Positions 1 through 64,000 of a stretch of 64,000 nucleotides of DNA are shown one piece after another (within the stretch, counting starts at the first letter, position 1; each line of letters opens with the position of its first letter). Origin of the DNA: Chloroflexota bacterium (GTDB lineage: Bacteria > Chloroflexota > Anaerolineae > UBA2200); the NCBI GenBank assembly GCA_014360905.1, contig JACIWW010000001.1, forward strand, positions 146,692 to 210,691, in the 5' to 3' direction. A program made the translations under genes and the position numbers. The notes under the pieces were generated by a model. That model did not search any database, was not told the origin of the DNA, and worked only from the letters and a program-made list of their open reading frames with translations.

Positions 1-272
1 CTGACATCATTAAAATAGCATCCAATGAGACAGCAGACGCCATCGTCGTGGGCACATACAACGGCCTCGCGCTTGAAATAGGCAAAGCCTTGCGCAGCGA
101 AATGGACAGAGTAGGACTAAAAGTGCCCCTCTTCATGGGCGGAAAGCTCAACCAGGCAGTCGAGGGTCAAGCACTGCCGGTAGATGTCTCTGATGAGATT
201 GCTGCGCTGGGATTCATCCCCTGCCAGACCATCCAGGAGCTACTGGATAGACTGGGGGAGATGTTCGGCTAA
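1..272 (+). CDS. Partial CDS (5' end outside window): cobalamin (B12)-binding domain C-terminus of a mutase-like protein
   Basis: Frame 3 reads ...DIIKIASNETADAIVVGTYNGLALEIGKAL...VPLFMGGKLNQ..., a B12-binding Rossmann-like pattern as in methylmalonyl-CoA-mutase-type proteins. Stop codon at 270-272. Confidence 0.5.
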   Translation, partial: DIIKIASNETADAIVVGTYNGLALEIGKALRSEMDRVGLKVPLFMGGKLNQAVEGQALPVDVSDEIAALGFIPCQTIQELLDRLGEMFG

Positions 273-285
273 GGGGAGTTCGACG

Positions 286-1077
286 ATGAAACTCAAAGGC
301 AGGACCGCGCTTGTAACTGGCGCGAGCCAGGGGATAGGCAAGGCAATCAGCCTGGCATTAGCTGAAGCTGGCGCTGATGTGATTGTAAACTGCGACCGAA
401 ACATGACAGCGGCAGAGGCCGTGGCACAGGAAATACGAGCACTGGGCTGTCGAGCGATCGCCGTCCAGGCAGATGTCTCCAAGTGCGATCAGGTCACCCG
501 CATGGTGCAACAGGCTCTGGCGGCCTTTGGCACCATTGACATCTTGGTCAACAATGCAGGCATCTTCATCCCTAGCCCCATCGAAGATTTGAGAGAAGAG
601 GACTGGGATCGGGTGATAGATGTGAACTTGAAGGGCGTCTTTCTCTGCTGTCAGGCAGTGGGCAGACACATGATTGAGAGAAAAGCAGGTGGATCTATCA
701 TCAACGTAGCTTCCATATCTGGCCACATGCCTGAAATCAACGGCGGTGCCTACTCACCCAGCAAAGCCGGCGTGCTCGCACTAACATGCCTTCTCGCCGT
801 TGAGTGGGCCAAGTATGGGATCCGTGTCAATGCCCTGAGCCCAGGGCCCATCATGACGCCTTTGCAGCGCGCTGCCTTCCCTAGCGAGAAACTCCTGGCT
901 GCAAGGAATCGAGCAGTGCCTATGAATCGGCACGGCTTGCCCGAAGAGATGGCTAAAGTCGCGGTCTTTCTCGCTTCCGATGACGCCAGCTATATCACAG
1001 GTGCGGACATCACGGCTGATGGAGGATCGCTGGTGAGTATGTTCTACCTAGTTCGCCAACTGGCCGAGTGCGCGTGA
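286..1077 (+). CDS. SDR family NAD(P)-dependent oxidoreductase
   Basis: MKLKGRTALVTGASQGIGKAI is a TGxxxGIG Rossmann motif, and YSPSKAG matches the YxxxK catalytic motif. RBS AAGGGGAG 8 nt upstream of the ATG at 286; the ORF-track start at 184 is rejected. Confidence 0.8.
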   Translation: MKLKGRTALVTGASQGIGKAISLALAEAGADVIVNCDRNMTAAEAVAQEIRALGCRAIAVQADVSKCDQVTRMVQQALAAFGTIDILVNNAGIFIPSPIEDLREEDWDRVIDVNLKGVFLCCQAVGRHMIERKAGGSIINVASISGHMPEINGGAYSPSKAGVLALTCLLAVEWAKYGIRVNALSPGPIMTPLQRAAFPSEKLLAARNRAVPMNRHGLPEEMAKVAVFLASDDASYITGADITADGGSLVSMFYLVRQLAECA

Positions 1078-1119
1078 GAGCTCGCGCCAGGCTAAGCTCT
1101 TTATGCAATCGAGGCAAAA

Positions 1120-2400
1120 ATGTCACTGAAACTCAGCGAAAAAGATCAACGCATGTTACGAGGAGAGTATGGCAAGGCAGCAAAGCTAGCCATGTCTATC
1201 CTGGTCAGGATGGCTGAAGTATATGGCGCCGAGGAAATGATCGACGTAAGCCTGGCACACATTGACGGCGTAGGGCTGCTGAGCGAAGCTAGTTTGGAGT
1301 TTGCGGAGACTCTAGCTTCATTGGGTGGAAAGGTTTCCATACCGACCACCCTTAACATGGTGCCACTCGACACGCAGCAGTGGCAAAAATGGCACATCCC
1401 TGAGGACTATGCCAGTCGTGCCCTCCGTCAGATTCAGGCTTATATTCACATGGGTTGTGTCCCTACCTGTACTTGCGCACCGTATCAAGGCTACCTAACG
1501 CCGAGGTTCGGCCAACAAATCGCTTGGGCTGAATCCAATGCAATTGTATTCGCCAATTCTGTCCTAGGCGCAAGAACCAATCGCTATGGGGACTATATAG
1601 ACATTTGCGCTGCCATCACTGGCAGAGTTCCCAAATACGGCCTGCACCTCACTCCCAACCGCAAGGGCCAGCTCTTGCTGCGCTTGGTGGATATCGAGCC
1701 AGAAGCAATGATGAATGACATCTTCTACCCACTATTGGGCCATTTTTTGGGACGCATCGCAGAGGACAAGATCCCGGTCATCGCGGGGCTGCCTGCGCAG
1801 GTTAACGATGACCAATTCAAAGCTCTGGGGGCAGCAGCGGCTTCTTCAGGGGCTGTTGCCCTCTTCCATGCGGAGGGGATAACCCCAGAGGCGCCTACTC
1901 TGGAACAAGCCTTCCAGAATACGGCCCCAGAAAAGGTCATTCCTGTTCGTCCAGCGGAGTTGGTAGCCGCACTGAGAGAACTCTCCACAGCAAAAGCGGA
2001 TACCCCACTCGATGCCATTGTCCTTGGCTGCCCCCACTTCTCTTTTGCGGAGTTTCAGCAACTGGCACGTTTGATCGAAGCCCAAGAGGGCCGAACAGTG
2101 CACTCAAGAGTGCGGTTTATTGTGCTAACCAATCAGCTCACTTACTCTCTGCTGCAGAGGAGCAACTTGATCACGCTGCTGACGGGCTTTGGCGTCCAAA
2201 TTGTCTTGGATACTTGCGATTTCCACTGCCCAATACTTTCCCCAACGACGAAAGTGATTATGACCAACTCGGGAAAGCAAGCCTACTATGCCCCTGGCGA
2301 GCTGGGAGTGCAGGTTGCCCTTGGGAGCATGGCGGATTGTGTACAATCTGCAGTAGAAGGACATGTTGTTAGGAGAGAAACACTGTGGAAAGAATCATGA
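1120..2400 (+). CDS. AcnX (DUF521) large catalytic subunit, aconitase-X family dehydratase (cis-3-hydroxy-L-proline dehydratase-like)
   Basis: 426 aa with the MLRGEYGKAAKLAM...HIDGVG N-terminus typical of DUF521/AcnX. Followed, with overlap, by a DUF126 swivel-domain partner. Confidence 0.65.
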   Translation: MSLKLSEKDQRMLRGEYGKAAKLAMSILVRMAEVYGAEEMIDVSLAHIDGVGLLSEASLEFAETLASLGGKVSIPTTLNMVPLDTQQWQKWHIPEDYASRALRQIQAYIHMGCVPTCTCAPYQGYLTPRFGQQIAWAESNAIVFANSVLGARTNRYGDYIDICAAITGRVPKYGLHLTPNRKGQLLLRLVDIEPEAMMNDIFYPLLGHFLGRIAEDKIPVIAGLPAQVNDDQFKALGAAAASSGAVALFHAEGITPEAPTLEQAFQNTAPEKVIPVRPAELVAALRELSTAKADTPLDAIVLGCPHFSFAEFQQLARLIEAQEGRTVHSRVRFIVLTNQLTYSLLQRSNLITLLTGFGVQIVLDTCDFHCPILSPTTKVIMTNSGKQAYYAPGELGVQVALGSMADCVQSAVEGHVVRRETLWKES

Positions 2401-2822
2401 TTGGGAAACCGGTCATACCTGGTTCAGCAAAGGGAGTAGCTGTAGTATCCAAAGAACCATTGAGCTTGTGGGGCGGCTTGAATGCCTACACCGGAGAGAT
2501 CATTGACCGGCGACATGAGCGTTCAGGAGCTATTGTTACGGGCAAAGTATTCGTCTTTCCACAAGGCAGGGGCTCTAGCACAGCCAGCGCTATCCTCGTG
2601 GAGAGCGTAAAAGCGGGAACAGCCCCAGCCGCTATCATCAACCTAAAAGTGGATCCGATCCTGGCTTTGGGCGCAATTGTGGCTGATGAGCTATATCACA
2701 AAACTGTTCCCATCGTTGTTGTATCAGCGGAAGACTTTCAAACGATCCAGGAGGGCGATTATCTGGAGATCACGCTGGACGGCACGATTACCCTCCGTAG
2801 GAAGGACAACTTGACCACATGA
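2385..2822 (+). CDS. AcnX small subunit (DUF126 swivel domain)
   Basis: 145 aa, IGKPVIPGSAKGVAVVSKEPLSLWGGLN...VFVFPQGRGSS...AIIN pattern of DUF126. GTG start overlapping the large-subunit stop, with RBS AGGAGAG upstream. Confidence 0.6.
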   Translation: MERIMIGKPVIPGSAKGVAVVSKEPLSLWGGLNAYTGEIIDRRHERSGAIVTGKVFVFPQGRGSSTASAILVESVKAGTAPAAIINLKVDPILALGAIVADELYHKTVPIVVVSAEDFQTIQEGDYLEITLDGTITLRRKDNLTT

Positions 2823-2844
2823 AGATACATCGTAGGTTGGAGCT

Positions 2845-3981
2845 ATGTCTCCTGACGTAGTGGTAATTGGCGGGGGCATCATTGGCGCTTGCTGCGCCTA
2901 TTACCTCTCTCTTGCAGGGCTCAGGGTGTACCTTGTGGAGAGGGGTGGAATAGCCTCTGGTTGCTCAGGAGCCTGCCAATTCGGCATCGGACACATTAAC
3001 TCAGGAATTGGCAGAGACCTAACCATAGCCAGTGGAAAGCTTTATGCTGACCTCGCTGAACAGCTTCCTCTGGATATCGAATACGATCGGGTGGGGAATA
3101 TTTACATCGCAGATAGCCCTAAGGGCATGAAAGCGTTGGAACGCACTATGCAACTGGTGCAGCGCAGCGGAATGCGTTGCCAGCTCCTAAACGAAAAGGA
3201 ATTGCACGAGTCGGAGCCTTATTTATCATCTGAGTTAGTGGGAGGGCTTTTCTTCCCGGATGATGCCAAGGTGCAGCCCATTCTAGCTACGCTGGCTTTT
3301 GTCAAAGCGGCCAAAGAGAGGGGAGCAACGATCCTGACCTTCACCGAAGTCACAGGCATTGAGCTTACAGCCAGCAAAGCGGTGACGGCCGTGTTTACAA
3401 CGGCTGGGCGGATCCCAACAAAAGCCGTCGTGAATGCCGCAGGAGCTTGGAGTGCTTCCATCGGGAAAATGGTGGGCGTGGAAATACCCGTGATTCCACG
3501 CAAAGGCCACATCGTCGTAACGGAGCCTGTCCCTCCCATGATCAATACCTACCTATTGGATGCCAGTTACTTTGAGGCAGTAGAAGAGGATGCGCACAGA
3601 ATTGCTGTCGCGATGGTGCTGGGACAAACACGCAGTGGTAACATCTTGTTGGGAAGCAGTCGGCAGTTCGCAGGCTTCGATCGCTCTGTGGACCACGAGG
3701 TGGTACGTTCCATGATCAACCGCTGCCTTCGCTTTCTGCCGGCCCTTGCCAATGTCCACGCCATTCGCATCTATGCAGGGCTGCGGCCGTACACGCCTGA
3801 TCTCCTCCCTATCATTGATGGAGTCGAGGAGGTGCCAGGCTTTTACATCGCCGCAGGGCATGAGGGAGAGGGGATCACGATGGGGCCCATCACCGGCAAA
3901 CTGATTAGTCAAATGATCACGGGGCAGAAACTTGATCTGCCTGTAGAACAGTTATCGTTATCGAGGTTCGTGAATTCCTGA
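2845..3981 (+). CDS. FAD-dependent oxidoreductase (DAO family), putative D-hydroxyproline dehydrogenase
   Basis: N-terminal VVVIGGGIIGACCAYYL is a GxGxxG FAD dinucleotide fold. C-terminal region AGLRPYTPD...GFYIAAGHEGEGI is typical of DAO/sarcosine-oxidase-beta-type enzymes. Confidence 0.7.
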   Translation: MSPDVVVIGGGIIGACCAYYLSLAGLRVYLVERGGIASGCSGACQFGIGHINSGIGRDLTIASGKLYADLAEQLPLDIEYDRVGNIYIADSPKGMKALERTMQLVQRSGMRCQLLNEKELHESEPYLSSELVGGLFFPDDAKVQPILATLAFVKAAKERGATILTFTEVTGIELTASKAVTAVFTTAGRIPTKAVVNAAGAWSASIGKMVGVEIPVIPRKGHIVVTEPVPPMINTYLLDASYFEAVEEDAHRIAVAMVLGQTRSGNILLGSSRQFAGFDRSVDHEVVRSMINRCLRFLPALANVHAIRIYAGLRPYTPDLLPIIDGVEEVPGFYIAAGHEGEGITMGPITGKLISQMITGQKLDLPVEQLSLSRFVNS

Positions 3982-4044
3982 TTCGTTTTACGGGGCATGT
4001 AATCTGGTTGTTCGTTATCAATACTTAAAAGGAGGCACGTAACG

Positions 4045-5079
4045 ATGAGATTTAATAGACTCATCACAGCGGTGGATTCACACACCGAAGGGGAGCCAGC
4101 GAGAGTTGTCATAGGCGGAATCCCTCCTATTCCTGGGAAAACCATGGTCGAGAAATGGCTGTGGGCGCAGAAGAATCTAGACGATGTGCGCACGATGCTC
4201 ATGTTTGAACCGCGTGGCAGCAACATCCAGTCTGGTAGCATCATCACTGCGCCGGCGCATCCAGAAGCAGATGTGGGGGTGCTCTTCATCGAAGTCAGCG
4301 GCTTCCTGCCCATGTGTGGACATATGACTATTGCTACCTGCACAGTGTTGGTGGAAACAGGCATGGTGGAAGCCAAGGAACCGGTGACCAATATTGTCCT
4401 GGATACCCCAGCTGGGCTCGTCAGAGCAAAAGTGCGCGTTGCAAACGGCCAGGTACAGGATGTGACTTTCCAAAATGTCCCTGCTTTCCTTTATAAACGC
4501 GATGTGGTGGTTGACGTGCCCGAACTGGGAAAAGTGAGGCTAGACATTGCATGGGGCGGAAATTTCTATGCTATTCTCCCTGCAGAGAGCGTAGGTTTGG
4601 AACTGGTCCCCGAACGCGCCAAAGAGATCGTGGACAAGGGTTCGAAGATAAGGGAAGCGGTCTTTGATCAGGTACAAATCGCGCATCCGGAAAACCCGGC
4701 TATTGACCGCTGCACTCACGTGCGGTTTGTAGCACCGTCCACCAATCCGAAAGCAACGGCAAAGAATGCCGTCCTCTATGGGGTTGAAGCCATAGATCGT
4801 TCCCCATGTGGTACGGGGACATCAGCAGAAATGGCTGCTCGCTATGCCAAGGGTGAACTCAAATTGAATGAAGAGTTTGTCAGCGAAAGCATCATTGGCA
4901 GCCTTTTCTATGGCAAACTCATAGAGGAAACAACCGTAGGTTCGTTCCCTGCAGTCGTGCCCACGATCAGAGGCAGCGCCTACATCAGCGGTCTTCAGCA
5001 ATTCGTGCTCGATCCCAGGGATCCCTGGCCGCATGGATTCTATGTGGGGCCAAAGAGCAAATGGGGTGCCGAGTTCTAG
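4045..5079 (+). CDS. Proline racemase family protein (Cys/Cys type: proline racemase or 4-hydroxyproline 2-epimerase)
   Basis: MRFNRLITAVDSHTEGEPARVVIGG plus the MCGH motif and DRSPCGTGTSA, so both catalytic Cys are present. Strong RBS AAAGGAGG. Confidence 0.8.
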   Translation: MRFNRLITAVDSHTEGEPARVVIGGIPPIPGKTMVEKWLWAQKNLDDVRTMLMFEPRGSNIQSGSIITAPAHPEADVGVLFIEVSGFLPMCGHMTIATCTVLVETGMVEAKEPVTNIVLDTPAGLVRAKVRVANGQVQDVTFQNVPAFLYKRDVVVDVPELGKVRLDIAWGGNFYAILPAESVGLELVPERAKEIVDKGSKIREAVFDQVQIAHPENPAIDRCTHVRFVAPSTNPKATAKNAVLYGVEAIDRSPCGTGTSAEMAARYAKGELKLNEEFVSESIIGSLFYGKLIEETTVGSFPAVVPTIRGSAYISGLQQFVLDPRDPWPHGFYVGPKSKWGAEF

Positions 5080-5178
5080 ACTAGACTGGTAAACCAGCAC
5101 CCGACGAACAAAAGATGGTTTCGCCCTTCAGTAGGTCAAAATACAAGGCTAATCAAATTATCGAGGAGGTATTCGCTT

Positions 5179-6093
5179 ATGGACAAGCAATCAAAAAGTG
5201 CTCGCAAGCCATTGGAAGGTGTTTTCCCTCTGCTACCCTTTGCTATAAAAGAAAACCAGGAGCCTGACTTGGATGGACTGGCGCATAACGTTGAGTTCCT
5301 GGCCAAATCGGGCGTCCATGGCTTCATCATCTTCGGCTGCATGGGAGAATTCTATGCCCCCAGCGAAGCAGAATTCAACCTGGTTGTAGATGCGGCAGTG
5401 CAAGCCGCAGCTGGAAGGCTGGCAGTCGTTGTGGGAACTACCTTCCAGAATGCGAAGGAATGTATTCGCCGAACCAAGTATGCTGAACGCGCCGGTGCCG
5501 ATGGGGTCATGATTGCGCCTCCCTACGTGATTAACCCCACCGAGGAGGTTGTTTTCGAACACTATCGCGCCATCAACGAGGTGGTGGATGAGATTCAAAT
5601 CATGGCTTACAACTATCCGCCTCTTCCCAGGGGATTCAACATGACTCCTGCCTTCTGGGACAGGCTCCTAGAGCTGGAGCACATCAAGGCAGTAAAGGAA
5701 TCCAATGGCGACGTCTGGCATCGGGTGAATGTGCTCACCAAAATAGCCGACAAGATCAACGTCTTCTCCGGTGGCGAGGGATGGCTGTTCAGCGATGTCC
5801 TGTTAGGGGGCAAGGGAATCGTGTCGCTATTCGGGATTGCCGTTCCAAAAGCGGTGCTGGCTTTGTACAATGCCTGTATGAATAGGGATCTGAACAAAGC
5901 GATACCCTTGTACCGCAAGTTCACGCAACTTTGCGGCTACCTCACTTCCGAAAATGAGGTGGCATACCTCAAAGCGACCGCTGAGATTGGCGGACAGAAA
6001 GCTGGCCGTCCCAGAGCGCCTTATCAACCATTGGACCCAGCAGTGCACCAAGTGCTGGAAAGATATTTAACTGAACTCGCTTCAATAGAATAA
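5179..6093 (+). CDS. DapA/DHDPS-family lyase (putative 1-pyrroline-4-hydroxy-2-carboxylate deaminase or 2-keto-3-deoxy-acid dehydratase)
   Basis: FGCMGEFYAPSEAE (the GxxGE motif) and the Schiff-base Lys context IKAVKESNGD. RBS GAGGAGG. Confidence 0.7.
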   Translation: MDKQSKSARKPLEGVFPLLPFAIKENQEPDLDGLAHNVEFLAKSGVHGFIIFGCMGEFYAPSEAEFNLVVDAAVQAAAGRLAVVVGTTFQNAKECIRRTKYAERAGADGVMIAPPYVINPTEEVVFEHYRAINEVVDEIQIMAYNYPPLPRGFNMTPAFWDRLLELEHIKAVKESNGDVWHRVNVLTKIADKINVFSGGEGWLFSDVLLGGKGIVSLFGIAVPKAVLALYNACMNRDLNKAIPLYRKFTQLCGYLTSENEVAYLKATAEIGGQKAGRPRAPYQPLDPAVHQVLERYLTELASIE

Positions 6094-6230
6094 GCTTCAT
6101 AAGCGATAGTTTGGTCCCTTGCTCGAGAGCGCACCTACCATTCTGCATCTCGACATGCAGGGGACGCCATAGGCGATGCCCGTTCGGACAAGATAGCCTA
6201 TTAGGCAGAAATTAGGAGGGGACGATCGCG

Positions 6231-7274
6231 ATGAAATTCAGCAGAATACTTACCGCAATTGACTCGCATACCGGGGGCAACCCAGAGAGAGTGGTCATCG
6301 GAGGAGTGCCGCCCATCCCTGGGGAGACTATGTTGGAGAAACTGAAATACGTGCGCCACCATTTGGACTCCCTCCGTACCTTTCTCGTGCACGAACCTCG
6401 GGGGCATAGCAACATGTATGCTTCCTTGCTCATTCCACCCACAGTGGATGGCGCAGATTTTGGAGTGCTCTACCTAGAGCCAGGTGGTTACGCGACCATG
6501 TGCGGGCACGGCACCATTGCCATTTGCACCGTCTTGGTGGAAATGGGCATGGTGACAGTGAAAGAGCCGATGACCAGGATTGTGCTCGACACCCCTGCCG
6601 GCATAGTCCAAGCCGACGTGGCAGTGAAAGATGGCATGGCGGAGTCTGTAACCATTCAGAACGTCCCCTCCTTTCTCTATAAAGCAGATGTAGAGGTGGA
6701 TGTCCCAGGAATAGGGCGGGTAAAGGTGGACATTGCCTACGGCGGCAATTTTTACGCCATCCTGCCCGCAGAGAGTGTAGGCTTGGAGATCTCACCAGAG
6801 CATGCGAACGAAATTATCTCATGTGGCACTAAGATTTGGCAAGCAGTCAATGAACAGGTAGAGATCCACCACCCAGAAGCTCCAGAAATCAATTGTATCA
6901 ATTATGTAGAGTTCTCTGCGCCGCCAACACACCCAAAAGCCACGCTGAAGAACGCGGTTGTGGTGCCCCCTGCTGGCATAGACCGCTCTCCTTGCGGCAC
7001 TGGGACAAGCGCCAAGATGGCTACGCTCTACGCCAAGGGAGAATTGGGTTTGCACGAGGAATTCGTCCACGAGAGCATTATCGGCAGCCTTTTCTACGGT
7101 CGGCTAATTGAGGAGACCAAGGTCGGTCCGTTTGCTGCGGTCGTGCCCACGATCAAAGGCAGCGCCTATATCATGGGCATCCAACAGTTCGTGCTCGACC
7201 CCAGAGACCCCTTCCCCACCGGGTTTCTGCTGGGAAAGCAGGAAAAACTGTACGGCGTTGATTTTGGCTCCTAA
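6231..7274 (+). CDS. Proline racemase family protein (second Cys/Cys paralog)
   Basis: MKFSRILTAIDSHTGGNPERVVIGG, MCGHGT and DRSPCGTGTSA. About 60% identical to the 4045 paralog by eye. RBS AGGAGGGG. Confidence 0.8.
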   Translation: MKFSRILTAIDSHTGGNPERVVIGGVPPIPGETMLEKLKYVRHHLDSLRTFLVHEPRGHSNMYASLLIPPTVDGADFGVLYLEPGGYATMCGHGTIAICTVLVEMGMVTVKEPMTRIVLDTPAGIVQADVAVKDGMAESVTIQNVPSFLYKADVEVDVPGIGRVKVDIAYGGNFYAILPAESVGLEISPEHANEIISCGTKIWQAVNEQVEIHHPEAPEINCINYVEFSAPPTHPKATLKNAVVVPPAGIDRSPCGTGTSAKMATLYAKGELGLHEEFVHESIIGSLFYGRLIEETKVGPFAAVVPTIKGSAYIMGIQQFVLDPRDPFPTGFLLGKQEKLYGVDFGS

Positions 7275-7286
7275 GGAGGCTATGTA

Positions 7287-8171
7287 ATGGAAAAGTGGCG
7301 TGGGGTCTATGCGGTCATGCTCACTCCTTTCCAAGCCGATGAATCGTTGGACAAGGAAGCACTGAGGAGACATATAGACTTTTTGATTGCAGAGGGGATT
7401 CATGGCATTATCGCAACGGGCAGCACAGGGGAATTTGCCTCCCTGTCTGACGAAGAACACAAGAGAGTGGTGGACATCACCATTGAGCAAGCGCGTGGCA
7501 GGGTGCCTGTGCTGGTGGGTTCGGCAGCCAATTCCACCCAACATACCATTATGTATTCTCAGTATGCAGAACAGGCCGGTGCGGATGGCTTGATGGTCGT
7601 CGCCCCCTACTATTGCCACCCCAGCGAACGGGAACTATATGAGCATTACAAAGCTGTGGCTGAAAGCGTACGCATCCCGATCATGATCTACAACAATCCG
7701 GTGACTAGCGGAGTGGATATGCGTCCAGAGCTACTGGCACGGCTGGCTGAGATCGATAATATTTCTTATGTCAAAGAAGCCACTGGTGATATCCGGCGTG
7801 TTGGGCAGATTAAGAGACTATGCGGCGATAAGATGAGTGTCTTCGTTGGCTGCGACAACGTCATGTTGGAATGCTGGCTCATGGGCGCTGATGGTTGGGT
7901 ATCTGGTTCAGCCAATATCATTCCCGCCCGATGCGTTGAGCTGTACGAACTTACAATCAAGGGGCAAATTGACCAAGCCAGAGAGCTGTATTACCGGATG
8001 CTGCCCCTGGGAGATATGCTTGACCTCGAAGGGTCGTTTGTCCAATACCTGAAAGCCGGTTCGGAATTGCTAGGACGTCCGCTAGGAAAGCCCAGAAGAC
8101 CTCTGTTGCCACCTCTGGAAGAAGATCTTGAGAGGCTGAAAGCGGCACTTGACCTGGTAACCGGGAAATGA
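7287..8171 (+). CDS. DapA/DHDPS-family lyase (second paralog)
   Basis: IIATGSTGEFASLSDEE and SYVKEATGD carry the DHDPS-family motifs. RBS AAGGAGG. Confidence 0.7.
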   Translation: MEKWRGVYAVMLTPFQADESLDKEALRRHIDFLIAEGIHGIIATGSTGEFASLSDEEHKRVVDITIEQARGRVPVLVGSAANSTQHTIMYSQYAEQAGADGLMVVAPYYCHPSERELYEHYKAVAESVRIPIMIYNNPVTSGVDMRPELLARLAEIDNISYVKEATGDIRRVGQIKRLCGDKMSVFVGCDNVMLECWLMGADGWVSGSANIIPARCVELYELTIKGQIDQARELYYRMLPLGDMLDLEGSFVQYLKAGSELLGRPLGKPRRPLLPPLEEDLERLKAALDLVTGK

Positions 8172-8186
8172 GGATAGGAGGTAAGC

Positions 8187-9860
8187 TTGGAAACACGGCA
8201 TAACTTCTTTGTCGGTCCACAGGCGGCACACCGCAGGCAGATATACAAAGGTGCTGGCTACACACACGATGATTTTGGCAAGCCATTGATCGGAGTAGCC
8301 AACTCTTGGACAGAAGCCTCGCCTGCACACATGCATCTCCGGCAACTGGCGGAAGTGGTAAAAGCAGGAATCTGGCAGGCCGGAGGAGTCCCGTTCGAGT
8401 TTGGACTTTTTGCTACCTGCGGCAACATCGCTATCGGGACAGAAAACATGAAGTACGAGCTGGCGATCCGCGATGTCCTTGCGGCGTCCATAGAAATTAT
8501 GTCCATGGTGCATCTGTTTGATGGCTTGGTCCTACTGGCTTCGTGCGACAACATTATCCCCGGCCACCTCATGGGCGCAATTAGGGTAGATTTGCCCTCC
8601 ATCATGGTCACTGGCGGGCCAATGCTAGCGGGAAAATGGCGCGAAGGCACGGTATTAGCCCCCGATGTGAATGAGGCAGTGTTCGGTGCCCTCCCCCTGA
8701 AGCACATTAGCGAACAAGACCTGCGCGAAATGGAGGAATGTTCTTGTCCTGGGCCTGGCGCCTGTCCGGTCATGGGGACTGCCAACACTATGCAAATTCT
8801 GACCGAGGCCATGGGCATGGCTCTATCTGGCTCAGCCACAATTCCCGCCATCTCAGCGGATAGATTAAAGGTGGCTCGCCGGTCCGGTCAGCGTATTGTT
8901 GAACTGGTGAAAGAGGATGTGCGTCCTTCTCGTATCCTCGATGAGAGAGCCCTCAGGAATGCTATCGTCGTGAATGCAGCGATTGGTGGCTCCACAAATG
9001 CACCTCTCCATATCATTAGCATGGGAAAAGAGCTTGGAATACAAATAGAACTGGATTTGTTCGATGAAATCAGCCGTAAGACTCCGCTTTTAGCTTCTGT
9101 CATCCCCAATGGCCCTCATACGGTAGTTGATTTCCACGAGGCGGGGGGAGTCCCTGCATTGCTGAAAGAATTGGGAGACCTGATCGACGGCAGTGCTTTG
9201 ACCGTTGATGGCAGGACTGTGGGTGAAAATGTCCAACAAGTTCGTGGAAGCCGGGGCCCTGCTATCTCCAGCAGGGATCAGCCGGTGCAAGCCGAGGGCG
9301 GTCTGGCTGTGCTCAAGGGAAACATCGCGCCTCGTGGCGCCATCGTGCGCACCTCTGCCATCAAGAAGGAAATGCTAGTACACAGAGGTCCAGCGAAAAC
9401 CTTTAACAGCGACCAAGAAGCCTGGAAAGCGATTATAGAAGGCAGAATCCAACCTGGCGATGTGATCGTGGTGCGTTATGAAGGCCCCAAAGGCGCACCA
9501 GGCATGAAGGAGGTGATGCTATCTACCGATGCCCTATATCGTATTGGCCTGGAGGGTTCGGTCGGACTGATTACCGATGGCCGTTTTTCTGGGTTCAACC
9601 GCGGTCCCATTGTGGGTCACGTATCGCCAGAAGCCATGGAGGGCGGCGTTATCGCCATCATCGAAGATGGGGATATGATTGAGATTAACATCCCCGCTCG
9701 CCAGTTGCACGTGGAGTTGCCGGAAGAAGAGATTCAAAGACGCCTAGCCCACTGGCGCGCACCAGAACCCAAGACCAAGACGGGGTTCCTCGCACTTTAT
9801 GCGCAGATGGCATTGCCAGCCGATCAAGGCGCGGCAATGCAGAAATGGAGACATACCTAA
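8187..9860 (+). CDS. IlvD/EDD family dehydratase (dihydroxy-acid / sugar-acid dehydratase)
   Basis: 557 aa. [15 protein letters not shown]...CGNIAIGT...CDNIIPG...[17 protein letters not shown] includes the CPG[PS]G(A/S)C Fe-S motif. TTG start with RBS AGGAGG. Confidence 0.8.
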
Positions 9861-9881
9861 ACTAAACCACATAGAAGGAGG

Positions 9882-11771
9882 GTGAAAATGTTCGGCTACA
9901 TGGGGAAAATCCTACGCGTGAATCTCACCAACAACAGAATAACGGTCGAGAAGTTGGCAGAGGACGTTGCCAGAGCCTTCCTTGGCGGTAGAGGCTTGGG
10001 TGCGAAAATATTGTTTGATGAACTCAAGCCCGGCATTGACCCTCTAGGCCCTGAGAACAAACTGGTTGTAGCCGCCGGCGTGGTGACGGGCTTGCCTTTC
10101 GGCGGAAATTGCCGCTACGTCATTGCGGGCAAATCACCACTAACCGGCATTTGGGGAGAGTCGAACGCCAGCGGCTTCTTCGGGCCAGAACTCCGATTCG
10201 CTGGTTTCGACGCTATTATCATCGAGGGGCAGGCTGAAAAGCCAGTCTATCTGTGGATCCACAATGGCAAAGCTGAGATCAGAGCTGCCAGCCATCTGTG
10301 GGGCAAAATCACCGGGGACACCGAAAGGTTGATCAAAGAGGAGCTGAAAGATGAGCATATACGGATCGCCTTGATAGGGCCAGGTGGCGAGAATCTGGTG
10401 AGGTACGCTTGTGTGCTGAGCGATATCCACCATGCTAACGGCAGAAGTGGCATGGGTGCCGTGATGGGCTCAAAGAAGCTCAAGGCGATTGCGGTTCGTG
10501 GCACCCAGAAGATCCCGCTTGTAGACCGCGAACGAGTCCTCCAACTCGCTAAGCAAGCAAATCAGGAAGTGTGGGAAGGTGCCTACAAAGACCTATTGCA
10601 TAAGTATGGCAGCGACGGTGACTTGGATGACCTCCATGCCACAGGCCGATTGCCAACGAAGAACTTCCAAAAATGCACCTTCGATGATTATGAAAACATC
10701 ACTGGAGAAACCATCGCAGAAACAATCTTGGTAAGACGGGATCCCTGTTTTGCCTGCCCCGTGACATGCAACTTGGTAGTTGCTGCCAAAGAGCCGTACG
10801 AGGTTGATCCAACCTATGGTGGACCAGAGTACGAGACGGCCGCTGCCTTAGGCTCCCTGTGCATGAACGGCAACCTGGTTGTCTTGTGCAAGGCCAACGA
10901 ACTCTGCAATAAGTACTCGCTAGATACCATTTCGACCGGCGTGACGATCGCCTTTGCCATGGAATGCTACGAGAAGGGCCTGATCACTAAGGAAGACACT
11001 GGTGGGCTGGAGCTGACTTGGGGCAGCGACCAAGCGATCATCCAGCTCATCGAGAAGATTGCCAAACGAGAAGGCATTGGCAATCTGCTGGCTGAAGGAG
11101 TCAAGAGAGCAGCGGAGAAAATTGGCAGAGGCGCCCAGAGTTTTGCTATGCATATTAAGGGGCAGGAAGTGCCTATGCACGAACCCAGAGGAAAGAAAGG
11201 CGTTGGATTGTCCTATGCTGTCTCTAATCGGGGAGCCTGCCACCTTCAAGCCGAACACGACGACTTCTTCGAGGATCCTGCCTGGCTATTCCCCGAAATT
11301 GGCCTAGACAAGACAATAGACAGGCTAGATATGGGGAGAGAGAAAGCCAGGATGGTTAAGGTTTTAGGGGACTTTAAGGCTCTCTATGATAGCCTCTCTG
11401 TGTGCATGTATGCATCATGGCCCGAAGGCGGCGTCAGGTTGCAGACGATCAAAGATATAGTAGCAGCCGCAACCGGATGGGATGTCACCTTGGCTGAACT
11501 GATGACCGTCGGAGAAAGGGCATTCAACCTTTGCCGTGCTTTCAACGTTCGGGAGGGGATTTCGAGAAAAGACGATGTGCTACCCACACGGCTGATGGAG
11601 CCGCTTCCCGAAGGTCTGTATCAGGGTGAAGCCATCCCAGAGGACCAGTTCCGCCAAATGCTAGACTACTACTATGAGTTCCGGGGATGGAATAAAGAAA
11701 CAGGTATCCCAACTAAGGAAAAACTGGAGGAACTGGGGCTGGGATACGTGGCTGCAAAACTTAAGGCCTAA
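9882..11771 (+). CDS. Aldehyde:ferredoxin oxidoreductase (AOR family, tungsten/molybdopterin enzyme)
   Basis: 629 aa. MFGYMGKILRVNLTNNRITVE is a classic AOR N-terminus, and CFACPVTC is the CxxCxxxC 4Fe-4S motif. RBS AAGGAGGGTG. Confidence 0.8.
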   Translation: MKMFGYMGKILRVNLTNNRITVEKLAEDVARAFLGGRGLGAKILFDELKPGIDPLGPENKLVVAAGVVTGLPFGGNCRYVIAGKSPLTGIWGESNASGFFGPELRFAGFDAIIIEGQAEKPVYLWIHNGKAEIRAASHLWGKITGDTERLIKEELKDEHIRIALIGPGGENLVRYACVLSDIHHANGRSGMGAVMGSKKLKAIAVRGTQKIPLVDRERVLQLAKQANQEVWEGAYKDLLHKYGSDGDLDDLHATGRLPTKNFQKCTFDDYENITGETIAETILVRRDPCFACPVTCNLVVAAKEPYEVDPTYGGPEYETAAALGSLCMNGNLVVLCKANELCNKYSLDTISTGVTIAFAMECYEKGLITKEDTGGLELTWGSDQAIIQLIEKIAKREGIGNLLAEGVKRAAEKIGRGAQSFAMHIKGQEVPMHEPRGKKGVGLSYAVSNRGACHLQAEHDDFFEDPAWLFPEIGLDKTIDRLDMGREKARMVKVLGDFKALYDSLSVCMYASWPEGGVRLQTIKDIVAAATGWDVTLAELMTVGERAFNLCRAFNVREGISRKDDVLPTRLMEPLPEGLYQGEAIPEDQFRQMLDYYYEFRGWNKETGIPTKEKLEELGLGYVAAKLKA

Positions 11772-11791
11772 AGCGGAGTGGATGAACCGCT

Positions 11792-12070
11792 ATGAAGCTC
11801 ACCATCGGCTTCTATTGTGGACTTGCACGGCGTCTGAGCAAGGAAACAGAAGCGGAGATAGAGGTAAACGATGGCGCTACCCTGCGCGACGTTGGTGCAG
11901 CTCTGGCACAGAGATTTCCTGCCTTTTTGGGACCGCTCATCACTCCAGGGACACATGATCTCGTGGAACCGCACTTTTTCCATGTGAATGGCCGCCGCGC
12001 TGCTAACATGGATATGCCTGTGCAGGAAGGAGATCGCATCCTATTGATGACTGTTACAGCGGGAGGCTAG
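11792..12070 (+). CDS. MoaD/ThiS-like small sulfur-carrier/ubiquitin-fold protein
   Basis: 92 aa ending in a Gly-Gly C-terminus (...LLMTVTAGG), immediately downstream of the AOR gene. Confidence 0.5.
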   Translation: MKLTIGFYCGLARRLSKETEAEIEVNDGATLRDVGAALAQRFPAFLGPLITPGTHDLVEPHFFHVNGRRAANMDMPVQEGDRILLMTVTAGG

Positions 12071-12082
12071 AGGAGGCAGGAG

Positions 12083-12577
12083 TTGTGCCAGCAATCAGCA
12101 CCGAAGCGACTGCCACCCAGCGTACAAAGAGTTCAGGAAGCACTCCAGCACTTGGGCTTTCCATACCAAGTGCTGGAGTTGCCACAAAGCACGCACACGG
12201 CTGCCGAAGCCGCACAAGCCGTGGGCTGCACCGTTGGGCAAATCGTCAAGTCCCTGGTCTTCCGTGGCAAAGAGACGCACAAGCCCATCCTAGTCCTTGC
12301 CAGCGGTGCTAACCGCGTGAACGAAAAAATGCTCGCGCAACTAATCGGCGAGCCCGTCGAGAAAGCAGATGCCGACTATGTGCGCGAGCAAACCGGTTTT
12401 GCCATTGGTGGCGTGCCACCTATTGGCCACATCCAGCCGCTTCCAACTTATATTGACCATGATTTGCTGCAGTATGACGAAATCTGGGCAGCAGCCGGCA
12501 CGCCTCACGCTGTTTTCCGCCTCACGCCCACTGCTCTGGTGCGCATGACCGGTGGTACGGTCATCCCTGTCGCATAA
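12083..12577 (+). CDS. YbaK/ProX-type aminoacyl-tRNA trans-editing deacylase (free-standing)
   Basis: 164 aa. ...ILVLASGANRVNEKMLAQLIGEPVEKADADYVREQTGFAIGGVPPIGH is a YbaK/ProRS-associated domain. TTG start 6 nt after AGGAGG. Confidence 0.6.
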   Translation: MCQQSAPKRLPPSVQRVQEALQHLGFPYQVLELPQSTHTAAEAAQAVGCTVGQIVKSLVFRGKETHKPILVLASGANRVNEKMLAQLIGEPVEKADADYVREQTGFAIGGVPPIGHIQPLPTYIDHDLLQYDEIWAAAGTPHAVFRLTPTALVRMTGGTVIPVA

Positions 12578-12703
12578 CCACCCAGCTGCGCCCGGGCAGT
12601 GATGGACGATCATCAATAAGTGCCACCACGAATAGCGGCATGGTGCATCCGCTTATTCGGTGACATCTGCTATTCAACAACTTGCCCGAACCGTGCTAGC
12701 TAT

Positions 12704-12733
12704 TTGGCATAAGCATCAGGAGTGTGCTATAAT
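12704..12733 (+). promoter_or_regulatory. Sigma70-like promoter (TTGGCA-N18-TGcTATAAT) upstream of the large regulator gene
   Basis: TTGGCA at about 12704-12709 and an extended -10 TGcTATAAT at about 12725-12733, roughly 100 nt upstream of the ATG at 12837. Confidence 0.35.
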
Positions 12734-12836
12734 CACATTGGCACAGCCTGTTGTCTTTGGATAGCAGTAGTTCCTTCGTTGTCAACTGCACTCGTGAGGG
12801 GTTCCCCACGGAGTACTGAATAGAAAGGGACTCACC

Positions 12837-15800
12837 ATGCCTGCTTTGAGGCTGTATTTCCTTGGTCCGCTGGAGATCAGCTGGGATGGCCAGCCCTTGC
12901 CGACCCCTGCCACGCGTAAAGCGCAGTCCTTGCTCGCCTACTTGGTGATGAACCGCACCCGGCCACAACTTCGCGACCGCTTGGTTGATCTGTTCTGGGG
13001 AGAACAACCAATGCACAAGGCACGCCGTTCCCTTGCTACAGCGCTATGGCATATCCGTCGTTGCCTACCCACTGAACAGTTCATCCAGAGCGATGTATAC
13101 ACCGTCCAGTTTGTCGCACAAGGGAACCTATGGCTTGATGTAGACGAATGCGAATCCGCTCTAGGCGCCAACGACCTCTTTACTCTACAGCGCGGAATAA
13201 CGCTCTATCGAGGTGATTTCCTCGATGGTTTTTATGATGACTGGGTAATCAACGAACGCTACCGGCTGCAGAGCCTCTTCCTGGAAGGCCTCTCGCGTCT
13301 GATAGCTGGCTACGAGGCAGTGGGAAATCATCGCGCAGCATTGGCTACTGCACTCCGTCTCCTGGAGTGTGATCCGTTACGAGAGGATGCGCATCGTGCG
13401 GCCATGCGGGCCTATTGCCAATTAGGACAGCGCAACGCAGCTTTGCAGCAATATGCACGTTGCCGTGCCATCGTCCGGGAAGAGATAGATGTTGAGCCGA
13501 CAGCGGAAACGACTGAGCTTTACCAGCGCATCCTGGATGGCCGGCATCCAGTAGTCCCAGCTGTAGATGCTGTCCAAATCACTACCCCAAACCCGGTGCC
13601 GACAGCTCCGCGCACATACGGCCCACCACAGATTGCAGAACCTACACGACTGGTTGGACGAGAGAACGAACTAGCCTTCTTGCTGGAGAGCTGGCAATCA
13701 GCGACAGAAGGTAAAGGCGGCTTTGTGCTGATCGAGGGCGAGGCAGGTGTGGGCAAAACCCGTCTCGCGCAGGAGCTGGCCAATCGTCTGCATTGGCGGG
13801 GGGTGCGCCTGCTGTGGGGCCGTTGTTACGAGTTCGAGCGGCATCTGCCATACCAGCCCATCGCCGAATCTTTGCGCTCCATCTTGCCAACCATATCAGC
13901 AACAGAACTGGAGTGCTTCCCAACCTGGGTGCTAGCTGAGGTATCGCGCCTGGTACCTGAACTGGCCGAGCGCCGCCCAGGGCTTTCGCTACCAGTGCTA
14001 AATAGCCTGGATGAAGAACGGACACGCTTGTTTGACAGCGTGGTCCGATTCGTGGCCGAGTTATCCTCTCACGAGGCAATCCTTATGGTCCTCGAAGACC
14101 TGCACTGGGCCACTGATTCGACACTGCAATTGCTCCATTATCTGGTCCGTCAAACCTTGCATTCTCCCATTTTGATTGTAGGCACGTTCCGCGCAGAATC
14201 GGTCGGTGTCGGACATCCATTACATGGGCTGATGTCGGTATTGTCTCAGGAGGGATACTGCAAGCTGCTCAGGCTTGCTTGTCTCTCCGCTGCAGCAGTG
14301 CAGGACTTGCTCATTGAGATGTCGGGCGCAGGGGACAGCGTTCTACCTTTGGCCAAACGCTTGCACGCAGAAACGGAGGGTAACCCCTTCTTTCTTATGG
14401 AAACCGTCCAGGCACTATTTGAGACGGGCACACTGTATAGGGAAGAGGGAGTGTGGAGTGGCGACTTTGCCCGATTGAGCTGTGGGCATCTTCCGCTCCC
14501 TACAAGCATCAGCGCGGCCGTGCAGGCCCGAGTGAACCAGCTGAGCGAGGCAGCGCAGGAAGCATTGCATGTTGCCTCTGTAGCCGGTATGGAATTTGAC
14601 TTCGACCTGCTCCGAACCGCGTGGCAGCATGACACAGAAGAAACACTGCAGGCTTTGGACGACTTGCTCCGGTATAGAGTGATCGAAGAACACATGGATC
14701 CCCTGGGTCGTGACTATGCCTTTGTCCATCAAAAGATCCAAGAGGTTGTCTATGCTAGCCTTCCGTTGCGGCGGAGGCAGTACTTACATGCCTTGGTGGG
14801 ACAGGCCATGGAGTGCATCTACAGGAGTAAGATAGAACAGTTGGCAGGTGAGCTTGCCTTTCACTTTCAGCATGGCCGCTTGGTGGCACCAGAACTCACT
14901 GAAAAGGCGTTCCGCTATCTCCTACAGGCTGGAGACCGGGCACGACTGCTTGGCGCTCACAGCGAGGCGCTGGATTTCTATCATAGAGCATTACCACTAT
15001 TGGAGGAGTTGGACCTACCTGACCTGGCCGCTCGCACATGGATGAAGACAGGACTCGCTCATCACAATGCTTTCCAGTTTCGCGCGGCCCACCGCGCCTA
15101 CGAGCAGGGATTCACTCTCTGGAAGAAGGCTCAGGCGCAACAACCAGCTCGCCTAGCCGCCGCGCCACATGCACTCCGCGTGGCATGGTGGGACCCGACT
15201 ACCCTTGACCCTGCCCTATCAGGTGAGACCGCTTCTGGGGGCGTGATAGACCAGCTATTCTGTGGCCTAGTGGAGCTGAGCGCGGACATGGAAATCCTGC
15301 CCTCAATCGCTGAGAGTTGGGAAGTTCTCGACGGGGGTCGCCGCTACGTCTTTTATCTCCGGGAGGACGCGCGGTGGAGCAATGGCCATGCGGTAACAGC
15401 ACATGATTTCGAGTTTGCCTGGAAAAGGGCGCTGGACCCTAAAACTGGCGCGCCGCTGGCCAGTGCCCTGTATGATATCAAAGGAGCCAAAGTTTATCAC
15501 GAAGGAGCCATGTTTGACCAGACACAGCTCGGCGTAAGCGCTCTGAACGACACCACTCTGTCCATCGAACTAGCCGAACCCGCGGGTTATTTCCTGCAAA
15601 TTTTGGCTCTCCCGGTGGCTTATGCAGTTCCGCACTCTGTGGTGCAACAGCACGGGCCAGCCTGGACTGACTTAGCTCATCTGGTAGTCAATGGCCCCTT
15701 TCAGATCGAAGCCTGGAGGCATGGCGAATCCATGACACTGGTACGCAACCCAGCTTACTCCAGTCGTTCCAGGGGTAACGTGCAACACGTGGAGCTATGC

Positions 15801-16655
15801 CTCCTTGGCAGGGACACTGCGAAAGTTCTCTATGATGCGCACGAGCTAGACTTGTTCGATTTGCGGGGCCTGGTATCAGCCGAACTGGACCGCTTGCGCC
15901 AGATACACGCCGAGGACTATATCTCCGTCCCATGTCCTACCACCTGGTATCTGGCCTTTGACACAAGGAAACCGCCTTTTGATGACATGCGTGTACGACA
16001 GGCTCTTGCCTTGGCTATTGACAAGGAGAGGCTAGTCAATGTAGCCACAGGTGGTATCCACTCGCCGGCAAGTGGTGGTTTAGTGCCACCAGCCATGCTC
16101 GGTTATTCACCAGGCATTGCTCTGCCTTACCACCTAGAGCGAGCTCAACAACTTCTTGCGGAAGCTGGCTACCCCGGAGGGAGTGGCTTTCCAAGCCAGG
16201 AGCTGCAATGCGACGCTTATCCACGTACGGGGCCTCTAGCCAGCGAATTACAGAGGCAGTGGCAAGAGCACCTCCACATTCTGGTTCCCTTCGAGCTGCC
16301 GACTCTGCCCAGCTTCATGCACAGGGTGGAAGACAAATCCTCCCACCTTTTCCTCAGTGGCTGGGCGGCTGACTACCCCGACCCCGATAATTTCCTACGC
16401 GTCTGCTTGCAATGGCAGCGGACAGGGTGGCAAAACACGGCGTACAGCACGCTAGTGGAAAAAGCCAGGCAAACACCGCAGGCTGTCGAACGCATGCAGT
16501 TGTTTGGAGAAGCCGAGCGCATCCTGATCGCGGAGGCAGCGCTTATCCCCCTGACTCACGAGCGGCTGCACCTCCTGGTCAAGCCCTGGGTCAAGCTCCC
16601 CTTATCACCATTCAGATGGTGGTTCTGGAAGGACGTCATTATCGCTGCACATTGA
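12837..16655 (+). CDS. Multidomain one-component regulator: SARP/OmpR-like wHTH + BTAD + STAND/AAA ATPase + TPR-like region + C-terminal family-5 solute-binding-protein (SBP_bac_5) domain
   Basis: The N-terminus LRLYFLGPLEISWDGQPL...LLAYLVMN...LWHIRRCL is a SARP DNA-binding pattern, followed by a BTAD. The Walker A is GEAGVGKTRLAQEL. The C-terminus (ESWEV..DGGRRYVFYLRED..WSNGHAVTAHDF...GPFQIEAW...VRQALALAIDK...GWAADYPDPDNFL) is an unmistakable OppA/DppA-type fold. There is no signal peptide. Confidence 0.7.
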   Translation: MPALRLYFLGPLEISWDGQPLPTPATRKAQSLLAYLVMNRTRPQLRDRLVDLFWGEQPMHKARRSLATALWHIRRCLPTEQFIQSDVYTVQFVAQGNLWLDVDECESALGANDLFTLQRGITLYRGDFLDGFYDDWVINERYRLQSLFLEGLSRLIAGYEAVGNHRAALATALRLLECDPLREDAHRAAMRAYCQLGQRNAALQQYARCRAIVREEIDVEPTAETTELYQRILDGRHPVVPAVDAVQITTPNPVPTAPRTYGPPQIAEPTRLVGRENELAFLLESWQSATEGKGGFVLIEGEAGVGKTRLAQELANRLHWRGVRLLWGRCYEFERHLPYQPIAESLRSILPTISATELECFPTWVLAEVSRLVPELAERRPGLSLPVLNSLDEERTRLFDSVVRFVAELSSHEAILMVLEDLHWATDSTLQLLHYLVRQTLHSPILIVGTFRAESVGVGHPLHGLMSVLSQEGYCKLLRLACLSAAAVQDLLIEMSGAGDSVLPLAKRLHAETEGNPFFLMETVQALFETGTLYREEGVWSGDFARLSCGHLPLPTSISAAVQARVNQLSEAAQEALHVASVAGMEFDFDLLRTAWQHDTEETLQALDDLLRYRVIEEHMDPLGRDYAFVHQKIQEVVYASLPLRRRQYLHALVGQAMECIYRSKIEQLAGELAFHFQHGRLVAPELTEKAFRYLLQAGDRARLLGAHSEALDFYHRALPLLEELDLPDLAARTWMKTGLAHHNAFQFRAAHRAYEQGFTLWKKAQAQQPARLAAAPHALRVAWWDPTTLDPALSGETASGGVIDQLFCGLVELSADMEILPSIAESWEVLDGGRRYVFYLREDARWSNGHAVTAHDFEFAWKRALDPKTGAPLASALYDIKGAKVYHEGAMFDQTQLGVSALNDTTLSIELAEPAGYFLQILALPVAYAVPHSVVQQHGPAWTDLAHLVVNGPFQIEAWRHGESMTLVRNPAYSSRSRGNVQHVELCLLGRDTAKVLYDAHELDLFDLRGLVSAELDRLRQIHAEDYISVPCPTTWYLAFDTRKPPFDDMRVRQALALAIDKERLVNVATGGIHSPASGGLVPPAMLGYSPGIALPYHLERAQQLLAEAGYPGGSGFPSQELQCDAYPRTGPLASELQRQWQEHLHILVPFELPTLPSFMHRVEDKSSHLFLSGWAADYPDPDNFLRVCLQWQRTGWQNTAYSTLVEKARQTPQAVERMQLFGEAERILIAEAALIPLTHERLHLLVKPWVKLPLSPFRWWFWKDVIIAAH

Positions 16656-16823
16656 GCGGAATTTGACGCTTTTTTGATACCCCTGTGCTAAACTGGCGAT
16701 AGTACCAGATTGGAGCCGGACAAACCTGCCAAGGTCCGTGCTGATACTATGATTCAGTCACCCAAAACCCTGACCTTGGTATGAGAGTGTTGAGAAACCT
16801 TGCCACCCTGAAGGGAGTATATC

Positions 16824-20642
<3,819 letters not shown>

Positions 20643-20747
20643 AACGGGAAAGAGAAGGAACAGTGGGCTAGCCCTGCGCAAGGCACCTCGCGGCTACGGC
20701 GGTGACAACCGTCCCTTGCCTGTCAGAGCACAGGTGCCTCAGGCAGG

Positions 20748-20765
20748 CCGTGCCAGCGGGCACGG
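20748..20765 (+). terminator. Stem-loop (CCGTGCC-agcg-GGCACGG) downstream of the BNR gene
   Basis: Perfect 7-bp stem with a 4-nt loop followed by TTGCTTAACTGGTTGTT, about 100 nt after the stop at 20642. Confidence 0.3.
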
Positions 20766-20820
20766 TTGCTTAACTGGTTGTTCTACTACGATGAGGAAAG
20801 CGGAGATAAAGGAAAAAGAC

Positions 20821-21021
20821 ATGGAACGAGGATCGCTCCCTGTGATGAATACCTTCGTTGTGCGCCTGTGGACGGAGCGGTCAGCCGAAGGAGCCCATTG
20901 GCGAGGGCGGATTGAGCATGTGCAAAGCAGAGAAAGTGCCATATTCTCTGATACAGAGGGCATGCTGGACTTTATCGGGCGTTTCGTGGAGATGAACCGA
21001 GGGAAGGAGAGTACAGGATGA
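20821..21021 (+). CDS. Small hypothetical protein (about 66 aa) translationally coupled to the downstream secreted peptidase gene
   Basis: RBS AAGGAAAAAGAC before the ATG at 20821, and the stop overlaps the next start (ATGA at 21018-21021). No recognisable domain. An alternative start is the ATG at 20791. Confidence 0.35.
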   Translation: MERGSLPVMNTFVVRLWTERSAEGAHWRGRIEHVQSRESAIFSDTEGMLDFIGRFVEMNRGKESTG

Positions 21022-30383: not shown

Positions 30384-32078
30384 ATGAACTCGAAGCTCTT
30401 CCATCCCTTGCATTGGGGGTGGGCAGTGGCTATCATCCTGGTTGCCTGTCAGCATGTTCCGGCGACGCCAACTTCCATGCCGCCTACGGCAGAACCGACC
30501 GCCACCCTAGTTCCGACGCCCACCTATCAGCCTTTTGTCCCCACAGCCACACCCATCCCGGCTGTCACAGCCCCCGCATGGGGAGAGGATACCATCCTGT
30601 ACCTTATTCTCCTGGCTAGTTTCTACGACTCTGATGGCGATGGCATTGGGGACTTGAACGGACTGACTGCAAAACTGGACTATTTGAACGATGGTAACCC
30701 TAACACAGACGATGACCTGGGAATCAATGCTATCTGGCTGATGCCCATCTTCGCAGCCGCCAGTTACCATGGTTACGATACGACCGACCACTTCCAGATA
30801 CGACCAGAGTATGGCAGTCAGGAAGACCTCATCCGCTTAGTAGAGGAGTGCCATAGGCGCGGCATCCGCGTGCTGCTGGATTATGTCATGGCACATATGT
30901 CCAACCAGCACCCCTTCTTCCAGGATGCCTATGGCAACCTGTCCTCTCCTTACGCCGACTGGTTCATCTGGTATGATGAGGCGCACACGCGTTACAAATC
31001 CTTCGCCAATATCCCTATCGTGCCCTCGATAAATGGAGATTGCCCTGCGGTGCAAGAGTATGCGCTGCGCGTGGCCCAGTACTGGATGGATTTGGATGGG
31101 GATGGAGACCTGAGCGATGGCGTGGACGGCTTCCGTTGCGATTACGCTTTGGGTCTGTCACACACCTTTTGGAAGAACTTGCGCCGTGGAATTAAAACGT
31201 TGCGGCCAGACTTTCTATTGCTAGGTGAAGTATGGAGCAATGCACCAGATATCGCCAGGTATTACCAAGACGAATTCGATAGCACCTTTGATTTTCCACT
31301 GTATTACATGCTGGCTGGCCACCAGGATACCGTGGGGCGTGGTGTGCTGGGCGGCACGGACAAGCCCGGTTTCATCCATGCCTCACTGGTGCAGCGTGCC
31401 AAATTGTATCCGTGGGGTGCGCAGAACGTGATCTTTCTGAACAACCACGACACGAACCGCGTGATGAGCAATGTGCAGGGCGACGTGCAACGGGCGAAAC
31501 TGGGAGCCACGCTCTTGTTCACCCTGCCGGGAACGCCGCTTGTCTATTACGGAGAAGAAATTGGCATGGCAGGGGTCAAGGGCAAAGGGCAGCCTTATTG
31601 GGACGAGTACCGTCGCGAGCCAATGGACTGGTATGCAGCTGAAGAAGGAGCGGGCATGACGACCTGGTTCCGTCCAACCGACCGTAACAATCGCCCCCAC
31701 GATGGCATCTCAGTGGAAGAACAGCAGAGCGACCCAAACTCACTGCTCAGCCATTACCGGCGCTTGATTCGCCTGCGTCAATCCTACTCAGCATTGCGTA
31801 GAGGCAGTTATGAGCGCGTAACAGTCGAAGAGGAATCTTCATACGTTTACGCCTATATGCGCCAGGATACTCAGGCTCACTTGCTGATCGTGCTCAATTT
31901 CGCTCGGGAACCAAAGCAGGCAACGCTTGACCTGGGTGCTTCGACATTGCCCGCACCGCCATGGGTAGTGTCCGACCCTCTGAGCCAGCGCACATTCCCC
32001 CCTATCACAGAGGATACGTGGACGCTTGAGTTGCAGGCACAAGAGGGGCTAGTTTTGGAACTGCATAGACCGCATTGA
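30384..32078 (+). CDS. Secreted/lipoprotein GH13 alpha-amylase family glycoside hydrolase
   Basis: Signal sequence with Cys (ILVACQH), a Pro/Thr linker, and DGDGIGDLNGLTAKLDYL...GINAIWLMPIF...GFRCDYA...NHD as the GH13 conserved regions. Confidence 0.8.
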   Translation: MNSKLFHPLHWGWAVAIILVACQHVPATPTSMPPTAEPTATLVPTPTYQPFVPTATPIPAVTAPAWGEDTILYLILLASFYDSDGDGIGDLNGLTAKLDYLNDGNPNTDDDLGINAIWLMPIFAAASYHGYDTTDHFQIRPEYGSQEDLIRLVEECHRRGIRVLLDYVMAHMSNQHPFFQDAYGNLSSPYADWFIWYDEAHTRYKSFANIPIVPSINGDCPAVQEYALRVAQYWMDLDGDGDLSDGVDGFRCDYALGLSHTFWKNLRRGIKTLRPDFLLLGEVWSNAPDIARYYQDEFDSTFDFPLYYMLAGHQDTVGRGVLGGTDKPGFIHASLVQRAKLYPWGAQNVIFLNNHDTNRVMSNVQGDVQRAKLGATLLFTLPGTPLVYYGEEIGMAGVKGKGQPYWDEYRREPMDWYAAEEGAGMTTWFRPTDRNNRPHDGISVEEQQSDPNSLLSHYRRLIRLRQSYSALRRGSYERVTVEEESSYVYAYMRQDTQAHLLIVLNFAREPKQATLDLGASTLPAPPWVVSDPLSQRTFPPITEDTWTLELQAQEGLVLELHRPH

Positions 32079-32191
32079 CCAATTCACCAGCACACTCACA
32101 GTGTAGGAATGAAGCAGCATGTCAACTTTACGCCTGCAAACATATTGTATGAACTTGCTGATTGAAACACACTTTCATCGGAGGCGCAGAT

Positions 32192-33973
32192 TTGGAAGAC
32201 TTTATCTTTGGCACGACCTCGCTTACTGATCAGATTGTCAAAGAACACCAAACATCCCTGCGTGGCTTGTGGCATGGGCATCGCATCGAACCGCTGGACC
32301 CGCTGCCCGGACAACCAGTACGCCTACGCCTGCGAGTGGGACCGCAGATCACTGCACAGGGAGTCTGGTGCTACTACACCATTGATGGACGCGAACCCAA
32401 GGGTCAGAATGGAATAGCCACGGTGGGCACAGCCATACCGTTGCACCGGGTGAACATTCACTGGGAAGACCTCGTCTGGAATTATGTCGAGGAATGGGAA
32501 GGAGAGATCCCAGGACAACCAGAAGGGACTCTGGTACGGTACAATCTGGAAGCAAACGGTCAGTATGCCTCTGGCGGCGAAGGTTCAACCACCGAAACAC
32601 CCATCTTCGCCTATGCTGTTGACCGCTGGACTGCTCCAGATTGGGCATGGGATGCCATTATCTATCATATCTTCTTGGATCGCTTCTATCCCGGGGATGG
32701 GCAAACATATATCCAGACCGATGATCTAGAAGAGATCATGGGCGGTACACTGGTCGGAGTGAGACAGAAATTGCCATACGTGAGAGACTTGGGTTTCAAT
32801 TGCATCTGGCTGTCGCCTATCTATGCTTCGCCCAGTTATCACCGCTACGATGCGACAGACTACTATCGCGTAGCAGAAGCCTTAGGCACCAATGAAGACC
32901 TGCACGAGTTGGTCGCTGAAGCGCACAGCTATGGCATGCGCGTCATCCTAGATTTTGTGGCGAACCACGCCTCTAATCAGCATCCATTCTTCCACGCTGC
33001 ACAGGCAGACCGCCAGAGTCCTTACTGCTCTTGGTACACGTTTGAGCGGTGGCCAGACAAATACAAAGCTTTCTTTGGCATCAAGCAGGTACCGCAGTTC
33101 AACTTGGAATACGCACCTGCACGACAATACATGCTCGAGGTAGCGCGATATTGGATGCGCGAGCACGGCGTGGATGGCTACCGGCTGGACTATGCTTTGG
33201 GGCCATCGCGCAATTTTTGGACCGACTTTCGCCGTGCGGTGCGTTCCGTGCGCGCCGATGGCCTCACTTTCGCCGAGGCAGTGACTCCGCCTGAAATGCT
33301 GCGCACATTCGCAGGGCGGGTGGATGGCTGCTTAGATTTCACCTGGTGCGAGGAAGCACGGCGAACTTTTGCCACCGGAAAGCAGACGGTGGCCGACTTT
33401 GAGCGCTTTCTCGAACGGCACGAATCCTATTTCGGACGGGGATTGATTTTGCTGACTTTCTTGGACAACCACGACATGAACCGCTTCCTGTGGATGGCAG
33501 GTGGGGACAAGCGCCGCTTGCGCGTCGCTGCTGCCTGCCAGTTCACCCTCAGCCAGCCACCCATCGTCTACTATGGCACAGAAGTAGGGCTCAGCCAACC
33601 CGCCGATTCCCGCAATCACTTGCAATATGTCCGCTTGCCCATGATCTGGGACGAAGAGCAGGACCACGAACTAATGGAAGGGTACCGGCGCCTGTGCGCC
33701 GCCCGCCACGCCCATCCTGCCCTACGCCGTGGCGACAGGATACCCACTCTGAGCGATGGAGCGAATGGTTTGCTCGTCTACCGCAAGGTCAAGGATGAGG
33801 ATTCGTGCTGTATCATCCTACATGCTGCGGAGGGCAAGGCGCAAGTGGATCTACATCTTGCCCCAGGGCTCTACCGAGACCTGCTCACTGATAGAGAATA
33901 TAGAGCAAAGGGGGGCTCTCTGCGCGTCAAGCTCGAGCCTTGGGCTGCTGCTATTCTCGTCCCTACCCACTAA
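32192..33973 (+). CDS. Intracellular GH13 family enzyme with N-terminal accessory domain (neopullulanase/cyclomaltodextrinase-like)
   Basis: LGFNCIWLSPIY..YHRYDATDYY...GYRLDYA...FLDNHD. There is no ATG before residue about 190 of the ORF. TTG at 32192 sits 7 nt after GGAGG; the alternative is TTG at 32162, immediately after a stop and without an RBS. Confidence 0.7.
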   Translation: MEDFIFGTTSLTDQIVKEHQTSLRGLWHGHRIEPLDPLPGQPVRLRLRVGPQITAQGVWCYYTIDGREPKGQNGIATVGTAIPLHRVNIHWEDLVWNYVEEWEGEIPGQPEGTLVRYNLEANGQYASGGEGSTTETPIFAYAVDRWTAPDWAWDAIIYHIFLDRFYPGDGQTYIQTDDLEEIMGGTLVGVRQKLPYVRDLGFNCIWLSPIYASPSYHRYDATDYYRVAEALGTNEDLHELVAEAHSYGMRVILDFVANHASNQHPFFHAAQADRQSPYCSWYTFERWPDKYKAFFGIKQVPQFNLEYAPARQYMLEVARYWMREHGVDGYRLDYALGPSRNFWTDFRRAVRSVRADGLTFAEAVTPPEMLRTFAGRVDGCLDFTWCEEARRTFATGKQTVADFERFLERHESYFGRGLILLTFLDNHDMNRFLWMAGGDKRRLRVAAACQFTLSQPPIVYYGTEVGLSQPADSRNHLQYVRLPMIWDEEQDHELMEGYRRLCAARHAHPALRRGDRIPTLSDGANGLLVYRKVKDEDSCCIILHAAEGKAQVDLHLAPGLYRDLLTDREYRAKGGSLRVKLEPWAAAILVPTH

Positions 33974-33992
33974 AGGAACACAAGGAGCACAT

Positions 33993-35060
33993 ATGTTCAA
34001 AGACATTCTCTACTACAAACCCGCTCTCTATGAAGTGATCGAACGCTATAAACGGCTCTATGCGGCACAGGGGCCAGGGCATATCTGCATCTACGCCACC
34101 CCACCATTCGAGCCACCCGAAAAGGCTCCTCCACTGACCGAAGTAAGCCTAGACGAGGGGCTGGAGGATTACCTTGACCTTTGCCTACGCAACTATGAGG
34201 CCATGCTGGAAGTGACCAGAGCCATACCAGATGACCTCATCCCCGGCTTTGGGCTGTTCTTCGGCATCGGCGATTACAGCGCTTTTGTTGCCGGAGAAGT
34301 GATTTTCACGCCGGACACCTCCTGGGCTGCACCCGTGCTCCACGACTGGGCAGATCTGGATGAACTTGCCTTGCGCGAGGACAATTATTGGGTACGTTTG
34401 CTGGAGCGCGCCGTTCGTTATGCAGTGGAGCGCATGCGCTCTGCACCCATACCCCTTGTGCGAGGCTACTACTCGCCGTTGGACCTCGCTCATGCCCTGC
34501 GCGGCGAACGCCTCTTCACCGATTTTTTCGATGCTCCAGAGCAGGTGCATCGGCTGATGGCATTCTGCACCAAGGCTACCATCTGGATTGCCAAGAGACT
34601 GCAGGCATTGATCGGTTACTACTGGGAAGGCAGCATTGCTGGTGCCTGGCTGCCAGCGGGCACCATCTGCATGTCGGAGGATATCGCCTGCATGGTCTCT
34701 CCGCACATCTACGCCCAGTTCGCTCGCCCTTACACGCAGCAGGTAATTGATGCCTTTGGGCATGGCCAGATTCATACGCATTCCCTGGGGATGCATGTCC
34801 TTCCAGAGATAACCCAACTGCGCAACCTGGTCGGCGTGCAGGTGTCCGATGACCCCAATACCCCGCGCCCCTTTGACCATTTGGACACCCTGTTGCCCAA
34901 GACTCACAACGTGCCTCTTTCCATCGGATGCACCGGAGAGGACGTGCGACAACGCATCGAGGGTCTGGCAAGGAGCACGAACATCATCCTGGCCAGCAAC
35001 GTGTCCAGCGTGGAAGAAGGGCAGGAAATAGTGGCCCTGGTGCGGCAATTCTCCGCTTGA
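33993..35060 (+). CDS. URO-D/MtaA-like family protein (paralog 2)
   Basis: 355 aa. YYSPLDLAHALRGERLFTDFFDAPEQVHRLMAFCTKATIW is a URO-D-like segment. ATG preceded by AAGGAGCAC. Confidence 0.5.
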   Translation: MFKDILYYKPALYEVIERYKRLYAAQGPGHICIYATPPFEPPEKAPPLTEVSLDEGLEDYLDLCLRNYEAMLEVTRAIPDDLIPGFGLFFGIGDYSAFVAGEVIFTPDTSWAAPVLHDWADLDELALREDNYWVRLLERAVRYAVERMRSAPIPLVRGYYSPLDLAHALRGERLFTDFFDAPEQVHRLMAFCTKATIWIAKRLQALIGYYWEGSIAGAWLPAGTICMSEDIACMVSPHIYAQFARPYTQQVIDAFGHGQIHTHSLGMHVLPEITQLRNLVGVQVSDDPNTPRPFDHLDTLLPKTHNVPLSIGCTGEDVRQRIEGLARSTNIILASNVSSVEEGQEIVALVRQFSA

Positions 35061-35112
35061 TCTGAGGGGAGCAACAGGTGCAGCCGCGCTTACGCCCTTT
35101 GTAGGAGGAGCA

Positions 35113-36186
35113 TTGGAATACAAAGAAGATTGGGAACAGGCCAAAGAGCACTTGATTGCCTTTTGGAATGGTTCCGCCATTCAGCGGGCAACTTTGCAGA
35201 TCTACGCACCGCGCGATGTGGCACTCCCGGGACCAAAACCACCGACCACTCCACAAGATCCGACGCAATTGTGGACAGACCCGGATTACCTCATCGCGGC
35301 AGCAGACCATCACTTTCGCACCCAGTACTTTGGAGCGGAAGCTGTCCCATCGCACTGGATTAACCTGGGCCCAGGAATCATGGCTACCTACTTGGGCTCG
35401 CGTCCTACTTTTGCCCCTGACACAGTTTGGTATGGCCCTATCGCATACGAATACGAACGCCCCCTCCTTCAGGAGGAGGACAATCGCTGGTGGCAACTGA
35501 CTAAGGACCTGACTCGCCTTTCTTGCGCATTCTTCGCCGGGAAAGCCCTAACCGGTATCACCGACCTGGGAGGCTGCACGGATGTACTGGCAAGTCTGCG
35601 CACTACAGAGGCTTTGCTTCTGGACATGGTTGGTCGTCCAGAGCAAGTGCAGCAGGCAGTCATCGAACTGGCTCACATCTGGGTTCATTGCTACAATGAG
35701 CTGTATGCAATGGTGGAAGAAAATGACCAGGGCAGCATCCAATGGCTCGGAGTTTGGGCGCCAGGCAAGATGTACAATGTGCAATCCGATCTATCCTGCA
35801 TGATCTCGCCAGCCATGTTCAACTCCTTTGTAGTCCCCGAATTGGAGATCGTGCTCTCCAATCTAGACTTTGCGCTTTACCACCTGGACGGCCCAGGTGC
35901 GATCAAGCATCTCGACCGCCTGCTGGAGATACCCAACCTAAAAGGCATCCAGTGGACGCCTGGTGAGGGACAACCGCCCGTCTCAGAGTGGATACCTATG
36001 TACCGACGCATCCAGAAGGCAGGCAAACTCCTGCATTTGCACGGCGAGGCACGCTATGCAGAGCGCGTGCTGAGGGCACTCGAGCCAGAAGGACTGATGT
36101 ACGTTACTTGGTGTGAGACCCAGACCGAAGCCGAGGATCTCATGCGCAAGGCAGAATCCTGGGCGGCAGGTCCACGCCGGGATTGA
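35113..36186 (+). CDS. URO-D/MtaA-like family protein (paralog 3)
   Basis: 357 aa. GGCTDVLASLRTTEALLLDMVGRPEQVQQAVIELAHIW is equivalent to the paralog-2 segment. TTG start after AGGAGGAG. Confidence 0.5.
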   Translation: MEYKEDWEQAKEHLIAFWNGSAIQRATLQIYAPRDVALPGPKPPTTPQDPTQLWTDPDYLIAAADHHFRTQYFGAEAVPSHWINLGPGIMATYLGSRPTFAPDTVWYGPIAYEYERPLLQEEDNRWWQLTKDLTRLSCAFFAGKALTGITDLGGCTDVLASLRTTEALLLDMVGRPEQVQQAVIELAHIWVHCYNELYAMVEENDQGSIQWLGVWAPGKMYNVQSDLSCMISPAMFNSFVVPELEIVLSNLDFALYHLDGPGAIKHLDRLLEIPNLKGIQWTPGEGQPPVSEWIPMYRRIQKAGKLLHLHGEARYAERVLRALEPEGLMYVTWCETQTEAEDLMRKAESWAAGPRRD

Positions 36187-36235
36187 AATGGCCTGGGGTG
36201 GGCGCGGCAGTGCTGATGACATACTCAACACTCCA

Positions 36236-36253
36236 GGCGGACAACAGTCCGCC
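36236..36253 (+). terminator. Hairpin GGCGGAC-aaca-GTCCGCC after the URO-D paralog 3 stop
   Basis: Perfect 7-bp GC-rich stem with a 4-nt loop followed by GTTATAGG. Confidence 0.35.
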
Positions 36254-36386
36254 GTTATAGGGGCAAATTGCGTATTCGCCCTGTCCACCAACCGCCATGC
36301 GCACAAGTCAATTTGTATCCAACGGCAAGAGAGAGTAAACTACCCATAGACGAAAATCACATCACTCGCTAAGGACTTGTTTTGCC

Positions 36387-36854
36387 ATGGAGAAGCAACC
36401 CAATTCGCGCACTTGTTTTGTCTGTGGCCGCCAAAACCCAGTGGGGTTGAAAGTAAGTTGGTACAATGACCATGCCACCCAGCGAGTTCAGGCCACTGTC
36501 GCCATTCCAGAGCACTTCAATGGTTATCCAGGCATTGTGCATGGCGGTATCATTGCCGCACTCCTAGATGAAACCGCAGGGCGTGCCCTGCTTCTGGATG
36601 GCGATGACCGCAACCTAATGGTAACGCTCAAGTTGGAGGTAAAATATCGCAGGCCAGTTCCCACTAGCCAACCCGTGACCTTGTATGGTTGGGGCACCCA
36701 ACGCACATCCAACAGGGCCAGAGTTGCTGCCAACCTCTTGCTCCCCGATGGAACTATTGCAGCAGAAGCAGAAGCCATCCTGGTACGACCACCACAAGAG
36801 TTCTTCGACCGCTGGGAACCGGAGAAACCCTTCTGGCGCGTATACGAAGATTGA
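36387..36854 (+). CDS. PaaI/4HBT-type hotdog-fold thioesterase
   Basis: 155 aa. CFVCGRQNPVGLKV...GIVHGGIIAALLDETAG is the PaaI family signature. Confidence 0.7.
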   Translation: MEKQPNSRTCFVCGRQNPVGLKVSWYNDHATQRVQATVAIPEHFNGYPGIVHGGIIAALLDETAGRALLLDGDDRNLMVTLKLEVKYRRPVPTSQPVTLYGWGTQRTSNRARVAANLLLPDGTIAAEAEAILVRPPQEFFDRWEPEKPFWRVYED

Positions 36855-36948
36855 CAGGGTATCAACCCACTGCAGGCCTTCAAAACGGGAACAAACCTGC
36901 GTATTTAGGCGTCAGAGATACGCAATGTCTAGTTTTGAGGAGGCGGCT

Positions 36949-39900
36949 ATGTTGGATTATACTCCACAGCGCAATGCGTTCTTTGGGCATCGTGCGGCGG
37001 TACGGAGATACGCTCACGCTCTATTGTCATTTCTGCTCATAACAGGCATGGTGGGGTGTGTTGCGCCTGCGACACCCATGCCAACCAAAGTCCCAGTTGT
37101 CACTGGCGAGTATGGGCTGACCATGGTCCGACCCGCCACTCTGCTCGTTACAGAAGGATGCACAGGCGGCATGCGTTTCGCACTTAGCCAGGGTTCGGAA
37201 GTACCCATTCAACCAGTTCCTGTACCGCTAGCAGAGACAGAGCCTCTGTCCCCAGAGGAAGCACAGGCCGTGTTGAACAGGCTGCCCCCGCTTGCGGACA
37301 GACCTGAGGATAGGCAAGAATTTCGCTTGCCACCAGAGACGCTGCCTGCGCCACGCCCAGGCGAGACGATCCAACAGCCCTTCCCACCGTCTGTTGAAAT
37401 GCAACCTAGTGAGCAACCACCTGCTGGCCCATTGAGAGTGCTCCGTTACAGCCCCGAGGGCAATGTGGAGTTGGCTCCTTTCCTCAGCATCACCTTCGAC
37501 CAACCAATGGTGCCTCTCACTGACCACGCCGAACTGGCGGCAAAGGAAGTGCCGGTCAAACTGTCGCCTTTGCCCCAGGGGTCCTGGCGCTGGGTGGGCA
37601 CCAAGACCCTCGTTTTCCAGCCGACCGTCCGCTTCCCCATGGCCACCATCTACACGGTGGAAATCCCCGCCGGCACTACTTCAGCCATCGGCGGCAGGCT
37701 GGAAGAAACCGTTTCGTGGACCTTTACCACGCCGCCGCCACGCGTAGTGTCGACGCATCCCGCAGAAGGTCCTCAAGTGCGCAATCCATTGATATTCGTT
37801 GCTTTCGACCAGCGCATTGATCCTTCTGCCGTATTGGAAACAATCAAGGTCAAGGCAGGCGGCAAAGTGTTCCCCACCATGCTGGCCAAGAAAGAGGAAG
37901 TAGAGGCGGACGAGACGGTTGCCCGTCTGGCAAAAGATGCTGGCGAAGGACGCTGGCTGGCCTTCCGTTGCTCAGACTTGTTGCCCTATGACACTACCGT
38001 TACCGTGGACATTGGCCCCGGTACGCCGTCAGCGGAAGGCCCTCTGATCACGGATAGCGTGCAGAGCTTCACCTTCACCACGTACGGGCCATTGCGTGTC
38101 GTGGAATCCAATTGTGGCTGGGGGGATGAATGTCGCCCCATGATGCCTTGGTACATCCGTTTCAGCAATCCGCTGAACGGGGAAGTCTTTGATGAATCCC
38201 TGGTGCAGATTGAACCGGAATTGCCCGGAGGAAAGCTCTCCATCATAGGCAACACCTTGCAAATCGAGGGACGCTCCAAAGGGCGGACGACTTACAAAGT
38301 AACGCTGAAAGCGGGCATCGCTGACCAGTTCGGGCAAACTCTAGGCAAAGACACAATCGTTACCTTCCAGGTCGGCTCAGCCGAACCGTCCATGTACGTC
38401 TCCTGGGAAAACCTCGCTGTTGTGGATCCCGCCGGCAAGCCAACGTATTCCATTTTCACCATCAACTACAACACAGTGACGGTGAAAGCCTACGCAGTGA
38501 AGCCAGAGGATTGGCTCAGTTACCTGGAGTATCTGCAGGAAGCCAGCCGTCGCGACCAGCCCCGTGAGCCACCGGGCCGTAAAGTATTGGATGAGCAGGT
38601 ACGTGTCGCTGGCGAGTTGGACACCCTCACTGAGACTTCTATTGACCTGACACGCGTGCTGGAAGGCGGAAAGGGGCATGTCATCCTGATCATAGAAGCG
38701 GGTCAGCCCTCCGTGTCAATCTCTGCGGATCGGGATTGGAAACCAGTGATCCGCGTCTGGGTGCAGGTGACCAACATTGGCTTGGATGCTTTTGTGGACA
38801 GTCAGCAAATGATTGCCTGGGCCAACTCGATCCAAGATGGAACTCCGCTGCAAGGAGTAGAATTGACCCTCTTCCCAGGAAAAGTTAGTGCCAAGACCAG
38901 CCCTGACGGATTGGCTAGGTTACCCCTGCCCTCCAAGGAGGAGAAAAACGGTTATCTCATTGCCCAGCTTGGTGATGACACTGCTATTTTGCCTCGCAGC
39001 ACCAGTTGGTGGGACATTGGCTGGCGTTATGTAGAATCAGTAGACCAGCCGCGTTGGTACGTTTTCGATGACCGCCAGATGTACCGCCCCGGCGAGGAAG
39101 TCCATGTCAAAGGTTGGGTTCGCTTGGTCGGCATGAGCGAGGGCGCCGATGTGCTGACTGCACCTCCAAAGGGCACGCCTGTTTCTTATCAGGTGGTTGA
39201 TTCCCGCGATAACCAACTCCTGGCCGGCACACTATACCTGAATGCCCTCGGCGGGTTTGACACATCGTTCAAACTGCCAGAAAACATGAACTTGGGCTAT
39301 GCCAATCTACGCTTGGCTTTAGGCGGCGCAGTAGCAAGCGGGGCAGAGCACTACCATACATTTCAGGTTCAGGAATTCCGGCGTCCAGAATTTGAGGTTT
39401 CCACTAGCATCAGCGAAGGTCCCTACTTCGTTGGGGAACATGCCACTGCCACAGTCGAAGCCAAGTACTATGCGGGGGGGCCGTTGGCCAATTCCGAGGT
39501 TATCTGGAACGTAACCTCGCAGCCGGGGACCTACAGACCACCTAATTGGGATGACTTCACCTTCGGTATCTGGGTACCTTGGTGGCGCGGTTTTCCCCGC
39601 TGGGGCATCCCGGAGCCCGTGACTATCCGCTCTCAAACCTTTACTGGCGTTACCGATGCAGCGGGCAAGCACAATCTGCGCATTGACTTCGAGGCAGTTG
39701 ACCCTCCGCAGCCAAATAATGTCACAATAGAAGCCTCGGTCATGGATGTCAACCGCCAGGCCTGGTCTGCCTCCTCGCAGATTCTAGTACATCCCGCCGA
39801 CCTGTACGTGGGCTTGCGCACCAGCGCCACTTTTTACGAGAAAGGCAAGCCTATCAAAGTAGATGCCATCGTCACAGATCTGGATGGCAAAACCATAGCC

Positions 39901-42900
39901 GACAGACCCATTGAGATGCGCATGGTACGTCTGGACTGGCGCTACGTGAAAGGCGAATGGCGTGAGGAAGAAGTGGATGAACAACGCTGCACCGTAGGTT
40001 CACAAGAGGAGCCGGTTAGCTGCACTTTCGAAACGCCAGAAGGCGGTACCTACCGCATCACTGCAACTATTGTGGATGGCAAGGGTCGCCGCAATTTGAC
40101 CCAGATCACCCGCTGGGTTAGTGGCGGGAAGCAGCCCGGTGCGACGCGGGTGGAGCAAGAAGAAGTTGAGTTGATTCCCAACCGCCAGGAATATCAGCCT
40201 GGGGATACAGCGGAGATACTGGTGCAGTCGCCGTTCGTCCCCGCCGAGGGACTGCTTACCTTGCGCCGAGCCGGTATCATCCACACGGAGCGCTTTCGCA
40301 TGGATGAGTCCACGTACACCATCCGGGTACCGATTGTGGAAGCATATATCCCCAACCTTCACGTGCAAGTGGATCTCGTCGGCTCCGCACCTCGTCTGAA
40401 CAGCGCAGGCGAGGTAGATGAAACCTTGCCAAAGAGGCCCGCCTTCGCCACCGGCCGACTGGACCTCTCCGTGCCACCGTACTCGCGCACGCTCTCCCTG
40501 CAGGTAACACCGAGGGATAAAGAACTGGAGCCAGGCGGAGAAACCCTAGTAGACATCACCGTGAAAGACGCATCGGGCAAACCAGTACAAGGCGCCGAAC
40601 TGGCCGTGGTGGTAGTGGATGAAGCTATCTTGTCTCTGACCAATTACCAGCTTGCCGACCCGGTGGCGATTTTCTACCAGCGTCGTTCAGCCGGTGTAGC
40701 AGATTATCACTTGCGGGGACACATCCTTCTAATGGAGCCTTCCGGGCTAGTAGAACAGGTAGCATCCGATCAGATGTTGCGCGCAGCCCTACCGATGGCC
40801 ATGGCTCCTGTGCCACCGATGCCGGCAGAGAAATCGTATGTGGGGGCTGAGGCGCCAAGCACTGGCCAGCCCATCCAAATACGCATGGATTTCAACCCGC
40901 TGGCCACTTTCGAACCGGAGGCGCCTACGGATGCAGATGGGCATGCAGCGGTGCAGGTCAAACTACCTGACAACCTAACCCGCTACCGTGTCATGGTCGT
41001 AGCAGTGGCCGGTGAGAGGGAATTTGGCAAGGCTGAATCGAGCATCACCGCGCGGCTACCGTTGATGGTGCGCCCCTCGCCACCGCGCTTCCTGAACTTT
41101 GGTGATGAGTTCGAGTTGCCAGTGGTCATACAGAACCAGACAGATGAGCCGATGCAGGTAGATGTTGTAGTACGTGCAACCAATATGAACCTCGTTGGTA
41201 GCGCTGGTCAGCGCTTGACCGTCCCAGCACGAGATCGCCGCGAAGTGCGCTTCCCGTTCACCACAGACAAAGCTGGCACTGCCCACTTCCAGGTGGGTGC
41301 TGTGTCTGGCCCCTGGGCTGACGCGGCTGAGTTCTCTCTCCCCGTGTACACTCCAGCCACGACAGAGGCCTTCGCCGTCTATGGTATCGTAGATGAAGGC
41401 GCCATTGCTCAGCCAGTGATTGCCCCCAGTAATGCCTACGTACAATTTGGTGGCCTTGACATCAGCACCTCATCCACAGCCCTGCAAGCGTTGACAGATG
41501 CAGTGCTCTACTTAGTAGAGTATCCCTTTGAATGCTCGGAACAAATCGCATCGCGCATTCTGGCTGTGGCCGCACTACGCGATGTGTTGAGCGCTTTCCA
41601 AGCTGAAGGGCTACCTAGGCCGGAAGAGCTACTCAAAGCAGTGCAGCGTGACATCGAAATACTACAGGGTCTTCAGAATATGGATGGCGGCTTTCCTATC
41701 TGGCAACGAGGGCGTGAGTCCTGGCCTTTCCACACCATCCATGCGGCCCATGCCTTGGTCAGAGCCAAGCAGAAGGGCTTTACTGTGCCCGATGAGATGC
41801 TATCTAGCGCATTGAACTATATACGGGATATCGAAAAACACTTTCCATCCTGGTACAGCAAGGATGTGCGCAATACCCTCACCGCTTATGCCCTCTATGT
41901 TCGGACGCAACTAGGGGATGTGGACACCGCCCGCGCCCGCAAATTGCTCAGGGACGAGGGCGCGACTGGGCTGCAACCAGAGGCTCTGGGCTGGCTGCTC
42001 TATGTGCTTTCCGATGACCCGCAATCCACCGCAGAGGTAACCGAGATTCGTCGCTTTCTCAACAATCGCGTGGTGGAAACAGCAGGCGCTGCTACCTTCA
42101 CCAACTCCTATCGCGAGGAAGATGGCTATCTGTTGCTGGCATCCAATCGCCGTGCCGATGGGGTCATCTTAGAAGCGCTGATCAAAGACCAACCAGACAG
42201 CGACCTGATTCCCAAAATCGTTCGCGGCTTGCTGGCCCATCGCAAACGGGGCAAATGGGACAACACGCAGGAGAATGTTTTCATCCTCCTGGCGTTGGAC
42301 AAGTACTTTAATACTTACGAAGCGCAGACACCCGAGTTCGTAGCACGCATTTGGCTCGGCGATCAGTATGTGGCAGGTTTCAAATTCGTGGGCCGCACTA
42401 CGGAGTACCAGGCAGTGCAGGTACCCATGTGGTTCCTCGTTCAGCGCCAGGGTGTGCAGAATCTCATCCTGAGCAAGGACGGGCCAGGCCGGCTTTACTA
42501 TCGGCTGGGCATGAGATATGCTCCTAAAGATCTGGACCTTGAACCAACGGAGCAGGGCTTTACCGTGCTACGCACTTACGAAGCCGTGGATAACCCCCAG
42601 GATGTGCAGCAAGATGAGGACGGCACCTGGCACGTCCGCGCCGGGGCACGAGTGCGTGTGCGGCTAACTATGGTCGCGCCATCGCGCCGCTATCACGTTG
42701 CACTGATGGACCCATTGCCGGCAGGATTCGAAATCCTCAACCCCGCTCTGGCTGTCACCGGCAGCATCCCTCAAGACCCTGCAGACCAGGAGAGCATGCG
42801 CTACTGGTGGTGGCATTGGACTTGGTATGAGCACCAGAACCTGCGTGATCAGCGTGCTGAAGCCTTTGCTTCCCTGCTCTGGGAGGGCGTCCACACTTAT

Positions 42901-43020
42901 ACCTACGTTGCCCGCGCTACTACGCCTGGCAAATTCATCGTCCCTCCGCCTAAGGCAGAGGAAATGTATTCGCCGGAAGTGTTTGGGCGCGGAGGAACGG
43001 ACTGGGTAGTCGTGGAATAA
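36949..43020 (+). CDS. Bacterial alpha-2-macroglobulin family lipoprotein (about 2023 aa) with CxEQ thioester motif
   Basis: Lipoprotein signal RRYAHALLSFLLITGMVGC. The motif YPFECSEQ is comparable to YPYGCLEQ of ECAM/YfhM, and the length is typical of bacterial A2M. The ATG at 36949 has RBS GAGGAGG; the ORF-track 5' extension overlaps the PaaI gene and is rejected. Confidence 0.8.
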   Translation: MLDYTPQRNAFFGHRAAVRRYAHALLSFLLITGMVGCVAPATPMPTKVPVVTGEYGLTMVRPATLLVTEGCTGGMRFALSQGSEVPIQPVPVPLAETEPLSPEEAQAVLNRLPPLADRPEDRQEFRLPPETLPAPRPGETIQQPFPPSVEMQPSEQPPAGPLRVLRYSPEGNVELAPFLSITFDQPMVPLTDHAELAAKEVPVKLSPLPQGSWRWVGTKTLVFQPTVRFPMATIYTVEIPAGTTSAIGGRLEETVSWTFTTPPPRVVSTHPAEGPQVRNPLIFVAFDQRIDPSAVLETIKVKAGGKVFPTMLAKKEEVEADETVARLAKDAGEGRWLAFRCSDLLPYDTTVTVDIGPGTPSAEGPLITDSVQSFTFTTYGPLRVVESNCGWGDECRPMMPWYIRFSNPLNGEVFDESLVQIEPELPGGKLSIIGNTLQIEGRSKGRTTYKVTLKAGIADQFGQTLGKDTIVTFQVGSAEPSMYVSWENLAVVDPAGKPTYSIFTINYNTVTVKAYAVKPEDWLSYLEYLQEASRRDQPREPPGRKVLDEQVRVAGELDTLTETSIDLTRVLEGGKGHVILIIEAGQPSVSISADRDWKPVIRVWVQVTNIGLDAFVDSQQMIAWANSIQDGTPLQGVELTLFPGKVSAKTSPDGLARLPLPSKEEKNGYLIAQLGDDTAILPRSTSWWDIGWRYVESVDQPRWYVFDDRQMYRPGEEVHVKGWVRLVGMSEGADVLTAPPKGTPVSYQVVDSRDNQLLAGTLYLNALGGFDTSFKLPENMNLGYANLRLALGGAVASGAEHYHTFQVQEFRRPEFEVSTSISEGPYFVGEHATATVEAKYYAGGPLANSEVIWNVTSQPGTYRPPNWDDFTFGIWVPWWRGFPRWGIPEPVTIRSQTFTGVTDAAGKHNLRIDFEAVDPPQPNNVTIEASVMDVNRQAWSASSQILVHPADLYVGLRTSATFYEKGKPIKVDAIVTDLDGKTIADRPIEMRMVRLDWRYVKGEWREEEVDEQRCTVGSQEEPVSCTFETPEGGTYRITATIVDGKGRRNLTQITRWVSGGKQPGATRVEQEEVELIPNRQEYQPGDTAEILVQSPFVPAEGLLTLRRAGIIHTERFRMDESTYTIRVPIVEAYIPNLHVQVDLVGSAPRLNSAGEVDETLPKRPAFATGRLDLSVPPYSRTLSLQVTPRDKELEPGGETLVDITVKDASGKPVQGAELAVVVVDEAILSLTNYQLADPVAIFYQRRSAGVADYHLRGHILLMEPSGLVEQVASDQMLRAALPMAMAPVPPMPAEKSYVGAEAPSTGQPIQIRMDFNPLATFEPEAPTDADGHAAVQVKLPDNLTRYRVMVVAVAGEREFGKAESSITARLPLMVRPSPPRFLNFGDEFELPVVIQNQTDEPMQVDVVVRATNMNLVGSAGQRLTVPARDRREVRFPFTTDKAGTAHFQVGAVSGPWADAAEFSLPVYTPATTEAFAVYGIVDEGAIAQPVIAPSNAYVQFGGLDISTSSTALQALTDAVLYLVEYPFECSEQIASRILAVAALRDVLSAFQAEGLPRPEELLKAVQRDIEILQGLQNMDGGFPIWQRGRESWPFHTIHAAHALVRAKQKGFTVPDEMLSSALNYIRDIEKHFPSWYSKDVRNTLTAYALYVRTQLGDVDTARARKLLRDEGATGLQPEALGWLLYVLSDDPQSTAEVTEIRRFLNNRVVETAGAATFTNSYREEDGYLLLASNRRADGVILEALIKDQPDSDLIPKIVRGLLAHRKRGKWDNTQENVFILLALDKYFNTYEAQTPEFVARIWLGDQYVAGFKFVGRTTEYQAVQVPMWFLVQRQGVQNLILSKDGPGRLYYRLGMRYAPKDLDLEPTEQGFTVLRTYEAVDNPQDVQQDEDGTWHVRAGARVRVRLTMVAPSRRYHVALMDPLPAGFEILNPALAVTGSIPQDPADQESMRYWWWHWTWYEHQNLRDQRAEAFASLLWEGVHTYTYVARATTPGKFIVPPPKAEEMYSPEVFGRGGTDWVVVE

Positions 43021-43067
43021 AGGCAAGGACGTAGTAGGCCTTTATAGCTTACTTTTACGCAACAGAT

Positions 43068-43105
43068 AAGCGGATGGCAGTAACGATTGTTCCAGCCATC
43101 CGCTT
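43068..43105 (+). terminator. Hairpin AAGCGGATGGC-N16-GCCATCCGCTT downstream of the A2M stop
   Basis: 11-bp perfect stem about 50 nt after the stop at 43020, followed by TGCGTTTACAATTAC. Confidence 0.4.
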
Positions 43106-43259
43106 TGCGTTTACAATTACACCGTCTGGTTTAATGGCGATCTTCGCAACCCCCTATAGCTCTTGGTGTTTAGTATTAGTAGAAGTATCATTGCCCCGCC
43201 GTATCATAGCCTTAGCCGAGCAAAAGCGCGGGAAAGAGAAAAACTTGACAAGGAGAAAA

Positions 43260-44642
43260 ATGAAAGTATTGCTTGTTCAGCCTGAGGATCCCCCAAGCCT
43301 GGTGGGTTTCACAAGGCTGGCGCGTGCTGAACCCTTGGCGCTCGAGATTCTGGCAGCCACTATCCCTGACCACGAAGTCAGGATATTGGACCTGCGCATC
43401 GAACCTAACCTGGAGGAAGCCGTAGCGCAGTTTGCGCCGCAAATGGTAGGGGTGACTGGTTATACGACCAATGTGCCACGCATGTTATCCATCTGCCGAG
43501 AAGTGAAAGCCTTTGACCCTGGCATCTTCACCGTGGTAGGCGGTTACCATGCCACGCTCTGTCCTGAAGATTTCGACCACGATGAGATTGACGCGATAGT
43601 GGTTGGCGAAGGCGAAGCGACTTTTCCACAATTAGTTGAAGCTGTCTCCAGAGGTCTGGATTATCGCCGGGTACCTGGGATCATTTATCGTCAATATGGT
43701 GCCCAGGTGCGCACTGCACCCAGGCCCTTGATCGTGCTTGACGAATCACCGCTGCCAGCTCGCCATCTGGTGGATCAATATCGAAAGGACTACTTCTTTC
43801 AATTTTGGGCCTCACCTTGTCCAGTTGAGACGGCTAGGGGATGTCCATACCGCTGCAAATTCTGCTCTGTCTGGACTTTCCACCGACGGAGATGTCGCTC
43901 CAAGTCGCCAGAGCGGGTGCTGGAAGAGCTAAAGAATGCGATAACAGATGTGGTTGCTTTTGTAGATGACAACTTCTTACAGAATTTGCCGCGTGCGGAG
44001 CGTATTTACGAACTGATCAAGGCTGCAGGGATAAAAGCCAAATTCTGGATGCAGGCGCGGAGTGACAGCATTGTTAGCCGCCCCGATATTATCGAAAAAT
44101 GGGCAGAAATAGGACTCATGACCGTATTGGTGGGCTTTGAAAAGTTTCGGCAGGAAGAATTGAACGGCCTGAGCAAAAGGAGCTCTGTTCGTATTAATGA
44201 GGAGGCCGCGCACATCCTACACGCGAATGCAGTAGATATATGGGGAGCCTTTATCGTTGACCCGCAATGGAAGAGGTCTGATTTCGATGCCCTTATCGAG
44301 TATGTGCGCAGACTGAAGATCACCTTCCCGCAATTCACCATCCTTACTCCACTGCCTGGGACAGAGTTCTTTAAAGAAAAGCTGAACGAGCTAACCACCC
44401 GCAACTATGAGCTGTTCGACTTCCTACACAGTGTCCTGCCGACCAGATTGCCCACAAAACAGTTCTACGAGAACATGGCACGGCTCTATGCTAGCACCAT
44501 GATGAGTATATCGGAGCTCAAAGAACGCATTCGTTCGGGGCGCATCCAGACCTCTGCGCTGAGGCAAGTGAAAAACTTGCTTGCTGACCTAACGAACCCC
44601 CAAGCCTATTTGTCAGGCCTCCAAACACCGACCAAGCGTTGA
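43260..44642 (+). CDS. B12-binding domain radical SAM protein (class B)
   Basis: N-terminal cobalamin-binding Rossmann domain (MKVLLVQPED..ILDLR...VGVTGYTT) plus CPYRCKFCSVW, a CxxxCxxC motif. RBS AAGGAG. Confidence 0.8.
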   Translation: MKVLLVQPEDPPSLVGFTRLARAEPLALEILAATIPDHEVRILDLRIEPNLEEAVAQFAPQMVGVTGYTTNVPRMLSICREVKAFDPGIFTVVGGYHATLCPEDFDHDEIDAIVVGEGEATFPQLVEAVSRGLDYRRVPGIIYRQYGAQVRTAPRPLIVLDESPLPARHLVDQYRKDYFFQFWASPCPVETARGCPYRCKFCSVWTFHRRRCRSKSPERVLEELKNAITDVVAFVDDNFLQNLPRAERIYELIKAAGIKAKFWMQARSDSIVSRPDIIEKWAEIGLMTVLVGFEKFRQEELNGLSKRSSVRINEEAAHILHANAVDIWGAFIVDPQWKRSDFDALIEYVRRLKITFPQFTILTPLPGTEFFKEKLNELTTRNYELFDFLHSVLPTRLPTKQFYENMARLYASTMMSISELKERIRSGRIQTSALRQVKNLLADLTNPQAYLSGLQTPTKR

Positions 44643-44662
44643 ACCGATTCCTCTTTGAGTCG

Positions 44663-44683
44663 TGCTGAGGTCGCACCTCAGCA
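44663..44683 (+). terminator. Hairpin TGCTGAGGT-cgc-ACCTCAGCA right after the radical SAM stop
   Basis: 9-bp stem with a 3-nt loop about 20 nt after the stop, but with no U-tract. Confidence 0.3.
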
Positions 44684-44847
44684 TCGCGCGTAACTGGAAC
44701 TAAGCTGTCTCAGTTATACATAGATTCTTCAATGCTGTTTTTCACTCTGTTCATGTTGGAACTGTCAACTTGCCAAAATGCGCAGAGTTAAGTATATGTT
44801 ATATGAGTCTGAAAAACATGGCTTTGCCAGGAGGGTGAACTTCGGAT

Positions 44848-45354
44848 ATGGCAGGGAAAAAAGTCCTTTTGATCATGCCTCCACGGGATTTCGATGACAA
44901 CTACTACGAGGCGATCCGAAGGGCTTTGGAGTGGCAGTCGCACACCGTTAAGGTCGCCTCCTTGGGAGTAGGAGTCATACGAGGTTCACAGGGCATTGCA
45001 GTTCCCGTGGATGTAAAAGTGGATGATGTCAAATCCTACGACTATGACGCTTTTATCTTTGTAGGTGGAGACGGAGCTACCCTTCTCTTCGATTACGATA
45101 AAGCACGCCAACTGGCCAAGGACGTTAAGTACAAGGTCCTGGGGGCAATTGGCAACGCTACGGCAATCCTAGGATTGGCCGGCGCCGTAGAAAAAAAGCG
45201 GGTGACAGGCCCCATCGAAGTGGCCCGTTGGCTGGTGAGCAGTGGTGCAACCTATACTGGGCGCCCGTTGGAAGTTGACGAGAAAATGATCACTGCCCAA
45301 GATCATTCAGTGGCCGAGCAATTTGCCAATGCTGTGGTCAAAGCGCTAGAGTGA
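44848..45354 (+). CDS. DJ-1/PfpI family protein
   Basis: 168 aa. KKVLLIM..., ...DAFIFVGGDGA... and ITAQDHSVAEQFANAVV match the class I glutamine-amidotransferase-like DJ-1 fold. Confidence 0.65.
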   Translation: MAGKKVLLIMPPRDFDDNYYEAIRRALEWQSHTVKVASLGVGVIRGSQGIAVPVDVKVDDVKSYDYDAFIFVGGDGATLLFDYDKARQLAKDVKYKVLGAIGNATAILGLAGAVEKKRVTGPIEVARWLVSSGATYTGRPLEVDEKMITAQDHSVAEQFANAVVKALE

Positions 45355-45449
45355 GCTCTCGAAGGCTACTGACGCGGCTTGGGATATAGCCACGAGCAGA
45401 TAGACTTTTTCATCATTTATCATCTCATATCAGAGATAGGTGCGAAGGT

Positions 45450-46253
45450 ATGGACAAAAAGCGTCCAATCCTTCCTAAACGGGATATTTTGTTCATAATA
45501 GAGACCCTCCTTCCCCAGCGTAGTGATAAAGAATATTTGGTTGAGGTGATACAGGAAGACGAAGACTTTATCGAAGCGATGCTGGGCGATGAGAGGCTCT
45601 TCACGCGGGTGATGAGCGATGAAGAAATCCTGCCGCACATCACACCCAAGCTTTTCTTCAGTGTACTGCTCAGACAAGCCCGCAAAGATCTGCGGAAAGC
45701 AAGCTATACAATTGAATTAAGGTCACGCCAGAAAATCCCGGTCTTTGACACCGAGCAGGTTGTGGACCTGCTCGAAGACAGGGAAATGTGCAATTACTTG
45801 GCTGAGATGCTGGCTTCCTTCACTCGTATCGAGAGTTACACGTGGCCTGTTCGCGTACGCAAAGGAGTATGGTTCAAATACCGGTTCAACGAGCTCGACG
45901 TGGATAGCCTCATCCGACTCTGCCAATCCGTCGAAGAGGGTTATCGCTTCTCGTTGTACAAGCGCATCGCCGATGTCTGCCTCTTCATCACCGGTATGTT
46001 TCCTGAATGCATCCAGGTTAGTTCACCGACGCTGGAAAGCCTGCGGAGCAAGAGCAAAAGGGATTTGGAAGGATACGAAGAGGAAGGAAAGCAATTCTAC
46101 CGCCTGGCTGCGCAACACGAAGCAGCCATCTTCATGGATCTAAGACAAGTCCTTGACAAGCTGGCCGAAAGTTTCACCCTTGCCGAGAAGCCATTAAAGT
46201 TTCTCTCCGAGCATTATTTGCCCACGCGCAAGCATCGTCTGTTTGGTATCTGA
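45450..46253 (+). CDS. Hypothetical protein (267 aa), no recognisable domain
   Basis: Long ORF in consistent coding frame with an acidic N-terminus, following the DJ-1 gene. Confidence 0.4.
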   Translation: MDKKRPILPKRDILFIIETLLPQRSDKEYLVEVIQEDEDFIEAMLGDERLFTRVMSDEEILPHITPKLFFSVLLRQARKDLRKASYTIELRSRQKIPVFDTEQVVDLLEDREMCNYLAEMLASFTRIESYTWPVRVRKGVWFKYRFNELDVDSLIRLCQSVEEGYRFSLYKRIADVCLFITGMFPECIQVSSPTLESLRSKSKRDLEGYEEEGKQFYRLAAQHEAAIFMDLRQVLDKLAESFTLAEKPLKFLSEHYLPTRKHRLFGI

Positions 46254-46279
46254 CAGCTCGCGCTAGCCAATTCAAACGT

Positions 46280-46906
46280 CTACATCATCTTCACCACTAT
46301 ATCTGCAACGACATCAGCTGCCTCGTCGCCTCGGTCAGCGGCATTGCTCAGGTGCCGGTAGATTTCTCTCATCTTGAACATGTACACCACATGATGCACA
46401 TCTTCAGGCCCCTCGAAGAGTTTAGCCAGGGCTTCGCGATAGATGTGCTCTGCTTGGTTTTCTAGCTTCTTGGCCCGGGTAGCGTGATCGAGAGCTACTT
46501 GGGGATAATCCTCTAACCGCATAACGCTGAGATGAAGCTTCTCCGCTGCTTCTCTCAGGACAGCCGTCATCTTCTGCAGATACTCGTTTGGTTCTACCTT
46601 GAAGATAGCCATTTCCTCCACGGTTGTAGCCGCGTAGTCTACGACATCGTCAATAGCGCGAGATAAAGCAAAGATATCCTCGCGATCAAATGGGGTAACG
46701 AAGGTGCGGTTGAGTTCCTCAATAAGGATGCGCCTGAGTTCATCAGCTTCCTTCTCCATCTTAACAACCTTTTTAGCTGTCTCCTCATTCCCATCCTTCA
46801 TATACGCTTCCAGAGCTTCCATCCCCTCTAGAGTCTTAGCAGCCTGTGCAGTGAGCAATTGTACAAATCTATCCTGGCGCGGTTTGAAAAGTTCCCTCAA
46901 TCTCAT
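46280..46906 (-). CDS. DUF47 (PhoU-like) phosphate transport regulator-related protein
   Basis: 208 aa. FKPRQDRFVQLL..., ...HKMEKEADELRR... and PFDREDIFALS are DUF47 hallmarks, adjacent to a PiT transporter. Confidence 0.7.
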   Translation of the reverse strand: MRLRELFKPRQDRFVQLLTAQAAKTLEGMEALEAYMKDGNEETAKKVVKMEKEADELRRILIEELNRTFVTPFDREDIFALSRAIDDVVDYAATTVEEMAIFKVEPNEYLQKMTAVLREAAEKLHLSVMRLEDYPQVALDHATRAKKLENQAEHIYREALAKLFEGPEDVHHVVYMFKMREIYRHLSNAADRGDEAADVVADIVVKMM

Positions 46907-46965
46907 AGCTTTCCCCTTTTGTAGGAATAGCTCCTCTGATTACGTTGTCCAAAGGCAATCCCCAC

Positions 46966-47961
46966 TTACCAGGCTCTGAGAAGTCGGCTTATCAGGCGGT
47001 AAATGAGAGCAGCCAACAGCGTTGTGGCCGGGATAGTAAGAACCCAGGTCAACAGAATACCCCTGACTATCTTCCAACGCACTCGGGATAGACGTCCAGC
47101 CGAACCGACACCCACCGTGGCTGAATTGACCACCTGGGTAGTGCTCACCGGTACTCCTAGGAGAGCAGCGCCAAGGATCACCATCGCCGAGCTAAGTTGA
47201 GCAGCGCAACTATGCACTGGCCTTATCTTGTAGAACTTGCTCCCCACAGTTTTGATCACACGCCAGCCACCAAACATCGAGCCTAAAGCCATCGCTCCAG
47301 CAGATACAGCCACTACCCACCGTGCCACACTGAACTCCGATTGGTAGCCACAGGCAACTAAACTCCCGGCGATGATGCCCATGGTCTTCTGAGCATCGTT
47401 GGCACCATGAGTCAGAGCCAGAATCAAAGTAGTGAAAGTTTGCAAACGCTTGAATACCTGGTTAATCCCAGGCGAAGCCTCGCGCGCCAGAAAAAGGATC
47501 AACTGCATCAACTGGCGACCCACCACCAGACCTAGGATGGGTGAGAGGAACAAAGCGATCATTACCTTCATCAACCCATGCATTTGGATTCCACCTAGGC
47601 CGAAATCCACGCTTACCGCACCCAGTATCCCTCCAATCAAACCGTGCGAGGAACTAGAGGGGATGCCAAAGAACCAGGTAATCAGACTCCAGAGAATGGC
47701 GGCGAGCAAGGCAGCCAAGATAACGGGAGCCGTCCAAGTGTTTGGGGCAACTAGCCCCTGTCCTATCGTAGTAGCCACCGCTACGCCAAAAAGGAAAGGT
47801 CCACAAAAGTGGGCTATAGCATTTAACACCAAGGCTTGGCGCCAGTTCATGGAGCGGGATGAAATGGCTGTAGCCACAACATTGCCTGCGTCTTGGACTC
47901 CATTCAGAAAACCAAAAATAAGAGCAGCAACAACCAGAACAACCGCCGGGTAGATAGTCAA
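46966..47961 (-). CDS. Inorganic phosphate transporter, PiT (PHO4) family
   Basis: GFLNGVQDAGNVVATAISS and a second half HGANDAQKTMGII. TTG start 6 nt after AAGGAGAAGG; the ORF-track start at 48105 lacks an RBS. Confidence 0.75.
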   Translation of the reverse strand: MTIYPAVVLVVAALIFGFLNGVQDAGNVVATAISSRSMNWRQALVLNAIAHFCGPFLFGVAVATTIGQGLVAPNTWTAPVILAALLAAILWSLITWFFGIPSSSSHGLIGGILGAVSVDFGLGGIQMHGLMKVMIALFLSPILGLVVGRQLMQLILFLAREASPGINQVFKRLQTFTTLILALTHGANDAQKTMGIIAGSLVACGYQSEFSVARWVVAVSAGAMALGSMFGGWRVIKTVGSKFYKIRPVHSCAAQLSSAMVILGAALLGVPVSTTQVVNSATVGVGSAGRLSRVRWKIVRGILLTWVLTIPATTLLAALIYRLISRLLRAW

Positions 47962-47983
47962 TGCCTTCTCCTTATCGCCGATG

Positions 47984-48793
47984 TTAGATGCATAAGCTGC
48001 GCAGCGTGGCAAGCGCACGCTGGGCACAGGTATCTGCATCGGGCTTTGGCATGGCTTCAACGGAAAGATATCCACCATTATAGCCAATCTCCCGCAATAC
48101 CGCAATCACCTTGGCAAAATCAATATGCCCTGCACCGGGATACCAGCGGTTGGAATCAGCCACGTGTACATGGAGAAGGCGACCACCTGCCAAGCGCATC
48201 GCTTCTTCAAGTGAGACTTCTTCGATATTCGCGTGAAAGGTGTCGAAAAGCAACCCAATGTTGCCTGCGCCAATCGTCTGGATGCACTCCAAACCCTCGG
48301 CTACGGTATTGATCAGGTTTGTTTCATAGCGGTTGAGTGGCTCCAGTACAAGGTGAACATTTGGCATGGCGTACTGAGCGCACTCAGCAAGGGCAGTAAT
48401 TAGCCACTCCATTGCTTGCTCACGCGAGATGCCTTTCTGCACCTGTCCTCGAATTAGTCCAATGATGACCATGGCTTGCAAGGTTCGGGCAAAATCGATA
48501 TGCTTTTTGACGCGCTCGACTGCCCGCCGTCGCACCTTTTCCTGCGGGTCAGTGAAGGAGAGTCCCTCTTCGCCGTAGGCCTGGCCTGTACCAATAGCCG
48601 GTACCTCCAGATGAAGCCGGCACAACACCTGTTGCACATGAGTTACGTCAAGCAAGCTAGGGTCACGCACTGCCAGCTCGACACCATCGTAGCCCAAGTG
48701 CGCCATTTTCGCGGCATTTTGCTCCCACTCGCCCTTGTAGGCTACGCCCTCGAAGGCAGTCCGTTGCGTAGAAAGGACAATGCTACATTTCAT
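47984..48793 (-). CDS. Sugar phosphate isomerase/epimerase (xylose isomerase-like TIM barrel)
   Basis: 269 aa. ...LGYDGVELAV..., ...HVHVADSNR... and the length fit the AP-endonuclease-2 / xylose-isomerase-like TIM barrel family. Confidence 0.75.
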   Translation of the reverse strand: MKCSIVLSTQRTAFEGVAYKGEWEQNAAKMAHLGYDGVELAVRDPSLLDVTHVQQVLCRLHLEVPAIGTGQAYGEEGLSFTDPQEKVRRRAVERVKKHIDFARTLQAMVIIGLIRGQVQKGISREQAMEWLITALAECAQYAMPNVHLVLEPLNRYETNLINTVAEGLECIQTIGAGNIGLLFDTFHANIEEVSLEEAMRLAGGRLLHVHVADSNRWYPGAGHIDFAKVIAVLREIGYNGGYLSVEAMPKPDADTCAQRALATLRSLCI

Positions 48794-49637
48794 CTACAAA
48801 TCCCTTGAAAGGCCCTGGATTTTCCATCTTCAACGAAGTAACAAGAGCAGCAAAGCAACATGCCTCTGCAGGCGAAGAGGTCAGCCTCCGAGCCAGATAG
48901 GCTGCAAAGCACGTATCCCCGCGCCCTGTCCTGCCTTTCAGTTCCCTTGGTGTGAATGGTGCTTCGTATTCCATCCCATCGGCGTAAACCAACACTCCTC
49001 CAGCGTGGGTTAGCACGAGCTCGCGGGGGCCATAGCCAGCCAACTCCCTGGCTGCTGCCTTTAGGTCAGTTTTGCCAGTAAGAACTTGAGCCTCGACATC
49101 GTCCGCTTTGAGAAAATGAACGCAGGAGAGACCATCCACCTTTTGTGGCCAGTCTCTAAAAACCAGTTCGCCTCCTTCACGCACTCGTACAAATCCCTGC
49201 ACGTCCAATGCGACTGGCCCTCTTTCAGCAATTGCCCGTACGAATGGAATATCCACCTCGCCAGCCATGATAGGACCAATCAGCCATATCTTGGCTGCAA
49301 TGGAAGGCACATCAGTCAGACGAAATGGCCCAGCAAAGCCCAAGGGTGTACACACACGTCGGTCCATGTCTGGGCTGAGATACACATTCCGAATACCTGA
49401 ACTCTGCTTTGCAGGCCGGGCAAAAACCAGGATGCCTGCTGCCCTCAATTCATCTAGGCGTGGTAAATCTGCTTTCGCCAGCCGCGTCACAACTGCCACT
49501 TGCAAACCGAGCCGACGCAAGGCAAGCGCACCATAATAGACCGAACCGCCGGAGGCGACCTCTTCATTGCCGCCAAAGACCAGTTCATCCTTGGCGAAAT
49601 GGCCAATGACGGCGATGTCTGCAGAAAAGCGAGCCAT
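48783..49637 (-). CDS. PfkB family carbohydrate kinase
   Basis: MARFSADIAVIGHF... and GRGDTCFAAYLARRL near the C-terminus (PfkB signature 2). The ATG at 49637 leaves a 5-nt gap to the upstream stop; the alternative TTG at 49679 would overlap by 37 nt. Confidence 0.7.
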   Translation of the reverse strand: MARFSADIAVIGHFAKDELVFGGNEEVASGGSVYYGALALRRLGLQVAVVTRLAKADLPRLDELRAAGILVFARPAKQSSGIRNVYLSPDMDRRVCTPLGFAGPFRLTDVPSIAAKIWLIGPIMAGEVDIPFVRAIAERGPVALDVQGFVRVREGGELVFRDWPQKVDGLSCVHFLKADDVEAQVLTGKTDLKAAARELAGYGPRELVLTHAGGVLVYADGMEYEAPFTPRELKGRTGRGDTCFAAYLARRLTSSPAEACCFAALVTSLKMENPGPFKGFVDEM

Positions 49638-49642
49638 TGCGA

Positions 49643-50611
49643 TTAAAATGGATAGGCCAGGGTGTAGATATGCCTCCAACCCTGCTCAAAGGGTTGCTTG
49701 GTCACCGCTTCCAGCTCTTCCGCTGAACGCATCGAGACCATCTCTGCGGGCGGCAACTTCCCTGGTGGGAAGGTCGCCATGATATCCTTGACCAGCTTCT
49801 CCAGATAGTCCAAAAGTGCCTCGACCCCAGCACGTGCCTTCTCGATGTCTGCTAAGGTAGCCTTTCCCACCACTCCTGGTTGATAAGCCGCTACCTCGAT
49901 CGGGCCGCACCCAGCATGTCCATACCAGGCGATAGGGCGTTGCAGGAGGTTGCCGGCTTTATCAATGTGCCCCTCGGGGAGAAAGCCAAGTGGCTTGGTA
50001 TCTACTGCGTCCTCCATTTTCACATACTCTGGCAAGAGTGCCAGCGACCAGCTAGTCTCCACTTCATCAGCGTGGATAAAGTTGGTCTCGTAAGGACCTC
50101 CTTGCCCCTTCGTCTTGAGGTATGCAGGAATGGCATGGTACCAGTTGACATTGACGAAAATCCCTGGCACCTGGAACGTCTTGGCAAACTGATGAATGGC
50201 GGTTGGGATTACGTATTCCTGACCATGGCCATTCAGTAGGATCTGTTTGCGAAATCCGGCATTCCAAAAGCCAGCCATGATCGCCTTCAACATGCCAATA
50301 AAGTACTCCTCAGGGACAACAATCGTCCCAGGCATGCCCACGTGATGATAAGGGTGCGAGCCAAACCACAGCGGTTGGGAAATAGTGCAGCCAGTAGCGA
50401 GAGCCACCTGCTCTGCCATGCGGGTGACTAGAAAGGTGTCCTCCCCATAAGGTGCATGTGGCCCATGAGCCTCCGTAGACCCAATAGGAATGATAATGAG
50501 GTCGCAGGTCTTGAGACGCTGCTCAATCTCTTTCCCTGTCATGTTCTGGAAATAGAGACCATTAGCATGTTCCATATGCCCACCCTGTGGTGGAATTTGC
50601 CATTTACCCAT
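49643..50611 (-). CDS. Creatininase family amidohydrolase
   Basis: IIPIGSTEAHGPHAPYGEDT is the family metal-binding motif. ATG with RBS AAAGGAGGAAG. Confidence 0.7.
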   Translation of the reverse strand: MGKWQIPPQGGHMEHANGLYFQNMTGKEIEQRLKTCDLIIIPIGSTEAHGPHAPYGEDTFLVTRMAEQVALATGCTISQPLWFGSHPYHHVGMPGTIVVPEEYFIGMLKAIMAGFWNAGFRKQILLNGHGQEYVIPTAIHQFAKTFQVPGIFVNVNWYHAIPAYLKTKGQGGPYETNFIHADEVETSWSLALLPEYVKMEDAVDTKPLGFLPEGHIDKAGNLLQRPIAWYGHAGCGPIEVAAYQPGVVGKATLADIEKARAGVEALLDYLEKLVKDIMATFPPGKLPPAEMVSMRSAEELEAVTKQPFEQGWRHIYTLAYPF

Positions 50612-50722
50612 TGTTCTCTTCCTCCTTTTAATCATCCTTGATCGCTTATCTCATAGACTCACAGAGCCCAAGAACAACTCCAGTAAATTGTGAAAGGATT
50701 GCCTAAGAGAGATTGCAGGTTA

Positions 50723-51610
50723 TTAGCCAGCCCGCAGATACCTTGTCTGGATTAATGCATTGACTGCTTCGATGTCTCTACGGAAAGGACCTTCCGCTTC
50801 CATCTTCAAGCTGGTCACAGCAGCTGCCCAGATGGTAGCCTCAGGTGGGGATGCTGCCAACCGTTTGCAGACATAGCTGGCAATGCAGGTATCACCCCGC
50901 CCACTGCGGCCAACTAATTTGTGTGGGAAAAAACCGGCCTGATAGAACTGCCCATCGGCATAGACCAGTACGCCATCTCGATGGGTGAGGACAATCTCGC
51001 GGGGACCAAGTTCCGCAATCATCCGCGCCGCTGTCCGCAAGTCAGATTCACCGGTCAGCAATTCTGCCTCTACAGCATCAGCTTTGAGCACATCGAGGCA
51101 AGCGAGCACCTGTTCCTTTTCAGACCATGGCGCAGGGACGAGCACGCCATCCTGCACTATGCGGATGAAACTCTGCACATCAGCGACGAGGAGTGTATCC
51201 TTCTGTCGTAGCTCCTGGATGACGTCCAAGCCAACCTCACCCCGCATGGATGCGCCAATGAGGATAGCTCGCGCTTGTAGGAATTTGACTTCCTCAGGAG
51301 TGAATGGACCGGCAGAACTGGTGACGTAGATGGTGCGCTGATCCACATTGTTGCTGGGATATTCCAAGCGCAGACAAGTGGAAAAGGAGGTGAAACGCAC
51401 AAAAACATCCACGCCCAAGCGCTTTAACGCTTCTACTACATGAAAATTTTCCCTAGCCAAGCGGGTAACGACAGCGGCATACAGCCCCATCCTGGCAGCG
51501 ACATTGGCGCCATAGTTACAGGCACCGCCATCTACAACTCTCGTACCTGCCGCAGAAACAATAGTGTCTTTGGTGTAATGGCCAATGAAGGCTACATCGT
51601 ATTGTTTCAT
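50723..51610 (-). CDS. PfkB family carbohydrate kinase (second paralog)
   Basis: MKQYDVAFIGHYTKD... and GRSGRGDTCIASYV. Confidence 0.75.
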   Translation of the reverse strand: MKQYDVAFIGHYTKDTIVSAAGTRVVDGGACNYGANVAARMGLYAAVVTRLARENFHVVEALKRLGVDVFVRFTSFSTCLRLEYPSNNVDQRTIYVTSSAGPFTPEEVKFLQARAILIGASMRGEVGLDVIQELRQKDTLLVADVQSFIRIVQDGVLVPAPWSEKEQVLACLDVLKADAVEAELLTGESDLRTAARMIAELGPREIVLTHRDGVLVYADGQFYQAGFFPHKLVGRSGRGDTCIASYVCKRLAASPPEATIWAAAVTSLKMEAEGPFRRDIEAVNALIQTRYLRAG

Positions 51611-51613
51611 CGT

Positions 51614-52684
51614 CTATTCTAATATCACGCGACAGCATGCCTCTGGTAGGCACACTTTTACTGTTTCCCCAGCTTTGAAACGCACCTTGCCGTCGGTTTG
51701 TACTCTGACCTGTACCCCTTCACCCACAACCACGCGGTAGTCAATCGTATCGCCTAAGTACGTCAGCTTGTTGACCACTCCTTCGAATGTATTGACTGGT
51801 CTCTCAAAATCAGCAGGAAAGAGTTGAACATCGTTGGGACGGATGAAAACCAACAGATCCTGTCCCACCTGCGTCCCTTCTGTAGCAGGCACCAACAGTT
51901 TGATGTGATTGACCGCGACCACGGCCATCCCTTGCTCCAAAGAGAGAACTCGGCCACGGATGAAATTGGACAGCCCGATGAAATCAGCCACGAACTTGGA
52001 GCGAGGCGATTCGTAGATTTCATCAGGCGTTCCTACCTGCTCGATACGACCTGCATTCATCACTGCTACCCGGTCGGAAAGGGCTAAGGCTTCTGCTTGG
52101 TCATGGGTCACATAGACCGCAGTAATGCCCAGACGTCCAATCAAATCTCTGATCTCGAAGCGCATCTCCTCGCGCAGCTTGGCATCCAGATTGGACAGGG
52201 GCTCGTCGAGGAGCAGCACCTTGGGATGATAAACCAGTGCTCTGGCCAACCCCACCCGTTGTTGCTGTCCACCCGAAAGCTGACGCGGATAGTGTCGCGC
52301 ATAGGATTCCATGCGAATCAGGTGCAGTGCGCTCATCACCATCTCGCGCCGTTGCGCTTGGGACATGCGTCGGATCATCAGCGGGAACTCGACATTCTCA
52401 TAGACAGTCATGTGTGGGAACAGGGCAAAATTCTGGAAGACCATGCCTAGTTCGCGCTTATGGGTAGGTACATCTGTCACATCCACTCCATCAATGAAGA
52501 CGCGCCCTTCATCTGGCATGACCTGTCCAGTGATGCAGCGCAGAGCAGTTGTCTTCCCACAGCCGGACGGACCCAGCAAAGTCATCAATTCGCCGCGCCG
52601 GACCGAGAGATTGACATTGGCATTGGCGACTATAGAGCCGTAACGCTTGGTTACGTTCTGCAACACGATCATATAGTCACTCAT
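51614..52684 (-). CDS. ABC transporter ATP-binding protein (PotA/MalK-like, with C-terminal TOBE-like domain)
   Basis: Walker A GPSGCGKTT, the ABC signature LSGGQQQRVGLARAL, and Walker B LLLDEPLS. Confidence 0.85.
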   Translation of the reverse strand: MSDYMIVLQNVTKRYGSIVANANVNLSVRRGELMTLLGPSGCGKTTALRCITGQVMPDEGRVFIDGVDVTDVPTHKRELGMVFQNFALFPHMTVYENVEFPLMIRRMSQAQRREMVMSALHLIRMESYARHYPRQLSGGQQQRVGLARALVYHPKVLLLDEPLSNLDAKLREEMRFEIRDLIGRLGITAVYVTHDQAEALALSDRVAVMNAGRIEQVGTPDEIYESPRSKFVADFIGLSNFIRGRVLSLEQGMAVVAVNHIKLLVPATEGTQVGQDLLVFIRPNDVQLFPADFERPVNTFEGVVNKLTYLGDTIDYRVVVGEGVQVRVQTDGKVRFKAGETVKVCLPEACCRVILE

Positions 52685-52685
52685 C

Positions 52686-53525
52686 TCATACTCCCTTGAA
52701 CCCTCCCACCAGTTTCTCCGGTTGTACCTGCCGTTGCACCATGAACAGCACGAATAGGGAGGGAATGATCAGAATAATGGATAGGGCACTGGTCACTTCC
52801 CAGTACCCCTCACCTACCGCCAGATAAGTACGCACAGGCAGAGTGATGGTGTGTGGGCCATAGGTCATCAAGGTCAGGGTGAATTCGTTGTAAGAAGTCG
52901 TGAAGGTGAAGATGATGGACGACAGGATACCTGGCAAGACCATAGGGAGGGTAACATGGAAAAAGGTCCGCAGTTGGTTTGCTCCACACACCGCTGAGGC
53001 TTCCAAAACACGCTCATCCAAACCCTCGAAAGTAGAGGATAACACCAGAATTGCATAAGGAGCGCAAATAGCCACATGTGCCAAAGCAACCCCAAGGTGC
53101 GTGTCCACCAGGTGCAGGCGGTAGAAAATCTGGGCAATGCCCAGTGCATACGCTATGGGTGGAATCATGCGCGGCAACAAGATAATGGATGTGAGCACTT
53201 CTTTGGCTGGCACCTTGCGACGCCCAAGCGCCCAACCTGTCGGCAGAGCAATAAGGGTAGAAATAGTTACCGCTATCGCTGCGATGATCAAGGTATTGCT
53301 CAACACTTGCGGGATATTGGCAATGGTCAACGCCCACCTATACCAATCCAGCGTGAACTCTGGAGGGAGCCATCGCTTGCCAAACCAGTTCCTTCCTACG
53401 GACTTGAACAAAATGAGCAAGAAAGGCGATGTAATCCAGAGGAAGAAGCTCCACAGGAAAGTATAGACAAGGACTTTTTTCTGATTGACCAAGGCATGCC
53501 AGTAACGTCTTGCTAGGGTTGTCAT
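52686..53525 (-). CDS. ABC transporter permease (PotC-like)
   Basis: EAA loop EASAVCGANQLRTFFHVTLP. Six predicted TM segments. Confidence 0.8.
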   Translation of the reverse strand: MTTLARRYWHALVNQKKVLVYTFLWSFFLWITSPFLLILFKSVGRNWFGKRWLPPEFTLDWYRWALTIANIPQVLSNTLIIAAIAVTISTLIALPTGWALGRRKVPAKEVLTSIILLPRMIPPIAYALGIAQIFYRLHLVDTHLGVALAHVAICAPYAILVLSSTFEGLDERVLEASAVCGANQLRTFFHVTLPMVLPGILSSIIFTFTTSYNEFTLTLMTYGPHTITLPVRTYLAVGEGYWEVTSALSIILIIPSLFVLFMVQRQVQPEKLVGGFKGV

Positions 53526-54370
53526 GTCAGAGGCTTCCTCAAGATGCGCATATACAGGGCTAAGAAAATGACTTGCAGCGTAGCCATGATCACGGCCATA
53601 GCACTAGCAGCAGACCAACGTGCTGGTATAAAGATCCCAATTTGTTTGTAAATCGCAACTGACAAGGGGCGATAGTTCCCGCCTGTAATCAGAGGAATGC
53701 TGAACGCACCAAAGGCAGCCATGAAGGTGAGCACCGAGCCAGAGAGGATGCCCGGCATAATGAGCGGGATCACGACATAGCGCAGCACCTGCCAGGGAGT
53801 TGCCCCAGCAACCCTGGCTGCTTCCTCAAAAGCAGGATCCAACCCCTCCAGCGTAGATAGCGTAGTGACCGCTGTGTAGGAGAAATAATGCCATACGTAA
53901 AAGATCACCAAGCCAGCCAAGGTATAGTTGACCGTCAACGGGGCTTTGAACCCAAACACTTGAAGCAGGAGCAGGTTAAACCAGCCTCGACTGCCCCAGA
54001 ATAGCAAAAGCCCCAGCGCTCCAATCAAACCAGGCACGGTGATTGGTATCAGAATAGTCAGACGAAACAGACGATGTCCGGCTGGCTTGCGTCGCAGCAG
54101 CAATGCCAGTGGCACGGACAGAATGATGGACAAAATTGTGGATGCAACGGCCAAGAAAAAGGTAAGCCAGATGATGCGCCTGAAATCAGGATCGCTGAGA
54201 AAGGTGGCGTAATTCATCACTGTCCAGCCAGAGGCCTGTCCTTCAGGACGAAAACTACGGACTATGGTGACCACCATGGGGTAGAAGAACAGGCCAAAGA
54301 ATCCTGCCAATCCAGGTGACAGCAACAAAAAGGTGATAATGTTCTGCCTTTTATTGGCGAAATTGTGCAT
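53522..54370 (-). CDS. ABC transporter permease (PotB-like)
   Basis: EAA loop EEAARVAGATPWQVLRYVVIPL. Overlaps the downstream start. Confidence 0.8.
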   Translation of the reverse strand: MHNFANKRQNIITFLLLSPGLAGFFGLFFYPMVVTIVRSFRPEGQASGWTVMNYATFLSDPDFRRIIWLTFFLAVASTILSIILSVPLALLLRRKPAGHRLFRLTILIPITVPGLIGALGLLLFWGSRGWFNLLLLQVFGFKAPLTVNYTLAGLVIFYVWHYFSYTAVTTLSTLEGLDPAFEEAARVAGATPWQVLRYVVIPLIMPGILSGSVLTFMAAFGAFSIPLITGGNYRPLSVAIYKQIGIFIPARWSAASAMAVIMATLQVIFLALYMRILRKPLT

Positions 54371-54398
54371 AGTGAGTGTTTTCCTCTTGCGCCCTTGA

Positions 54399-54434
54399 GA
54401 GCAGCCTGGGCTGTTTCCCCAGCCCAGGCTGCTC
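54399..54434 (-). promoter_or_regulatory. Strong intercistronic hairpin (15-bp perfect stem GAGCAGCCTGGGCTG / CAGCCCAGGCTGCTC) between the SBP and permease genes
   Basis: Perfect inverted repeat with a 6-nt loop in the 78-nt gap downstream of the SBP stop. This is the typical position of an attenuator or partial terminator that lets the SBP be over-expressed relative to the permeases. Confidence 0.45.
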
Positions 54435-54448
54435 CGTTGGCCGCAGGG

Positions 54449-55687
54449 CTACTGGCCAAGCAGGACCTTGGGGCCTTCCGTCTTGATCCAGTCGGTAACC
54501 TCTTTGTTGGAAAGGCGGACACGGTACGCTTCTACTTCTTCCCACTTGGGGATCTTGCGCCAGACGACATCCGGGATCTTGTCCCAGATTTCCGTGCCGG
54601 TATACTGCCACATCGTGGTGATCAGGCGGATCTGCTGGTCATCCGAAAGCAGATAATTGATGACCTTCATGGCCACAGGCTTGTACGGTTCAGAGATATT
54701 GCCCGGGATGGCCAGGTAGCCATCCGAGCCTGCCGGCAGCCCATCGCTAAGCGCAGCTGCTGCAAGCGTTGGCGGCATGGTCCCCTGGCTGATAGACCAC
54801 AGAGAATAATCCATAGCGTACACTGCGATCCAGGTATCACCAGCGTTAAAATCCTCAAACATGTTCGTTGGCTCGTTGGCGATCTTGCAGTAAGTCAGGA
54901 AATCTTTCAGTTTGTCCACTGCTTCCTGGAACTCGGGCTTTGCCTGCAGTTCTGCCAACGGGATGGGCTTGTCCTGGGCATCTGTGAGTGGGACATACGC
55001 ATTGAGGAAGCTGTACGGCAGGCTGCGGCCGGAGCCAGATTTGGAATCGGGGCGCATCCAGCCGATATGACCCTTCCACTCTGCACGCCGCTCGTAAAAT
55101 TCCTTCCAAGACTTGGGCGGATTCTTGACGTACTCGGTGTTATAAATCAGCGTATATTGGCTGCGCCAGTAGAGTGCGCCCGTGCCTTGGATGTCCACAC
55201 CCTGCGCCAGTTCGAGGTAATCCTCGCGGCACTTGGTCAGATTCGGGATCTCTCCCTTGAGATCAGGCCATAGCTTGACCAAGGAGATTCCCTGCTGCAC
55301 CATATTGGCAATGTGCTCGGGCTTGACGAACAGCAAGTGCACATCGCCCTTGCCCGCTTCCCAAGCCTTCATGCGCTCGATCAGCTCTGATTCACTGCCC
55401 ACTACATAGTTAACTTTCACCCCCAATTGCTCCTGGATGGAGGGGATGACCACGTTCTGCCAGTACCATTGGAAATTGGCACCGGAGTTGGTATCTACCA
55501 TGGTGATCTCTGTTGGCGCTGGCGGTGGGGGTGTCGGCGTGATGGGAACAACCACCGTCTCCTTGACAACCTGAGTCTCCCTTTGGACAATGACCTGCGG
55601 TGTAGGTGTAGGAGATGGTGCGCATGAAACCACGAGAGCGGCCACAACCAAGATCAAAACGAATAGTCTCCACATTTTGTTGCCCAT
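54449..55687 (-). CDS. ABC transporter substrate-binding lipoprotein (family 1, PotD/AfuA-like)
   Basis: Signal plus lipobox ...VVSCAPSPTPTP followed by a Pro/Thr linker. 412 aa. Confidence 0.8.
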   Translation of the reverse strand: MGNKMWRLFVLILVVAALVVSCAPSPTPTPQVIVQRETQVVKETVVVPITPTPPPPAPTEITMVDTNSGANFQWYWQNVVIPSIQEQLGVKVNYVVGSESELIERMKAWEAGKGDVHLLFVKPEHIANMVQQGISLVKLWPDLKGEIPNLTKCREDYLELAQGVDIQGTGALYWRSQYTLIYNTEYVKNPPKSWKEFYERRAEWKGHIGWMRPDSKSGSGRSLPYSFLNAYVPLTDAQDKPIPLAELQAKPEFQEAVDKLKDFLTYCKIANEPTNMFEDFNAGDTWIAVYAMDYSLWSISQGTMPPTLAAAALSDGLPAGSDGYLAIPGNISEPYKPVAMKVINYLLSDDQQIRLITTMWQYTGTEIWDKIPDVVWRKIPKWEEVEAYRVRLSNKEVTDWIKTEGPKVLLGQ

Positions 55688-55895
55688 TTGCTTTCCTCCT
55701 CGAAAGATTGGAATGGTAAGGCTAGAAACCCAGCCTCAAAAACCCTCCACAGATGATCCCTATCTTTCTGCCCACCTCCTTTCCTGTAATACTTTTCTCG
55801 GGAAATCCTTCTGGCCATTGTCTTGCTGCCTATTTTCAATTATAGCATCTACAGACAAGCGTAACAAATTCTCTCCATTTAGGCTGCTCTGCCTT

Positions 55896-56732
55896 TTATG
55901 CCACTTCAAAGTACGGGCTTAGCACACGCAATGCGGCTGCCCGTGCCGCGGCAGCTAGTTCACTTGGTTCACGTTCCCAATACTCTGGACGAAACAGTTC
56001 GACAGAACAAAGGCCATCGAACCCAATTCGCTTGAGCTGCGCTAAGATGTCATTCAACGGGATCACACCCTCCCCGGGCAGCAAGCGATAGGCATCCTCA
56101 ATCGAATCCTTCGGACGATCTTCTACATCGTTGATATGAAAGATGAAGATTTTTTGGGGCGATACCTCTGCGATGGAGTCTAGAGACGAGTCTCCAGCAT
56201 AGAAATGGCAGGTATCAATCACAAGACCTACATTGGGTAGAGCCGTTTCCTGAACAATCTCCCAGCACTGCTCCAGAGTCCGCACCGAGCACCAAGGGAA
56301 ACCCAAGAACTCAAAAGCCAATTTGACTCCATACGGCTCGGCTATAGCGGCTAGTTCCCGTAGCACATTGACCGATTCCGTCCGTATCTCCGCCCTGCTG
56401 ACTTGGCCTTTGGGTGTCGGGCTTGGTACTACCACGATCTTATCGCATCCCACCTCATGTGCCCACGCGCAGAGTTGTTGACAGCGGGAAGTGATCTGCG
56501 CATGCTCATGCTCAGGACGGAAGGTGATGAATTCAATCGAATTGATACTGGCGGGAAGGATCGCACGCTGACTGAGGAGCGTGCTCAATTCTTCACAGCG
56601 ATGATCTCGCAGATAGTCATCCAGTTTCGCCGCCCAAATCTCCAATGCTTTGAAGCCAGCCGCACTTGCGGCAGCGATATCCATAGGCAAGTCAGCTTTC
56701 ATTGTAGTAGCGCCGTTGAGACCTAGTAGCAT
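55896..56732 (-). CDS. Sugar phosphate isomerase/epimerase (xylose isomerase-like TIM barrel)
   Basis: MLLGLNGATT... start with RBS GGAAAGGAAAG. The ORF-track 5' extension to 56906 would overlap the upstream gene by 170 nt and is rejected. Confidence 0.7.
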   Translation of the reverse strand: MLLGLNGATTMKADLPMDIAAASAAGFKALEIWAAKLDDYLRDHRCEELSTLLSQRAILPASINSIEFITFRPEHEHAQITSRCQQLCAWAHEVGCDKIVVVPSPTPKGQVSRAEIRTESVNVLRELAAIAEPYGVKLAFEFLGFPWCSVRTLEQCWEIVQETALPNVGLVIDTCHFYAGDSSLDSIAEVSPQKIFIFHINDVEDRPKDSIEDAYRLLPGEGVIPLNDILAQLKRIGFDGLCSVELFRPEYWEREPSELAAAARAAALRVLSPYFEVA

Positions 56733-56736
56733 AGCC

Positions 56737-57567
56737 CTAGCTTTCCTTTCCCCACACGATGTTCTCATAAGCACGCAGTAACTCGAGCGATTCCGCCACA
56801 TATCCCCACACTTCTTCCCGCCACCCTTGACCCTTGACTGGAGTGAACGGATCAGGCCCCGCAGCAGTGCACTCGATGATGATAGAGTCATTGTAGCCAA
56901 CTTCACGGAGCGTGCGCATTAGTCCGATAAAGTCCGTATGTCCTCGTCCAACTGCCTGCCGATTGGAATCCGCAGCATGGAAGAGAAAAAGGTGCGTCCC
57001 AACCGATAGGATAGCTGAGCGCAGATCTGCCTCCTCGATGTTCATGTGGTAGGCATCGAGCAGAATGCCAACGTTTTCCATATCCACTTCTTCGATGAAG
57101 CGCAGCGCCTCCTGCGCTGTGTTCAGTAGATGAGCCTCATAGCGGTTGAGCACCTCCATGGCGATCTTCAGCCCATATTGTTGAGCCCGCTGCGCAATGA
57201 GGCGCACTGCCTCCGCAAAGATATCTCGCTCTTCCCAATAACTCGTCACAGCTCGTACACGTCCCACCGCACCATGACAGCAGACAATGGGATTCCCCAG
57301 CGAGCTGGCCAGGTCCAGCAAACGACAATAATAGTCGAGTGCTGCCTGGCGAATGCCGTCATCTGGATGGGCTAAATCCACGTTCTCCGGTGTGAGGGAG
57401 AGAACCTTTAGTCCTTGTCCATTCAGCACTGCGTTGACCTCACGAGCATCAACACGCGCGAGATCGCCCAGCAACTCCACTCCATCGTAGCCAAGGGACG
57501 CTAACCTGGCCGCTATCTCTGCTAAAGACTCATCCCCGAATATCCATGTACAGACGCCATAACGCAT
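56737..57567 (-). CDS. Sugar phosphate isomerase/epimerase (xylose isomerase-like TIM barrel, third paralog)
   Basis: MRYGVCTWIFG..., LGYDGVEL and HAADSNRQAVG. ATG with RBS GGAGAGGA. Confidence 0.7.
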   Translation of the reverse strand: MRYGVCTWIFGDESLAEIAARLASLGYDGVELLGDLARVDAREVNAVLNGQGLKVLSLTPENVDLAHPDDGIRQAALDYYCRLLDLASSLGNPIVCCHGAVGRVRAVTSYWEERDIFAEAVRLIAQRAQQYGLKIAMEVLNRYEAHLLNTAQEALRFIEEVDMENVGILLDAYHMNIEEADLRSAILSVGTHLFLFHAADSNRQAVGRGHTDFIGLMRTLREVGYNDSIIIECTAAGPDPFTPVKGQGWREEVWGYVAESLELLRAYENIVWGKES

Positions 57568-57574
57568 CCAAGAC

Positions 57575-58609
57575 CTATCCTCTCCCCATTGCTGGATCAA
57601 TCTCGCTCAACCTGACTGGACGGTTCTCGGCATAGGATTTGCCCGCCGCATAACCCATGACCACAGGGACGCGCGCATCCAGCCCTGTAACGGGTGGTTC
57701 TCTGTCCTGCTGAATGCACTCAATGAACGCTTGCATCTCAGCAATGTAAGAATCCGTGTACCGCTCGATGAAGAAGAACAGAGGCAGCGAAGAATGAACG
57801 CCTGTGGCTGTGCTCCACTCCGCCGTATCAGGTTTTTTGTTGGAAACGATAACCACGCCCCCGGACCCAAAAACCTCGACGCGTTGATCATAGCCATACA
57901 CCGCTCGACGGCTGTTGTCTATGGAGCCGATAGCTCCGCTGTCAAAACGGAGGGTGATGAGCGCAGTATCAATATCGCCTGCCTTGCCAATCGCTGGGTC
58001 TACCATCACACCGCCCGTGGCATATAACTCGGTTACTTCGCTTTGCATCAAATAGCGCGCCATGTCAAAGTCATGGATGGTCATGTCCAGAAAGATGCCC
58101 CCCGAGCGCTTCACGTATTCGATGGGCGGTGGTTGCGGATCGCGGCTGGTGATGCGCAGGATATGAGGTGAGCCAATCTCGCCTGCGGCGACGAGTTCGC
58201 GCGCGCGCTTGAAATTGGCATCGAAACGGCGATTGAAGCCAATCTGTAGCTTGACTCCCGCTTTCTCCACAGCAGCCAGCACACGGTCAATGCGCGCTAG
58301 GTTGAAATCGAGCGGTTTTTCGCAAAACACGTGCTTTCCTGCCGCAGCGGCTTCTTCGACGATCTGCGCATGGGTATCCGTGCTGCTGCAAACGATCACA
58401 GCCTCGATGTCTGGATTGTCCAGCAGGGTGCGATAATCTTGGCAAGCAGTGGGGCATTGGCAATCTGCAGCGCATTTTTCGGCAGCCTCGAGAGCAATGT
58501 CTGCGATGGCGATGAGCCGAGCATGGGGGACACGGAAAGCCAGATTCTGTGCATGCAGCCTGCCAATGCGGCCAGCACCGATCACTGCAACGTTAACTTT
58601 CTGTGGCAT
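57575..58609 (-). CDS. Gfo/Idh/MocA family oxidoreductase (inositol 2-dehydrogenase-like)
   Basis: VNVAVIGAGRIGRLHAQNL at the N-terminus is the Rossmann motif, and EKP at about residue 95 is typical of the family. Confidence 0.85.
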   Translation of the reverse strand: MPQKVNVAVIGAGRIGRLHAQNLAFRVPHARLIAIADIALEAAEKCAADCQCPTACQDYRTLLDNPDIEAVIVCSSTDTHAQIVEEAAAAGKHVFCEKPLDFNLARIDRVLAAVEKAGVKLQIGFNRRFDANFKRARELVAAGEIGSPHILRITSRDPQPPPIEYVKRSGGIFLDMTIHDFDMARYLMQSEVTELYATGGVMVDPAIGKAGDIDTALITLRFDSGAIGSIDNSRRAVYGYDQRVEVFGSGGVVIVSNKKPDTAEWSTATGVHSSLPLFFFIERYTDSYIAEMQAFIECIQQDREPPVTGLDARVPVVMGYAAGKSYAENRPVRLSEIDPAMGRG

Positions 58610-58658
58610 GTTCTCCTCCCGCTGTGAAAAGAGATTGCTTAGACCCGATATCCTGCCC

Positions 58659-64000: not shown

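What the first reader, a model, noticed from the sequence alone, without database searches (positions are those of the whole stretch)
286..12577. Hydroxyproline-type catabolic island wired to a tungsten aldehyde:ferredoxin oxidoreductase and an IlvD/EDD dehydratase
Several gene products match bacterial 3-/4-hydroxyproline catabolism:
- AcnX (DUF521 + DUF126)
- A DAO-family FAD oxidoreductase
- Two proline-racemase-family proteins
- Two DapA-family lyases

In that pathway D-Hyp dehydrogenase, Pyr4H2C deaminase and cis-3-Hyp dehydratase all feed alpha-ketoglutarate semialdehyde (KGSA). The canonical last step is an NAD(P)-dependent KGSA dehydrogenase (aldehyde dehydrogenase family), which is absent here. 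Instead the operon continues, with strong RBSs and tight spacing, into an IlvD/EDD-family dehydratase, an AOR-family tungsten enzyme and a MoaD-like protein.

The IlvD/EDD dehydratase plus the second DapA-like enzyme would fit a pentonate or hexarate route that also ends at KGSA. AOR could then be a ferredoxin-linked KGSA-to-2-oxoglutarate oxidase at a convergent node. That would be an unusual, possibly anaerobic variant of these pathways.
Basis: partly seen in the sequence, partly recalled or inferred. Interest (0 to 1): 0.6.

Follow-up and report, generated by a model that had tools for sequence, protein, structure and literature searches.

The report
Anaerobic hydroxyproline island with tungsten AOR
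A Chloroflexota bacterium carries a one-strand gene island for breaking down hydroxyproline-like amino acids in which the usual NAD-dependent final enzyme is missing and three unusual enzymes (a tungsten aldehyde oxidoreductase, an altered IlvD-type dehydratase and a vitamin-B12 mutase-like protein) are conserved partners, pointing to an undescribed anaerobic version of the pathway.

Summary
All the named families are present at 286-12577 on the + strand, with Pfam E-values from 1e-25 to 1e-141, 12-27 nt gaps from ProRac2 to the end, and GGAGG-type ribosome-binding sites.

- **Supported:** no aldehyde dehydrogenase lies in the 64-kb window, in 10 kb upstream of a syntenic relative, or in eight related loci. 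AOR of this clade sits next to DapA-type, proline-racemase or D-amino-acid-oxidase genes in four different architectures in two phyla.
- **Wrong or unsupported:**
  - AcnX makes pyrroline-2-carboxylate, not KGSA.
  - Both racemase-family genes have the Cys/Cys pair of epimerases.
  - The "IlvD" is not an added sugar-acid enzyme. It belongs to a coherent variant subfamily (120 of 120 relatives) that has lost two Mg2+ ligands and breaks both PROSITE signatures. It is a core island member alongside amino-acid transporters.
  - The island extends upstream to a glutamate-mutase-like B12 protein with no Pfam model for its catalytic domain.
- **Limits:** AOR is frequent but not universal in these islands, and KGSA as its substrate is inferred, not shown.

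No paper in the library links AOR, IlvD or B12 enzymes to hydroxyproline. I rate it a new variant of a known pathway, with probably new enzyme functions.

The parts
1..272 (+). 3' end (last 90 codons) of a 582-aa adenosylcobalamin-mutase-like gene: glutamate-mutase-E-like TIM barrel fused to a DxHxxG B12-binding domain
286..1077 (+). Short-chain dehydrogenase/reductase (263 aa). Possibly a cyclic ketimine (Pyr2C) reductase; that function is inferred only.
   Evidence: PF13561/PF00106 at 1e-65 to 1e-69. Start is at 286, after an AAGGGGAG site. Orthologues lie in L081, L171 and L172. In L086 the place is taken by a DapB-like reductase, and OCD is present in L082 and L088.
1120..2400 (+). AcnX large subunit (two-subunit type)
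   Evidence: PF04412, 1.6e-141. [quoted passage not shown] D203, N233, C273, E292, S293, N294, K530 and Y534 are kept. I206 is Gly, S449 is Cys, and one Cys of CxC is lost.
2397..2822 (+). AcnX small (swivel) subunit. The ORF is listed from GTG 2385; ATG 2397 overlaps the upstream stop (ATGA).
   Evidence: PF01989, 2.3e-25. W35, S70 and T72 are kept and C71 is Ser. The start context is shown.
2845..3981 (+). Homomeric DAO-family FAD oxidoreductase (candidate D-hydroxyproline/D-proline dehydrogenase)
   Evidence: PF01266, 1.5e-78. It is below every NCBIfam equivalog cut-off; the best matches are ThiO and D-amino-acid dehydrogenase.
4045..5079 (+). Proline-racemase-family protein 1, Cys/Cys type (2-epimerase/racemase)
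   Evidence: PF05544, 1.5e-130. Motifs MCGH (Cys91) and DRSPCGTG (Cys255) are present. It is paired with DapA1 here and in L173.
5179..6093 (+). Divergent DHDPS/NAL-family protein (DapA1)
   Evidence: PF00701, 2.3e-42. It is below the dapA cut-off (136 against 206 bits). The Schiff-base Lys and Tyr133 are kept, while Thr44/45, Tyr107 and Arg138 are replaced. It is 35% identical to DapA2.
6231..7274 (+). Proline-racemase-family protein 2, Cys/Cys type. This is the paralogue that travels with DapA2, the B12 protein and IlvD*.
   Evidence: PF05544, 3.1e-132. The Cys/Cys motifs are present. Orthologues at 71-84% identity lie in L081, L088, L171 and L172.
7287..8171 (+). [quoted passage not shown] It is not a true DapA.
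   Evidence: PF00701, 3.2e-80. The best solved relative is the P. aeruginosa DapA paralogue 3NA8, not PaDapA. Lys161, Tyr133 and Tyr107 are kept and Arg138 is Thr. The same subfamily sits next to AOR in L046, L086 and L174.
8187..9860 (+). Variant IlvD/EDD-family Fe-S dehydratase (IlvD*)
   Evidence: PF00920 + PF24877. It only just passes the ilvD cut-offs (648 against 618 bits). The sequence has SPAH, TCGN in place of (S/C)DG, CDN in place of CDK, and SGFNRG. All 120 best homologues share these changes. The control canonical DHAD in L164 has CDG/CDK. The roles of the motifs come from PMC5770437.
9888..11771 (+). Tungsten-type aldehyde:ferredoxin oxidoreductase, AOR sensu stricto clade. The ORF is listed from GTG 9882; ATG 9888 fits the homologues and the GGAGG spacing.
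   Evidence: PF02730 + PF01314. 499-508 bits to P. furiosus AOR 1AOR and to 9MQX. The CxxCxxxC motif plus the 4th Cys, the Glu of EYE and the His of CH are conserved. The start is shown.
11792..12070 (+). MoaD/ThiS-like small protein ending in GG (AOR cofactor-maturation accessory)
   Evidence: PF02597, 3.3e-7. moaD_arch subfamily, 1.7e-7, below its cut-off. It follows AOR in L081, L082, L083 and L086. 16 of 143 AOR loci have a GG-ending small ORF in this place.
12083..12577 (+). YbaK/ProX-type free-standing aminoacyl-tRNA(Pro) editing domain, last gene of the operon
   Evidence: PF04073, 3.6e-31. It scores below the YbaK_EbsC cut-off. It is conserved at the same place in L081. It lies 12 nt after MoaD, and a 259-nt gap follows.
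12704..16655 (+). Promoter-like site (12704-12733) and a 1272-aa regulator-like protein (winged helix + BTAD + AAA_16 + SBP_bac_5), a possible sensor/regulator of the island
   Evidence: The promoter-like site matches 11 of 12 positions and has a TG. A 1273-aa orthologue sits in the same place in L081. A regulatory link to the island is inferred only.

Best explanation
The region is the downstream two-thirds of a catabolic island of about 22 kb, all on one strand, for hydroxyproline-type imino acids in an anaerobic Chloroflexota bacterium.

**Shown**
- The gene families, the operon-like layout and the catalytic motifs.
- The co-conservation patterns.
- The absence of any ALDH-family gene.

**Inferred pathway**
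1. An amino-acid (LIV-type) ABC transporter, encoded just upstream of the window in relatives, imports the substrates.
2. The Cys/Cys proline-racemase paralogues 2-epimerise them.
3. The DAO-family dehydrogenase oxidises the D-imino acid to a pyrroline-2-carboxylate.
4. The DapA2-type lyase converts the 4-hydroxy form to alpha-ketoglutarate semialdehyde.
5. AcnX dehydrates a cis-3-hydroxy imino acid to pyrroline-2-carboxylate. Because its active site carries Ile206Gly, the substrate may bear a 4-substituent.
6. A reductase (SDR, DapB-like or OCD) returns pyrroline-2-carboxylate to proline. Alternatively, the HemL-like aminotransferase found in relatives transaminates the ring-opened form to the same semialdehyde.
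7. The tungsten AOR, matured with its MoaD-like partner, oxidises the aldehyde to 2-oxoglutarate with ferredoxin. It takes the place of the NAD(P)-dependent KGSA dehydrogenase.

**The two other non-canonical partners**
- The 'IlvD' is not a sugar-acid or branched-chain enzyme. It belongs to a distinct Fe-S dehydratase subfamily that keeps the three Cys and the Ser base but has lost two of the four Mg2+ ligands. It most likely dehydrates a 3-hydroxy imino or amino acid that AcnX cannot take.
- A glutamate-mutase-like B12 protein is a further conserved member. Its substrate is unknown.
For: **Families and layout:**

**Synteny at 81-92% protein identity:** L081/L084/L085. Upstream of the window's equivalent lie a heteromeric DAO set, a third DapA, a LIV ABC transporter, a HemL-like aminotransferase and the B12 protein.

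**No Aldedh:** none in the scanned window ORFs of at least 400 aa. None in the Pfam lists of L081, L082, L084, L086, L088, L171, L172, L173 or L174. The canonical neighbourhoods contain DAAO + DHDPS + ALDH (PMC4113996).

**AOR linked to DapA0/2-type genes in four architectures:**
- window/L081: ProRac2-DapA2-IlvD*-AOR
- L086: AOR-MoaD-DapA2-B12
- L174: DapA-ProRac-AOR, with AOR 73% identical
- Clostridia L046: PyrRedox-Fer4-BFD-DAO-DapA-AOR, with AOR only 45% identical, so probably an independent recruitment

**Other support**
- Archaeal AOR relatives often have a class-III aminotransferase directly upstream, in L102, L113 and L145. This fits AOR oxidising amino-acid-derived semialdehydes.
- The AOR cofactor and catalytic residues are intact.
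- AcnX keeps the residues that bind the ring nitrogen and carboxylate of cis-3-Hyp.
- Both ProRac paralogues are Cys/Cys.
- DapA2 lacks the Arg138 needed by a true DapA.
- The IlvD* motif changes occur in 120 of 120 homologues. Its neighbourhoods are always AcnX, ProRac and LIV ABC.
- A YbaK-type tRNA(Pro) editing gene closes the operon. This would make sense if proline analogues accumulate.
Against: - No enzyme here has been assayed. KGSA as the AOR substrate rests only on neighbourhood and on the missing ALDH.
- AOR is absent within 10 kb in L171, L173 and L088, and those loci have no ALDH either. The aldehyde step may therefore be encoded elsewhere or may not exist in the core pathway.
- L082 has IlvD*-AOR-MoaD with AcnX and the B12 protein but no DapA, DAO or ProRac.
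- L095 has IlvD* and AOR in one operon with Hdr-like genes and no hydroxyproline genes at all. This ties AOR to IlvD* at least as strongly as to DapA.
- L174, L088 and L171 lack a DAO gene to make the DapA substrate.
- AORs of this clade are broad-specificity enzymes.
- The roles of IlvD*, the B12 protein, DapA1 and the SDR are guesses.
Confidence: 0.42

Rival explanations
1. AOR and IlvD* form a two-step unit that acts after a DapA-type aldolase. The lyase cleaves a 4-hydroxy-2-oxo acid to pyruvate plus a hydroxy- or amino-aldehyde. AOR oxidises that aldehyde to the acid, and IlvD* dehydrates or deaminates the acid to a 2-oxo acid. This is the logic of the non-phosphorylative Entner-Doudoroff lower branch (glyceraldehyde to glycerate to pyruvate). 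KGSA is not the AOR substrate.
For: - The gene order is DapA2-IlvD*-AOR, with 15-27 nt gaps.
- IlvD* and AOR co-occur in the window and in L081, L082, L086 and L172 (there with a different AOR).
- They also co-occur in L095, which has no hydroxyproline genes at all.
- DHDPS-family enzymes include many pyruvate aldolases (NCBIfam hits).
Against: - A C5 imino acid gives pyruvate plus a C2 aldehyde, and a C2 acid cannot be an IlvD-type substrate.
- IlvD* has lost Mg2+ ligands that bind the 2-hydroxy-carboxylate of sugar-acid-type substrates.
- L174 and L046 have DapA-AOR without IlvD*, and L171 and L173 have IlvD* without AOR.
Confidence: 0.2
2. The island is not primarily for hydroxyproline. It is for another amino acid or cyclic imino acid: proline or D-proline, ornithine, a dihydroxyproline, a hydroxypipecolate or a betaine-derived imino acid. 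The glutamate-mutase-like B12 enzyme performs the key rearrangement. The hydroxyproline-like annotations reflect family resemblance only.
For: - The B12 protein's steadiest partners are ProRac2, DapA2, OCD and LIV transporters (L088, L089, L171).
- AcnX has Ile206Gly at the position that packs against C4-C5 of the ring.
- No NCBIfam equivalog cut-off for a hydroxyproline enzyme is reached by any gene.
- MTTB-family methyltransferase genes lie nearby in L046 and L086.
- The heteromeric dehydrogenase set resembles the archaeal alpha-beta-gamma-delta proline dehydrogenase (PMC4364671).
Against: - The AcnX residues for the pyrrolidine nitrogen, the carboxylate and the 3-OH are conserved.
- The combination ProRac(Cys/Cys) + DAO + DHDPS is the signature of the 4-Hyp route.
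- A tRNA(Pro)-editing gene in the operon points to proline analogues.
Confidence: 0.2
3. IlvD is a pentonate or hexarate dehydratase, and the second DapA is a 2-keto-3-deoxy-acid dehydratase. Sugar acids and hydroxyproline then both end at KGSA, which AOR oxidises.
For: - Weimberg-type routes use IlvD/EDD and DHDPS-family dehydratases, and an SDR could be a sugar 1-dehydrogenase (family hits).
- The IlvD scores 395 bits against L-arabinonate dehydratase 5J84.
Against: - The IlvD lacks the Asp/Glu92-equivalent and the carbamylated Lys that hold the Mg2+ used by pentonate dehydratases.
- Every examined neighbourhood of the subfamily has amino-acid (LIV or Opp) transporters, AcnX and ProRac, and none has a sugar transporter or a lactonase.
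- DapA2 travels with ProRac2 and the B12 protein (L088), not with sugar genes.
Confidence: 0.06
4. The adjacency carries no pathway meaning. IlvD is the housekeeping dihydroxy-acid dehydratase, and AOR/MoaD is a general aldehyde scavenger that happens to lie downstream.
For: - NCBIfam calls the protein ilvD, at 648 against 618 bits.
- AORs are broad-specificity enzymes, and most relatives at 70% identity or less are in unrelated contexts.
Against: - The trio IlvD*-AOR-MoaD is kept in three lineages whose other genes are shuffled.
- None of eight IlvD* loci has ilv or leu genes, whereas the canonical DHAD in L164 sits by leuA and hom.
- The subfamily breaks motifs described as fully conserved in the family.
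Confidence: 0.07

Closest known systems
Bacterial trans-4-hydroxy-L-proline pathway (4-Hyp 2-epimerase, D-Hyp dehydrogenase, Pyr4H2C deaminase, KGSA dehydrogenase; Pseudomonas/Sinorhizobium lhp/hyp clusters)
   Same: Cys/Cys proline-racemase-family genes, a DAO-family dehydrogenase (plus a heteromeric set upstream in relatives) and DHDPS-family lyases are clustered with a transporter.
   Different: There is no ALDH-family KGSA dehydrogenase anywhere in the cluster. A tungsten AOR with a MoaD-like partner occupies the operon's distal end. The host is an anaerobe-type Chloroflexota. Additional IlvD*, B12 and AcnX partners are present.
cis-3-hydroxy-L-proline route: AcnX (LhpI) dehydratase plus Pyr2C reductase (Watanabe 2016, 2021)
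   Same: AcnX is closest to the A. tumefaciens enzyme and keeps W35, S70, T72, D203, E292, S293, K530 and Y534. OCD-, SDR- or DapB-type reductases are in the loci.
   Different: It is the two-subunit type. The Cys set is Cys273/Cys449/one Cys of CxC, resembling the archaeal [4Fe-4S]-type ligands rather than Type-I or Type-IIa. Ile206 is Gly and Cys71 is Ser. Its subclass among Type-IIa-f could not be assigned.
IlvD/EDD dehydratases (dihydroxy-acid, pentonate and 6-phosphogluconate dehydratases)
   Same: The fold and length match, with both Pfam domains. Three Cys, the Ser base, Asp of the CD(K) motif and the Glu463-equivalent are kept.
   Different: The Lys of Cys-Asp-Lys (carbamylated Mg2+ ligand) is Asn or Ser. 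The Asp/Glu92-equivalent Mg2+ ligand is Gly. SG[GA][ST] is SGFN. The genomic context is imino-acid catabolism, not ilv/leu or sugar-acid genes.
Glutamate mutase (GlmE/GlmS) and other adenosylcobalamin isomerases
   Different: The two parts are fused in one 582-aa chain. Identity to GlmE is 13%. Neither Pfam nor NCBIfam has a model for the barrel. No methylaspartase or citramalate genes lie nearby, and no invariant Lys occurs in the B12 domain, unlike the PLP-dependent aminomutases.
Pyrococcus furiosus AOR and bacterial AOR operons with a MoaD-like gene
   Same: It scores about 500 bits to 1AOR. The [4Fe-4S] Cys ligands and the Glu/His catalytic residues are kept, and a GG-ending MoaD-like gene lies downstream.
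   Different: It is embedded in an imino-acid catabolic operon. No AorA/AorC-type electron-transfer subunits are adjacent in the window.
Anaerobic hydroxyproline routes via glycyl-radical enzymes (HypD dehydratase)
   Same: Both are anaerobic solutions for hydroxyproline degradation (PMC7077986, listed).
   Different: No glycyl-radical enzyme or activase is present here. The radical enzyme candidate is B12-dependent and the front end is the oxidative epimerase/dehydrogenase type.

Membership tests
Canonical 4-hydroxyproline catabolic cluster | 4-Hyp 2-epimerase: proline-racemase family with a Cys/Cys catalytic pair | tested here: met
   Both paralogues carry MCGH and DRSPCGTG. Substrate preference (Pro against 4-Hyp against 3-Hyp) was not determined; both score below the NCBIfam equivalog cut-offs.
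Canonical 4-hydroxyproline catabolic cluster | D-hydroxyproline dehydrogenase (DAO family) and Pyr4H2C deaminase (DHDPS family) in the cluster | tested here: inconclusive
   The families are present, and DapA2 lacks the DapA-specific Arg138. No sequence-level marker for deaminase against aldolase was available, and no activity data exist.
Canonical 4-hydroxyproline catabolic cluster | NAD(P)-dependent KGSA dehydrogenase (ALDH family) | tested here: not met
   No PF00171 hit in the scanned window ORFs of at least 400 aa, nor in nine related loci with precomputed Pfam.
[quoted passage not shown] | C3LHyp-binding landmark residues: W35, S70, C71, T72, D203, I206, E292, S293, K530, Y534 | tested here: inconclusive
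   8 of 10 residues are kept. C71 is Ser and I206 is Gly in all six Chloroflexota orthologues. The residue roles come from PMC8184944.
[quoted passage not shown] | Type-I [2Fe-2S] ligand set Cys273, Cys508, Cys510 | tested here: not met
   One Cys of the CxC pair is missing, and the Ser449 position is Cys, which is the archaeal-like three-Cys set.
Dihydroxy-acid dehydratase / IlvD-EDD canonical enzymes | PROSITE motif 1, Cys-Asp-Lys-x2-Pro-[GA], with the carbamylated Lys as Mg2+ ligand | tested here: not met
   The window has CDNIIPG. Among 120 homologues, 59 have Asn, 59 have Ser and none has Lys at that position. The motif is described as fully conserved in PMC5770437.
Dihydroxy-acid dehydratase / IlvD-EDD canonical enzymes | Acidic Mg2+ ligand equivalent to Glu92 of CcXyDHT (Asp of SDG/CDG) | tested here: not met
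   The window has TCGN. The Cys aligns with the Cys of CDG in the canonical L164 DHAD, and the Asp is replaced by Gly.
Dihydroxy-acid dehydratase / IlvD-EDD canonical enzymes | Fe-S Cys ligands and the catalytic Ser of T-D-G-R-x-S | tested here: met
   The Cys of TCG, the Cys of CDN, the Cys of GAC and the Ser of GRFSG are conserved.
Dihydroxy-acid dehydratase / IlvD-EDD canonical enzymes | Both Pfam domains, and the NCBIfam ilvD cut-off | tested here: met
   PF00920 and PF24877 both match. TIGR00110 scores 648.2 against a cut-off of 618.15. The automatic name 'dihydroxy-acid dehydratase' therefore follows from overall similarity, not from the active site.
4-hydroxy-tetrahydrodipicolinate synthase (true DapA) | Schiff-base Lys161, Tyr133/Tyr107/Thr44 triad and Arg138 for aspartate semialdehyde | tested here: not met
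   DapA2 and DapA0 have Lys, Tyr and Tyr but Thr in place of Arg138. DapA1 also lacks Thr44/45 and Tyr107.
Tungsten aldehyde:ferredoxin oxidoreductase (AOR sensu stricto) | AFOR_N + AFOR_C domains, the four [4Fe-4S] Cys ligands and the Glu313/His448 equivalents | tested here: met
   Metal content (W against Mo) and substrate range are not testable here.
Adenosylcobalamin-dependent isomerase (glutamate-mutase-like) | Substrate TIM barrel plus a Rossmann domain with DxHxxG (base-off/His-on) | tested here: met
Adenosylcobalamin-dependent isomerase (glutamate-mutase-like) | Sequence membership of a described mutase family (Pfam Met_asp_mut_E, MM_CoA_mutase or Lys-AminoMut_A) | tested here: not met
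   Only a sub-threshold PF02310 hit was found, at 25 bits against a 32.1 cut-off. NCBIfam gives only a weak methylaspartate mutase S hit.

The most novel reading that the evidence does not exclude
The island encodes an undescribed anaerobic route for hydroxylated prolines that contains three new enzyme functions at once:
- a ferredoxin-linked tungsten AOR acting as the alpha-ketoglutarate-semialdehyde oxidase;
- a Mg-site-less IlvD/EDD subfamily (now annotated everywhere as dihydroxy-acid dehydratase) that dehydrates a 3-hydroxy imino or amino acid;
- a fused glutamate-mutase-like B12 enzyme that rearranges a proline-derived substrate.
Probability: 0.25. Interest if true: 0.8.

Novelty: new variant of a known kind. 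Interest (0 to 1): 0.64.

Why it matters
Hydroxyproline from collagen and plant cell-wall glycoproteins is an abundant carbon and nitrogen source. The known anaerobic routes rely on glycyl-radical enzymes, and the oxidative route ends in an NAD(P) aldehyde dehydrogenase. A ferredoxin-linked ending would conserve low-potential electrons and would explain how anaerobic Chloroflexota in sediments use such compounds.

Three practical consequences follow:
- At least 120 clusters of IlvD/EDD proteins, at 90% identity and drawn from metagenomes, are automatically named dihydroxy-acid dehydratase although they lack residues held to be invariant for that chemistry.
- A family of about a thousand glutamate-mutase-like B12 proteins has no model for its catalytic domain and no known substrate, yet it has a clear genomic context that makes it testable.
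- AOR enzymes rarely have a defined physiological substrate. This context offers one.

Tried and rejected
- **Exact look-up of the window's AcnX protein** found nothing, so the window's own upstream DNA could not be read. The 81-92% identical relative L084 was used instead.
They returned mostly relatives at 70% identity or less, from Bathyarchaeia, Hadarchaeota and Asgard archaea. These lack the hydroxyproline genes and missed the close Chloroflexota loci. They still yielded L046, L095 and the aminotransferase-AOR pairs.
- **Pentonate/hexarate reading of IlvD:** rejected on active-site and neighbourhood grounds.
- **Housekeeping ilvD and dapA readings:** rejected on motif and context grounds, although both genes pass NCBIfam cut-offs.
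- **B12 protein as a PLP-dependent aminomutase:** there is no invariant Lys in the B12 domain. This weakens the idea but does not exclude it.
- **First reading of the IlvD motif:** I took it to mean that the first cluster Cys was lost. This was corrected after comparison with a CDG-type DHAD.
- **The 582-aa ORF in L173:** it is not a B12-protein homologue.
- **Literature searches** linking AOR, IlvD or adenosylcobalamin with hydroxyproline or KGSA gave nothing relevant.

Full report
**1. What is in the sequence**

Between 1 and 12577 all real genes are on the + strand:

| Coordinates | Gene |
|---|---|
| ...272 | last 90 codons of a B12-binding protein |
| 286-1077 | SDR |
| 1120-2400 | AcnX large subunit |
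| 2397-2822 | AcnX small subunit (ATGA overlap with the large subunit) |
| 2845-3981 | DAO-family oxidoreductase |
| 4045-5079 | ProRac1 |
| 5179-6093 | DapA1 |
| 6231-7274 | ProRac2 |
| 7287-8171 | DapA2 |
| 8187-9860 | IlvD/EDD |
| 9888-11771 | AOR |
| 11792-12070 | MoaD/ThiS-like, ends in GG |
| 12083-12577 | YbaK-type tRNA-editing domain |

- Pfam E-values run from 1e-25 to 1e-141, except for the small MoaD-like protein (3e-7).
- From ProRac2 onward the gaps are 12-27 nt, and most starts are preceded by GGAGG-like sites.
- After 12577 there is a 259-nt gap containing the best promoter-like site of the region (12704-12733). A 1272-aa BTAD-AAA16-SBP5 regulator-like gene follows.

**2. Source and relatives**

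- The IlvD protein is 100% identical to an nr entry from a 'Chloroflexota bacterium'.
- The AOR is 87-91% identical to proteins of Chloroflexi MAGs. The next tier, at 55-70%, is from Bathyarchaeia and Hadarchaeota.
- A metagenome contig (L081/L084/L085) is syntenic gene for gene at 81-92% protein identity and shows what lies upstream of the window. In order:
  - a Pyr_redox_2 / Fer4 / Fer2_BFD / DAO set, like the heteromeric D-hydroxyproline or archaeal proline dehydrogenases;
  - a third DHDPS gene (DapA0);
  - a LIV-type ABC transporter;
  - a HemL-like class-III aminotransferase;
  - the full 582-aa B12 protein.
- The island is therefore about 22 kb, and the window holds its distal two-thirds.

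**3. The canonical parts**

*ProRac paralogues.* Both carry the Cys/Cys pair (MCGH ... DRSPCGTG), so they are racemases or epimerases, not Cys/Thr trans-3-Hyp dehydratases. They are 63% identical to each other.

*AcnX.*
- It keeps the residues that bind the ring nitrogen, the carboxylate and the 3-OH.
- In all six Chloroflexota orthologues Ile206 is Gly, Cys71 is Ser, Ser449 is Cys, and one Cys of the CxC pair is missing.
- Ile206 packs against C4-C5 of the ring and is thought to exclude 3,4-dihydroxyproline. A substituted substrate is therefore possible.
- The product of this enzyme family is pyrroline-2-carboxylate, which is reduced to proline.

*DapA paralogues.*
- DapA2 and DapA0 (61-64% identical) keep the Schiff-base Lys and the Tyr residues but have Thr in place of Arg138, so they are not true DapA although they pass the TIGR00674 cut-off.
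- Their best solved relative is a P. aeruginosa DapA paralogue.
- DapA1 is a divergent third type.

**4. The 'IlvD'**

- It passes the ilvD cut-offs only narrowly.
- It scores about equally against a cyanobacterial DHAD (433 bits) and L-arabinonate dehydratase (395 bits).
- Its active site differs from the canonical one:
  - the Lys of Cys-Asp-Lys is Asn here, and Asn or Ser in all relatives. This Lys is described as fully conserved, and when carbamylated it is a Mg2+ ligand;
  - the acidic Mg2+ ligand equivalent to Glu92 of the xylonate dehydratase is Gly;
  - the SG[GA][ST] part of the second signature is SGFN.
- The three Cys, the Ser base and the other two Mg2+-ligand positions are kept.
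- All 120 best database relatives (60-100% identity) share these changes.
- A canonical archaeal DHAD picked up by chance (L164, beside leuA and hom) has CDG, CDK and SGAT.
- The variant's neighbourhoods are consistent:
  - L171: LIV ABC, aminotransferase, ProRac2, SDR, AcnX L+S, IlvD*, DapA2, B12.
  - L172: AOR-family gene, LIV ABC, AcnX L+S, SDR, ProRac2, IlvD*.
  - L173: PyrRedox, Fer4, ProRac1, DapA1, IlvD*, AcnX L+S.
- None of these loci has a sugar transporter, a lactonase or ilv/leu genes.
- IlvD* is therefore a core member of the imino-acid island, not a graft from a pentonate pathway.
- My inference, not shown: loss of the Mg2+ site that chelates a 2-hydroxy-carboxylate fits a 2-amino or 2-imino 3-hydroxy acid substrate. 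One candidate is a 3-hydroxyproline isomer that AcnX cannot take, since AcnX performs only anti elimination from the cis-L isomer.

**5. The B12 protein**

- Only its C-terminus is in the window.
- The family has about 1100 hits. It has no Pfam model for residues 1-440.
- It has a DVHEHG (DxHxxG) B12 motif, and its model is confident (pLDDT 91).
- Its steadiest neighbours are ProRac2, DapA2, OCD and LIV transporters (L088, L089, L171).
- Its substrate is unknown. It is a conserved but unexplained part of the system.

**6. Is AOR wired to the island?**

*Evidence for a link*
- IlvD*-AOR-MoaD is conserved in three Chloroflexota lineages whose other genes differ:
  - L082: aminotransferase, AcnX, B12, IlvD*, AOR, MoaD, SDR, OCD, with no ProRac, DAO or DapA.
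  - L086: AcnX-S, IlvD*, DapB-like, AOR, MoaD, DapA2, B12.
- In L174 an AOR 73% identical follows DapA(0/2-type)-ProRac(Cys/Cys) behind an Opp transporter, without IlvD*, AcnX or B12.
- In a Clostridia MAG (L046) an AOR only 45% identical follows PyrRedox-Fer4-BFD-DAO-DapA, with AcnX genes 3 kb downstream.
- Of the 16 AOR homologue clusters at 73% identity or more, at least eight lie on contigs that also carry IlvD* and/or the B12 protein. I judged this from identical longest-contig lengths, or directly from loci. Four of the other eight are on contigs shorter than 5 kb; the remaining four (10-32 kb) showed no match.
- No ALDH-family gene appears in any of these loci (section 1), whereas canonical neighbourhoods contain one.
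- Archaeal relatives of the AOR often have a class-III aminotransferase directly upstream (L102, L113, L145). This fits oxidation of amino-acid-derived semialdehydes.
- The AOR belongs to the broad-specificity AOR clade and has all cofactor ligands.

*Evidence against a link*
- L171, L173 and L088 have core genes but no AOR within 10 kb.
- Most AOR relatives at 70% identity or less are in unrelated contexts.
- In L095 an IlvD* (54% identical) and an AOR (63% identical) share an operon with Hdr-like and ferredoxin genes and no hydroxyproline genes.
- AOR is thus a frequent, probably repeatedly recruited, accessory of the island. It is linked both to DapA0/2-type lyases and to IlvD*.

**7. Most likely mechanism and rivals**

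*Best-supported reading (0.42).* The AOR/MoaD pair supplies the aldehyde-oxidising step that the missing KGSA dehydrogenase would perform, using ferredoxin.
- KGSA can come from DapA2-type deamination of pyrroline-4-hydroxy-2-carboxylate.
- Where DapA is absent (L082), it could come from transamination of ring-opened pyrroline-2-carboxylate by the HemL-like aminotransferase.

*Rivals*
- **AOR plus IlvD* as an 'aldehyde to hydroxy-acid to 2-oxo-acid' pair behind an aldolase (0.20).** This explains L095 and the gene order, but it fails on carbon count for C5 substrates.
- **The island serves another imino or amino acid, with the B12 enzyme as its key step (0.20).**
- **Meaningless adjacency (0.07).**

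**8. Comparison with what is known, and novelty**

- The front end matches the oxidative 4-Hyp route and the AcnX 3-Hyp route.
- The differences are the ferredoxin-type ending, the variant IlvD/EDD subfamily, the fused glutamate-mutase-like protein, and the tRNA(Pro)-editing gene in the operon.
- Searches of the paper library found nothing connecting AOR, IlvD/EDD or adenosylcobalamin enzymes with hydroxyproline or KGSA. The large neighbourhood study of the proline racemase superfamily mentions none of them.
- Papers in subscription journals are not covered by the library, so prior description cannot be excluded.
- I rate this a new variant of a known kind, of above-average interest because it gives testable contexts for two unannotated or mis-annotated enzyme families and for an AOR.

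Noticed in passing
window 1-272 (+); full length in L082:6404-8146 and L084:10001-11749: A 582-aa fused glutamate-mutase-like adenosylcobalamin protein. About 1100 homologues were found and sources annotate it 'methylmalonyl-CoA mutase cobalamin-binding subunit' or 'hypothetical'. Its 440-aa TIM barrel has no Pfam or NCBIfam model. It travels with ProRac2, DapA2, OCD and LIV transporters.
   Followed up: partly
window 12083-12577 (+): A free-standing YbaK/ProX-type tRNA-editing domain is the last gene of the operon and is conserved in L081. It may clear tRNA(Pro) mischarged with hydroxyproline-like analogues while they are being catabolised. It scores well below the YbaK_EbsC cut-off, so it may be a separate subtype.
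   Followed up: partly
window 12704-16655 (+): A strong promoter-like site precedes a 1272-aa protein that joins a winged-helix/BTAD (SARP-like) domain, an AAA_16 STAND ATPase and a C-terminal SBP_bac_5 peptide/opine-binding domain. This is an unusual one-polypeptide sensor-regulator architecture. A 1273-aa orthologue sits at the same place in L081.
   Followed up: no
L095:2837-11917 (+): A variant IlvD* (54% identical) heads an operon with an HdrA/FlpD-like protein, HdrC/B-like proteins, a polyferredoxin, a small Fer4 protein and an AOR (63% identical). There are no hydroxyproline genes. This is a second, independent IlvD*-AOR link, possibly involving electron bifurcation.
   Followed up: partly
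L046:2901-5271 and L086:12905-20014: MTTB-family (non-pyrrolysine trimethylamine-methyltransferase-like) and AP_endonuc_2 (xylose-isomerase-like TIM) genes lie beside the hydroxyproline/AOR genes in two unrelated genomes. This hints that N-methylated prolines (stachydrine, betonicine) may feed the same island.
   Followed up: no
L086:3620-5762: An AcnX small (swivel) subunit gene lies directly upstream of IlvD* with no AcnX large-subunit gene in the locus. The preceding gap is only about 520 bp.
   Followed up: no
L102, L113, L145 (AOR at 4334, 1446 and 4293): Bathyarchaeia-type AORs, 58-61% identical to the window's, have a class-III aminotransferase gene immediately upstream on the same strand. 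This suggests an amine to aldehyde to acid couple.
   Followed up: no
window 16824-24674 (+): Two very large proteins follow the regulator: a 1272-aa protein with Sortilin/BNR repeats and a 1218-aa protein with a CBM96 domain. L081 instead has a beta-helix/NosD-like protein and a CBM96 protein at this place.
   Followed up: no
window 24754-25836 (-), 33756-35060 (+), 43074-44642 (+): Two URO-D-family (MtaA/MT2-like) genes and a B12-binding radical-SAM gene lie further along the window. Together with the B12 mutase-like gene, they indicate heavy corrinoid use by this organism.
   Followed up: no
window 8187-9860 and 7287-8171: NCBIfam equivalog cut-offs for ilvD (648 against 618 bits) and dapA (250 against 206 bits) are passed by proteins that lack residues essential for those activities. 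Automatic annotation of this island as branched-chain or lysine biosynthesis genes is therefore misleading.
   Followed up: yes

Follow-up and report, generated by a model that had tools for sequence, protein, structure and literature searches.

An intact alpha-2-macroglobulin gene with no linked PBP1c in a Chloroflexota bacterium, probably encoding a membrane-tethered protease trap

We analysed a 64-kb stretch of DNA from a Chloroflexota bacterium (the window), in which a gene for an alpha-2-macroglobulin (A2M) lies between a thioesterase gene and a B12-binding radical SAM gene (Table 1). The A2M reading frame at its longest spans 36685-43020 (+). From the start at 36685 the gene would overlap the thioesterase gene and lack a signal sequence, so we rejected that start; the ATG at 36949, a plausible start to judge from the sequence, gives the ~2023 aa claimed in an earlier sequence-only reading of this DNA. 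A promoter-like site at 36935-36963, upstream of the gene, was disregarded because it overlaps the start codon. The A2M identity given in that reading is borne out by Pfam, which finds two Big_5 domains and, above gathering scores, bMG3 (37.7 bits), MG2 (55.1 bits), A2M_BRD (72.9 bits), A2M (65.6 bits), and bMG10 (125.8 bits); no NCBIfam model matches the protein, and the nr entry that is 100% identical to it is named “hypothetical protein [Chloroflexota bacterium]”. In the PDB, phmmer matches it to SaA2M and ECAM (E about 1e-29). The AF2 model of the C-terminal half, in which inter-domain packing is unreliable (pTM 0.38), has 4u48 and 5a42 as its best Foldseek matches (E about 1e-41), and Foldseek ranks SaA2M and ECAM above eukaryotic A2M, TEP, and C3. 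The window gene is a real, intact bacterial A2M of a Chloroflexota bacterium.

Table 1. Features at the A2M locus (positions in the window; aa, residues of the A2M protein unless a neighbouring gene is named)
Feature	Position	Strand	Details	Basis
Thioesterase gene	36387..36854	+	hotdog fold (4HBT/PaaI-like), 155 aa, without signal peptide	Pfam 4HBT E 3.6e-11
Shine-Dalgarno-like sequence	36937..36943	+	GAGGAGG, 5 nt ahead of the A2M ATG	direct sequence reading
A2M gene	36949..43020	+	2023 aa + stop	Pfam, PDB phmmer, Foldseek, nr match
Predicted lipoprotein signal peptide	36949..37059	+	RR n-region, h-region ALLSFLLITGMVG, lipobox MVG/C, Cys37 at 37057-37059	sequence reading
Putative flexible tether	37060..37419	+	Pro/Thr-rich, aa 38-157	AF2 pLDDT mostly <55 for segment residues 1-120
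Five beta-sandwich domains (stalk)	37432..39009	+	aa about 162-687	Pfam Big_5 x2, AF2, Foldseek
Putative bait region	40720..40872	+	aa about 1258-1308, Met/Ala/Pro/Glu-rich, predicted disordered	entropy, gaps, pLDDT
Thioester domain (TED)	41476..42366	+	alpha/alpha toroid, aa about 1510-1806	helical repeats, pLDDT 85-93 (AF2); aligned with SaA2M/ECAM TED
Thioester motif	41521..41544	+	YPFECSEQ, aa 1525-1532 (Tyr1525, Phe1527, Cys1529, Gln1532)	aligned to ECAM YPYGCLEQ
C-terminal MG10 (CTMG) domain	42556..42978	+		Pfam bMG10 E 1.7e-36
Lock motif RDQR	42844-42855	+		aligned to ECAM RDDR; role per PMC4498604
Lock motif EEMY	42958-42969	+		aligned to ECAM ESMY; role per PMC4498604
Hairpin 3' of A2M stop (probable terminator)	43068..43105	+	11-bp perfect stem, 16-nt loop, weak U tract (UGCGUUUAC)	dG -21.3 kcal/mol
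Radical SAM gene	43134..44642	+	B12-binding; longest ORF from 43074	Pfam B12-binding + Radical_SAM

The upstream neighbour is a hotdog-fold thioesterase (PF03061, 43.7 bits against a cut-off of 20.6), as had been read from the sequence, but its assignment to the PaaI subfamily is not established: at 30.4 bits the protein fails to reach the TIGR00369 cut-off of 36.6. The B12-radical SAM gene expected downstream is confirmed by Pfam, and its product is HpnR-like at 261 bits, below the cut-off of 650. Between this gene and the A2M gene, a strong terminator had been proposed. The hairpin there is probably a terminator, and the length of its stem and its folding energy uphold the description, as its weak U tract and large loop do not; its 108-nt context scores z -3.45 against shuffles, and a consensus terminator scan makes no call between the two genes because the loop exceeds the limit of the scan. 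Two close relatives, at loci L035 and L081, carry a different strong hairpin in the same place. Since the hairpin covers the first ATG of the radical SAM reading frame, at 43074, the in-frame ATG at 43134 is the more likely start.

The N-terminus of the A2M follows the pattern RR...ALLSFLLITGMVG/C37 and then a Pro/Thr linker, the basic n-region leading into the signal stretch LITGMVG/C37. The lipobox is somewhat atypical, with Met at -3 and its Cys as far in as residue 37; it is kept in the two close relatives (86% and 83%), as IMGC in L081 and VLGC in L035. The lipoprotein signal claimed earlier stands, with lipidation on Cys37 the expected consequence. The design of lipobox plus Pro/Thr linker recurs in the two ABC solute-binding proteins and an amylase encoded in the window, which fits the proposal that the A2M is anchored to the cytoplasmic membrane on its outer face. 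Chloroflexota are regarded as lacking an outer membrane, and diderm-like tomograms have also been reported for some (PMC13319060); by analogy with the literature on the phylum, the protein would sit on a monoderm surface. The tether that follows the Cys is the least conserved N-terminal stretch in the family alignment. Beyond it, the five stalk domains are modelled at a pLDDT of about 90 in the N-terminal AF2 model; Pfam places its best Big_5 stretch at aa 168-261, and the best Foldseek match is 4zjg (ECAM MG0-NIE-MG1, E 4.8e-15), followed by Ig-like domains of the S-layer protein SbsC and of LdtMt2. With domain limits and ECAM mapping drawn from the secondary-structure string, stalk domains 1-2 would be Big_5 Ig-like domains that ECAM lacks, and domains 3-5 the equivalents of ECAM MG0-NIE-MG1. 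The extra stalk length may serve to span a thick wall.

The thioester motif was the centre of the earlier reading, and it is intact: in both phmmer and MAFFT family alignments, YPFECSEQ matches YPYGCLEQ of SaA2M and ECAM column by column, so that C1529-S-E-Q1532 pairs with ECAM C1187-L-E-Q1190 and the CSEQ falls at the thioester position of both proteins. In ECAM, Cys1187 and Gln1190 form the thioester bond and Tyr1183 and Tyr1185 are part of the pocket that protects it; more generally, the Type I pocket is defined by two TED aromatics, a CTMG Met-Tyr (EXMY), and an RDDR motif (PMC4498604). All of these have counterparts in the window protein, namely Y1525, F1527, RDQR (1966-1969), and EEMY (2004-2007); the second aromatic is Phe in place of Tyr, and Tyr and Phe alternate there across the family. 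From these alignments, the protein can be expected to form the thioester. The family itself has dispensed with the Cys at least five times independently, in favour of Ser, Gly, or Ala, and the lock motifs persist, so that covalent capture is dispensable for the function of the family, whatever that may be.

The putative bait at aa 1258-1308 varies in both length and sequence between family members in the MAFFT alignment, with the highest entropy (H 2.25-2.61) and gap fraction within the mature protein. It is fast-evolving even at short range, with an identity to the close relatives of 0.58-0.62 as against 0.84-0.87 overall. Structure modelling of this region by AF2 gives a pLDDT of only 30-50. 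Hypervariability, indels, and predicted disorder fit a bait region.

The window A2M is no oddity: its family, undescribed and mechanistically ordinary, is very large, with more than 1000 clusters at 50% identity and members of about 2000 aa. Most are from Chloroflexota; others lie on long contigs labelled Acidobacteriota or Myxococcota. Members carry a lipobox, a transmembrane helix at the N-terminus, or a plain signal peptide; what they share is thus export, and the majority are membrane-anchored. In our tree, the members group in one tight clade, which a long branch separates from ECAM. Identity of the window protein to YfhM is 20.6% over 1493 aa and to the K-12 yfaS pseudogene 22.8% over 801 aa, values that would place the family about equally far from Type I (YfhM) and Type II (YfaS) A2Ms. 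Our literature searches, the results of which were partly swamped by polyketide thioesterases and Ba2M perovskites, returned no described A2M from Chloroflexota or a monoderm, and the Litorilinea envelope paper (PMC13319060) does not mention a macroglobulin.

Thioester A2Ms have been paired with the peptidoglycan synthase PBP1c, encoded by pbpC, as a hypothesis drawn from neighbouring genes in proteobacteria (PMC5764988); later papers cite Budd et al. 2004 as its origin, and the pairing is described as frequent, not universal (PMC5764988, PMC4498604). The absence of an adjacent transglycosylase, noted from the sequence, extends across the whole window, where E. coli PbpC finds nothing better by tblastn than E 0.26 and GT51 motifs do not occur; by Pfam, the genes that flank the A2M gene are for sugar transport, amylases, and similar functions only. 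It extends further to 79 related loci with flanks of up to 10 kb per side (1.5 Mb in total, some on contigs of more than 1 Mb, from several phyla), among which there is neither a PbpC-like match nor a GT51 motif; pbpC thus lies neither elsewhere in the window nor in conserved synteny within those flanks. The loci have no conserved synteny and no conserved partner, the most frequent neighbour family occurring in at most 11 of the 79. A different functional context in a monoderm or atypical-envelope phylum had been suggested; a tie between the lack of pbpC and a monoderm envelope is not upheld, because the members labelled Acidobacteriota and Myxococcota lack pbpC too.

The A2M could still belong to a defence-and-repair pair if a PBP1c-type synthase were encoded elsewhere in the genome and acted in trans, as our view of this genome is 64 kb wide and the pairing, though proposed from proteobacterial adjacency (PMC5764988), requires no strict adjacency to function. 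We consider this unlikely, given that a class A PBP occurs within 10 kb in none of the 79 loci, that the family alignment contains no PBP-contact feature, and that YfhM is as distant from the family as is YfaS.

The gene probably encodes a monomeric, membrane-tethered A2M protease trap of the classical kind, with the trapping itself proposed from likeness to bacterial A2Ms. The protein would be exported and lipidated on Cys37; a flexible tether some 120 residues long and an Ig-like stalk would hold it to the cytoplasmic membrane on the outer face. At rest, the Cys1529-Gln1532 thioester would lie buried between the TED (Tyr1525, Phe1527) and MG10 (Met2006, Tyr2007, and RDQR). A foreign protease arriving at the membrane would cut the exposed, disordered bait (aa about 1258-1308), whereupon the lock would be released and the thioester domain would move; the thioester would then form a covalent bond with a protease lysine, and the captured enzyme would remain fixed at the cell surface, hindered sterically. 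The A2M gene, which has a ribosome-binding site of its own and a terminator-like hairpin, is a stand-alone unit, with no linked PBP1c partner at this locus or across the family loci.

A covalent surface tag or adhesin in the manner of C3 or insect TEPs, whose thioester would attach to foreign surfaces, polymers, or neighbouring cells, is improbable as well. C3, TEP1, and CD109 do share the fold of the thioester domain, the long Ig-like stalk recalls the Ig domains of S-layer proteins and adhesins, and the protein would be surface-exposed if an outer membrane is missing; yet the nearest structures and sequences are bacterial protease traps, a hypervariable putative bait is present together with conserved lock motifs of the bacterial type, tethering to the cell's own membrane suits capture rather than deposition on a target, and the repeated loss of the thioester Cys speaks against covalent tagging as the core function. 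We give still less credence to a mainly structural role, in which the fold would have been co-opted as a part of a multilayered Chloroflexota envelope. The abundance of the family in Chloroflexota, the resemblance of the stalk domains to S-layer proteins, and the dispensability of the thioester in several clades are compatible with such a role, as is the gene order in Caldilineaceae, where on sequence reading the A2M gene follows putative genes resembling those of envelope biogenesis (for a WecA-like transferase, an O-antigen-ligase-like TPR protein, a cyclophilin, and a DedA-like protein); but bait hypervariability alongside strictly conserved activation machinery (RDxR, EEMY, and the thioester domain) would be hard to explain in a passive structural protein, and we identified no self-assembly domains.

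The neighbouring genes had been taken to hint at a different functional context for a thioester A2M, a suggestion that the relatives do not bear out. Among the related loci, the thioesterase gene adjoins the A2M gene only in the two closest relatives, L035 and L081 (a distant thioesterase homologue lies downstream of the A2M gene in L067), and the three closely related genomes in which it is a neighbour have a whole 25-kb gene order in common. The radical SAM gene is absent from all 79 loci and, at this position, from both collinear relatives; in the window, a 1.7-kb segment that contains it takes the place of their terminator region (window positions 43028-44759 have no counterpart in L081). 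Since the thioesterase is without a signal peptide and is thus cytoplasmic, we rejected a “thioester” link between it and the A2M on grounds of separate compartments and shallow synteny, and we rejected a link to the radical SAM gene because the relatives lack its segment; both neighbours are coincidental and not functional partners. That all three nonetheless form one functional unit, the enzymes for instance modifying or resetting the A2M thioester, is extremely improbable: the genes share a strand and are close (94 nt between thioesterase and A2M genes, 53-113 nt between A2M and radical SAM genes), and L035 and L081 retain the first adjacency, but the radical SAM protein too lacks a signal peptide whereas the A2M is predicted to be exported, and the hairpin stands between the A2M and radical SAM genes.

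Bacterial A2Ms have been described as periplasmic proteins of Gram-negatives, of two types: those with a thioester and PBP1c, and those with no thioester and with the Mag operon. The large, environmental family described here fits neither, so PBP1c pairing is no inherent property of thioester A2Ms, and a scheme of two types is incomplete. We put forward tentatively, at somewhat less than an even chance, that the family is a third, undescribed class and the main A2M of Chloroflexota: stand-alone, ~2000 aa long, with a tether and extra Ig-like domains and a lipid or transmembrane anchor, without PBP1c or Mag partners, and acting as an outward-facing shield at the wall. If so, such proteins would confront proteases at the wall itself, as compared to the periplasmic back-up behind an outer membrane, and the repeated independent losses of the thioester would form a natural series on what covalent capture adds. 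The mechanism is most likely that of the classical protease trap; with nothing unconventional expected there, what is gained concerns classification and ecology and not a new principle. The family also offers thioester A2Ms that are monomeric and differ in their baits, along with naturally Cys-less variants, and such proteins could aid the development of protease-capture tools and tests of thioester function.

Among known systems, the window protein can be compared first to ECAM (YfhM) and SaA2M (PDB 5a42 and 4u48), with which it shares the aligned CxEQ thioester, the lipoprotein signal, the monomer-type MG/BRD/TED/MG10 architecture with a putative disordered bait, the pocket of TED aromatics, CTMG Met-Tyr, and RDDR-like motif, and predicted anchoring on the outer face of the cytoplasmic membrane. 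It differs in being only about 21% identical and 370 residues longer (the ~120-aa tether and two extra Big_5 Ig-like domains), in the lack, here and in 79 relatives, of an adjacent pbpC, and in a host phylum regarded as without an outer membrane; within its family, moreover, a transmembrane helix or plain signal peptide can take the place of the lipobox, and the thioester has been lost in several members. With the Type II proteins MagD (Pseudomonas aeruginosa) and YfaS (E. coli), it shares the superfamily and a putative bait region, at a comparable degree of sequence divergence, and the thioester-less members of its family likewise lack CxEQ. Yet the window protein has both CxEQ and a lipobox, whereas MagD has neither (PMC3735191), and the gene is not part of a six-gene mag/yfa operon; E. 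coli YfaA, YfaP, YfaQ, and YfaT gave no tblastn match at E 0.01 in the window or the 79 loci. The eukaryotic thioester proteins (human A2M, A2ML1, CD109, insect TEP1, and complement C3) share the MG ring, a bait or activation segment, and the alpha/alpha thioester domain, with Foldseek E values of 1e-28 to 1e-33 at 11-14% identity. They carry all pocket residues in the C-terminal MG domain, whereas the window protein and other bacterial A2Ms place two in the TED (PMC4498604), and they are secreted or GPI-linked, as compared to the predicted membrane tether of the window protein.

The alpha-2-macroglobulin (A2M) of the window is most likely a classical membrane-tethered, bait-triggered, thioester-armed protease trap by prediction. 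Within its long ORF the credible start is an ATG with GAGGAGG 5 nt upstream, yielding the ∼2023 aa put forward in the sequence-only reading; a start at the ORF's first position was rejected because it overlaps the upstream gene and leaves no signal sequence at the N-terminus. A 100% identical protein is already in nr, titled ‘hypothetical protein [Chloroflexota bacterium]’. The HMM check (Pfam) finds two Ig-like Big_5 domains, bMG3, MG2, a weak bMG5, the A2M bait-region domain, A2M, and bMG10, the bacterial A2M set in its expected order, and a PDB sequence search retrieves solely SaA2M of Salmonella and E. coli ECAM/YfhM (E ∼1e-29). YPFECSEQ pairs with SaA2M/ECAM YPYGCLEQ at every residue, both in phmmer and when 58 family members and ECAM are aligned with MAFFT. 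In ECAM the thioester is shielded by Tyr1183 and Tyr1185 of the thioester domain (TED) together with the Met-Tyr of an EXMY motif in the C-terminal MG domain (CTMG), and an RDDR motif touches the TED and, after cleavage, also the bait (PMC4498604); the aligned positions here hold Tyr1525, Phe1527, RDQR, and EEMY. Because the motif aligns with SaA2M/ECAM and these pocket and lock residues with ECAM, CSEQ does lie in the thioester domain, and the possibility that it falls elsewhere is dismissed.

Coordinates of the A2M gene, its key elements, and other features of the window
Feature	Window position (nt)	Strand	A2M residues (aa)	Remarks
A2M, long ORF	36685–43020	+
A2M, credible start	36949–43020	+	1–2023
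Candidate bait			∼1258–1308	Met/Ala/Pro/Glu-rich
Thioester motif	41521–41544		1525–1532	YPFECSEQ
Lock motif			1966–1969	RDQR
Pocket motif			2004–2007	EEMY
SARP/BTAD-type regulator	12837–16655	+		1272 aa; winged-helix Trans_reg_C, BTAD, AAA_16 ATPase
Sortilin/BNR-repeat protein	16824–20642	+		1272 aa; giant, secreted-looking
CBM96 carbohydrate-binding-module protein	21018–24674	+		1218 aa; giant, secreted-looking
ABC solute-binding protein	27149–28477	+		lipobox
Alpha-amylase	30384–32078	+		lipobox
ABC solute-binding protein	54449–55687	-		lipobox
357-aa ORF	35113–36186	+		no Pfam or NCBIfam match
Hotdog thioesterase	36387–36854	+		155 aa
Hairpin plus radical SAM gene	43028–44759			1.7 kb
Hairpin	43068–43105			dG -21.3 kcal/mol; 16-nt loop

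A model of the C-terminal half (aa 1040–2023, mean pLDDT 66.8) is confident for the MG domains and the helical TED, not for domain packing (pTM 0.38), and Foldseek places SaA2M and ECAM at the top (E ∼1e-41), with A2ML1, CD109, human A2M, TEP1, and C3/C5 lower. The N-terminal model (aa 38–700, pLDDT 82.5) comprises ∼120 disordered residues and then five beta-sandwich domains; among known structures it best matches 4zjg, the MG0-NIE-MG1 portion of ECAM (E 4.8e-15), followed by Ig-like domains of S-layer SbsC and of LdtMt2. BRD and A2M, both conserved domains, flank the candidate bait. Across the family alignment, its column entropy and gap content are the highest within the mature protein, and its length and sequence vary from lineage to lineage in all lineages; compared to the two closest, collinear relatives (loci L035 and L081) its identity is 58–62%, against 84–93% in the immediate flanks and 84–87% for the whole protein. 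Modelling of the bait, proposed in the earlier reading, gives pLDDT 30–50 there. This segment behaves as expected of a bait region, cleavage itself being a prediction from sequence and model.

The N-terminus reads MLDYTPQRNAFFGHRAAVRRYAHALLSFLLITGMVG, then C37, then VAPATPMPTKVP. The lipoprotein signal is borne out by this lipobox with Cys37, which is kept in both closest relatives (IMGC in the 86% relative, VLGC in the 83% relative). The same tethering design, a lipobox Cys followed by a Pro/Thr linker, is common to two solute-binding proteins and one amylase of the window (VGGC then APKPTPTP, VVSC then APSPTPTP, and LVAC then QHVPATPTS), and is the usual extracytoplasmic tether in bacteria without an outer membrane. 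ECAM is an inner-membrane lipoprotein, the same topology as predicted here. Chloroflexota are regarded as having no BAM genes, LPS genes, or true outer membrane, and some of their tomograms look diderm-like (PMC13319060). Anchoring on the outer face of the cytoplasmic membrane, as originally suggested, is therefore reasonable, given the shared tether design and a phylum regarded as free of an outer membrane.

The observation that no transglycosylase adjoins the gene also stands, in the window and in synteny. With PbpC (PBP1c) and YfhM queries taken from the E. coli K-12 record, tblastn of PbpC against the 64-kb window finds no match (best E 0.26), no GT51 signature motif occurs in its six frames, and Pfam finds no cell-wall enzyme among its remaining genes, which encode sugar ABC transporters, two alpha-amylases, URO-D-like proteins, aldehyde:ferredoxin oxidoreductase, IlvD, PhoU/PHO4, kinases, and a DJ-1 protein. 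The window's SARP/BTAD-type regulator ends in a C-terminal family-5 extracellular solute-binding domain, unusual for a cytoplasmic regulator, and the two giant secreted-looking genes lie upstream of the sugar-uptake/amylase cluster. Scanning a single genome for each species produced 79 related loci (relatives at 43–83% identity); none has a PbpC-like match in its flanks (at most 10 kb each), even with the threshold relaxed to E 0.1, and their 1.5 Mb of sequence contains no GT51 motif. Homologues of E. coli YfaA/P/Q/T are absent from the window and all 79 loci. PBP1c pairing, described as frequent or as occurring ‘in a number of bacteria’, belongs to the proteobacterial Type I lineage, not to thioester A2Ms as such.

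The proposal that the thioesterase and radical SAM neighbours mark a new functional context does not survive: these neighbours are accidental. The thioesterase has no signal peptide and is therefore unable to meet an exported A2M; it adjoins A2M only in L035 and L081, a distant homologue lying downstream of A2M in L067. No family from all-against-all clustering of neighbour ORFs occurs in more than 11 of the 79 loci, and the largest clusters either have generic functions (response regulators, ABC ATPases) or are Caldilineaceae-specific. L081 has its whole 25-kb gene order in common with the window, and L035 agrees at all neighbours tested bar the radical SAM gene. None of the 79 loci has this B12-binding gene, whose product is HpnR-like (261 bits, far under the cut-off of 650), and both collinear relatives lack it, a DJ-1 gene directly following A2M in the two. 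The 1.7-kb segment bearing it has no counterpart in L081 or L035, stands in place of 93 bp carrying the L081 terminator hairpin, and seems to have been inserted or substituted recently. The ‘strong terminator’ reported after A2M is upheld in part: its hairpin is a plausible terminator, but has a weak U tract and a large loop and was missed by a consensus terminator scan. The 357-aa ORF lies on the opposite strand in both collinear relatives (L035, 4758 to 3691; L081, 8135–9208, minus), which makes it an inversion of one gene in the genome of the window. In a mainly Caldilineaceae/Caldilineales sub-clade (L019, L025, L031, L039, L052, L060, L069, L071, L077, L079), conserved genes upstream of A2M are envelope-related, with putative functions by our reading of the sequences: a WecA/MraY-like transferase, a large O-antigen-ligase-like TPR membrane protein, a lipoprotein cyclophilin, and a DedA-like protein.

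A word-index search with the A2M returned >3600 matches, the best 120 of which are ∼2000 aa, 56–86% identical, and, where named, labelled Chloroflexota, Anaerolineae, Caldilineaceae, or Litorilinea. The Litorilinea orthologue is 57% identical. When only the N-terminal module (aa 60–700) served as query, an exhaustive search gave 1017 clusters at 50% identity (E up to 1e-30), with full-length members again ∼2000 aa. Family loci also occur on long contigs (∼2 Mb) labelled Pyrinomonadaceae or Blastocatellia, on a 137-kb contig labelled Myxococcales, and on shorter ones labelled Bradymonadales and Planctomycetia; the family thus extends beyond Chloroflexota. About 40% of N-termini have a lipobox, many Anaerolineales members carry an uncleaved transmembrane anchor instead (helix without Cys, e.g. 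RLPILIAIVILAVIGAFLIIRN; L003–L007, L009–L011, L015, L037, and others), and Acidobacteriota members have plain signal peptides. Most members keep the thioester Cys; Ser, Gly, or Ala replaces it at no fewer than five distinct positions in the family tree, including the whole Ardenticatenaceae/Leptofilum/Promineifilaceae clade, and RDxR and EEMY are kept in all Cys-replaced groups. Replaced loci fall in one clade (L022, L023, L026, L027, L029, L030, L034, L041, L053, L054, L063) and elsewhere (L069 with L077; L002; L009; L068), often with the Gln gone too (e.g. HRYDSADE).

The novelty lies in the family as a whole: an A2M class that is stand-alone and long-stalked and predominates in a phylum regarded as having no outer membrane, with interchangeable anchors and recurrent thioester loss. 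Our literature search found no description of such a class, whose members are routinely annotated ‘alpha-2-macroglobulin family protein’ in public databases. In a distance tree the family members group in a single compact clade, which a long branch separates from ECAM. The window A2M is 20.6% identical to Type I YfhM over 1493 aa, a distance similar to that from the Type II yfaS pseudogene (22.8% over 801 aa). Compared to ECAM it has 370 extra residues, which we infer to be the tether and the two Big_5 domains, since phmmer pairs it from residue 605 with ECAM from residue 248.
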